A DNA stretch of 40,190 bases from a bacterium (GCA_030615855.1 JAUWYL010000008.1:1-40190); one strand, 5' to 3'. Shown: positions 1-40,190, counted from the first letter of the stretch. Notes: generated from the letters alone by a model not told the origin. Translations and numbers: made by a program.

Positions 1-833
1 CTTATATGATCTGCGATGATGCGCAGCGTCAGATCCTTTATTTTATCCTGGCCATATCTTACCCCGGATAGAGAAGTAGTATAGTCAATAATTGGCTTCA
101 AGAGGTCGGTGTCAAAAGTATTCTCTTTCTCCTGGAGAATCGTGGCCAATCTCTCTAACCCCATTCCAGTATCGATGTTCTTCCTGGGCAGAGGTCTCAG
201 TCTTCCCTCATGGTCCCGGTTGTACTCCATGAAGACTAGGTTCCAGACCTCTAAGAATCTATCACAGTCACATCCTACACCACAGGTCGGTCTACCACAA
301 CTATACTTCTTCCCTCTATCGTAGATGATCTCAGAGCAGGGACCGCAGGGACCGGTGGGGCCGATGGCCCAGAAGTTATGCTCACTTCCCAACCTCACAA
401 TTCTACTCTTGGGGATCTTCTCCTCTTTATGCCAAATGTCGAAGGCCTGGTCATCCTCCTCATAGACCGAGACCCATAGCTTCTCTTTGGGAATCTTTAA
501 CTCTTTTGTCAGAAACTCCCAGGCCCATCTAATGGCTTCTTTCTTACCATAATCTCCAAAGGAGAAGTTCCCCAACATCTCAAAGAAGGTGTGGTGCCGG
601 GCGGTCTTTCCCACATTCTCAATATCATTCGTCCTTAAGCATCTCTGAGAGGTAGTCGCCCTCCTCAGATCTGGCTTTGTTTCTCCCGTAAAGATAGGCT
701 TGAAAGGGAGCATCCCGGCAATAGTCAATAGAACGCTTGGATCCTCAGGGATCAAGGAACCAGAGGGCTTGATAGTATGCCCTCGCTCCTTAAAGAATTC
801 TAAGAACCTCTCCCTTATCTCATTTCCCCTCAT
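1..833 (-). CDS. alaS: Alanine--tRNA ligase, N-terminal part (runs off the window edge)
   Basis: Not in the ORF track. Hand translation from ATG 833: [46 protein letters not shown]...[34 protein letters not shown]...IDTGMGLER, all AlaRS motifs. The recX-alaS order is common. Confidence 0.97.
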
Positions 834-1467
834 TCTCCGTCCCCTTTAACTCTTTCATGACTTCTTGGATGATATCGTAGGAGAAGCCCCTTCTCTGTAA
901 GAAGCCATAGAGCTTCCTCTTAGTAGTTACCTCATCTAAATTCTGGTAAGACCTCTTTAGTTTCCTCTGGGCAAGTTCGCGGGCCAACTTTATTTCTTCT
1001 TCTTCTCGGTAGTCATTCAGGATTTTCTCAATTAAATCCCTGTCAATACCTTTCTGGATGAGTTCCTGATAAAGTCTATATCTGCCCATGGGCCTGGTCT
1101 TTATTCTGCTCTCCACCCACATTCGAGCAAACTCTTTATCATTGAGAAACTTTAATCTCTTCAGGCTTTTGATTACTTCAAGGATAATTTTTGAAGAATA
1201 ATCCTTCTTCTTTAACCTATCCTGAATTTCCTTTATACTTCGCGGTCTATAGGAAAGGAGTTTAAAGGCATAGTCCTTTGCTCTTTTTATCTCCTCTTTA
1301 TGAAGGATCTCCTTTATTCTTTTCTTGTCTACTTCCTGGCCGACCTTGAGGCCTAAGACAGCGACAATCTCTTCATCCACCCCGCATAAGAATTCATTAT
1401 TTACAAAAATCGACCTTCTCTTGAAATGCCTCTTCTGAAGTTTGATATCTGTAATCTTACTCTTCAA
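820..1467 (-). CDS. recX: RecX family regulator
   Basis: Motifs [29 protein letters not shown] and [10 protein letters not shown]; lies upstream of alaS. Confidence 0.93.
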
Positions 1468-2896
1468 TCCTGAGTTCTACCCTCTTCTTTTCTTTCTCTT
1501 CTTTAGCACTTAATTTAATCTTCTCTTCTGGAATTTTTGCTTCCTTGATTAAGTAATCAGCCACTTTCTTGGCTCTCCTTTGGGCCAGGCTGGTTCCTTT
1601 CCATAACCCCTTTTCACTTAAGGGATCGACATATCCTTCGATATGGAGGGGGGTGGCGGGATACTTTATTAAGAGGCGGGACAGGTCCACCAGTTTAGTA
1701 ATCGCTCCTTTGGCCAATCTGGCGCTTCCTTTGACAAACTCGATGGGAAGAAGGTAGATCTTAGACATCCCTTCTTTGGTGAAGACCAGTTTGGCCGCAG
1801 AACCAAAGGGACCAATGATCGTCTCCTGAACGGCCCTTATCAAAGCCTTGAGAAGTGCCGGACCGATTTTGAAGTCTGGATCGGTAATATCACCCTTTAC
1901 GGGAATATTCAATCTTATTTTTCCTTCATTATCTCTTAAGACGGTGGCCAGAGTAGCGGGGCCCATGCCCATCACCTTTATGAGGGAAGGTTTGGCGCCG
2001 AGGAGAGGCTGGAGTTCAAGCCCTTTGAATACCGCTCTATTCATACAATCCAATTCGTTCTTCTCGCATTCGAGTTCTGCCTCCAGGTCCATTTTCCCCC
2101 GCATTAATTTACATGAGGTGATCTCTCTCTGATAGGGAGCGAAGGGAAGGAGATCCAGATCTTTGACCTTCAAGTTTAGACAGAAATCAAAGGGCTCTCT
2201 GAATGAGTCAATGGTACCTCCTGCTTCTAAGGGGGTATTGTATAAATTGCCCGTTAGGTTATACTCTATTCCTGCTGGAATCCTTCCTGAGAGATTGGTC
2301 GCCTCTCCCCTTACCTCTCTTAACTCTGTAGTCAGCCCTTCTTCAGTTATCATTCCATCCTTGAAGATAATCTTCCCATCTTCTACTTTTGCCTTGAGCA
2401 TAATGAAAAACCATCGGGGCTTGCGATACTTCTTCCTCTTGGGAAGGTTCCACTTACCCTCACCATCTCTTTCGATGAAGAGTAGCGGTTCTTTAAAGAG
2501 CATATCATCCATTACTGTCTTCATCCTGAAGAGCTGGCGGAAGTAGAAACGGCCTTCTCCTTCCGGGCAGTAAAAAAGGGGCCTTTCGCTTATCTGGTTG
2601 GAACTTATTATCCTAAAGCCTTCAAGGCGCACTGTATCCTGGTAGATATTGGCCTCTACTTTATCTATTCGCACCCGAACAGTGAGGCGCTTCTCAATGT
2701 TATAGATGATGATCTGCTCTGTGATGAAGGCCGCAATGGAGTTAGCCTTTATGATGATAAGAATAAGAAGGACCAAGATAGCAACGAGAGTAAGTAGGCC
2801 CCCTATTTTCCTCCTAGGTTTTTTCCCCCTTCTCTTTTTCCTCTCTTTAACAAAGTACCACCTGCCAGTCTTTAAATCCTTCCTTAAGGGGTCCAT
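1457..2896 (-). CDS. DUF748 (AsmA-like) protein with N-terminal membrane anchor and C-terminal OmpA-like domain
   Basis: TM helix, then 'PLLFIERDGEGKWNL' and 'LRDNEGKIRLNIPVKGDITDPDF', then OmpA-like 'IEFVKGSA...IEGYVD...LAQRRAKKVADYL...RVEL'. Confidence 0.75.
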   Translation of the reverse strand: MDPLRKDLKTGRWYFVKERKKRRGKKPRRKIGGLLTLVAILVLLILIIIKANSIAAFITEQIIIYNIEKRLTVRVRIDKVEANIYQDTVRLEGFRIISSNQISERPLFYCPEGEGRFYFRQLFRMKTVMDDMLFKEPLLFIERDGEGKWNLPKRKKYRKPRWFFIMLKAKVEDGKIIFKDGMITEEGLTTELREVRGEATNLSGRIPAGIEYNLTGNLYNTPLEAGGTIDSFREPFDFCLNLKVKDLDLLPFAPYQREITSCKLMRGKMDLEAELECEKNELDCMNRAVFKGLELQPLLGAKPSLIKVMGMGPATLATVLRDNEGKIRLNIPVKGDITDPDFKIGPALLKALIRAVQETIIGPFGSAAKLVFTKEGMSKIYLLPIEFVKGSARLAKGAITKLVDLSRLLIKYPATPLHIEGYVDPLSEKGLWKGTSLAQRRAKKVADYLIKEAKIPEEKIKLSAKEEKEKKRVELRIEE

Positions 2897-2979
2897 ATCT
2901 TTCCTTCAGGTATTGTTTATTCGTGTAGATTCGTGTTTTGTTTATTACATTCTTGCCTAACAGTTCGTGTCTATTCGTG

Positions 2980-4536
2980 TTACTTCTTTTTGAAGAGTTC
3001 TCCCAGGCCCTTAATTACTTCCTTTGCTGCTTCGGCCTCTTCCTTGCCCACGGCCTTCTCCAGCTCTTCCTCTACTGTCTTCTCTATCGCCTTCTTGATC
3101 ATCTTCTCCCATTTGGGCTGAAACTTGGGGTCCTGGATTGTTCCCTTTAGTTCAAAGGGCAATAAGGCATTCCCTTCTTCGTCTTTCAACTGAACCGGGA
3201 CATTTGAGGACTTGATGAGTTTGGGAGTGGTTTTTAGTGTAATGTCGAAATCGAGCCTGCCCAGCAGGGAGTAAGACCCTTGGGCAGATATTTTCATTAA
3301 GTCACTATCCAGTTTGAAATCCTCAGTCGTAATCTTGGCTTCTCTTAGGTCGAAGTGGCCGCCCAGGCTATTATAGGGAATCTCTACTAAGGAAGGAATG
3401 GGAAGGACATGGGAGAGAAAGCTTAGACATTTCTTCTGTAAGGGCAGACCGCTTATCCTTCCTTTAGAAAGATTTACAAACCCCTTTCCCTTGGCATTCT
3501 TGACCAATCTCTTTCCCCTCCCCTTTGCCTCTATCTCCAGATCAGTGGCCAGGGTTCCATAGACCATATCCTTCATTGTGGTAAGAGAAGAGAGAAGATC
3601 GTTTATGTTCATCTTCTCTATCTTTGCTTTCAAGTCATATTCTGTTTTCTTGAGATCGATCTTTGCTTCTGCCTTCAATTCTCCCTGACAGGTTAGGACC
3701 TTTAGACTCTCTATAGTAAGCAGATTGTTTCTGAACTCATAAGGGATTTCCAGTTTAGAGATCTTCAGGGGTTTCTTCGTGGTAGGATTCATCTGGGCAG
3801 TCAAATCATTCAGGCTTATCCTTCCCTTTGAGGCAAACCCTTCCTTCATCTCAATGCTGGAAGTTAAATCGATGCCGGTCTTTAAAGACTTGAGGGCTGC
3901 CTTGCTCCTATCCTCAAGAGAAACCTCCCCCTTCTTAATAGCAATTTGAGAGATGGTCAGAGCCAAACGCTTCTTTGCCTTCTCTTCTTCTGTGGCAGCA
4001 TAGGCGTAGGAAGTAAACAATTTAGGTTGTTCGCCAGTTTGCCAGTTTGCCAGTTTGCCAGTTTCTTCGCCCACCTGCTCACTTTCCCACCTGCCTGCCC
4101 CGTTGGAAGCCAAAGGTTTTCCTTCGGGGCTCACTTTCTCTGTGCCCTCTGTGGTTGCAATGCCAGAGAAGTTCCAAACACCCTTCCTATTCCTCTCCAA
4201 AAGGATCTTTGGCTCAAGTAGAATGACCTTTTTAATGACCAGTTCCCTATGGAGCAGGGGAAGGAGTTCATACTTGACCACAATCCTCTTTCCGGAAAAG
4301 ATAGGCTCTTTGGCAAAGCCTTTCTTATTGGCCACTGTCACCTTATCCAACCTTATGCCTCGTAGAAGGACAATCCTCACTCGTTCAATGTTCACTTCCC
4401 GGCCCAAGATGGGCTTCGCCTTTGTTAAGGCCAGGTCCTTCAGTTTTGGCGACGTGATGGGAATGGTGCAGAGCAAGACGATAAGAACAACAATCACCCC
4501 AACAATAATACCTCCGATTTTAACCGGTTTTTTCAT
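2980..4536 (-). CDS. AsmA family protein (short paralogue)
   Basis: N-terminal TM helix, 'LLPLLHRELVIKKVILLEPKILLERNRKGVWNFS', and an AsmA-like C-terminus '...LPFELKGTIQDPKF'. Confidence 0.85.
   Translation of the reverse strand: MKKPVKIGGIIVGVIVVLIVLLCTIPITSPKLKDLALTKAKPILGREVNIERVRIVLLRGIRLDKVTVANKKGFAKEPIFSGKRIVVKYELLPLLHRELVIKKVILLEPKILLERNRKGVWNFSGIATTEGTEKVSPEGKPLASNGAGRWESEQVGEETGKLANWQTGEQPKLFTSYAYAATEEEKAKKRLALTISQIAIKKGEVSLEDRSKAALKSLKTGIDLTSSIEMKEGFASKGRISLNDLTAQMNPTTKKPLKISKLEIPYEFRNNLLTIESLKVLTCQGELKAEAKIDLKKTEYDLKAKIEKMNINDLLSSLTTMKDMVYGTLATDLEIEAKGRGKRLVKNAKGKGFVNLSKGRISGLPLQKKCLSFLSHVLPIPSLVEIPYNSLGGHFDLREAKITTEDFKLDSDLMKISAQGSYSLLGRLDFDITLKTTPKLIKSSNVPVQLKDEEGNALLPFELKGTIQDPKFQPKWEKMIKKAIEKTVEEELEKAVGKEEAEAAKEVIKGLGELFKKK
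4033..4156. repeat. Stack of short repeats in frame within asmA paralogue 2980..4536
   Basis: (GCCAGTTT)x4 at 4033-4064; CACCTGCTCACTTTCCCAC at 4072-4090; hairpin GCCCCG...CGGGGC at 4097-4130; CTCTGTGCCCTCTGTGGTT. Confidence 0.8.
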
Positions 4537-4557
4537 CTCTTTCCCTCCTTAGTACTA

Positions 4558-4680
4558 GGTTGGTTACGGTTAAGGTTACGATGCCCGTTTCGTCTCTCGG
4601 TTACGGTTACGTCATTACCTAACCCTTTGACGTTACCGATACGGGCTTCGTTGCCCTAATTCTTTAACGTAACCTTTAGC
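4558..4680. repeat. Intergenic GGTTAC/GTAACC inverted-arm repeat
   Basis: GGTTACGGTTAAGGTTACG...CTTTAACGTAACCT. 4638-4655 matches the reverse complement of 13782-13799 at 17/18 positions. Confidence 0.65.
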
Positions 4681-4711
4681 TTATTCGTATCTTTTCAGGT
4701 TACTTCTGCGT

Positions 4712-7291
4712 TTATTCTTTTTTCTTTTTAAAGAGATCCCCAATACCTTTGATTACTTCCTTAATTGCTTCGGCCTCTTCTTTGCCTACTGCCTTTTCTA
4801 ATTGTTTTTCTGCCTCGGTCCTGATTGCCTTTTCTATCATCCTCTCCCATTTGGGTATGAATTTAGGTTTCTGGGTAGTGCCCGTTAACCTAAAGGGAAT
4901 GACTACATTTCCTCTTTCGTCTTTCAGGTGAGGTGGTATAGGAGAGGCACCGATCAAGAAGGGAGTGGGCTTAACCATGACATCAAAGTCCAGCCTTCCA
5001 TCGAGGAAGTAACTCCCAGAAGCCAAGACTTTCATCTCCTTACCATCCAGATTGAAGTCGTTTGTCTTCACTTCTCCTCCTGCCAAGTTAAAGTGGCCGG
5101 AGAGGCTATCATAGTGAATCTCTTTTATCTCTGGTATCTGAAGAATGCCCAATAAGAACCTAATGAGTTCCTTCTGGATGGTGACGCCAGTAATTTTCCC
5201 ATTAACGAGATTCAGATAGCCCTTTCCCGAGGCATTCCTCTCTAAATCCTTTTGGTCTGTTCCTTTACCGCTAATCTCTAAATCCAATCCTAAAGTGCCA
5301 TAAAACTTATCCTTCAGATTAGTATTGGCGGTCAAGAGTTTATTTAGGTCAATTTCCTTAGCATCGGCCTTTAGGGAATACCCCAATTTTTTAGGGTTAG
5401 ATAGATTCAAGCTGCCAGAGGCATTGAAGTTCCCCTGATAGAGGTTGGTCTTGAGGGATTTGATAGTGAGTAACTTTTTCGCCAATTGGAAATTATAGTT
5501 TAAGTCAGTATTTGACAGTTTTAGTTTATCAACCTTGAGTTGGGAAATGCCAATATCTCCAGCAAGATTTATCTTCTTTGTGGGACCAGTTATCCTGGTA
5601 TTTAGAGAGGCGATTCCCTCTATAACTGGTCCTTTCTTCGCTCCGGGCTTAGCAGTGATATTGGCCAGTTCACTCAGGATCAATTTATCTGAGGTCAGAA
5701 GAATATCCAATTGTGGTTTCCTGAAGTTAATAATCTGGCCCTTCAGGGCCAGATGGGAACTTCCCAGATTGGCGGAGAGTCTTGGAATATCGATGTTCTT
5801 TTTATCGAACTTTATACTTGACTTTATATTGCTCAAAGGCTGCTTGAGTTTGGCATACTTAATGGTATCATTATTCAGGTTGAGCACTCCATCTATCTCA
5901 AGCTCCTTCAGTTTCCCTTTTAGGTTGGCTCTCAGGTCAATGGTCCCTTCTGCCTCAATCTCTTTTAGAATGGGTGCCTTAACAAAAGAAGAGGCAAGGC
6001 TCTTTGCTTTCTTTAGTGGAATTTGGTCAGTAGAAAGAGAGAGATTTAACATCTTCTCCTTTTTGAAGTCGTTTATCTTGCCTTTAGCATTTAGGGATAT
6101 CTCCTCTATCTTCACATTCAATCTTATTATATCAATATCACTCTTTTCTAGGTCGATCCCTAAATCATGGTCTATAGAAAAACTCTCTAATTTTATGGGC
6201 AAAGGAACTCTTCTGGTCATGATGAAAACAAGATTGTTTAAAGCAATTTTTCCAGAAGAAGATATTTTCTCCTTTCCCCTTAATCCCACATCTAAACCGA
6301 TATCCAACTTTGCGCTCTGAAGTTTCCCAGGAAGGAAGGATTTATAGTAGGGAGCGAAATAGATTAAATTGAGGTCGTCAATATCTATTCTGGCATCTAT
6401 ATCCATCTTATCCTTAAGGGTAAAGGGATTGAGAGAGGCCTTTATCTTTAGAGGTGAAGCCATCTCTTCCGGGATACTTAAAGCGATATCGAAGTCTGCT
6501 TTCTCTTTCTGCGAGATATTGCTTACCAGGATATTGAGGTCTTCTACGGTTATCACCTGAGGGATAACCTCATCATTAAAGATTATCCTCCCCTTCTGAA
6601 TGACAATACTAGAAACAGTAACAGCCATCTTTTTTGGTTTATCTTCTCCAGTGGCAGCATAGGCTAAACGCTGATGGCCGCTGATTTTTGGCGCAGATGC
6701 CGGATGCGCTTCGCCCTGAACCATATGGTTCAGGGCTTCGCTGGCATCCGAGAGAGCATGAATATCAAGCAATGACCGCTGATATCTGCGTAAATCTGCG
6801 CTTTGATCTGCGGTCATCTGCGTCTTGCCAAGATCGGAGAAGCTCCACCTGCCCTCTTTATCTCTCTCAATAAGTATCTGGGGCTTAACCAGAACAACCT
6901 TCTTGATGACCAATTCCTTATGAATTAGAGGAAGGAGGGCATATTTAACTACCATCTTATCCGTCTTGAAGAGGGGAGTTTTAGAGAAGTCCTCATGGTT
7001 GGCGATCTCGATATTCTCAAATGCCCCTCCCCTTAAGAGATAGAGCTGGAAGTCTCCTATGCTCACCTTGCGGCCCAACTTAACCTCTACCTTGGCTAAG
7101 ACCTCATCCAAAGAGATTCCAAACTTAGAGAGCATCTTCGGTGAAATGGGAACTAAAGTAACAACTACCCCAACAGCAACAATAAGGATTAAGATGATAC
7201 TTAGAGTAATTTTCAACCATTTTTTTCTTCTCATTCTTCTTCCTTTTTCTGCCCGCTCTACTCCATAGTTTAATGCTTTTTTATTAAACAT
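4712..7291 (-). CDS. AsmA family protein (long paralogue); alternative start at 7234
   Basis: Same N- and C-terminal motifs as 2980..4536 (LLPLIHKELVIKKV...GRWSFS; PFRLTGTTQKPKF.PKWE.MI.KAI) with extra beta-rich segments in between. Confidence 0.85.
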   Translation of the reverse strand: MFNKKALNYGVERAEKGRRMRRKKWLKITLSIILILIVAVGVVVTLVPISPKMLSKFGISLDEVLAKVEVKLGRKVSIGDFQLYLLRGGAFENIEIANHEDFSKTPLFKTDKMVVKYALLPLIHKELVIKKVVLVKPQILIERDKEGRWSFSDLGKTQMTADQSADLRRYQRSLLDIHALSDASEALNHMVQGEAHPASAPKISGHQRLAYAATGEDKPKKMAVTVSSIVIQKGRIIFNDEVIPQVITVEDLNILVSNISQKEKADFDIALSIPEEMASPLKIKASLNPFTLKDKMDIDARIDIDDLNLIYFAPYYKSFLPGKLQSAKLDIGLDVGLRGKEKISSSGKIALNNLVFIMTRRVPLPIKLESFSIDHDLGIDLEKSDIDIIRLNVKIEEISLNAKGKINDFKKEKMLNLSLSTDQIPLKKAKSLASSFVKAPILKEIEAEGTIDLRANLKGKLKELEIDGVLNLNNDTIKYAKLKQPLSNIKSSIKFDKKNIDIPRLSANLGSSHLALKGQIINFRKPQLDILLTSDKLILSELANITAKPGAKKGPVIEGIASLNTRITGPTKKINLAGDIGISQLKVDKLKLSNTDLNYNFQLAKKLLTIKSLKTNLYQGNFNASGSLNLSNPKKLGYSLKADAKEIDLNKLLTANTNLKDKFYGTLGLDLEISGKGTDQKDLERNASGKGYLNLVNGKITGVTIQKELIRFLLGILQIPEIKEIHYDSLSGHFNLAGGEVKTNDFNLDGKEMKVLASGSYFLDGRLDFDVMVKPTPFLIGASPIPPHLKDERGNVVIPFRLTGTTQKPKFIPKWERMIEKAIRTEAEKQLEKAVGKEEAEAIKEVIKGIGDLFKKKKE
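6666..6826. repeat. Nested palindromic element in frame within asmA paralogue 4712..7291
   Basis: Perfect 24-bp palindrome at 6713-6736, inside CGGATGC/GCATCCG, inside CGC(A/T)GAT / ATCTGCG arms. Confidence 0.85.
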
Positions 7292-8568
7292 CAGAGTTTA
7301 ACAATTTTTCTATTCTTTATTCCCTTTGTTGCATTCCGGCTATCAATGATCAATCTGGCCCTCTTCACGATCTCAGGATAATTAAAAGCAGCGTGATCGG
7401 TAGCAATGACTACGCAATCTTGTCTTTCTAATAGAGGGGCTTTCTGGGATCTGAACACCTTTCCATCCAATCTTAGTTTAGGAACGTGGGGATCATGATA
7501 ACTGACCTTTACCCCTTTCTTCTCTAATATCCTGATGACGTCTAGGGCGGGTGACTCCCTGGTATCTGAGACATCTCTTTTGTAGGCCACTCCTAAGATT
7601 AAGACCCTTGAACCTTTGAGGGCTTTCTTTTTCTTATTCAGAGCATCTTCTATTCTTTGGACCAGAAACTCGGGCATCTTGCTATTGATCTCACCCGCCA
7701 GTTCGATGAAGCGGGCACAGAAGTCCAGAGTCTTTAACTTCCAGGAGAGGTAATGGGGATCAACGGGGAGGCAGTGACCTCCCAATCCTGGACCAGGATA
7801 GAAGGGCATGAAGCCGAAGGGTTTTGTCTTAGCAGCCTCAATCACCTCCCAGACATCTATGTCCAGCCGATGACACATCAAAGCGATCTCATTCACCAGG
7901 CCAATATTTACACTGCGGAAGGTGTTCTCTAAGAGTTTAACCATCTCGGCTATCTCAGTTGAGGAGACAATAATAACTTCGCCTACGATCTCTTTGTACA
8001 GAGCCTTAGCCAATCGGGCACACCCTTTGGTAATTCCTGAGACTATCTTGGGGGTATTTTTTAAGGTATATTTTTTATTGCCAGGATCGATCCTTTCTGG
8101 AGAAAAGGCAAGATAAAATCTCTTCCTGGTTTCTTTCAGGATGGGAAGTATGACCTCCCTGGTAGTACCAGGATAGGTAGTGCTTTCTAAGATAATCAGC
8201 TGATTATTCTTCAAGTATTTGGCAATCTTTTTTGTAGCAGAGACGACATACGAGATATCGGGATCCTTTGTCTTTCTCAAAGGAGTGGGAACACAGATGA
8301 TAATCACATCCAGTCCCTTTAGGGCTTTAAAGTCAGAGGTGGGTTTTAAAGACCCCTTCTTTATTAGCTGGGCTACCTCTTTTCTCCCCACATCTTCAAT
8401 ATAATGCCTTCCCATTTTGATGCGCTTTATCCTTTCTCTGTCAATATCTATTCCGGTTACCTTAAATCCTGCCCGAGCAAACTCACAGGCCAAGGGGAGA
8501 CCGACATATCCCAAGCCCAAAATTCCGATCCTGGCCTTTCTCTTAACAATCTTCTCCTTTAAACTCAT
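7291..8568 (-). CDS. Nucleotide-sugar 6-dehydrogenase (UDP-GlcNAc/UDP-glucose dehydrogenase family, WbpA-like)
   Basis: GLGYVGLP, CVPTP, ESTTYPGTT, SPERIDPGN, catalytic GGHCLPVDP, AYK.DV.D.RESP. Confidence 0.93.
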   Translation of the reverse strand: MSLKEKIVKRKARIGILGLGYVGLPLACEFARAGFKVTGIDIDRERIKRIKMGRHYIEDVGRKEVAQLIKKGSLKPTSDFKALKGLDVIIICVPTPLRKTKDPDISYVVSATKKIAKYLKNNQLIILESTTYPGTTREVILPILKETRKRFYLAFSPERIDPGNKKYTLKNTPKIVSGITKGCARLAKALYKEIVGEVIIVSSTEIAEMVKLLENTFRSVNIGLVNEIALMCHRLDIDVWEVIEAAKTKPFGFMPFYPGPGLGGHCLPVDPHYLSWKLKTLDFCARFIELAGEINSKMPEFLVQRIEDALNKKKKALKGSRVLILGVAYKRDVSDTRESPALDVIRILEKKGVKVSYHDPHVPKLRLDGKVFRSQKAPLLERQDCVVIATDHAAFNYPEIVKRARLIIDSRNATKGIKNRKIVKL

Positions 8569-8620
8569 ATTGCCTCCTTATGCAATATTTTTGTTCGTGT
8601 AGTTTCGTGTGTTATTTTGC

Positions 8621-9439
8621 TCACATTCTATTTTGCCTTTTTGTGTTGTTTCGTGTTTTCTTGAGGGTACGTCTCTCAATTCTTTTTAAGTATCTTCTCA
8701 TCTTCTTTTCCTTTGCTTCGTTTCCCTTTGCATATTCCTCATAGAACCTCAACTTATTTGTCCTTGTAATATAAGAAGGCATGGATTCATTCAGCCTTGC
8801 CAAGTCCTTTATCCATCTGAAGTCCGAGGCCCTCCTCTTCAAGCGAGCATTTTCGAAATCGAGATAGTAAAATTCATTCCCTTTTACCATAATGTGGCTG
8901 GTGTTTAGGTCGCCATGGGTAAAACCCCTATCATGAATATCTCTGATGCTTTCTGCCAACTTAAAAATAAACTCCCTTTTTTCTTTAATCTTTCCCTTAC
9001 TCAAGGAAGGACGAAGGCTATTTACATAAAGGCTCAAGTTTTTTGCCTGAGAGAGTTCTTCAGTAATTAGAAAGCATTTCTTTAGCAGGCGAAGGTTTCT
9101 TTTCTCGCCTATCGCCAAGGGCTCGGCTACTGAAATCCCCATCTTCAAGAGTCTATTGCCAAGCACAAACTCCCTCATTGCCTTTGAGGGTCGATAGAGG
9201 TCGGTCCAGGCCTTCCCTATTCCCCGGGGCTTATACTCCTTTAGGACAACCTTCCCCTCGTTTACCTGGAGGGAGAAGATATTTGAACGTTGGCTATCAT
9301 CTAAGAGCCTTGCCTCCCTCCTCCTAAATAGATTATCCGGATTTTCCAGACCGAGTTTCAGGAGAAGCTCCTGATATTCCTTCTTTAGCTTTATTCTCCA
9401 CTCTCCCCTTTTCAGGGTTAGGAAGTCGTTTCTCGCCAT
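8621..9439 (-). CDS. Lipopolysaccharide kinase (WaaP/KdkA/InaA family)
   Basis: VVLKEY, SKAMREF, FLITEEL, HGDLNTSHI, YLDFE, IKDLARL; LPS core gene context. Confidence 0.85.
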   Translation of the reverse strand: MARNDFLTLKRGEWRIKLKKEYQELLLKLGLENPDNLFRRREARLLDDSQRSNIFSLQVNEGKVVLKEYKPRGIGKAWTDLYRPSKAMREFVLGNRLLKMGISVAEPLAIGEKRNLRLLKKCFLITEELSQAKNLSLYVNSLRPSLSKGKIKEKREFIFKLAESIRDIHDRGFTHGDLNTSHIMVKGNEFYYLDFENARLKRRASDFRWIKDLARLNESMPSYITRTNKLRFYEEYAKGNEAKEKKMRRYLKRIERRTLKKTRNNTKRQNRM

Positions 9440-10524
9440 TCTCTCTTTCCTGATAACTCCTTATCTAATGCCTCGATAATCTCATCGACTCCCGCCTTTA
9501 CGGAGAGGGCGATCTGATTCTTCCCTCTCGGCGCCCATTCCGGGATGCTTGTGGGATCGAAGAGGGCGATTAATGGTTTCTTCAAAGCGCTGGCAATGTG
9601 CATGGGAGCGCTATCCAGGCCGAGATAGAGATTGCTTCTCTCAATTAAGGCGACCAGTTGTTTCAAGGTGATCTTCCCTGAAAGATCGACTGGAGTCTTT
9701 TTCATGAGGCTAATTATCTCTCTTACTCTTCTCATCTCCCTCTTTCCTGGACCAGAGGTGAAGATTACTTTGGAATGATACCTGTCAATGAGGTAGTCGC
9801 AGGCTTTAGCAAATCCTTCGTCCCTCCACTCTTTCTCTCTCCATCTTGAGACGGGATGGATAATGGCTAATATCTTCTCTTTCCCTATTCCCTTCTCCTT
9901 TAACAGACTTTCGATATGTCTCCTGTCTTCGTCAGAAACAAATATCTCAAGTTCCTTATTCTTGGTATCGATTCCCAGGTTTCTGACCACATTCAAATCG
10001 TGCTCTATGGTATGCTCTCTTATTCCCTTTAGTCTGGCAAGATGGGTGAACAGAAACCTCCTTCCCAGGGTTCCTTTCCCTTTGAAGTGCCAGTGGAAAA
10101 GGAGATACTCCAATTTAGGAAAGAGATTTTTAAAAGCGACCTTTTCTCTGGGAACATCGAAACTGGCTCTTATCTTTGCCCCACTGACAAAGGCGATCAC
10201 TGCCCCCCGATCTCCCCCTCCTAAATCTACAACCAAGTCAAACCTCTTATTCCTTATGCTCTTTGCCCAGTTGAGGCTTTCAGTAATCTTTTTTATTCTG
10301 GTCAATTTCTTTACGGAACGATCAAAGGTTAAGATCTCGTCGATCAGGGGATTCCCGGTAAGCATCTCTTCCGTCCCTTTATTCATCAGACAAGCAATAT
10401 GCGCTTTAGGAAATTTTTCCCTCAAGGCACGGACCGTGGGAACCATCAATAATACATCCCCAATATGCTTGAACTTTATAACCAGTATCCTTTGAACTTT
10501 GCTCAGATCTACTTTTTTGTCCAT
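9418..10524 (-). CDS. GT9 LPS heptosyltransferase (WaaQ/RfaQ-like)
   Basis: ILVIKFKHIGDVLL, FDLVVDL, IHPVSRW..KEW, GLDSAPMHIASAL. Start trimmed to MDKKVDL (10524) because the ORF-track extension reads through a GC-rich hairpin. Confidence 0.88.
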   Translation of the reverse strand: MDKKVDLSKVQRILVIKFKHIGDVLLMVPTVRALREKFPKAHIACLMNKGTEEMLTGNPLIDEILTFDRSVKKLTRIKKITESLNWAKSIRNKRFDLVVDLGGGDRGAVIAFVSGAKIRASFDVPREKVAFKNLFPKLEYLLFHWHFKGKGTLGRRFLFTHLARLKGIREHTIEHDLNVVRNLGIDTKNKELEIFVSDEDRRHIESLLKEKGIGKEKILAIIHPVSRWREKEWRDEGFAKACDYLIDRYHSKVIFTSGPGKREMRRVREIISLMKKTPVDLSGKITLKQLVALIERSNLYLGLDSAPMHIASALKKPLIALFDPTSIPEWAPRGKNQIALSVKAGVDEIIEALDKELSGKREWRETTS

Positions 10525-10529
10525 TGCTT

Positions 10530-10665
10530 TCCTATTTTGGGGTTTTTCAAAAACTGTGATAAGCGGGTGGCTCGGCAGATCTCTATGGGTGGGAGGATCC
10601 ACACCGGGCGGAGGGGCCCACGAAGAGAGAATGCCGAGGCAGGACCCGCTTCAGAATCCTATTTT
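10530..10665. repeat. GC-rich long hairpin flanked by a 9-bp direct repeat (candidate MITE or structured RNA)
   Basis: AAGCGGGT/ACCCGCTT and CTCGGCA/TGCCGAG stems; TCCTATTTT at 10530-10538 and 10657-10665. Confidence 0.55.
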
Positions 10666-11465
10666 TATATTCTGCTTTTTCCCAGTTTTAGATTCAAAAT
10701 AAAATGGAGTTTTGTATCGTAGCCTCGGATGAGTATCCTGCGCAGGAGAAAGGGGTCTTCGTTTCTACCATTCTTACCCGGAAGAGTAGAAAACGCCCCT
10801 AAATAGCCAGCCCCTTTCACCATCTCCTTAATTTTCGAATTGAATTTTCCGTAGGGATAGGCGAAGAAGATGATCGCTTCTCCTAATCTCTCCTCCAGTA
10901 TTCTTTTAGAATCCCTGATCTCAGATAGTACTTTATTCCGAGATAGTTCTAAGAGATTGGGGTGGGTGTGGGCATGGGAGCCGAAAGAGAATCCTTCTTT
11001 CTTCATCTCTTCAATCTCCTTCCAAGAGAGCATCTCCTCATTCCCCTTACTCCATCCATTCTTCTTACCCATATATCGGGTAACTAGAAATATAGTTGCC
11101 CTGAAATTATACCTTTTCAGGATGGGATAGGCATGGGTGAAGTTATCCTTATAGCCATCATCGAAGGTAAGGAGTACCGGTTTCTGGGGTAGGGTCCCCC
11201 TCCTCACTCTAACGACAGACGATGGACGAGCGTTCGCTTTGCTCACTAAGACGATGGACGATTTATCCCTTTGTTCCTCATCCCTCGTCTCTCGTCTCTC
11301 GTTCCTCGCCCCCTTAATAAACCTTAATAGATCATCGGGTGAGATAGTCTGATACCCTTTACCAGAAAGATATTCCATCTGGCTGGTAAACTTCTCCGGG
11401 CTTATTCTATACTTCTCCTTTTGGCCCGGGGAAACCTTATGATACATGAGAATAGGAATTTTCAT
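10665..11465 (-). CDS. Polysaccharide deacetylase (CE4/NodB) with a repeat-derived in-frame insertion
   Basis: PILMYHKV, LTFDDGY, FGSHAHTH, FAYPYG. Confidence 0.92.
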   Translation of the reverse strand: MKIPILMYHKVSPGQKEKYRISPEKFTSQMEYLSGKGYQTISPDDLLRFIKGARNERRETRDEEQRDKSSIVLVSKANARPSSVVRVRRGTLPQKPVLLTFDDGYKDNFTHAYPILKRYNFRATIFLVTRYMGKKNGWSKGNEEMLSWKEIEEMKKEGFSFGSHAHTHPNLLELSRNKVLSEIRDSKRILEERLGEAIIFFAYPYGKFNSKIKEMVKGAGYLGAFSTLPGKNGRNEDPFLLRRILIRGYDTKLHFILNLKLGKSRI

Positions 11466-11469
11466 CCCT

Positions 11470-11722
11470 CCCTCGCTAACGCTCGGAGTGATCCGTGATC
11501 GGTGATCTGTGATCAGTTCTAAGGGTTATTAGATAATCCGGCGATCGGGGACTGGGGGACCCGGATAGACGCCAAACAAGTTGGCTAAATTCTTCGCAGT
11601 GCTCAGAATGCCGGAGACCCGGATAACCTAGTCCCAGATAACCTGCGGGCACCCCGATAGCATCGGGGTCGGGATAGCCTTATTCTGTTCACGGTTCACG
11701 GTTCACTGATCACTGTTCACTG
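11470..11722. repeat. Composite intergenic element: heptamer arms enclosing the 47-bp core and a CCCCGAT hairpin
   Basis: (GTGATCN)x4 left arm, (TTCAC[G/T]G)x5 right arm, core at 11565-11611, hairpin at 11651-11669. Confidence 0.8.
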
Positions 11723-12460
11723 TTTGCTACTTCTCTCCCATAATCTAGCATACTTACTGAAAGTATAGAAGGAATGGCAGAGAGCTAAAATCAGGCCATG
11801 GATACCATCCAAGAAGCCCCTTTTTATAATATACATCTTGAAGAAGGTGAAAGGAGGGTGAAAGAAAACCTGATGCCATCCTGCTTTTCCTTCCCTCTCT
11901 TCTATGGCCAATTTAGCATATTTATCCATCCTCTTTAGGTATTCACCTATGGACTTGGCAGTGAAGTGCTCTATCGCGCCTTTAAGATAATCCTTTTTGC
12001 CCTCTACCTGGACCGCCTCATGAACCACCCGCTCATTAAACCCTCCTTTCCCCTTCTTGAAAAGCCTCAAGTGGTAGTCTGGATACCAACCAGAATGTCT
12101 CATCCACATTCCCAAGAAGTAGGCCTTATTGGGAATGTAACAGCCGTTACATTCTTTTCTTTGAATAGCCTCTTTTATCTCCTGAGCCAGCTCCTTGGTA
12201 ACTCTCTCATCGGCATCAATATTCAATATCCATTCTCCAGTCGTCTTCTCCAAAGCGAGGTTCTTCTGCCTTCCATATCCCATCCATTCCTTCTGGAATA
12301 TCTTATCCGTATATTCCTTGGCAATCTCTACTGTTTTATCATTAGAAAAGGAATCAACGATGATGATCTCATCCGCCCACTTCACGCTCTCCAGACAATC
12401 CCTGATATTTTCTTCTTCGTTCTTAGTGATAATGATTACAGAGATCTTAGCCACTTTCAT
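11717..12460 (-). CDS. GT2 glycosyltransferase (WaaE/KdtX-like)
   Basis: ISVIIITKNEE.NI.DCLESV, VDSFS.D, WIL.IDADE, WYPD..LRLF, VHE, GFLDG..GL. Confidence 0.92.
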   Translation of the reverse strand: MKVAKISVIIITKNEEENIRDCLESVKWADEIIIVDSFSNDKTVEIAKEYTDKIFQKEWMGYGRQKNLALEKTTGEWILNIDADERVTKELAQEIKEAIQRKECNGCYIPNKAYFLGMWMRHSGWYPDYHLRLFKKGKGGFNERVVHEAVQVEGKKDYLKGAIEHFTAKSIGEYLKRMDKYAKLAIEEREGKAGWHQVFFHPPFTFFKMYIIKRGFLDGIHGLILALCHSFYTFSKYARLWERSSKQ

Positions 12461-12480
12461 TTCTCCTTTAGGTAGAAATG

Positions 12481-12720
12481 AGTTAACAGTTTACAGCGAA
12501 CAGTTTACAGTAAAAAAACTAAAAGAGTATCAGAGCACCAGAACATCAGATGGAGAAGGACAGATATCAGAATTCAGATTAAATCTGACATTCTGACCCT
12601 CTGAATTCTCACTCTGATGTTCTGCATTCTGAGCACCACGAAGAATTTAGCCAGCTTGTCTGGCGTCTATACTGACATTCTATGGTTTTACTGGTTACTG
12701 TTAACTGGTTACTGGTTACT
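12481..12720. repeat. ~240-bp composite element, copy A
   Basis: 12501-12714 aligns to the reverse complement of 37182-37394 at about 87% by hand count. Confidence 0.9.
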
Positions 12721-13740
12721 TTGGCATTCACGGCTTAGATATGTTTTCGCTGCTCGGAGGACATCTTCAACAGTGATTGCTTTGAAACAGGCAAGGCTTC
12801 TACATTTCCTTCTGAAGCAGGGGCTGCAGGGAACTTTCTTATAGATGATGCTACAATCCTTCTTTCTCCAGGGGCCAGTCTTCTGGGGATCGGATGAGCC
12901 AAATAAAGCAATAATGGGGGTCTTAGTAGTGGAGGCGATCTGCAAGGGACCACTATCATTAGTAATAAAGAGGTGACATCTCTCGATTAATGCCCTGAGT
13001 TGCTTGAGGGATGTCTTTCCTACCACATTTATTGGATTAGCGGTCATCTTATCTATAATCTTCTGAACAAGGGGGAGATCGTTCTTTTCCCCAAAGAGAA
13101 CTACTCTGGCTCTATAATTTTTTATTAAACGATCTGCTAAAGTAGCGTATCTCTCAGGAAACCATCTCTTGGCTGGGCCAAAATAGGCACCAGAGAAGAT
13201 GCCGATGAGTGGATCGCCCTCTTTATAGCCATTCTCGATTAGAAAGTTTCCCACCCATCCTCTGGCCTCTCTATCTTCGGCCATGAAGACCTCTTTTCCT
13301 TCTATCTCCACTCCCAAGGCCTTTATTAATCCCAAGAAGAAGTCTACCTCATGTTGAGTCCCTTTAGAACGTTTAACTACCTCAGTTAAGAAAAGATTAC
13401 GTAAACTATGGGAATACCCTACCCTCTCTGGAATTCTTGCCAGAGATAGGAGGATGGCTGGTTCATAAGAGGTGGACTGCATAATGATTCCTAGGTCAAA
13501 TTTCTTCTCTCTTAAAGTTCTAATGAGCTCAATCTTCTCTTTTAGGCTTCTTTTTCGTCTGCAAGTGATCAACTCATCGATATCTGGGTTTCCTTGGTAT
13601 ATTTCAGCCACCTTTTCCGGAACTAAAAGACTAATCTTTGCTTTTGGAAAACCACTTCTTAAAGTAGATAGGGCAGGAGTAATGAAGATAGCATCCCCCA
13701 CCCAGTTTACTCCCTTTACCAATATTTTCTTATATTCCAT
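12709..13740 (-). CDS. waaF: ADP-heptose:LPS heptosyltransferase II (GT9)
   Basis: NWVGDA, GA.FGPAKRW, TNDSGP, LFGSSDP..TGP, C.PCF.R.C. Confidence 0.85.
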   Translation of the reverse strand: MEYKKILVKGVNWVGDAIFITPALSTLRSGFPKAKISLLVPEKVAEIYQGNPDIDELITCRRKRSLKEKIELIRTLREKKFDLGIIMQSTSYEPAILLSLARIPERVGYSHSLRNLFLTEVVKRSKGTQHEVDFFLGLIKALGVEIEGKEVFMAEDREARGWVGNFLIENGYKEGDPLIGIFSGAYFGPAKRWFPERYATLADRLIKNYRARVVLFGEKNDLPLVQKIIDKMTANPINVVGKTSLKQLRALIERCHLFITNDSGPLQIASTTKTPIIALFGSSDPQKTGPWRKKDCSIIYKKVPCSPCFRRKCRSLACFKAITVEDVLRAAKTYLSRECQSNQ

Positions 13741-13816
13741 TAAGAAATCTCTTGCTTCTTTAGGTTACGTCTGGAGGTTACGGCAACGAGGCCCGTATCA
13801 AATGATATGTTGCAAT

Positions 13817-13940
13817 ATTAAAAATCAAAATGTAAAAATTAAAATGACAATGCAAAATGTAAAATTTTCTAAGATTTAGGATTTATTGATTTTGATATTT
13901 AATATGTCATTTTGATATTTGATTTTTAATATTTGATTTT
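13817..13940. repeat. AT-rich heptamer inverted-arm repeat
   Basis: AAAATCAAAATGTAAAAATTAAAATGACA ... TGTCATTTTGATATTTGATTTTTAAT. Confidence 0.8.
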
Positions 13941-13954
13941 CTTACATGGCCGAA

Positions 13955-15043
13955 TTAGAGCATTCTTTCTAAGATCTCTTGGTCTTTGGTAATCTTCAGT
14001 TCTATCTTTAAGGCAAGAATGGATTCATTCTCTAATAATGGCTCAAGGCGCACCCCATCCTTCTGGGTGGTAATGATGAGACAGCCCCTGGCCTTAGTGG
14101 TAATCTCTTTCAGGTCTTCTTTAGTATAGGGATGGTGGTCGGAATAACGAAGTCTCTTCATAATGATTGCCCTCAGATCCTCCAATGTCTTTTCAAAGGA
14201 TTCTGGATGGGCGATACTCGATAAAGCAAGGACCTCTTTATCCTCTATAAATTCTAAGTCGACCTTCCTCTTGCTCTTCAAACCTTCTAAGTAGCAGGGG
14301 GCGTGGATGCTCTCCAGAATGGGAGCAAAGGGATTAATACTTCTTATTCTATTCTTCAAACCCTCTAAATTCCCTGCCTGATCCGTCCTGGTCAAGATGT
14401 AAAGGTCTGCCCTCTTAACGCTTCTTAAAGACTCTCTCAGTATTCCTCGCGGCAGAAGGTGTCCATTGCCAAAGGGATTAAGACTATCAATGAGTAAAAT
14501 ATCCAAATCGCGTTCCAACCTCTGGTACTGGAATCCATCATCTAAGATAAAGGTCTCTGTGTCAAAATTAGCTAGACAGTAATTCCCGCTCGCAATGCGA
14601 TTCTTTCCTACGACTATTGGGACTCCGGATAAGTTCTGAGCCAAGAGGTACGGCTCATCTCCCCCCTCCTTCGCTGACAACAATATCTTTCTTCCGTCAC
14701 TCACCACTGCTATCTTCCGATTGGTAATTGGGAATTGGGAATTGGGAATTTTCCTTTTATATCCCCTACTCAATATGGCTGTCTTTCTCCCCTTCTCTTG
14801 AAGAAGCCTTGCTATTCTTTCAACTGCAGGGGTCTTTCCCGTTCCCCCTACAGTCAGATTTCCAATACTAATCACCCTTGCCTTTAACTTTAGTCTCTTT
14901 AAAATTCGTACTCGATAGAGAAACCGGATAACCTGAAGACCCAAATAGTATATCCCAGATAGAATCAAAAATATAAGGCGCAACGAAGAAGCAAAGACAC
15001 CCTTTCTCCCATCTAAAATAATGCTCAACAAATACTTCTCCAT
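13955..15043 (-). CDS. lpxK: Tetraacyldisaccharide 4'-kinase
   Basis: ISIGNLTVGGTGKTP, LSRGY, GDEPYLLA, LDDGFQ, LLPRGILRE, DHH, TTQKD. Confidence 0.96.
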   Translation of the reverse strand: MEKYLLSIILDGRKGVFASSLRLIFLILSGIYYLGLQVIRFLYRVRILKRLKLKARVISIGNLTVGGTGKTPAVERIARLLQEKGRKTAILSRGYKRKIPNSQFPITNRKIAVVSDGRKILLSAKEGGDEPYLLAQNLSGVPIVVGKNRIASGNYCLANFDTETFILDDGFQYQRLERDLDILLIDSLNPFGNGHLLPRGILRESLRSVKRADLYILTRTDQAGNLEGLKNRIRSINPFAPILESIHAPCYLEGLKSKRKVDLEFIEDKEVLALSSIAHPESFEKTLEDLRAIIMKRLRYSDHHPYTKEDLKEITTKARGCLIITTQKDGVRLEPLLENESILALKIELKITKDQEILERML

Positions 15044-15083
15044 TTTCAGTTTTACTTTCCTACTCTTCTACTCTTTTACTTTC

Positions 15084-15998
15084 CTACTTTTCTGGTGGTT
15101 GGCTCTTCCACCTATTATGCATCCACCACCACTGAGAGGGATATTTTCTAACATACCTTTCGATGACCTTGGTAAGTCTTTGAGTATTGGTTATCAAATC
15201 TTTCTCCTTATTCCCAGTATTAACCAAAGGGACCTCGGGCTCTATGATTAACCGATGCTTCTTTCTTTCTTCTCTAATGATGCACATGGGCACAAGAGGG
15301 GCCCCGGTTCTCTGGGCAAAGACTACTGGGCCAGCGGGAGCAGAAGCCGATCTTCCAAAGAAATCAACGAATACCCCTTCTTTCCCGGCATTCTGATCGA
15401 TGGGAATAATAAGAACTTCCTCTCTTTTTAACGAGGCTAAAGCTTTCTTAATTGCCAGGCTTTTTGGTTTAGGAAGAACGGTTCCCATATTTGAGCGGTC
15501 GCGCAGTTCCTGCATGAACCGAGCCACTCTCTTATCCTTAGGGACCTTAGCTATAACACTCGCCGGATAGCCTTCGTTGGCTATTTTTCGCAGCAGAAGA
15601 GTAATATTCCCAATATGGCCTATAATTGCAACCGCTCCCCTCCCCTTAGCTAAGGCTTTATCCAGATTCTCCTTTCCCTCAATGGCTAAGAGATGGGCGT
15701 ATCTCTTTCCATACTTCATTACTCGGAGCATCTCAAAGCCACCCTGAGCGATATGGCAATAATTCTCTTTTATTATTCTCTTTAGTTCTGGAGGGGATTT
15801 TTCTTTCCCCAGGGCCATTCTGATATTCTCCAGACCTATCTTACGATGCCTCCGGTCAATATAATAAGCCAGGTGACCAATACATCTCCCTCCCCAGAGA
15901 AGGAGGCTAAGGGGAAGGATCTTTACGGGAAGAAGGATGGTGTATAGGACGAGCCCTCCCGCACCATATCTTATCTTATCCCTTAGCTTTTTTAGCAT
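15084..15998 (-). CDS. Lipid A secondary acyltransferase family protein (LpxL/HtrB-like), paralogue 4 in transcription order
   Basis: IEGKENL.KAL.KG.G, GHIGN, DQ...GVFVDFFG, YPSQWWWMHNRWK. Confidence 0.85.
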   Translation of the reverse strand: MLKKLRDKIRYGAGGLVLYTILLPVKILPLSLLLWGGRCIGHLAYYIDRRHRKIGLENIRMALGKEKSPPELKRIIKENYCHIAQGGFEMLRVMKYGKRYAHLLAIEGKENLDKALAKGRGAVAIIGHIGNITLLLRKIANEGYPASVIAKVPKDKRVARFMQELRDRSNMGTVLPKPKSLAIKKALASLKREEVLIIPIDQNAGKEGVFVDFFGRSASAPAGPVVFAQRTGAPLVPMCIIREERKKHRLIIEPEVPLVNTGNKEKDLITNTQRLTKVIERYVRKYPSQWWWMHNRWKSQPPEK

Positions 15999-16935
15999 TC
16001 ATCTCCTCTCTTCTCTTGGCCAGCCCCCGCCACCTCTTATAGATCCAGAAATATTGGGTGGGGTATCTTCTCACATAATCCTCGATAATCTTAGTAAATT
16101 TCTGGGTATTGATTAAGATATCCTTCTCCTTATCTCCGGTCAGTTCTAACTCTACTGGTGGATCGATGACTATGGTATATCCTTCATTCCCTTTCTTTCG
16201 TACAACAAACATGGGAAGAAGAGTGGCGCCGCTTCTCTTTGCTAGAGTAACTGTTCCCGGGGCCGTGGGTGCTGGCTGGCCGAAGAAGTCCACCCAGATG
16301 GCTCCCTTATCTTCAAAGAAGTTCCTATCCTGCTGGAGATAGAGGATCTTATTCTCCCTTAACCATCTCAAGGATTCTTTTACTGCTCGATGGGCTGGTA
16401 GGGCAGGAATGGAATGGATATTTATTCCTTTCTGCATATCTTTAATGAGTCGGGCTACCTTCTTATCCCGAACCTCCCGATAGAGAACGCCGAGGGGATA
16501 ACCCTCCTGGACTAATTTAGTGCCCAGAAGCATGAAGTTCCCCAGATGACCAGAGATGGTCATTATTCCCTTCCCCTTAGCTAAGGCCTTATCCAAATTC
16601 TCTTTTCCCTCAATGGTGAACATGCGATCAATAGTTTCTTGAGAGAGGCGATAACAGCGAAGTAATTCCACACTATACCTTGTTAAGTTATGGTAGATCC
16701 CTTTGGCGATCCTCTTTAGCTCTTCTTCAGATTTCTCTTTTCCAAAGGCAAGGTTCAGGTTCTTAAAGACCGTTTGATGATAGAGCCTTATGAGCCAGGC
16801 GAAATTGGCCATGCCCCGAGCAAAGAGATAGGCCATTCTCCAGGACATAGCGTTTATTAGCCAGATAGTAAACTTCAAAAGTATTCTATAGACAATCCAG
16901 TACTTCCATTCTCTTTTAATAAGCCTTCGTCTCAC
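15976..16935 (-). CDS. LpxL/HtrB-like acyltransferase, paralogue 3
   Basis: GHLGN, VDFFG.PA.T..G, YPTQYFWIYKRW. Confidence 0.85.
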   Translation of the reverse strand: MRRRLIKREWKYWIVYRILLKFTIWLINAMSWRMAYLFARGMANFAWLIRLYHQTVFKNLNLAFGKEKSEEELKRIAKGIYHNLTRYSVELLRCYRLSQETIDRMFTIEGKENLDKALAKGKGIMTISGHLGNFMLLGTKLVQEGYPLGVLYREVRDKKVARLIKDMQKGINIHSIPALPAHRAVKESLRWLRENKILYLQQDRNFFEDKGAIWVDFFGQPAPTAPGTVTLAKRSGATLLPMFVVRKKGNEGYTIVIDPPVELELTGDKEKDILINTQKFTKIIEDYVRRYPTQYFWIYKRWRGLAKRREEMNAKKAKG

Positions 16936-17867
16936 CTCTGTGTCCTCTGTGTTTCTTTCTGTGTCCTCTGCGGTACTGTCTTCCAGCGCTTATAGGTCCA
17001 GAGCCACTGCTCGGGATATTTTCTAACGTAGGATTCAATAATCTTAGTAAACTTAGCACTATTTACCAAAATGTCTTTTTCTTTATTACCGGTTACTTCT
17101 AACTCTACGGGAGGACCAAAGATAATTCTGTGTCTATTATCCACTTTTCTAACAACGAACATGGGCAGAATAGCAGCTCCGGTTCTCTTAGCCAATACTA
17201 CCGGCCCGATTGGGGTTGCTGCGGGATAACCAAAGAAATCGACAAAGACCCCTTGAGGAGAATCACGGTCTGCCTGGATGCAGAGAACCTTATTCTTCCT
17301 TAGCCATTTTAAGGATTGGCGAACTGAAGCATAAGAAGGAGAAGTGGGTATAAGGTCAATCCCTAAGTGGCGTCCAATATTAAAGAAGAGTTTTACTACT
17401 CTGGCATCACTTGCTCCATAAATGAAAGAGGCACAGGAATAACCTTCCTGAGCCAATTTAGCGCCCATCAAGGGGAAATTGCCCAGATGACCAGAGAGTC
17501 CGATCACCCCTTTTCCTCGAGCCAGAGCAGTATTTAAATATTCTCTTCCCTGGATAGTAAATATTCTATCGATCTCTGTCTGGGAAAATTTGAAGACGCG
17601 TAATAGCTCACAGATGTTTTTAGCAATATTGCGGTAGGTCTCCCGAGCAATGGCTCTAATTTCATGAGAATCCTTCTCTCTTCCGAAAGCGCGATTAAGA
17701 TTATTAAAAACTATTTGACGCCTGACACCCAGTATCCAGGCCAAGCCAGCCAGACCATTTGCCAGGCCATACATCATCCTTAGGGGTAGAATATTTATCA
17801 GAGCAATAACCATCTTAAGCGCTACCCATCCTATCTTATGTTTGATCCACCTTCTCACCTTTTTCAT
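16932..17867 (-). CDS. LpxL/HtrB-like acyltransferase, paralogue 2
   Basis: GHLGN, GVFVDFFG.PAATP.GP, YPEQWLWTYKRWK. Confidence 0.85.
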   Translation of the reverse strand: MKKVRRWIKHKIGWVALKMVIALINILPLRMMYGLANGLAGLAWILGVRRQIVFNNLNRAFGREKDSHEIRAIARETYRNIAKNICELLRVFKFSQTEIDRIFTIQGREYLNTALARGKGVIGLSGHLGNFPLMGAKLAQEGYSCASFIYGASDARVVKLFFNIGRHLGIDLIPTSPSYASVRQSLKWLRKNKVLCIQADRDSPQGVFVDFFGYPAATPIGPVVLAKRTGAAILPMFVVRKVDNRHRIIFGPPVELEVTGNKEKDILVNSAKFTKIIESYVRKYPEQWLWTYKRWKTVPQRTQKETQRTQR

Positions 17868-17884
17868 CCTAATATCCTTCCAGC

Positions 17885-18790
17885 CTAACTTTCTCTTTTG
17901 GGTGGTTTCGTCTTCCAGCGCTTATAGGTCCAGAGCCACTGCTCGGGATATTTTCTCACGTAATTCTCGAGTATTTTGGTATACTTTTGCACATTTACCA
18001 GGATATTTTTCTCCCTATCGCCAGTCGATTCCAGTTCCATTGGAGAATCGATGATAATCCTGTGTCTATTATTCTTCTCTCTTATGGTGATCATGGGAAG
18101 GATGGTGGCTCCGGTTCTTTTGGCTAAAATAACAGGGCCAGGAGCAGTGGCCGCTGGATGGCCGAAGAAATCAACAAATATCCCTCTGGGAAAATCCCGA
18201 TCCCCATGGAGACCCAAGATCTTGTTCTCCTTTAGCCAGGCTAAGGACTTCTGAGCCGAGAGGCGACGAGGCAAGGCAGGAATAATATCCAAACCTAAGT
18301 GATTCCCGATATCTACGAAAAGCCTTGCTCCCTTCTTGAGGCTGGTGCCATACATAACAAAAGCAAAGGGAGTGCCCTCCTGGGTGAGCCTTGCTCCCAT
18401 TAAAACAAAGTTGCCGAAGTGGCCTATAAGGGCGACCACTCCCTTTCCCTTTACAAGGGCTTTATCCAGGTTCTCCTTCCCCTCTATGGTGAACATCTCT
18501 CTAAGTTTCTCAGGTGAGATTTTATACTTGAATCCTTCACAGCCATTCTTAATCCAATTGCGATAGCTCTGGAAGGCAATTCTTCTAATCTCTTCCGCAG
18601 ACTTCTCTTTCCCAAAGGCACGATTGAGATTCTCAAAGACTGTCTTGTGGAAGATGCCCAATACCCAGGCAATCCTTGCTAAGGCCTCTGCTAAAAGATA
18701 GAGCGCCCCCCAGGGAAGGATATTAGCCAGCCAAACGAAACCTTTTAAAGATAGATATTCCAATTCATGCTTTATTTTCTTCTGCTTCAC
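17885..18790 (-). CDS. LpxL/HtrB-like acyltransferase, paralogue 1
   Basis: GHFGN, GIFVDFFG.PAATAPGP, YPEQWLWTYKRWK. Confidence 0.85.
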   Translation of the reverse strand: MKQKKIKHELEYLSLKGFVWLANILPWGALYLLAEALARIAWVLGIFHKTVFENLNRAFGKEKSAEEIRRIAFQSYRNWIKNGCEGFKYKISPEKLREMFTIEGKENLDKALVKGKGVVALIGHFGNFVLMGARLTQEGTPFAFVMYGTSLKKGARLFVDIGNHLGLDIIPALPRRLSAQKSLAWLKENKILGLHGDRDFPRGIFVDFFGHPAATAPGPVILAKRTGATILPMITIREKNNRHRIIIDSPMELESTGDREKNILVNVQKYTKILENYVRKYPEQWLWTYKRWKTKPPKRES

Positions 18791-20091
18791 TCCAATAATT
18801 TCCCTATCAGTTCTACAGTTTTCTCTGATGCTCCTTGATGTTCTTTAACAATCCTTTGGGCCTTTTCGCCCAATCCCTCTCTTTCTTCAGCGCCTCTTAG
18901 AAGGCTTAAGACCTTCTCTAAGAGTTCTTCCTTATTCCTGATCTGAATCCCCCCTTCCCCTTCTTTAAGCAATCGTGCGCTCTCTATGAAGTTGTGCATG
19001 TAGGGGCCGAAGAGGGGTGCCTTGCCTAAGGCAGCAGGCTCCAGAATATTATGGCCCCCAATAGGAACCAGGCTTCCTCCCACAAAGACCACTGTTGCTA
19101 AGGAATAAACCTTGGCCAATTCGCCGATAGTGTCAAGGAGAATGATCGGTCGGTGATCGGTGATCGGTGATCGGTGATCAGTAATTTGGGAGCGGCGGAT
19201 ATAAGAGAGATTTCTATTTTTACATAAGGACTCGACTTCTGGGATGCGTTCTGGGTGGCGAGGGGTAAGGATGAGTCTTAGGTCTGGAAATTCTTCTTTT
19301 ACTTTTTGATAAATATCTAAAATAATCTCCTCTTCTTTGGGATGGGTGCTTCCTGCGACCAGAACCAGATCCTTTAAGGAAATCTTTAGTTCTTCAGCCA
19401 ATTTCTCCATATCTGGGGGTTCGGTCTTCAGTCCATCGAACTTGACATTGCCTGTGGTATAGACCCTCTCCTCTGAAACCCCTAAAGAGATGATTCGCTC
19501 CTCATCCAGTTTAGACTGCATGCTGAATAGATCGATATTAGAGAGTACTCTTTTTAGAAAGGGTTTTATTATTCTATAGCCTTTATACGATTTAGATGAA
19601 ATCCTACCATTGACTACTGCCAAAGGGATTTTCCTTCTCTTTGCTTCCCTTATGAAATTGGGCCAGAGCTCAGTCTCAACCATAATGAAGAGCTTTGGCT
19701 GGATAACCTTCAAAACTTTATTTACGATCCATTTAAAGTCTAAAGGAAAGTAGATGATTTCCTTGGGATCAGAAATGGCCTTCCTTGCCATATCCTGGCC
19801 AGTATCAGTCACTGTAGAGATTAAAAAGTTATCGTTTGGAAATCTCTTTTTTATAGCATCTATTATGGGAGAGGCAGCGATTACCTCTCCCACACTCACC
19901 GCATGAACCCAGATGATATCTTTATTCTTTACTTTAGGAATTAACCCCGCTCCTGTGTACAGGGGGGGGGTAAACCCCAGACGCTGTTTCAATCCCTTCT
20001 TATACTTTCCTTTAGTAATCATTCTGAATAAAAAGTAGGGACTGGAGAAGAGCAAAAATAAAAATAGCAAGAGACTATAGATAAGATACAT
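18787..20091 (-). CDS. waaA: Kdo transferase
   Basis: IWVHAVSVGE, ST.T.TG, YFPLD, ETELWPN, TGNVKFD, AGSTH..EE, PRHPER, DTIGEL, GGHNILEPA. Confidence 0.97.
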   Translation of the reverse strand: MYLIYSLLLFLFLLFSSPYFLFRMITKGKYKKGLKQRLGFTPPLYTGAGLIPKVKNKDIIWVHAVSVGEVIAASPIIDAIKKRFPNDNFLISTVTDTGQDMARKAISDPKEIIYFPLDFKWIVNKVLKVIQPKLFIMVETELWPNFIREAKRRKIPLAVVNGRISSKSYKGYRIIKPFLKRVLSNIDLFSMQSKLDEERIISLGVSEERVYTTGNVKFDGLKTEPPDMEKLAEELKISLKDLVLVAGSTHPKEEEIILDIYQKVKEEFPDLRLILTPRHPERIPEVESLCKNRNLSYIRRSQITDHRSPITDHRPIILLDTIGELAKVYSLATVVFVGGSLVPIGGHNILEPAALGKAPLFGPYMHNFIESARLLKEGEGGIQIRNKEELLEKVLSLLRGAEEREGLGEKAQRIVKEHQGASEKTVELIGKLLE

Positions 20092-20114
20092 ACACCCTCG
20101 GTAACGCTCAGGTA

Positions 20115-20187
20115 AATCCCAAATTCCAAACTCGAAACTCTAAAAAACTTTCCTAATTTTGAGTTTTGAGTTTTGAGTTTTAAGTTT
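20115..20187. repeat. Heptamer inverted-arm repeat
   Basis: AAATCCC AAATTCC AAACTCG AAACTCT ... (TTTTGAG)x3 TTTTAAG. Confidence 0.7.
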
Positions 20188-20830
20188 GAACGAAGTAGTT
20201 GTCTGCTTCCTCTGTGAGCCTGTTTAGGACTTCTTCTAATTCTTGGGTCTTTTCTTTTATTATCTTTTGTGATGCTTTAGGTGGAACCCTAATTGGTTTT
20301 CCATATATAATTATTCCCCGGCTAAAAAAACGAGGAAGGATGAACTTGCTCCAGTTATCAAGATAGACCTTCCTTCTATTAGCATTGGAGCTCAATGGGA
20401 TAATAGGCATCTGAGTCTTCTGAGCGAGGCGGATTACCCCTTCTTTTACCTTATAGATGGGGCCCCTCGGGCCATCGGGAGTAAAGGCACCATCGAAACC
20501 CTCTTTTAATTTCTTAGCCATCAGAAGAAGCGCCCTGCCTCCACCGCGCGATGTAGAACCGCGAAGGGTCCTACTCCCTAAGTGGTGGAGGATGCGGGCA
20601 AGATACTCACCATCACGATGTCTGCTCACCAGAGCATAGATACTCTGATTGCGCAGGTGATAGGTGGGTAGAAGCATCCTTCCATGCCAGAAGGCATAGA
20701 TGACTCTTTCTCCCTTTTTGCGAAGCCTTTTTAGAGGCCCCTCGCCTTTTATCTCGATTTTCAATGTCTTCCCCAAGAGAAGCATAAAGAGCCAACCGAG
20801 AAAGGACATTATGCTTGGAGAAAATTTCAT
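20180..20830 (-). CDS. DUF374 lysophospholipid-acyltransferase-like protein
   Basis: YAFWHGR, VSRHRDGE, RGSTSRGG, TPDGPRGP; lies between msbA and waaA. Confidence 0.9.
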   Translation of the reverse strand: MKFSPSIMSFLGWLFMLLLGKTLKIEIKGEGPLKRLRKKGERVIYAFWHGRMLLPTYHLRNQSIYALVSRHRDGEYLARILHHLGSRTLRGSTSRGGGRALLLMAKKLKEGFDGAFTPDGPRGPIYKVKEGVIRLAQKTQMPIIPLSSNANRRKVYLDNWSKFILPRFFSRGIIIYGKPIRVPPKASQKIIKEKTQELEEVLNRLTEEADNYFVQT

Positions 20831-20910
20831 CTACCCCTCGCTAACGCTCGGAGTAAGAAAGTATTTTTCATCTTGACTTTGCTTCTTTCAATTCCTACTC
20901 TGATACTTTC

Positions 20911-22782
20911 CTACTCTTTTGTTCTGTTCACTGTGTCCCTGAATTGCATCTCATAGAGTCTCTTGTAGAGTCCACCCTGAGCCAGAAGTTCCTCATGAGT
21001 TCCCTTTTGAACAATCCTTCCCTTCTCCAGGACGATGATTTTATCTGCATTCCTCACTGTTGATAGCCGATGGGCGATGACGAAGGTCGTCCTTCCCCTC
21101 ATTAGTTTATCCAAGGCCTCCTGAACTAACCTTTCTGACTCACTATCCAAGGCACTAGTGGCCTCATCCAGAATTAAAATGGGAGGGTTCTTCAATATTG
21201 CCCGAGCAATGGCTAATCTCTGCCTCTCCCCTCCAGATAACTTCACCCCCCGCTCTCCGATAATGGTATCGTAGTCCTTTTCTGTGGCCATGATGAAGTC
21301 ATGGGCATTGGCTGCTTTAGCGGCTTTAACAATCCCTTCTTCACTGGCTCCCGGTTTTCCATAGGCGATATTATTCCGAATGGTATCGTTGAATAAGAAG
21401 GTCTCCTGGGTAACGATCCCAATCTGGCCCCGTAAGGATTTGATGGTTGCTTTTTTAATATCCTTTCCATCTATGGCTATCCTTCCTTTTGTGGGGTCGT
21501 AGAAGCGAGGAATGAGATTTACTAAGGTGGTCTTACCCACCCCAGTTGGTCCCACTAAAGCCAGGATCTCTCCCACCTTTGCTTCAAGACTGATATCCTT
21601 CAGAATCTCTTCCTTCTCGTAAGAGAAACTGGCCTTTTTAAACTCAATTCTCTCTTTTATTCTGGGTAGTTCTTTAGCATCCTCTGCCTCTTTTACCGTG
21701 GGTTCGGTATCCAGAACCCGGAAGACTCTCTCTGCTGCTGCTAATCCCTGCTGGATCTCGGCATTCACCTTGGAGAGTCTCTTCATGGGCTGGGCCAAAG
21801 AACCCAGAGCAGCGGCGAAGATTACGAAGAGTGGCCAGGAGATGAGTCCCTTTATAACCTGCATACATCCATACCAAACGATGACCACAATGCCCAGAAC
21901 AGCGAAGAGTTCTGTTAGGGGAGAGATTAGGGCATCCCTTCTGGCCCACTTCATGAGAGTTCTGAAGAGACTCTTGTTCTCTTTTCTGAACCTCTCGTTC
22001 TCCTTCTCCTCCATACTAAAAGCCTGGACAATGTGGATCCCGGATACCGTCTCCTGGAGGTTAGAATAAACATTGGCCATCTTCTCCTGGGAGCGGGTGG
22101 TAAGCTTCCTAATCCTCCTTCCCAGACGGGAGACGGGCAGGGCGATAAAGGGAGTGACAGCGAGGTAGACTAAGGCCATCTGCCATCTGATAGCAAAGGC
22201 CAGGACAAGACAGATAATAATATTACAGGGCTGGAGGAGGAGATTTCTCAGGCCACTGGTAATCGAGCTCTGGACCGCTCCCGTATCATAGGTGAGACGG
22301 GAGATGATCTCACCAGAGCGTCTCTCAGTGAAATAATCTAAGGAAAGGAAGGAGATGTGGCGGTAGAGGTCATTACGCAGATCGATGACCACCCTCTGGC
22401 CGATATAGGACATGAGATATTCCTGGTAGTAGCTACTCAAACCTTTAGCAAAAGTAGCAATTACCATAGCAACAAGGATGAAAAGTAGGACTTCTTTTCT
22501 GGTATACTTTTCATAAAAATAGAGGAGCTTCTCCTGGGCCCTCCCCTTCCAGCTTCTCTCGAGTTTAGCGATATAGTCAGGGACAAGCTCCTCTTTCACT
22601 CCCAGTTCTTTAACATCAAATAGGGCGATAGGTTCTGGGGAGAGGACCTTGCCCATCAGAGGAAGGCCGGTAACGAGAGTAAAGCCAGCGAATATTGCAG
22701 CAAACCACATACAGATTAAAGCAACCAAGAAGCGTCCCTTATATGGTCTAAGGTATCTTAATAGCCTTCTATAGAGTCCCAT
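20911..22782 (-). CDS. msbA: Lipid A/LPS flippase, ABC exporter
   Basis: TMD plus NBD: GPTGVGKT, LSGGERQR, LILDEATSALD, IAHRLSTV; lipid A gene context. Confidence 0.88.
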   Translation of the reverse strand: MGLYRRLLRYLRPYKGRFLVALICMWFAAIFAGFTLVTGLPLMGKVLSPEPIALFDVKELGVKEELVPDYIAKLERSWKGRAQEKLLYFYEKYTRKEVLLFILVAMVIATFAKGLSSYYQEYLMSYIGQRVVIDLRNDLYRHISFLSLDYFTERRSGEIISRLTYDTGAVQSSITSGLRNLLLQPCNIIICLVLAFAIRWQMALVYLAVTPFIALPVSRLGRRIRKLTTRSQEKMANVYSNLQETVSGIHIVQAFSMEEKENERFRKENKSLFRTLMKWARRDALISPLTELFAVLGIVVIVWYGCMQVIKGLISWPLFVIFAAALGSLAQPMKRLSKVNAEIQQGLAAAERVFRVLDTEPTVKEAEDAKELPRIKERIEFKKASFSYEKEEILKDISLEAKVGEILALVGPTGVGKTTLVNLIPRFYDPTKGRIAIDGKDIKKATIKSLRGQIGIVTQETFLFNDTIRNNIAYGKPGASEEGIVKAAKAANAHDFIMATEKDYDTIIGERGVKLSGGERQRLAIARAILKNPPILILDEATSALDSESERLVQEALDKLMRGRTTFVIAHRLSTVRNADKIIVLEKGRIVQKGTHEELLAQGGLYKRLYEMQFRDTVNRTKE

Positions 22783-22792
22783 TTAAGCCTCC

Positions 22793-23008
22793 ATTGAACA
22801 TTGAGCATTGAACATTGAGCATTGAAATCCGAAATCCAAAACCAGAAATCCGAAAAAATGTCTAAATGCCTCAATGACTAAATTTAACATTTGGAAATTT
22901 GAGCATTGATTCGTTATTCGTCATTCGGGTTTCGCCATTTAATTTGGTGATTGGTTATTACTTTTTTCTTTTCATTTTGCATTGTTAACTTTGCATTTTG
23001 CATTTTTA
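22793..23008. repeat. Stacked heptamer repeats between lpxB and msbA
   Basis: (ATTGA[A/G]C)x4, GAAATCC units with an inverted TTCGGGTTTCG arm, and TTTTGCA units. Confidence 0.75.
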
Positions 23009-25075
23009 CTTGGTTGATTCCAAGGTTTCCAGGATATTTTCCGCTGCTCTTCTCGGTGCCCCAGGCTCTCCCAGTTTCTCCTTTACTTTGGCCAGTTCGG
23101 CCTTCATCCCATTCAATCTTTTAGAATCCTGCAAGATCTTTAGGGCAGCTTGGGCGATTTTTTCTGGTCTTGCTCCGTATTGCAGAAACTCAGGAACTAT
23201 TTTTCTACCGGCTACGACATTCACCAATCCAATATAGGGAATCTTTAACAAGATCTTCGATAATAACCAGGTAGTGAAATGGACCTTATAGATAATAATC
23301 ATGGGAAGGCCTAAACAGGCGTTCTCTAAAGTGGCGCTTCCCGAGGCCACCAGGGCAAAGTCCATTATATTCCGAGCATCAAAGGTAGGATCCTCCACTA
23401 TCCTAATAGAGGAATTTACCCTCTTTAATACAGTATTCACCCTTTCTCTGGAGAGGGTGGGGGCCAGGGGTAGGATGAACTGAGAATCTGGTATTCTTTC
23501 CTTTATTCTCTTTGCGGTTTCAACCATTACTGGAAGGAGGCGCTTGATCTCTCCTTCTCTACTACCTGGTAAGAGGCCAATGATGGGTTTATTCTTCTCA
23601 AGTTTGAACCTCTCATAGGCTTTCTCCTTAGGAAGAAGAGGTTTAACGATATCCATGAAGGGATGGCCGATAAAACTTACCGGGCAACCCGCTTCCTGAT
23701 AAATTCTTTCCTCAAAGGGAAGAATGACGACCATCTTTTTCACTAAATTGGTGATCTTCTTTACCCTTTTCCTTCCCCAGGCCCAGACCTGGGGACTGAT
23801 GTAATAATTAACTGGGATATTCTTCTTTCTGGCCTTCTTCGCCACCCTCAAGTTGAACCCGGGATTATCGATTAAGATTATCCCCTGAGGCCTCTCCTTC
23901 TCCATGAGATCGTCTAACTTCTTGAGGATTCTACGAAAGACTTTAATATGTTTCAGGACCTCAACGAAACCAACTACTGCTATCTGGGTAATATCGGAGA
24001 CCAGCCTCACCCCGGCCTTCTCCATCCTCCTTCCCCCAATCCCAAAGAGTTCTATCTCTGGAGAAAGATTCTTTAGTTCTTGGACAAGATAGGCTCCTTG
24101 GAGATCGCCACTGGCCTCTCCGGCCAAAATCATGATCCTCCTCTGGGGCTTAATTTGACGAGATATCTCCCAAGCAATGGCCAGCGCCTCCCTCCCTGCT
24201 TCTCCGGAAACCAGGGGTTCCTGGCCTCTCTGAACGGCGTGAATAAAGGCCTCCAGTTCCAACTTTAAGGGTTCTATCTTCTCAATCTCTGGTTGGGAAG
24301 GGACGATCCTCACCCCACCATCTGGGGTAATCTCCCGACGATAGACTAAAAGTTCCTGATTGATATAATCTAAGGAGAGATAGGCATCCCTCTGAAATAT
24401 CCTTATCTTCCTGGTCTCCTCTTTTGTCACGCGACTGGCGGTGATATTTGCGATACAGCCATTCTCAAATGTGATTCGGGTGTTGGCAATGTCCTCTTCC
24501 TGGGAGAGGACAGGTACTCCTACCGCCTCTATTCTCTTGACCGGTGAATTGACCAGGGAGAGGATAATATCGATGTCGTGGATCATGAGATCCATAACCA
24601 CTCCTATATTGGCTGCCCGGGGCTTAAAGGGGCCCAAACGGTGGCATTCTATAAACCTCGGGTCCTTGATTATCCTATTTAGGGCGGAGACCGCGGGATT
24701 GAATCTTTCAATATGGCCTACCTGCAAAACGAGTTTCTTCTTCTTCGCTAATCTGAGTAGTTCGTCTGCTTCTCCCAGAGTCTGGGTCATGGGCTTCTCA
24801 ATCAGAATATGGACCCCAACATTCAAGAAGTCCTTACTTATTCTATAATGGAGTTCTGTGGGAACGGCGATGCTTGCAACATCCACTCTTTTTAAGACTT
24901 GAGTATATTCTGTATAAGCAGAGGTTTTATATTCCTGGGCGATCCTCCTTGACCTCTCTTCATCGATATCGACCACAGCCACCAGTTCCACATCAGACAT
25001 CTCAGAGTAGATCCGAGCGTGATGCTGTCCCAGGTGTCCTACACCAATTACTGCTATTTTAATTAGCTTCGTCAT
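23006..25075 (-). CDS. lpxB: Fusion of a Gfo/Idh/MocA oxidoreductase (GnnA-like) and lipid-A-disaccharide synthase
   Basis: Residues ~1-310: GVGHLGQHH, IEKP, QVGHIERFNPA, DLMIHDID. Residues ~312-689: AGEASGD, ID.PGFN, YISPQVWAW, ILPFE, GHP, LLPGSR..E, SGSATLE, VPEFLQ. One continuous frame. Confidence 0.93.
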   Translation of the reverse strand: MTKLIKIAVIGVGHLGQHHARIYSEMSDVELVAVVDIDEERSRRIAQEYKTSAYTEYTQVLKRVDVASIAVPTELHYRISKDFLNVGVHILIEKPMTQTLGEADELLRLAKKKKLVLQVGHIERFNPAVSALNRIIKDPRFIECHRLGPFKPRAANIGVVMDLMIHDIDIILSLVNSPVKRIEAVGVPVLSQEEDIANTRITFENGCIANITASRVTKEETRKIRIFQRDAYLSLDYINQELLVYRREITPDGGVRIVPSQPEIEKIEPLKLELEAFIHAVQRGQEPLVSGEAGREALAIAWEISRQIKPQRRIMILAGEASGDLQGAYLVQELKNLSPEIELFGIGGRRMEKAGVRLVSDITQIAVVGFVEVLKHIKVFRRILKKLDDLMEKERPQGIILIDNPGFNLRVAKKARKKNIPVNYYISPQVWAWGRKRVKKITNLVKKMVVILPFEERIYQEAGCPVSFIGHPFMDIVKPLLPKEKAYERFKLEKNKPIIGLLPGSREGEIKRLLPVMVETAKRIKERIPDSQFILPLAPTLSRERVNTVLKRVNSSIRIVEDPTFDARNIMDFALVASGSATLENACLGLPMIIIYKVHFTTWLLSKILLKIPYIGLVNVVAGRKIVPEFLQYGARPEKIAQAALKILQDSKRLNGMKAELAKVKEKLGEPGAPRRAAENILETLESTK

Positions 25076-25094
25076 ACTTCTCCCTACTATTGTA

Positions 25095-25210
25095 AATTAG
25101 TTGGATTAGTATATTAGGTGGATTTTTACCCAACTAGTCCAACCAATCCACCTATTTTAAGATACCGAAATTTCAATAAAACAAGGTTCTCCGATGAAAT
25201 CGGAGGTTCT
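25095..25210. repeat. Inverted-arm repeat plus CTCCGATGAAATCGGAG hairpin
   Basis: TAGTTGGATTAG...TAGGTGGA / TCCAACCAATCCACCTA; hairpin at 25189-25205 flanked by AGGTTCT. Confidence 0.7.
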
Positions 25211-25229
25211 TATTTTACTGACTTCTATC

Positions 25230-26036
25230 TTATTTGGCTACGATACTGATTCCTGCCTCATTGGCCATTTCGATGAGCCGCTCTCTATCCAAGAGGACGG
25301 TCTTCCGAGCATCGATAGCTAAACAGGAAGCATTAATCTCTTTTAATGCCTTCAAGGTCTCTGTGCCCACCACAGGTAGATCGAGCTGAATCTCACCCTC
25401 TTCTCTGGCAACCTTGACCACTACCGCTTTCTCCTTTGCCAATCTTCCACCCCTTCTTATGGTCTTATCCGTCCCCTCAGCGCTCTCTACAGCTAAGATG
25501 GTTTGCTCCTTGACCACCACGGTTAAGGAACTCATTTTTAAAACCCGGGCAATCTCTTTGGCTATTCTTCTGCCAAAATCCATATCCTCTTCTTCTTCCC
25601 GAGAAGGCTTCCTCTCAGTAAGGACTCCTTCCTTAGGAATGAGCGGGGAAAGAAACTCCCTGGGATCGGCTACTCTTACTCCTGTCTGGGCTAACTTATC
25701 CCTTAGAGCCCCCAAGAGAGAATCATCACTTTTATCCTTTAGATTAGTGAGAAGGGCTCTTGCTTCATCGTCCAGTTTTAGATTGGTGAATAGAGAATCC
25801 TTTGATATCCTCCCCACCATAGCTAATTCTTCGATCGCTTCTTCTTTCAATATCTTGATTAACTTTCCGAGCTCTCCCAATCCTATCCAGTGAACTTTTT
25901 CTATTTCCTTTTCTATTCTTAGAGAAGCCTCACCCTTTATACCAATTGCTACCACTTCCTTTCCCTCTTTCTGAAGAGCCTGAATGAAGAAGAGGGGAAA
26001 CTTGCCCTTGCCGGCAAGGAGTCCTATCCTTTTCAC
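25230..26036 (-). CDS. lpxI: LpxI family UDP-2,3-diacylglucosamine diphosphatase (divergent)
   Basis: RIGLLAGKG.FP, LGELGK.I..L, D..LL, AVE..EGTD.TIRRGG, DLPVVG..T; lies after lpxA. GTG start at 26036 follows AGGAGG. Confidence 0.88.
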   Translation of the reverse strand: MKRIGLLAGKGKFPLFFIQALQKEGKEVVAIGIKGEASLRIEKEIEKVHWIGLGELGKLIKILKEEAIEELAMVGRISKDSLFTNLKLDDEARALLTNLKDKSDDSLLGALRDKLAQTGVRVADPREFLSPLIPKEGVLTERKPSREEEEDMDFGRRIAKEIARVLKMSSLTVVVKEQTILAVESAEGTDKTIRRGGRLAKEKAVVVKVAREEGEIQLDLPVVGTETLKALKEINASCLAIDARKTVLLDRERLIEMANEAGISIVAK

Positions 26037-26139
26037 CCCGCCCCTCCTTTTACATTCAAACAAATAATTCCTATCAAGGAAAAATCCACCATTTCAGGCT
26101 TTTCAGTCTTAAAATTATCAATCTTACGAGGGGCGGGGT

Positions 26140-26913
26140 TCATTTGCATATCCCCCGCTTACTTGTTCTTAAAAACTCCAGAAGATGTTTTATAGAATCT
26201 GTCTTTTCTAATTCTTGCTCAATTTTCTCTGTTGCCCGAGAGAGGTTGAGTTTGGAGCGAAAGATGAGGCGAAAGGCCTCTTTTAGAATAGAAATCTCTT
26301 TACGGGAGAAGCCGTGCCTCTTCAACCCGATAGTATTTATTCCCGATACCCGCAGGGGGTCTCCGGCACCTATAATATAGGGGATAATATCCTTACGGAC
26401 TGGAGAAAACCCTCCGATCATCGCATATGCCCCGATGCGCACATATTGATGAACAGCCACAATCCCTCCAACGACGGCATAGTCCTCAACAGTTACATGG
26501 CCTGCTAGGGTAGCCACATTGGCCAAGGTAACTCCATCCCCTATTCTACAATCATGGGCAATGTGAACATAGGCCATAAGGAAGTTATTATTCCCAATTT
26601 TCGTCTCCCCTCCCCCCTCCTTTGTTCCTCGATTGATGGTCACGAACTCCCGGATAATGTTATTCTCCCCAATTACTACCCTTGTCTTCTCCCCCTTATA
26701 TTCCAGATATTGAGGAGGAGTGCCGATGGCTGATTGAGCAAGGATCTTACAGTTCTTACCGATCTTTGTCCAGCCATCAAGGAAGACATGAGGACCGATC
26801 TGGCAACCATATCCAATCTCTACATTCTCCCCCACAATGGTATAAGGACCGATGCTTACTTCTTTACTAATCTTTGCCTTCTTATGAACAATGGCTGTCC
26901 TATGTATTCCCAT
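26140..26913 (-). CDS. lpxA: Acyl-ACP--UDP-GlcNAc (or GlcNAc3N) acyltransferase
   Basis: Hexapeptide repeats, IREFVTINRGT, MAYVHIAHDC, LAGHV, VHQ, G.N.IGL.R.GF. Confidence 0.96.
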   Translation of the reverse strand: MGIHRTAIVHKKAKISKEVSIGPYTIVGENVEIGYGCQIGPHVFLDGWTKIGKNCKILAQSAIGTPPQYLEYKGEKTRVVIGENNIIREFVTINRGTKEGGGETKIGNNNFLMAYVHIAHDCRIGDGVTLANVATLAGHVTVEDYAVVGGIVAVHQYVRIGAYAMIGGFSPVRKDIIPYIIGAGDPLRVSGINTIGLKRHGFSRKEISILKEAFRLIFRSKLNLSRATEKIEQELEKTDSIKHLLEFLRTSKRGICK

Positions 26914-26931
26914 TTTTCGTTAAACCTCCTA

Positions 26932-27008
26932 AGTAACCAGTAACTAGCGAACAGTAAAAAACTGGTTACTGTAAACTGTTAACTGTGAACTCCCCGATGA
27001 AATCGGGG
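26932..27008. repeat. Empty heptamer shell plus CCCCGATGAAATCGGGG hairpin
   Basis: AGTAACCAGTAACTAGCGAACAGTAAAAAACTGGTTACTGTAAACTGTTAACT. Confidence 0.8.
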
Positions 27009-27009
27009 G

Positions 27010-28392
27010 TCATTCCCCCTCCCTCAGGACAAGGGCGAACATGAGCTCTGCCCCAGCCACTAACTTATCTTCGACATAGGCCCTGGTGGTCATCTTCCCC
27101 ATTCTTCCTTTAATCTTGCTCACCTCTGCCTCGAGACGCAAAGTATCACCGGGGACTACTGGTTTTCTGAAACGAACCTTGTCAATGCCTGTAAAGTAGG
27201 CCAGTTTCCCGGAATGTTCTCGCTTCGATAGGAGTAAAATTCCTCCTACCTGGGCCATGGCCTCAACGATGAGCACCCCGGGCATAACCGGATGGCCTGG
27301 GAAGTGCCCCTGAAAAAACTCCTCATTTATTGAAACATTCTTAATCCCCACTGCCCTCTTATCCTCTTCGAGTTCAAGGATCCTATCTACTAAGAGGAAG
27401 GGATATCTATGGGGAAGGATCTTCTGAATGTCCTTAATACCTAAGATTTCTTTAGTCCTTATCCTCTTCTGAATTTCTTCTATTTCTTTCTTTAAAGGAA
27501 TCTTCTCTCTCTTCAGGCTATGGATTTTCTTTACCAGCTCCACGTTTGCCCCATGGCCACTCTTTAAGGCAATGATATGGGCTTTAAGGGGGGGGCCGAT
27601 GAGATATAAATCTCCAAGTAAATCGAGGATCTTGTGGCGCACAAACTCATCGGGAAACCTTAAGGGTTCTTTATTCAATATTCCTTTCTCGCCGATGACC
27701 ACGGCATTCTCCAGGCTCCCCCCTTTAATGAGCCCCCTCTCCCTCAGTTCCCTTACTTCGCTCTCAAAGCCAAAGGTCCTTGCGGGAGCGATTTCTTTTA
27801 CGAAGGTATCCTCATTTATGACAAAGGAAGCAAACTGGGTCCTCAGGACCGGATGGTCAAAGTCAATGGTATAACTTATCTTGAGCTCCTCGTTTGGTAG
27901 GGCGATGAGATAGACATCCCCCTTCGCTGAAGCTTCGGAGGATAGTCCACCGAAGTCTTGACGAAGGTGGACATCCTCTTTTATATAGAAAACAGGCTCT
28001 TTTAACTCTAAGTATTCTCTTTCTTTTTCCTGCTCAACGATCCCTGCTTCTTTTAGGGCTTGAGCAAAGGGAAGGGCACTTCCATCCGCTGCCGGTGCTT
28101 CATCTGAATCTATCTCAATAATTAAATTATCAATACTCAAACCGGTCAAGGCCGCCAAGATATGCTCGACACTCTGCACTTTTAGTTCACCTTCTCCGAG
28201 ACTTGTTTCGCGAGAGGCTTTAATCACTTTAGTAACTTCTACTACTATCTGGGGCTTGCCCCCAAGGTCCACCCGAACAAACCTTACTCCACTATCTACG
28301 GGAGCAGGCTTGAAGGTAATCTTTACCTTTCTCCCAGTATGTAATCCGTTCCCAGAGTAACTGATTTCTCTTCCAATGGTCCTCTGTTTCAT
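27010..28392 (-). CDS. lpxC: Bifunctional LpxC deacetylase / FabZ dehydratase
   Basis: [40 protein letters not shown], then [31 protein letters not shown]. Confidence 0.97.
27913..27976. repeat. 57-bp REP-doublet-like in-frame insertion in lpxC
   Basis: GACATCC direct repeat at 27913-27919 and 27970-27976 enclosing two mutually inverted hairpins. Confidence 0.85.
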
Positions 28393-29414
28393 TTCTTCTT
28401 TTCCAATTCCTCGATTCTTTTCTTTAACTCTCGAACCAATTTGTGTAATTCTGGTAGCCTCAATATGCTGGCCTCGATCCTCTTAGCCTGAGCATGGGGC
28501 CTTGCTGGGTAACCAGAGACAACCGTATTTGGGGGAACGGATTTTAATACCCCTGCCCGACCCCCCACTATCACTCCATCCCCAATCTTTATATGGCCGA
28601 CCACCCCTGCCTGACCTGCTAAGGTAACTCCTTTACCAATCTCGGTACTTCCTGAGACCCCCACTTGGGCAATGATGATGGAGTCCTCTCCAATGACTAC
28701 ATTATGGGCGATTTGGACCAGGTTGTCTATCTTCACTCCTCTCTTTATCCAGGTTTTTCCCAAGGTTGCTCGGTCGATAGTGACATTGGCTCCAATCTCA
28801 ACGTCATCCTCAATGACCACCCTTCCAATCTGAGGAACCTTATGCTGCTTTCCTTCGTGTGGGATATAGCCGAAGCCATCGGAACCGATGACTGTCCCGG
28901 AATGGATAATTACTCTACTGGCAATCTTTACTCCCTCTCTGATCATCACCTGGGGGTAGATGAGGCAATCTTTTCCTATTCTACTTCCCCTTCCCACATA
29001 GACTAAGGGATAGATTATGGTATTATCTCCAATCCTCGCTTTTTCTTCTATCATAGAGTAAGCACCGATGGAGACCTTCTTCCCCAGATCCACCCCTTTT
29101 GAAACGATGGCTGTGGGATGAACCCCTTCGGTAGGTTTTTGGTAAGGAACTAAGATCCTCATCACCTGGCTAAAGGCAAGATAAGGATTCTCCACCTGGA
29201 TAAGGGGAACTTTCGCTTCCTTGACTTCGCGGGAGACGATGACCGCTGAGGCCTGAGTAGTTTCTAAAAGGGGAAGGTGCTTTATATCGCTAATGAAGGT
29301 GATTTCTCCTTTCCTTGCCTCCTTTATTTCAACTACACCCTCTACCTCAATACTTGCATCTCCTACTATCTTTCCTCCAATTAGTTCCGCTATCTCTCTC
29401 AAACTTTTTTTCAT
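28389..29414 (-). CDS. lpxD: UDP-3-O-acylglucosamine N-acyltransferase
   Basis: [38 protein letters not shown]. Confidence 0.97.
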
Positions 29415-29418
29415 ATTT

Positions 29419-29672
29419 CACCACGAGATAGGTAACCACAGATTTTCACAGATTCTCACGAGATTTTGAAAACTTTCTCTCTCGCTAATCTGTGTTAATC
29501 TTGTGGTTCATTTTGCATTTTGCATTGCTAATTTTTCATTTTTCATTGATCTTCTTTCCCACTTTTTCCGTTACCCCGTTACCCCGTTACCCCGACACCT
29601 CGTCCCTCATCCCTCGTCCCTCGGTCACTCCCACTCTCCCGCCTACTCACTTTCTCTCTTTCTCTCTTTTAC
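29419..29672. repeat. Stack of four or more short-repeat types between skp and lpxD
   Basis: CACAGATT/AATCTGTG arms, TTTTGCA units, (CCGTTACC)x3 and CCTCGTC units. Confidence 0.75.
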
Positions 29673-29674
29673 AA

Positions 29675-30184
29675 TTACTTCCCTTTATTCAATACTTTTA
29701 TCACCTCATCCGTGAGATCCATGCCCTCTCCTCCATAAAGCAAGCTATCCTTCCTTAAGATGAGGGTATATCCCTCCTTTTCCCCGACCTTCTTTATCAC
29801 ACTTAATATCTCAGTGATTAGTTTCTTGGTCATGGTTTCCTCTTTTCTTGCCAGATCTATTTCCACATCCCTTACATACTTCTGGAGGTCCAGGATCTTC
29901 TGATTGATCTCCTGGGCCCTCTTCAATCTCTCCTCTTTAGAGAGGAGGGCCTCCTGGGTGGTGAGTTCTTCTCTTAAAGAAGTAATCTCATTTTCTAATT
30001 TGGTAATTTCCTTCCGACGCGCGTTAATTTCCTTATTGAGCTCCTGGCTCGCCTTCTGGGTCTCAGTATACTCATCGAATACCCGGTCCATATCCACATA
30101 GCCCACCTTCGCCAAATCCGCTGTTTTCGCTGATCCAGCAAATAAAACCAGCAACATTCCTAGGATCAAAATCTTCTTCAGCAT
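29675..30184 (-). CDS. skp: OmpH/Skp periplasmic chaperone
   Basis: Signal peptide, KVGYVDM, coiled coil, 'GYTLIL...LLY....DLTDEVIK.LN'. The ATG at 30184 follows AGGAGG. Lies between bamA and lpxD. Confidence 0.92.
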   Translation of the reverse strand: MLKKILILGMLLVLFAGSAKTADLAKVGYVDMDRVFDEYTETQKASQELNKEINARRKEITKLENEITSLREELTTQEALLSKEERLKRAQEINQKILDLQKYVRDVEIDLARKEETMTKKLITEILSVIKKVGEKEGYTLILRKDSLLYGGEGMDLTDEVIKVLNKGK

Positions 30185-30246
30185 TTTCTTCCTCCTTTTA
30201 TTCATTATCCGTGCAAATCCGTTTTTAATCCGTGCCTATCCGTGTT

Positions 30247-32484
30247 TTAGAAGGATTGACCAATAGAAAAATAGAACTGGCTATGGGAGACACCAGTCGG
30301 GGGATTGATGGGTTTTCCATAATCGAAGCGCAGAAGACCCATGGGGCTATGGAACCTTATTCCCGCTCCATAGCCTCCCTCAATATCTTCCCAGTCCGGA
30401 TTACTACCCCTGGCCCAGGTATTCCCACTATCGACAAATAAGACTCCTTTTAATCTCCGATATATGGGAAAGCGCCACTCTAAGTTACCCACCACCATCT
30501 TTACTCCTCCAATGGGATCACCATTGGCTGCCTTGGGACCGATATCGGCATACTTCCATCCTCTCACAGTATCCGCTCCCCCAATATAGAACCTCTCGAA
30601 GATGGGGACATAGGCAGAGTCATCGAACTCCTCAACATATCCCGCCCGAAGGCGCAGGGCGAGAACGAACTTCCAGAAGGTTTTGAAGTACCACCTAGAA
30701 TCCAATCTATGCTTTAAGAAGTCAAAGTCCCCTCCTAAGGGGCCGCCAGCGCACTCTATCGATAAAGAGTTATAGGAGCCTTTGCTGGGATCGAAGATGT
30801 AGTCCCTGGTATCCCTCGCCAGGCTAGGGGTGAGAGAAGAGAGAAATTTCTTCCCTTCTTCCCGGGTAATATCAAAGGGGGCATCGCTTTCTACTTTATA
30901 AACCCTCACCCTCTCCCCCTTATACTTAAGGTACCACTTGGTGAAGTCGGTTATGGGGTGACCAAAAGTAATATCTCCCCCTCTCCTTTCAATATCATAG
31001 CTATCCCGGACCCTCGTCTTATGCCAAATACCGGTAGAGAAGTAGGTTGGAGTATTGAAGAGCCAAGGGTTAGTAAAACGCAGGGAATAGTTCTGCCTCT
31101 TCCCTCCAAACTCCACAGTGGCGCTTGCCTGATATCCCCGGCCAAAGAGGTTGATTTCAGAGACTGAGACCTGGCCTATCACCCCGTCTACATTGGAATA
31201 TCCCGCTCCCAGGTTTAGGGTCCCGGTCTTCTTCTCCTTGACATCAAAGACCAGGTTTATGATATCTGGTTCTTTTCCCGGATAGGTATCGATTTTTACC
31301 CCTTCTTCTCCCTCGATGTCCAACCTCTTGAAGTATCCTAAGTTATATAACTTCTCCTGGCTTCTCAGTATCTTCTTATAGTTGAAGATCTCTCCTTCCC
31401 CAATGACCAGCTCCCTTCTTATCACATAATTCTTGGTCTTCTCATTCCCCGTGATCTCGATCTTCCCGATATAGGCCAAAGAGCCTTCCGTGATATCCAG
31501 ACTGATGTCTATCCTCTCTTCCTTTTCATCGATCTTCTTCGTTGGTACTACCCGGGCAAAGGCATATCCCTTATTGTAGTATAGGGCGTGGATCTGGAAG
31601 AGATCCCTATCGAACTGTAGTTCATTATAGACCATCCCCTCTTTCAGAACTGTCTCTTTCTTGATCTCCTCATCTGTGAATAATTCATTGCCCGAGATGG
31701 TCAGGCTTCCCATCTTTATCTGAGGTCCTTCTTTGATTAAGATAGTAATAAATATCTTTTCTTCTTCATAACTAATCTTATGATCCACAATCCCCGCTAA
31801 AAGATAGCCTCTTGTCTTATAGAGAGTGACTATCCTTTCTAAGTCTTCTTGAAAGACCTTCTTATCGAACTTTCTCTTCTTGGTCTTCATCACCCTCCTT
31901 ATCTTCCTATCAGAGAAGACTTCATTCCCCAGGATCTCAATCTTCTTTACCTTTAGCCTCGGACCCTCTTTAATATTAAAGGTGACATTTACTTTCCCTT
32001 CTTCCTTATCTATCTTTATCTCTTCCTGAACCTTGGCCTGATAATACCTCTTCTCCTTGTATAGAGAGAGAATCTCCTCCTTGGCCTCCTCTACCTTCTT
32101 CTCGCTATAGACCTCGTCAACCTTCAGCCCAACCTCATCTAAGAGGGTTCCTTTTCTGATCTTCTTATTTCCCTTAAAAATTATCTTCTCAACTAAGAAT
32201 CTCTCCTCAACGATGAACTTTACCTTAATCCCTTCTTCAAAAGGAGAGATGTCGATCTTGACATCAGAAAAGAAACCTAAGGCATAGATTCTCTTCAGGT
32301 CTTCTCTTAAGGCAGGAAGAGAGTATTCATCCCCTACTTTGGTCTCTACCACCTTTAAGATTCTTTCCCGGGTAATGTTCTTATTCCCCCCAACCTCAAT
32401 GGCCTTGATAATCTTTCCTTGGGCCCTTGCTCCGCCAGTAATAATCGCCAGACTAAAAATGACAAGGATCAGACTTTTCCTCAT
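30247..32484 (-). CDS. bamA: Outer membrane protein assembly factor BamA
   Basis: Five POTRA-like repeats (I...GN), VIRREL, ERFYIGGADTVRGW, SPMG.LRFDYG, C-terminal Phe. Confidence 0.96.
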   Translation of the reverse strand: MRKSLILVIFSLAIITGGARAQGKIIKAIEVGGNKNITRERILKVVETKVGDEYSLPALREDLKRIYALGFFSDVKIDISPFEEGIKVKFIVEERFLVEKIIFKGNKKIRKGTLLDEVGLKVDEVYSEKKVEEAKEEILSLYKEKRYYQAKVQEEIKIDKEEGKVNVTFNIKEGPRLKVKKIEILGNEVFSDRKIRRVMKTKKRKFDKKVFQEDLERIVTLYKTRGYLLAGIVDHKISYEEEKIFITILIKEGPQIKMGSLTISGNELFTDEEIKKETVLKEGMVYNELQFDRDLFQIHALYYNKGYAFARVVPTKKIDEKEERIDISLDITEGSLAYIGKIEITGNEKTKNYVIRRELVIGEGEIFNYKKILRSQEKLYNLGYFKRLDIEGEEGVKIDTYPGKEPDIINLVFDVKEKKTGTLNLGAGYSNVDGVIGQVSVSEINLFGRGYQASATVEFGGKRQNYSLRFTNPWLFNTPTYFSTGIWHKTRVRDSYDIERRGGDITFGHPITDFTKWYLKYKGERVRVYKVESDAPFDITREEGKKFLSSLTPSLARDTRDYIFDPSKGSYNSLSIECAGGPLGGDFDFLKHRLDSRWYFKTFWKFVLALRLRAGYVEEFDDSAYVPIFERFYIGGADTVRGWKYADIGPKAANGDPIGGVKMVVGNLEWRFPIYRRLKGVLFVDSGNTWARGSNPDWEDIEGGYGAGIRFHSPMGLLRFDYGKPINPPTGVSHSQFYFSIGQSF

Positions 32485-32532
32485 ATGAAATTCTTAAAGG
32501 AATTCTCCCCTGAAACCCCTTGATGTAAGTAA

Positions 32533-32640
32533 GGAAAAAAGGGAAACAGGGAAAAAGGGAAAATAGGCATTAGAAATGGGAAATTGGAAATTGGAAATTC
32601 TCTCACTTTCTCACCTGCTCACTTTCCCACTTTCTCCCTT
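32533..32640. repeat. 7-8-mer purine/pyrimidine repeats between clpC and bamA
   Basis: GGGAAA(A/C)A units, GGAAATT units and CTCACTTT units; 32612-32630 is identical to 4072-4090. Confidence 0.7.
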
Positions 32641-35162
32641 CCCTTCTCCTTGAAGACCAGCCTATTCTCCTCAAGATCGACCAGAATGGTGGAGCCCTCT
32701 TTGAACCTTCCTTTTAAGAGTTCAGAGGAGAGAGGGTCCTCAATGAACCTCTCAATATTCCTCTCCAGTGGTCGGGCGCCAAAGACATAGGTATAATCCT
32801 TGGTCCCCTTGATGGCATCGTACTCCTTGGTGACCAGGAATTCCCTGGCCTTATTAGAGAGCTCTAACTTTATCCCCTTCTTATCCAATCTCTTGCGCAA
32901 TCTTTCAAGCATGAGTTCCGAGATTTTGGTTAGATTATCCTTGTCTAAGGGATGGAAGACGATGATCCCATCCAGCCTATTCAAGAACTCTGGTCGGAAG
33001 ATCTTCTTCATCTTGGAGAGAACATTCCGCCTCATCTCCTCATGGGAGATTTCCTTTACCGCCTCAAAGCCCGGAGCTCTCCTCATAATATCCTCAGTCC
33101 CCACGTTACTAGTCATGATGACGACCGCGTTCTTAAAGTTTGCCGTTCTGCCCAGGCTATCCGTCAATCTCCCTTCATCCATAACCTGCAACAAGATATT
33201 GAAGACATCGGGATGGGCCTTCTCGATCTCGTCTAAGAGAATCACAGTATAGGGCCTTCTCCTCACTGGTTCTGTGAGCTGGCCCGCCTCCTCATATCCT
33301 ACATATCCTGGGGGAGCCCCAACCAGTCTTGAGACTGTAAACCTCTCTGCGAATTCACTCATATCGAACCTCACCATGGCATTCTCATCACCGAAGAGGG
33401 ACTCGGCCAGGGTGCGGGCAAGTTCCGTCTTTCCTACTCCAGTGGGACCAGCGAAGATAAAGGAGCCGATGGGCCTCTTGGGCTCCTTTATCCCTACCCT
33501 GGCCCTTCTCACAGCATCGGAGACCGTCTTAAGGGCCTCCTCCTGACCGACTACCCTCTTGGCTAGCTCCTCTTCCATCCTGGTTAGCCTCTCCTGCTCA
33601 TCCTGGGTGAGTTTGATGACCGGTATTCCCGTCCACTTGGAGACGATATAGGCGATATCGTCACTAGATACTTCCGGCTTCAAGGCCTTCTTTGACCTCT
33701 CCCACTCCTCCCTGGTCTTCTTCAACTTCTCTTTCAGTTCTTTGACTCTGTCTCTATATTCTGCTGCTTTCTCAAACTCCTGGGCCTTTACCGCTTCTAC
33801 CTTCTCCTTCTCTGCCTCCTCTATCTCCTTCTCTATATCCTTAAGATGAGGGGGCATGGTGGCCTCTGCTAAGCGCGCCCGGGCGCTGGCCTCATCAATC
33901 AGATCAATGGCCTTATCTGGAAGGTTCCTATCAGAGATATATCTCTCGGATAATTCTGCTGCAGATTTCAGAGCCTCTGGGGTTATCCTTACTTTATGAT
34001 GCTCCTCATACCTGCTCTTTAATCCCTCCAGGATCTTCTCTGTCTCTTCCACAGATGGCTCATCGATGAAGACCTGCTGAAACCTCCTCTCAAGGGCTCC
34101 GTCCTTCTCAATATACTTTCTATATTCACCTAAGGTTGTGGCCCCGATACACTGCAGTTCCCCCCGGGCTAAAGAGGGCTTTAGGATGCTGGAAGCATCG
34201 ATGGCTCCCTCTGCCGCACCAGCCCCGGCCAAGGTATGGAGTTCATCAATGAAGATGATGATGTTCCCACTCCTCCTAATCTCATCCACTACTTTCTTTA
34301 ATCTTGCCTCAAACTCACCCCGATACTTGGTTCCCGCGACCATTCCTGCTAAGTCCAGGGCGATCATCCTCTTATCGGCTAATAGATCGGCCACTTTCCC
34401 TGCTGCAATTCTCTGAGCAACACCCTCTGCGATGGCCGTCTTTCCCACTCCCGGCTCACCAATTAATGCCGCATTATTCTTTGTCCTCCGGGCTAAGATC
34501 TGGATGATCCTCCCTATCTCATCCTCCCTTCCGATGACCGGATCGAGCTTTCCCTCTTTTGCCAATTGGGTCATATCCCTCCCATAGGCATCCAGGGCTG
34601 GAGTCTTAGAGACCGCCTTCGGTTTCATGGCCGCTTTCGGTATTCCAAATATTCCAGGAAAACCCTTGGGGATCTCTTCTTCTGGAGCAATTCCTGGTAT
34701 CTCCGGGGCCTCAGGAGGAACCTCTGGTCGAAGGAGCTCCAGTATGGCCTTTCTTGCTTTTTCTAAATCAACCTTTAGGTTTAATAAGACCTGGGCAGCC
34801 ACCCCTTCTCCCTCACTAATCAGGGCCAAGAGGATGTGCTCTGTCCCCACATAATTATGTCCTAACCTTCTCGCCTCCTCCACCACAATCCTTTCCAGGA
34901 CTTTCTTCGCCCGAGGAGTAAAGGGGATCTCGCCCATCTTTAGAGTTGCTGCTCCTTTGGGGACGATCTTCTCCACCGCTAACCTTATGGACTCTAAATC
35001 GACACCGAAGCCCTTAAGTATTTCAACCGCTACCCCCTCTCCCAATCTTACCAATCCTAAGAGTAGATGCTCTGTTCCCACATAATCGTGACCCAGTCTT
35101 CCTGCCTCTTGGCGGGCAAGATCTATGACCCTCTTTGCTCTCTCAGTGAACCTTCCATCCAT
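32619..35162 (-). CDS. clpC: ATP-dependent Clp protease ATP-binding subunit
   Basis: Two Clp-N repeats, GEPGVGKT, FIDELH, UVR/M domain, GPTGVGKT, LLDEIEKAH, GARPL; follows mcsB. Confidence 0.96.
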   Translation of the reverse strand: MDGRFTERAKRVIDLARQEAGRLGHDYVGTEHLLLGLVRLGEGVAVEILKGFGVDLESIRLAVEKIVPKGAATLKMGEIPFTPRAKKVLERIVVEEARRLGHNYVGTEHILLALISEGEGVAAQVLLNLKVDLEKARKAILELLRPEVPPEAPEIPGIAPEEEIPKGFPGIFGIPKAAMKPKAVSKTPALDAYGRDMTQLAKEGKLDPVIGREDEIGRIIQILARRTKNNAALIGEPGVGKTAIAEGVAQRIAAGKVADLLADKRMIALDLAGMVAGTKYRGEFEARLKKVVDEIRRSGNIIIFIDELHTLAGAGAAEGAIDASSILKPSLARGELQCIGATTLGEYRKYIEKDGALERRFQQVFIDEPSVEETEKILEGLKSRYEEHHKVRITPEALKSAAELSERYISDRNLPDKAIDLIDEASARARLAEATMPPHLKDIEKEIEEAEKEKVEAVKAQEFEKAAEYRDRVKELKEKLKKTREEWERSKKALKPEVSSDDIAYIVSKWTGIPVIKLTQDEQERLTRMEEELAKRVVGQEEALKTVSDAVRRARVGIKEPKRPIGSFIFAGPTGVGKTELARTLAESLFGDENAMVRFDMSEFAERFTVSRLVGAPPGYVGYEEAGQLTEPVRRRPYTVILLDEIEKAHPDVFNILLQVMDEGRLTDSLGRTANFKNAVVIMTSNVGTEDIMRRAPGFEAVKEISHEEMRRNVLSKMKKIFRPEFLNRLDGIIVFHPLDKDNLTKISELMLERLRKRLDKKGIKLELSNKAREFLVTKEYDAIKGTKDYTYVFGARPLERNIERFIEDPLSSELLKGRFKEGSTILVDLEENRLVFKEKGREKVGK

Positions 35163-35196
35163 CTCAAACCTCCCAATAGTCTCTTTATCGTTAGCC

Positions 35197-35288
35197 AGTT
35201 AATGGTTTACCCGCTCCCCGATTCACCGGGGTCGCTGTTTACCGCTTACGGTAAAAAACCGTACACCGTAAACCGTTAACCGTAAACC
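35197..35288. repeat. Heptamer shell with an internal CCCCG/CGGGG hairpin
   Basis: GGTTTAC...GCTTACGGTAAAAAACCGTACACCGTAAACCGTTAACCGTAAACC. Confidence 0.75.
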
Positions 35289-35293
35289 AATTG

Positions 35294-36352
35294 TTATCGA
35301 TTACTGCTTCTTATTTTTAACTTTTCTCTTATGAGTGTTGCTCTCTTCACGTCCCTCTCTGGAGCGCTTAACTTCTTGCCTGCCATCTCTTGAAGATGGG
35401 CAGGTCGGGTGAGAATCAGTAGTTCATTTAAAGTGGAGATATCTATATCCTTAGCCAGATCGATACTCGCTCCCAAGCGCAATTTGGAGAGGAGGGTCAG
35501 GGTCTCAGCAGAACTGATGGTATAGGCGCTGCAGAGCGTTCCATAGGCCCGGGAGACGCTATCTTTTATCTCTTCTTTTAATTGGGTTAGGAGCCTCTTC
35601 CGTGCTCCCTTTTCATACTCCATAATCTCCCGGGCAGCCTTCTCCACGTGCTCCACAATCTCCTCCTCACTCTCACCCAGACTTATCTCATTTGAAATCT
35701 GAAATAAGTCTCCCTGGGCCTGGGTCCCCTCTCCATAGATGCCCCTTACCGCCATATTCGCTCGGGAGACGGCATCCAGGACCTTGTTTATCTGTCTTGA
35801 TATAACTAAGGCAGGGAGATGAATCATGGCCGAAGCCCTCAGGCCTGTTCCAGTATTTGTGGGGCAGGCGGTTAAGTATCCATACTTCTCAGAATAGGCA
35901 TAATTCAATCCCTTCTCCAGTTCATTATCTATCTTGCTTGCCAATCTCCAGGCCTCAATGAGGTTCAGTCCAGACTCTGTCACCTGAATCCTGAGATGGT
36001 CCTCCTCATTCACCATGATGGAGATGATCTCTTTATCTCCGATAATAACCGCCCTCTCCTTTCCCTTGCCTTGAGCATGCTCCCTGGAGATTAGATGACG
36101 CTCCATCAAGAACTGGCGATCGATGTCATCCAGTTCTTTGAGATCGATTATAAGGGCATTCTTCAGATAACTGCTTCTCTTAGCTCCTTTTGAAACCTGT
36201 TCTATAATCGCGGCTAAATCTTCTTTCTTTGCCCAATGGGTGAAGGAGAAGTCAGCCAAGTTCCGGGCAAGTCTCACGCGGCTTGAGATGACGATCTCCT
36301 TTGACTCCTCGAGCCACTGACTAATCTTAGAAGCCATTTCTTTAAAACGCAT
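35294..36352 (-). CDS. mcsB: Protein-arginine kinase
   Basis: SSRVRLARN, ERHLIS, NEEDHLRIQ, GYLTACPTN.GTGLRAS, RGIYGEG. Confidence 0.96.
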   Translation of the reverse strand: MRFKEMASKISQWLEESKEIVISSRVRLARNLADFSFTHWAKKEDLAAIIEQVSKGAKRSSYLKNALIIDLKELDDIDRQFLMERHLISREHAQGKGKERAVIIGDKEIISIMVNEEDHLRIQVTESGLNLIEAWRLASKIDNELEKGLNYAYSEKYGYLTACPTNTGTGLRASAMIHLPALVISRQINKVLDAVSRANMAVRGIYGEGTQAQGDLFQISNEISLGESEEEIVEHVEKAAREIMEYEKGARKRLLTQLKEEIKDSVSRAYGTLCSAYTISSAETLTLLSKLRLGASIDLAKDIDISTLNELLILTRPAHLQEMAGKKLSAPERDVKRATLIREKLKIRSSNR

Positions 36353-36367
36353 TTTACTCCCCTAAAA

Positions 36368-36596
36368 TTAGTTGACAAGTTGACAAGTTGATAAGTCAAT
36401 ACGTTAATAAGGTAATTGGGTAACGGTTAAGGTTAGGTAGTTAGTTTGGTTGTTAGGTTAGGTAGTTGGTCTTTTTAAAAGAACACCTAACCCTTACCCA
36501 ACTACTTGGTATAACCCCTTCTATTACTCCCCTCTTCGTCGCCTTATTCTCTTATTTTTCCTTATTTGCTTATTAACTTATTAACTTATTAACTAT
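36368..36596. repeat. Nested element: octamer arms enclosing GGTTAG/CTAACC arms
   Basis: AGTTGACAAGTTGACAAGTTGATAAG ... CTTATTAACTTATTAACTTATTAACT, with inner GGTTAAGGTTAGGTAGTT / CCTAACCCTTACCCAACTAC. Confidence 0.75.
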
Positions 36597-37150
36597 CTCT
36601 GTTTTTTCTGTCTTGTCTCAAGGGTCCTTATCTCATCTCTTAGCCTTGCTGCCTCTTCATACTCTTCCCTCTTAACTGCTTCCTGAAGCTTTTTCTTCAT
36701 CTCTTCGATCTCGTTCTTAGGGACCTTCGCTTTTGCTGGAACCTTGGAGGGAACCTTTCCCTTATGAATGATGCCTCCGTGTATCCTTCTGAGCATGGGC
36801 TCCAACTGTTCCTTGAACGTCTCGTAGCACTGACTACATCCCAGCTGGAATGTTTTCTTAAAGTCGCTATAAGAAAGACCGCATCTGGGACATTTGATTT
36901 CCTCTACTTCCGGGGGCTTGATCTTCTCTTCAAAAGGGGTAAAGAACTCGGTATGAAAGGAAGGGAAATCAGAAAATATCTTCAAAAAGAGATCAGGAAA
37001 AGAGGGGAAGAAGGACTCTATCTCCTTCTTTATCTCACCCGTGACCTCCTCGGCACATTTATCACAGAGGTGCATGACCGTGAACTCACCACCCACGATC
37101 TTTATTACTGGGACTGTGGCCTCTTCCTTACCACATCTCTCACAAAGCAT
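36593..37150 (-). CDS. mcsA: McsB activator with four CXXC motifs and a UVR domain
   Basis: CERC, CDKC, CPRC, LGCSQCY..F, H.GKVP, E.YEEAARLRDEI. Confidence 0.95.
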   Translation of the reverse strand: MLCERCGKEEATVPVIKIVGGEFTVMHLCDKCAEEVTGEIKKEIESFFPSFPDLFLKIFSDFPSFHTEFFTPFEEKIKPPEVEEIKCPRCGLSYSDFKKTFQLGCSQCYETFKEQLEPMLRRIHGGIIHKGKVPSKVPAKAKVPKNEIEEMKKKLQEAVKREEYEEAARLRDEIRTLETRQKKQR

Positions 37151-37175
37151 CGCTTCTCCTCACTATCGCTCGGAT

Positions 37176-37407
37176 AGTTTACAGTAACCAGCGAACAGTA
37201 ACCAGCAAAACCACAGAATATCAGTATAGACGCCAGACAAGCTGGCTAAATTTTTCGCGGTGCTCAGAATGCAGAATAGCAGAATGAGAATTTAGAAGGT
37301 CAAAGTATCAGATTTTGTCTGATTTCTGATAACTGACCCTCTCCATCTGATATTCTGGTTATCTGATGCTCTTTTACTTTTTTACTGTAAACTGGTTACT
37401 GGTTACT
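37176..37407. repeat. ~240-bp composite element, copy B (inverted relative to copy A)
   Basis: Reverse complement of 12501-12714; core at 37226-37272. Confidence 0.9.
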
Positions 37408-37409
37408 AT

Positions 37410-38282
37410 TTACTTATAGATGGACGTTCCTTCTCTTTGAGTCAGTTTCTTGAACCTTTCTCTCAGTTTAAGAGTAATCTCCCCTGGTTTTCCATCCCCG
37501 ATATCCTTGTCATCTACCTTGACTACTGAGATGACCTCTGCTGCTGTTCCGGTCAGAAAGCACTCATCCGCCTCATACAGTTCCTTAACGGTGAAGGGCA
37601 ACTCATGTGCCTTAATTCCCAAAGTTTCTGCTATTTCTAGAACGGCATCCCTGGTTATTCCTCTTAAGGCCCCCGTCTCTGTGGGGGGAGTAATCACCTC
37701 TTTATTTCTAACAATGAAGACGTTATCCGCAGTGGCCTCTGCCACATAGCCCTCAATATTGGTCATGATTCCCTCTGCCATATTTGCTCTATTCACCTCG
37801 ATCCTGGCCAGGATATTATTCAGATAATTTAAGGACTTTATCCCTGGATTCAGGGCCTCCCTAATATTTCTCTTTGTTTTGGTAACTATTACCTCCAATC
37901 CATTCTCATAAAACTCCTCGGGATAGAGTTTTATCTTATCAGTAATGATGAAGATAGTTGGCTTAGGACACTTCCTGGGATCTAAGCCCAAATCCCCTAT
38001 CCCCCTGGTAACCACCAATCTTATATAGGCATCCCTTAACTTATTGGCCCTCAAGGTCTTCAAAACCGCTTCCCTCATCTCTTCTTTTGAAAGAGGAATC
38101 TTTAAAGCGATAGCCTGGGCTGAAGCATAGAGTCTATCCAGATGCTGTTCCAATCTGAAGACCTTGCCATTATACGACCTTATTCCTTCAAATACCCCAT
38201 CTCCGTATAAGAGCCCATGGTCATAGACCGAGACCTTTGCTTCTTCCTTTTTGATCAGTTCTCCATCAAAATAGACTAACAT
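37410..38282 (-). CDS. ilvE: Branched-chain amino acid aminotransferase
   Basis: DHGLLYGDGVFEGIR, YIRLVVTRG.GDLG, KSLNYLNN, L.GITR, FLTGTAAE. Confidence 0.95.
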   Translation of the reverse strand: MLVYFDGELIKKEEAKVSVYDHGLLYGDGVFEGIRSYNGKVFRLEQHLDRLYASAQAIALKIPLSKEEMREAVLKTLRANKLRDAYIRLVVTRGIGDLGLDPRKCPKPTIFIITDKIKLYPEEFYENGLEVIVTKTKRNIREALNPGIKSLNYLNNILARIEVNRANMAEGIMTNIEGYVAEATADNVFIVRNKEVITPPTETGALRGITRDAVLEIAETLGIKAHELPFTVKELYEADECFLTGTAAEVISVVKVDDKDIGDGKPGEITLKLRERFKKLTQREGTSIYK

Positions 38283-38284
38283 CT

Positions 38285-38680
38285 TTATCCCCCGGGATTA
38301 ATCTCTTTTTTGAGTCTCTCCAATTCTTCTTCTACGTAGCGGGCGATCTTCTTCTGGGCAACATCATCAGGAAGGACGAACTTAAGGCCCACAGAATAAT
38401 CCTCTTCTTTTTCCACCTTATGGCACCAGACGACCTGGGCGATGGTTTTAACCTTATCCATCTCTCCCTCTTTCGTGGGAAGGTCGATCTCTAAGGCAGC
38501 AATAGTCCCTTCCTTAACGGAATCCTTCCTCTTTATTCTTAAGCCCCCTCCTCCTACCTCATAGGTAGATGTCTCCCAAGTTCCTCCCGAGAACTCTAAG
38601 GGAAACATATACCTTACTGGAATGGCCCTCTTCACCCTCGGGACTTTTCTCCTCTCTGGTCCCTTATACTCCTTTTCCAT
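38285..38680 (-). CDS. Single-domain PilZ protein
   Basis: ERRKVPR (RxxxR), EVGGGG at the D/NxSxxG position, A.VVW, VGLKF. Confidence 0.8.
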   Translation of the reverse strand: MEKEYKGPERRKVPRVKRAIPVRYMFPLEFSGGTWETSTYEVGGGGLRIKRKDSVKEGTIAALEIDLPTKEGEMDKVKTIAQVVWCHKVEKEEDYSVGLKFVLPDDVAQKKIARYVEEELERLKKEINPGG

Positions 38681-38694
38681 AATTATTCCTCCTT

Positions 38695-38756
38695 AAACGC
38701 AGATTGTCGCTGATAAATCTGCGGTCATCTGCGTTTTGATCTGCGGTCATCTGCGG
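38695..38756. repeat. ATCTGCG-unit repeat overlapping the lolD stop codon
   Basis: 38727-38755 matches 6794-6822 at 28/29 positions. Confidence 0.8.
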
Positions 38757-39429
38757 TCCTGCCATCCACCAGGCGAACCATGCGCTCGGCTCTCTTAGCT
38801 AACCCCTCATTATGGGTAGCAATAATGAGGGTCTTTCCCTTCTTTTCACTCAACCTCCAGAGAAGGCTATGTATCGCCTCGCCTGTTTTCCTGTCCAGGT
38901 TTCCGGTTGGTTCATCTGCTATGAGAATATCTGGCTCATTTACTAAAGCCCTTGCTAAAGCAACCCTCTGCTGTTCACCTCCCGATAGCTCAGGCGGCCT
39001 GTGATCTAACCTCTTTCTCAGCCCCATCTCTTCCAATATCTCCCTCGCCCTCTCCTTAACTTTGGACATCGGACTTCGGACTTTGGACATTATTAAACCA
39101 GGCATCATCACATTCTCTAAAGCAGTGAACTCGTTCAAGAGGTGATGAAACTGGAATAAGAAACCAATCCTTCTACTTCTCAAAAGAGCAAGTTTTCCGT
39201 CATTTAGATTATAGACTTCCTCTCCCCCTAAGAAGACTTTCCCTCTCGTTGGTCTATCCAGGGCACCCAGAAGATGGAGAAGAGTGCTCTTCCCCACGCC
39301 AGAGGGTCCAACGATGGATATAATCTCCCCCTCCTTTACCTTTAGATTCACTCCTTTTAAAACTGGGACGGCCTGACCATCCTGGTAATAGGTCTTGTAT
39401 AAATTTTTGGCAACAAGAATATCATCCAT
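38725..39429 (-). CDS. lolD: Lipoprotein-releasing ABC transporter ATP-binding protein
   Basis: GPSGVGKS, FQFHHLL.EFTALENV, LSGGEQQR, ADEPTGNLD; lies downstream of lolC/E. Confidence 0.93.
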   Translation of the reverse strand: MDDILVAKNLYKTYYQDGQAVPVLKGVNLKVKEGEIISIVGPSGVGKSTLLHLLGALDRPTRGKVFLGGEEVYNLNDGKLALLRSRRIGFLFQFHHLLNEFTALENVMMPGLIMSKVRSPMSKVKERAREILEEMGLRKRLDHRPPELSGGEQQRVALARALVNEPDILIADEPTGNLDRKTGEAIHSLLWRLSEKKGKTLIIATHNEGLAKRAERMVRLVDGRTADDRRSKRR

Positions 39430-39443
39430 CGCAGCAACCTCTA

Positions 39444-39491
39444 AAGTAACCAGTTTTTTTACTGTAAACTGTAAACCGTTAACCGTTAACC
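39444..39491. repeat. Empty heptamer shell
   Basis: The reverse complement reads GGTTAACGGTTAACGGTTTACAGTTTACAGTAAAAAAACTGGTTACTT. Confidence 0.8.
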
Positions 39492-39503
39492 TCTATTCTT
39501 CCG

Positions 39504-40190
39504 TCACTCATACCTGATGGCCTCTACCGGATCCAGCCTCGCTCCCCGCCAAGCGGGGTAGATGGTCGCCAATAGACTTATCCCGATAGCTGCTAAAATG
39601 ATGAGGAGGATATCGCTTCCTCTCATGGAAATGGGCAGGATGCTTATATAGTAGACTTCTCCTCCTCCAGGAAGTTTGACGAAATGGTACCTATCCTGCA
39701 GGAAACAGATGAAAGAACCAATAAACGTCCCCAAAAGGGTTCCCATAAGGCCAATGATCAACCCCTCCAGGATGAAGATGGACATGATGCTTTTGCGCTG
39801 AGCGCCCATGGCCTTCAGTATCCCGATCTCCTTCGTCTTCCTGATGACCTTCATGATCAGGGCGCTGGCGATGTTAAAGGCGGCGACCAGGATGATGAGA
39901 ACCAGAATAACGGTCATGGTAATCTTCTCCATCCTTAGAGCAGCGAAGAGGTTGCTGTTGAGCTCCATCCAGTTCCTTACCCAGTAGGGGTAGCCTAATT
40001 CCTCCTGGATTCTTTTATCCATCTTACCTGCCTGATAGATATTATCTATCTTTACCTGTAGCCCGGTGACTACCTCTCCCATCCCAAATAATCCCCGGGC
40101 GCTATCCAAGGTAACATAGGCCAGGGTTGAATCATACTCATACATCCCGGTATCGAAGATGCTAGTGACTTTGAATCTTTTGAACCTGGG
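39504..40190 (-). CDS. Lipoprotein-releasing permease LolC/E, C-terminal part (start lies beyond the window)
   Basis: F.TGMYEYD, W.ELN.NLFAAL.MEK, VAAFNI, EIGILKAMGA, YPAWR...LDPVEAIRYE. The frame stays open to the window end. Confidence 0.93.
   Translation of the reverse strand, partial: PRFKRFKVTSIFDTGMYEYDSTLAYVTLDSARGLFGMGEVVTGLQVKIDNIYQAGKMDKRIQEELGYPYWVRNWMELNSNLFAALRMEKITMTVILVLIILVAAFNIASALIMKVIRKTKEIGILKAMGAQRKSIMSIFILEGLIIGLMGTLLGTFIGSFICFLQDRYHFVKLPGGGEVYYISILPISMRGSDILLIILAAIGISLLATIYPAWRGARLDPVEAIRYE

Follow-up and report, generated by a model that had tools for sequence, protein, structure and literature searches.

Very small hairpin cassettes and their probable gene-less derivatives in the intergenic spacers of a bacterial genome

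Small repeats and selfish elements related to the cassettes

Rickettsia palindromic elements and the Correia/NEMIS elements are small palindromic elements. Free-standing homing endonuclease genes, such as those of GIY-YIG or PD-(D/E)XK type, are minimal units in which a single small nuclease gene is copied to sites similar to its own flanks. Heterocystous cyanobacteria reportedly contain STRR heptamer arrays, said to have been described by Mazel in 1990, and the small dispersed repeats (SDR) of cyanobacteria are said by Elhai et al. (2008, reportedly Genome Res 18:1484) to be very small mobile repeat modules capable of nesting, SDR5 reportedly inserting precisely into HIP1. We know of no associated genes or word-array arms described for SDR.

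The intervening sequence (IVS) in the 23S rRNA of Coxiella burnetii is described as a 428-nt, ORF-bearing element with a unique 28-bp stem, which RNase III cuts in the RNA, and it is regarded there as selfish (PMC4990558). REP sequences and REPINs are presented as hairpin-forming doublets of short repeats, abundant between genes, that insert beside and inside one another and are associated with a small, single-copy RAYT gene having these repeats on its flanks (PMC3116915). The GGGAATC repeats of Xanthomonas form 70-75 arrays as convergent inverted pairs and are characterized in that account as generally lacking association with mobile elements (PMC4692102). For these, the authors raise either mobility or a repeat-binding protein as a possibility. 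Heptamer arrays are also described from Beggiatoaceae, as TAACTGA repeats (PMC4679880).

The window analyzed here, a stretch of 40,190 nt, is contig C14 of a 1.375-Mb genome assembly (G000, 93.6% complete), which was compared with five relatives (G001-G005). Like the 23S rRNA IVS as described in that source, the four-helix-bundle cassettes of this genome have a PF05635-family gene in the loop of a terminal-inverted-repeat stem, and an RNase III gene is present in G000; unlike it, they are located between protein-coding genes of operons, their arms are arrays of short words, and many gene-less forms occur. The window itself has gene-less forms only, the PF05635 genes being elsewhere in G000. 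Abundant intergenic hairpins, mutual insertion and the position of a small gene between copies of the repeat recall REPINs and RAYT as portrayed above, although Y1/RAYT was not found in G000, the genes encode PD-(D/E)XK, GIY-YIG or four-helix-bundle proteins and are multi-copy and decaying, and each arm is a tandem array of words, of which one genome has many families. Intergenic 7-nt arrays near gene starts are common to this genome, Beggiatoaceae and Xanthomonas, but the repeats of those accounts are not known to be linked to any gene family, whereas here there are many word families and two families of small genes go with the arms. Very small mobile modules and precise insertion are shared with what is reported for cyanobacterial SDR. 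As judged from sequence alone, the minimal selfish unit of one small nuclease gene is shared with homing endonuclease genes; however, the putative targets are repeat arrays at many sites instead of a single conserved gene, and the four-helix-bundle cassettes are nuclease-free. We found no published description of such cassettes.

Arrays and hairpins in the window and the genome

Tandem arrays of 7-10-nt units were detected by TRF in 17 of the 22 window spacers of at least 40 nt; 67 TRF rows were obtained across the window, and arrays occupy 970 of its 3,042 spacer bases. The initial annotation had described these spacers as built of degenerate tandem units, and its ten named words are all present, nine (or a rotation) as TRF rows and ATTCGTG visible at 2917-2979. 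Genome-wide, G000 has 1,490 merged arrays, compared with 266 in a single genome simulated under a Markov-2 model (366 versus 37 for period 7; 277 versus 34 for period 8), and its arrays cover 15.9% of intergenic versus 1.6% of coding bases. Among the 366 period-7 arrays, which comprise 150 distinct 7-mer units, 202 sit within the intergenic 10% of the genome, an intergenic enrichment of the STRR type. The arrays are not STRR proper, which belong to heterocystous cyanobacteria: the genes are those of a non-cyanobacterium that makes lipid A, and the units differ from what is given as the STRR1-3 consensus. No rRNA is encoded in the window.

Inverted arms, also part of that description, are abundant, and fold z-scores against shuffles fall below -2 in 12 of the 22 spacers, compared with none of 22 length-matched coding controls. 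Their units are non-palindromic words in tandem, whereas the REPIN doublet consists of a short palindromic repeat. All 22 spacers have non-self BLAST matches within G000, on up to 24 contigs, with E-values that are optimistic for repetitive words. Composite modules with a non-repetitive core, 60-240 nt in length, are repeated at 77-98% identity on as many as 24 contigs, and modules do recur kilobases apart within the window, where the 202-nt stretch 12513-12714 is 87% complementary to 37182-37383. Gene-less hairpin families of G000 have 3-15 copies of 69-200 nt with loops in common, and are thus small, TIR-ended, non-coding and multicopy, as MITEs are (Table 1).

Table 1. Repeat features of the window, with their copies, arm matches and state in relatives
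Position	Strand	Feature	Basis	Copies, arm matches and relatives
2917..2979	.	Arrays of ATTCGTG words (class of GxxExxY type), spacer 2897-2979	Seen in sequence	12 non-self matches over 11 contigs; additional 24-nt GC hairpin within one unit in G002
4027..4064	-	In-frame GTTTGCCA x4.5 array in AsmA-like gene 2980-4536	TRF (4029-4064)	89% over 36 nt to down arm of G005 four-helix-bundle cassette; inside 37-49-residue stretch missing from G002 and G005
4560..4680	.	Family F1 of gene-less hairpins, with GGTTACG arms and CGATGCCCGTTTCG / CGATACGGGCTTCG core	Spacer fold z = -2.7	15 BLAST matches covering >=60% in G000, self counted; core also in up arm of four-helix-bundle gene at C30:13711; different words in G001, G002, G005
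6700..6830	-	In-frame CGCAGAT x4, then ~50-nt GC hairpin, AsmA-like gene 4712-7291	z = -4.7	97% over 29 nt to GxxExxY up arm; ~25 codons missing from G002
10541..10654	.	~100-nt imperfect hairpin, no tandem units, overlapping called start of ORF 9418-10602	z = -4.9	4 copies in G000 at 91-97% identity, more in all five relatives; no Rfam match; G003 site 21 nt only
11273..11312	-	In-frame CCTCGTC array, polysaccharide deacetylase gene	TRF	Within 36-residue insertion missing from G002, G003, G004
11466..11724	.	Composite spacer: leader motif, GTGATCN x4, 47-nt module (11565-11611), GC hairpin, CTGTTCA x5.7 continuing into GT2 stop	GTGATCC/GTGATCG TRF row 11488-11514	Site 0 nt in G001 and G002
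12461..12720	.	Three-layer nested composite: outer AACAGTT/ACTGGTT hairpin, 47-mer module (12624-12670), innermost CAGAAYATCAG/CTGATRTTCTG hairpin	z = -6.4; TTACTGG TRF row 12688-12720	Inner arms match G004 four-helix-bundle cassette; G002 has 59-nt outer hairpin alone; G004 lacks inner 96 nt, with other 82-nt insert
13819..13940	+	Gene-less derivative of AAAATCA-armed four-helix-bundle cassette	Colinear with L065 and L055	Up arm, ~28 nt of ORF start and down arm of L065/L055 kept; ~350 nt of ORF gone
14720..14750	-	In-frame ATTGGGA x4.4, LpxK loop	TRF	Near-same in G002; different repeat in each of the other four relatives
15044..15093	.	CTACTCTT array over spacer and LpxL C-terminus	TRF	18 non-self matches; almost the same in G001 and G002
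16935..16970	-	CCTCTGTGT array, C-terminal tail of LpxL 16932-17867	TRF; CRCRRAK word cluster	Tail shorter or different in G001, G003, G004, G005
19150..19179	-	In-frame TCGGTGA x4.3, KdtA loop	TRF, 100% match	Varies among relatives
20092..20187	.	CCAAAYTC words opposite TTTTGAG x4.4, to DUF374 stop		Other words in orthologous spacers
22783..23008	.	Array row CATTGAA, GAAATCC, AAATGCCT, ATTCGTC, TTTGCAT	TRF (GAAATCC 22824-22855, TTTGCAT 22969-23006)	39 non-self matches; GAAATCC words resemble L070 and L069 cassette arms by eye, with no BLAST match; G003 site 30 nt
25092..25207	.	69-nt hairpin family, TTAGTTGGATTAG arms, and small GC hairpin 25188-25207	z = -6.3	69-nt family: 9 matches covering >=70% in G000, self counted; empty AGTTGACA-armed hairpin in G001 and G002; in G005, nested remnant retaining N-terminal codons of four-helix-bundle gene between arms
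26928..27009	.	AACCAGT/ACTGTAA hairpin, A6 loop, and GC hairpin at lpxC-fabZ stop	z = -3.8	Clean 30-nt double-hairpin insertion in G001; same 30-mer after same word at G000 C20:26.3k
29434..29674	.	77-nt CACAGAT...ATCTGTG gene-less hairpin (29434-29512), then TTCATTT, CCGTTACC, CCTCGTC, CTCTCTTT arrays		Hairpin loop common to 3 copies; site 19 nt in G001, 101-nt gene-less element with GIY-YIG-type ends in G002
30206..30246	.	ATCCGTG x4, 10-nt spacing, GxxExxY-type half arm 5' of ompH	TRF (30207-30249)	93% to down arm of GxxExxY cassette C30:3069; 29 non-self matches
32531..32640	.	AAGGGAAA, ATTGGAA, TCTCACTT arrays, TCTCACTT forming ClpC C-terminus	TRF	29-43 nt in G001, G002, G004; 32521-32600 skipped by contigs from two other public runs; ClpC tail unlike that of 4/5 relatives
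35198..35290	.	GTTTACCG/AACCGTAAACCGT hairpin with GC hairpin nested inside	z = -3.9	11 matches covering >=60% in G000, self counted; 94% over 31 nt to up arm of G004 four-helix-bundle cassette
36353..36594	.	AGTTGACA arms, inner GGTTAGG hairpin family (36405-36510), CTTATTAA arms to mcsA stop	AGTTGACA TRF row 36370-36396	Inner family: 10 matches in G000, self counted; same AGTTGACA arms surround four-helix-bundle gene L047 in G002; site 0-2 nt in G001, G002, G003
37151..37409	.	Inverted second copy of 12461-12708 composite, 47-mer 37226-37272	87% over 214 nt; z = -6.7	100% over 23 nt to down arm of four-helix-bundle gene C26:32587; 97% over 35 nt to L057 arm
38681..38758	.	CGCAGAT...ATCTGCG hairpin, right arm encoding LolD C-terminus	ATCTGCGGTC TRF row 38717-38758; CRCRRAK cluster	97% over 39 nt to G001 GxxExxY up arm; LolD tail different in G001, G003, G005
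39059..39088	-	In-frame ACTTCGG x4.3, LolD loop	TRF	Varies among relatives
39446..39491	.	AACCAG-T7-ACTGTAA/AACCGTT hairpin		57-nt insertion in G002 (35-nt nested GC hairpin and units), AGTAACCAG on flanks

The arrays might instead be STRR-type simple-sequence repeats grown in place, resembling one another through convergence on slippage-prone words. The 150 different units fit this explanation, as do the unit numbers and variants that differ between close relatives at one site (for example, 39430-39503 and 38681-38724) and the hypervariable in-frame loops of LpxK, KdtA and LolD, which have a different short repeat in most relatives. As the whole account it is quite unlikely, given that composites with non-repetitive cores recur as stated above, that slippage does not produce matched inverted arms, that arms travel along with genes to new sites, and that one word class is linked to one gene family across distant genomes. 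Plain slippage may apply to the arrays at 15044-15093, 20092-20187 and 32531-32640 and in the LpxK, KdtA and LolD loops, for which no cassette-arm match was found.

Gene-bearing cassettes and their arms

Small four-helix-bundle genes (TIGR02436/PF05635, E = 1e-28 to 1e-30) and GxxExxY genes of the PD-(D/E)XK type (PF13366, E = 1e-31 to 1e-43) are numerous in G000 and its relatives, where they lie between inverted word arrays. G000 has eight full four-helix-bundle matches above the cut-off (8-11 copies per 1.4 Mb) and six GxxExxY genes. With PF01541 matched at E = 7e-16 by the small GIY-YIG genes, a nuclease of a known homing class is present in the GxxExxY and GIY-YIG cassettes only. The seven four-helix-bundle cassettes of G000 with both neighbors called are all between protein-coding genes, not in a 23S rRNA helix, and 13 of 15 cassettes are co-oriented with both neighbors, no different from the genome baseline of 0.90.

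Arms were scored by local alignment of the upstream flank with the reverse complement of the downstream flank, the median over all 1,234 G000 genes (crude longest-ORF calls) being 14 and the 95th percentile 21. A score of at least 21 was reached by 25 of 28 four-helix-bundle and 15 of 20 GxxExxY genes in the six related genomes. In distant genomes, where the same layout surrounds both gene families, it was reached by 20 of 28 and 13 of 26, respectively, versus 0 of 27 and 0 of 24 controls shifted 400 nt outward. Some ordinary large genes also score high (C23:18162-19370, score 58), so that arms across a gene are not specific in this hairpin-rich genome. Small GIY-YIG genes have word-array arms in just two of nine cases and mostly short unique inverted ends; thus, the link between arms and small genes that the initial annotation had put forward stands for the first two families and largely fails for the third, and RAYT, which it had named as another candidate to look for between arms, was not found in G000.

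The GxxExxY arms use a single word class, CRCRRAK, whereas the four-helix-bundle arms use many different words. Three or more CRCRRAK words were counted beside 18 of the 26 GxxExxY genes in distant genomes and 12 of the 20 in the related ones; for four-helix-bundle genes the figures are just 1 of 29 and 2 of 30, respectively. Among the GxxExxY controls, 5 of 26 also reached this number. The pattern had been broadened after the distant loci were viewed; the narrower, pre-set pattern gave 60 words versus 26 in controls. Neighboring CRCRRAK words are spaced by exactly 10 nt in 268 of 505 cases, and G000 contains 148 clusters of them versus 1 in a simulation.

Gene and arms are copied as one unit to new sites. 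Protein pairs at least 90% identical share their arms in 10 of 10 cases, non-orthologous sites included, and the GxxExxY copies of G000 at C30:3069 and C45:36814 are about 97% identical between an 18-nt terminal inverted repeat and its inverse, in unrelated flanks. No target-site duplication was seen at this pair, the sole gene-bearing copies with definable ends. The short direct repeats that had been noticed around hairpins are real, but ambiguous because tandem arrays surround these insertions; no true target-site duplication was found. The cassette genes undergo decay and deletion, after which hairpins with no gene remain: four-helix-bundle matches in G000, G001, G003 and G005 contain in-frame stops, and G003 has a 69-residue fragment where the G002 gene is intact. 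The four-helix-bundle cassettes are without a nuclease.

As had been stated, the window holds no mobilizing gene; no match to TIGR02436, TIGR04256, GIY-YIG or Y1 transposase falls on C14. Nine of its modules match cassette arms, in eleven places altogether, over 23-45 nt with 86-100% identity, and the cassettes whose ends are shared have PD-(D/E)XK or four-helix-bundle genes, which, along with the gene-less families, agrees with the proposal that they are empty forms of such cassettes. Multiple gene-less copies with inverted ends could also be MITEs of the classical kind, for which an ordinary transposase or RAYT would act in trans from the unassembled 6% of a genome whose repeats assemble poorly, or from a lost plasmid or phage. 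This is very improbable: Y1_Tnp (PF01797, RAYT), DDE_Tnp_1, rve, the TnpB C-terminal domain and RVT_1 had no match in the 93.6% complete G000, defined ends showed no target-site duplication, and the arms match cassettes with small genes of their own. On the reading of the initial annotation, the gene-less forms would be spread in trans.

Turnover of spacers and the proposed cassette cycle

Elements are nested within older elements, and spacer contents are quickly replaced between related genomes. Among 93 orthologous spacers compared with the five relatives, which are incomplete draft genomes whose contigs frequently end at these spacers, only 5 keep at least 80% of positions and 57 differ by 50 nt or more; the flanking coding DNA is 74-99% identical. 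Alignments with relatives revealed clean nested insertions. Filled and empty states at most orthologous sites involve different words, so that decay in place is seldom traceable.

Many arrays of the window stop a few bases from a start codon or ribosome-binding site, and 24 called starts have a leader motif, CCGAGCG-N-GCGAGG, about 5 nt 5' of the ATG, which orthologous sites retain. These positions, along with the strong hairpins of 12 spacers, would suit host regulatory or RNA-structural elements, maintained for mRNA stability, processing, translation start or regulator binding, the small genes being regulators; a post-transcriptional role has been argued for the TAACTGA repeats of giant sulfur bacteria (MacGregor 2015, PMC4679880). 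Such a host function is nonetheless unlikely, as the same spacer carries unrelated words or is empty in genomes with 80-99% identical flanking genes, several spacers measuring just 0-2 nt in close relatives, cassette genes decay, and elements have no set orientation to host genes, the window having the 47-mer composite both ways round.

Loops and tails of proteins tolerate in-frame pieces of the repeats. At least eight genes contain them, seven having been claimed as a minimum, and the pieces also make up C-termini and sequence adjoining ribosome-binding sites. Such in-frame tolerance is shared with Rickettsia palindromic elements and Correia/NEMIS, from which the present elements differ in their sequences, word-array arms and link to cassette genes. 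The interpretation offered in the initial annotation is partly supported, and its core idea holds.

A complete cassette measures about 0.45-0.6 kb and comprises an upstream arm, made up of 2-8 short words, then a ribosome-binding site, a small gene and the inverse downstream arm. The gene product is either a four-helix-bundle protein, of the family known from 23S-rRNA-IVS, or a PD-(D/E)XK-type nuclease with GxxExxY; more rarely it is a GIY-YIG nuclease, in which case the cassette has short unique ends. The words are putative binding sites for the cassette's own protein, a case that is strongest for GxxExxY, given that CRCRRAK words lie exactly one helical turn apart. The nucleases may drive copying by homing-like cut-and-repair with the arms as homology, which would make gene-less arrays of the same word targets. 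By analogy with rRNA intervening sequences, the paired arms in RNA could form a stem cut by RNase III, and insertion inside operons would then be tolerable. Replication slippage would afterwards alter unit number and erode the arrays. The spacers of the window are probably both a graveyard and a nursery of very small selfish hairpin cassettes, mostly gene-less derivatives, pieces of which have been absorbed into essential proteins.

Tandem words and dispersed modules

The contig is one of 45 in a 1.375-Mb draft genome (GCA_030615855.1, here G000) that is 93.6% complete. It carries 33 long ORFs, all on the minus strand and each with a Pfam match: alaS, recX, three AsmA/DUF748 genes, ugd, a Kdo kinase gene, glycosyltransferases, a deacetylase, lpxK, four lpxL paralogues, kdtA, msbA, lpxB, lpxI, lpxA, lpxC-fabZ, lpxD, ompH, bamA, clpC, mcsB, mcsA, ilvE, a PilZ gene, lolD and lolC. 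The four LpxL-type acyltransferase paralogues form a tandem run (15084-18790), LpxC is fused with FabZ (27010-28392), and an N-terminal GFO/IDH/MocA oxidoreductase domain is fused to LpxB (23006-25075). No known RNA was found in the window at the Rfam gathering score.

The ten unit words named in the initial annotation were all found in the window, where TRF returned 67 rows; 970 of the 3,042 bases in spacers (gaps between genes) fall within arrays, and 17 of the 22 spacers of at least 40 nt contain one. Genome-wide, 1,775 TRF rows merged into 1,490 arrays, against 266 in one Markov-2 simulated genome, with an excess at periods 7 (366 against 37), 8 (277 against 34), 10 (223 against 57) and 14 (101 against 6). 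In G000 arrays take up 15.9% of the intergenic sequence and 1.6% of the coding sequence; genes were called crudely, as longest ORFs, and some arrays counted as coding therefore really lie in leaders. The 366 period-7 arrays use 150 distinct 7-mers, most often AACCAGT (34), AAACCGT (19) and AAAATGC (18). Fold z was below -2 in 12 of 22 spacers, read in the gene sense, and in none of 22 length-matched coding pieces. The observed repeat system is real and lies far above chance.

The modules are dispersed beyond the window: BLAST matches elsewhere in G000 were obtained for all 22 spacers (1-81 non-self matches each, on up to 24 contigs), BLAST statistics being generous on repetitive words. Besides simple arrays, gene-less families with non-repetitive cores exist in multiple copies. 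The 47-nt module always precedes a hairpin of ATCAGA/TCTGAT words and occurs in both orientations relative to host genes; its reading as a sigma-54 promoter was dropped, the GG-to-GC spacing being off by one when judged by eye. The spacers at 12461 (248 nt) and 37151 (259 nt) are inverted copies of a single three-layer composite. The ~100-nt hairpin is not a known RNA, since Rfam gave no match to 10450-10750 at E up to 1. It overlaps the first ~20 codons of a heptosyltransferase ORF (9418-10602, with a GTG start as called), whose true start is probably further downstream.

A leader motif, CCGAGCG-N2-5-GCGAGG, lies ~5 nt upstream of ATG at 11469-11488, 20835-20853 and 37160-37176, with a variant at 20096-20112. 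G000 contains 38 matches, compared with 12 in simulation; 24 of the 38 adjoin a called start. The motif is conserved at the orthologous sites of three same-family genomes (G003-G005); the GAGG of the ribosome-binding site comes from the motif. A hairpin reading was dropped for want of convincing pairing.

Repeat features of the window; copy numbers are underestimates, because repeats and cassettes break assemblies
Feature	Position	Size	Copies or evidence
GGTTACG hairpin family		~120 nt	15 BLAST matches in G000, self included
TTAGTTGGATTAG hairpin family		69 nt	9 BLAST matches in G000, self included
GTTTACCG hairpin family with nested GC hairpin		93 nt	11 BLAST matches in G000, self included
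GGTTAGG hairpin family		106 nt	10 BLAST matches in G000, self included
CACAGAT hairpin family		77 nt	3 BLAST matches in G000
Hairpin	10541-10654	~100 nt	4 copies in G000, 91-97% identity, fold z = -4.9
Non-repetitive module	11565-11611, 12624-12670, 37226-37272	47 nt	15 copies in G000
Cassette-arm match	4027-4062		BLAST vs cassette flanks
Cassette-arm match	6794-6825		BLAST vs cassette flanks
Cassette-arm match	12528-12618		BLAST vs cassette flanks
Cassette-arm match	13821-13941		BLAST vs cassette flanks
Cassette-arm match	30207-30235		BLAST vs cassette flanks
Cassette-arm match	35258-35288		BLAST vs cassette flanks
Cassette-arm match	37333-37367		BLAST vs cassette flanks
Cassette-arm match	37379-37401		BLAST vs cassette flanks, 100% over 23 nt
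Cassette-arm match	38717-38755		BLAST vs cassette flanks, 97% over 39 nt
Repeat-derived insertions, both AsmA-like genes		37-49 and ~25 residues	orthologue alignment
Repeat-derived insertion, deacetylase		36 residues	orthologue alignment
Repeat-derived insertions or variable repeat loops, LpxK, KdtA, LolD			orthologue alignment
C-terminal tails encoded by repeats, LolD, ClpC, one LpxL			orthologue alignment

Small-gene cassettes and their inverted arms

Small genes for four-helix-bundle (TIGR02436), GxxExxY (TIGR04256) and GIY-YIG proteins had been proposed to lie between arms like those of the window. G000 has 11 TIGR02436 matches at E up to 0.01 (nine over the cut-off, eight full-length), six GxxExxY genes and two small GIY-YIG genes; the six related genomes together hold 37, 22 and 18 matches to the three families. 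PF05635, PF13366 and PF01541 were confirmed for the cassette proteins, and one relative of the four-helix-bundle protein has been solved (2GSC, five chains). Arms were scored by comparing the 120 nt before each gene with the reverse complement of the 120 nt after it, with a threshold of 21, the 95th percentile for all genes (105-nt flanks). The analysis took 30 of the 37 four-helix-bundle matches (the other seven were fragments or lacked a locus), 20 of 22 GxxExxY matches (two were fragments) and 10 of the 18 GIY-YIG matches (UvrC-size ORFs and fragments were omitted).

An arm-gene-arm architecture characterizes two of the families: scores of at least 21 were reached by 25 of 28 four-helix-bundle and 15 of 20 GxxExxY genes in the six genomes, a level of inverted similarity across flanks that some ordinary genes also show. 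The proposed link with small GIY-YIG genes failed (2 of 9), and spacer 26064-26139, with a G-rich end resembling a GIY-YIG flank and no BLAST match to that locus, is not claimed as related. Cassettes point the same way as their neighbours in 13 of 15 cases, which is uninformative given a baseline of 0.90.

The same architecture was found in distant genomes. In a sample of 150 genomes besides G000, 145 lay outside the family, and TIGR02436 occurred in 53 and TIGR04256 in 31 of these. With one best locus taken per genome, arm scores of at least 21 were obtained for 20 of 28 distant four-helix-bundle genes (controls 0 of 27) and 13 of 26 GxxExxY genes (controls 0 of 24). Four-helix-bundle arms are built from many unrelated 7-9-nt words, and GxxExxY arms from CACGGAT, CACAGAT, CGCAGAT, CACGAAA and similar words. 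At least three words of the class CRCRRAK were found beside 18 of the 26 distant GxxExxY genes, the corresponding counts being 5 of 26 for controls and 1 of 29 for four-helix-bundle genes; this pattern was widened post hoc, an earlier and narrower one having given 60 words against 26 in controls. G000 holds 148 CRCRRAK clusters against 1 simulated, 112 of the 148 being intergenic, and in 268 of 505 neighbouring word pairs the spacing is exactly 10 nt.

BLAST of the window against cassette flanks identified window modules as cassette arms, as had been supposed, at nine places. Several arrays match no cassette, and slippage alone may account for these. Cassette genes decay to gene-less hairpins: 13819-13940 aligns colinearly with a cassette over the up arm, the opening ~28 nt of the ORF and the down arm, with ~350 nt of coding sequence missing. 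In-frame stops occur within four-helix-bundle matches of four genomes, and one site has a 69-residue fragment in G003, an intact gene in G002 and another hairpin in G000. A spacer of G005 retains ~12 N-terminal codons between ATGCGTT arms, themselves nested in AGTTGACA arms. Two stopless four-helix-bundle ORFs (locus L058 in G002 and L064 in G004) continue across the down arm and into the neighbouring gene, giving fusion ORFs of 255 and 275 residues, one with a pseudopilin-like and the other with a NUDIX-like protein. Three contigs of G000 end inside four-helix-bundle genes (C2:4-150, C6:1-111 and C7:1-111).

Gene and arms are copied as a unit. Arms were common to all ten protein pairs at least 90% identical, including cassettes at three different sites, and were alignable in none of 27 pairs at 50-70% identity. 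In G000, a pair of GxxExxY copies shares ~97% identity over the gene and the stretch on either side as far as an 18-nt inverted repeat; their flanks beyond it are unrelated, with no duplication seen. Some spacers act as hot spots: one is occupied by a different four-helix-bundle cassette in each of three genomes (G000, C35:26600-27174; G002, L047; G005, L049), and another has a four-helix-bundle cassette in G002 (L067) where G000 has a GxxExxY cassette (C30:3050-3828).

Turnover, nesting and in-frame copies

Spacers are replaced fast among relatives. Two same-genus (G001, G002) and three same-family genomes (G003-G005), with gene order retained and coding DNA 74-99% identical to the window, were compared. 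All five are drafts, with many contigs ending at these spacers; 94 of 115 possible orthologous spacers were recovered, one of them with N, leaving 93 scored. Just 5 of the 93 kept at least 80% of positions, and 57 differed in length by at least 50 nt; window spacers of 240-251 nt shrink to 0-2 nt in G001 and G002, and the orthologous site is often occupied by a hairpin of another word. Among the public runs listed, none with RNA was found to contain the sequence. Public contigs of four DNA runs were placed at a likeness of 90% and could derive from related species, and their skips therefore lend turnover weak support: 32521-32600 is skipped by contigs of X2, with a shorter side of 127 nt, and of X3 (30 nt, with 8 other letters between), 37211-37383 by both (just 24 nt on the shorter side) and 35194-35310 by one X2 contig.

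Nesting, also claimed from the initial reading, is seen as sharp insertion junctions in these alignments. At 12461, G002 has a 59-nt outer hairpin alone and the window has ~190 nt extra within its loop; the inner 96 nt of the window, with GAGCAC on both sides, are missing from G004, where a different 82-nt insert is present. At 26980, G001 has a 30-nt double GC hairpin (two 15-nt GC hairpins) inserted behind AAACTGTT, and the identical 30-mer stands behind AAACTGTT at an unrelated G000 locus (C20:26188-26406); possibly this is a distinct, very small element that targets a particular word. G002 has further insertions of 24 nt at 2939 and 57 nt at 39446, and a gene-less 101-nt element with GIY-YIG-type ends at a site where G001 has 19 nt. 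The short flanking direct repeats reported earlier are real, but with the insertions lying inside tandem arrays they cannot be taken for target duplications.

In-frame insertion is tolerated. Alignment with orthologues upheld the earlier observation, giving eight window genes with repeat-derived insertions, variable repeat loops or tails. The AsmA insert at 6700-6830 comprises four CGCAGAT words and a 50-nt hairpin, translated throughout.

Proposed working and significance

No reverse transcriptase or classical transposase family, and no RAYT gene, was found in the incomplete (93.6%) G000 assembly. In the most likely working, the words would be binding sites of the cassette's own protein, PD-(D/E)XK and GIY-YIG nucleases would drive a homing-like copying with the arms as homology, and arms paired in RNA would let RNase III excise the insert, as with rRNA intervening sequences; an RNase III gene is present in G000. 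A broader, joint reading, tentative and on balance doubtful, is that the heptamer and decamer junk between bacterial genes is largely the footprint of an undescribed minimal selfish superfamily, which would include the long-unexplained STRR, TAACTGA and GGGAATC arrays. An element would consist of a small protein gene and two inverted arrays of the word bound by that protein. GxxExxY nucleases, of the PD-(D/E)XK type, would read CRCRRAK words one helical turn apart and home gene-plus-arms into gene-less arrays. Each four-helix-bundle protein, from a nuclease-free cassette, would recognize rapidly changing words of its own. The arms would pair in RNA, with RNase III clearing the insert from operon transcripts. 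Such elements would be a main source of new spacer DNA, ribosome-binding contexts and essential-protein surface loops in small-genome lineages.

Judging from the portions available of each source, the nearest described element is the ORF-bearing 23S rRNA intervening sequence (PMC4990558), from which the present cassettes differ in location, and REPIN/RAYT systems (PMC3116915) work alike, although their defining RAYT was not found in G000. The parts consulted of the TAACTGA (PMC4679880) and GGGAATC (PMC4692102) papers describe arrays, including inverted pairs, and do not link the repeats to a gene. In the passages returned by a full-text search, the GxxExxY and four-helix-bundle families appear in annotation mentions only.

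If true, the joint reading would unite three puzzles, namely the short heptamer arrays between bacterial genes, the function of the widespread four-helix-bundle and GxxExxY proteins, and how ORF-bearing rRNA intervening sequences arose; the proteins would be expected to bind their own words, the nuclease to cut gene-less arrays and RNase III to cut arm stems. For annotation, such spacers are best masked as element remains rather than taken as regulatory sites, with caution at adjoining start codons. Intergenic DNA can be rewritten within a genus even though no ordinary transposase was found in this genome of 1.4 Mb, and this rewriting extends to lipid A, LPS-transport and Clp genes, which bear element-derived loops and tails.
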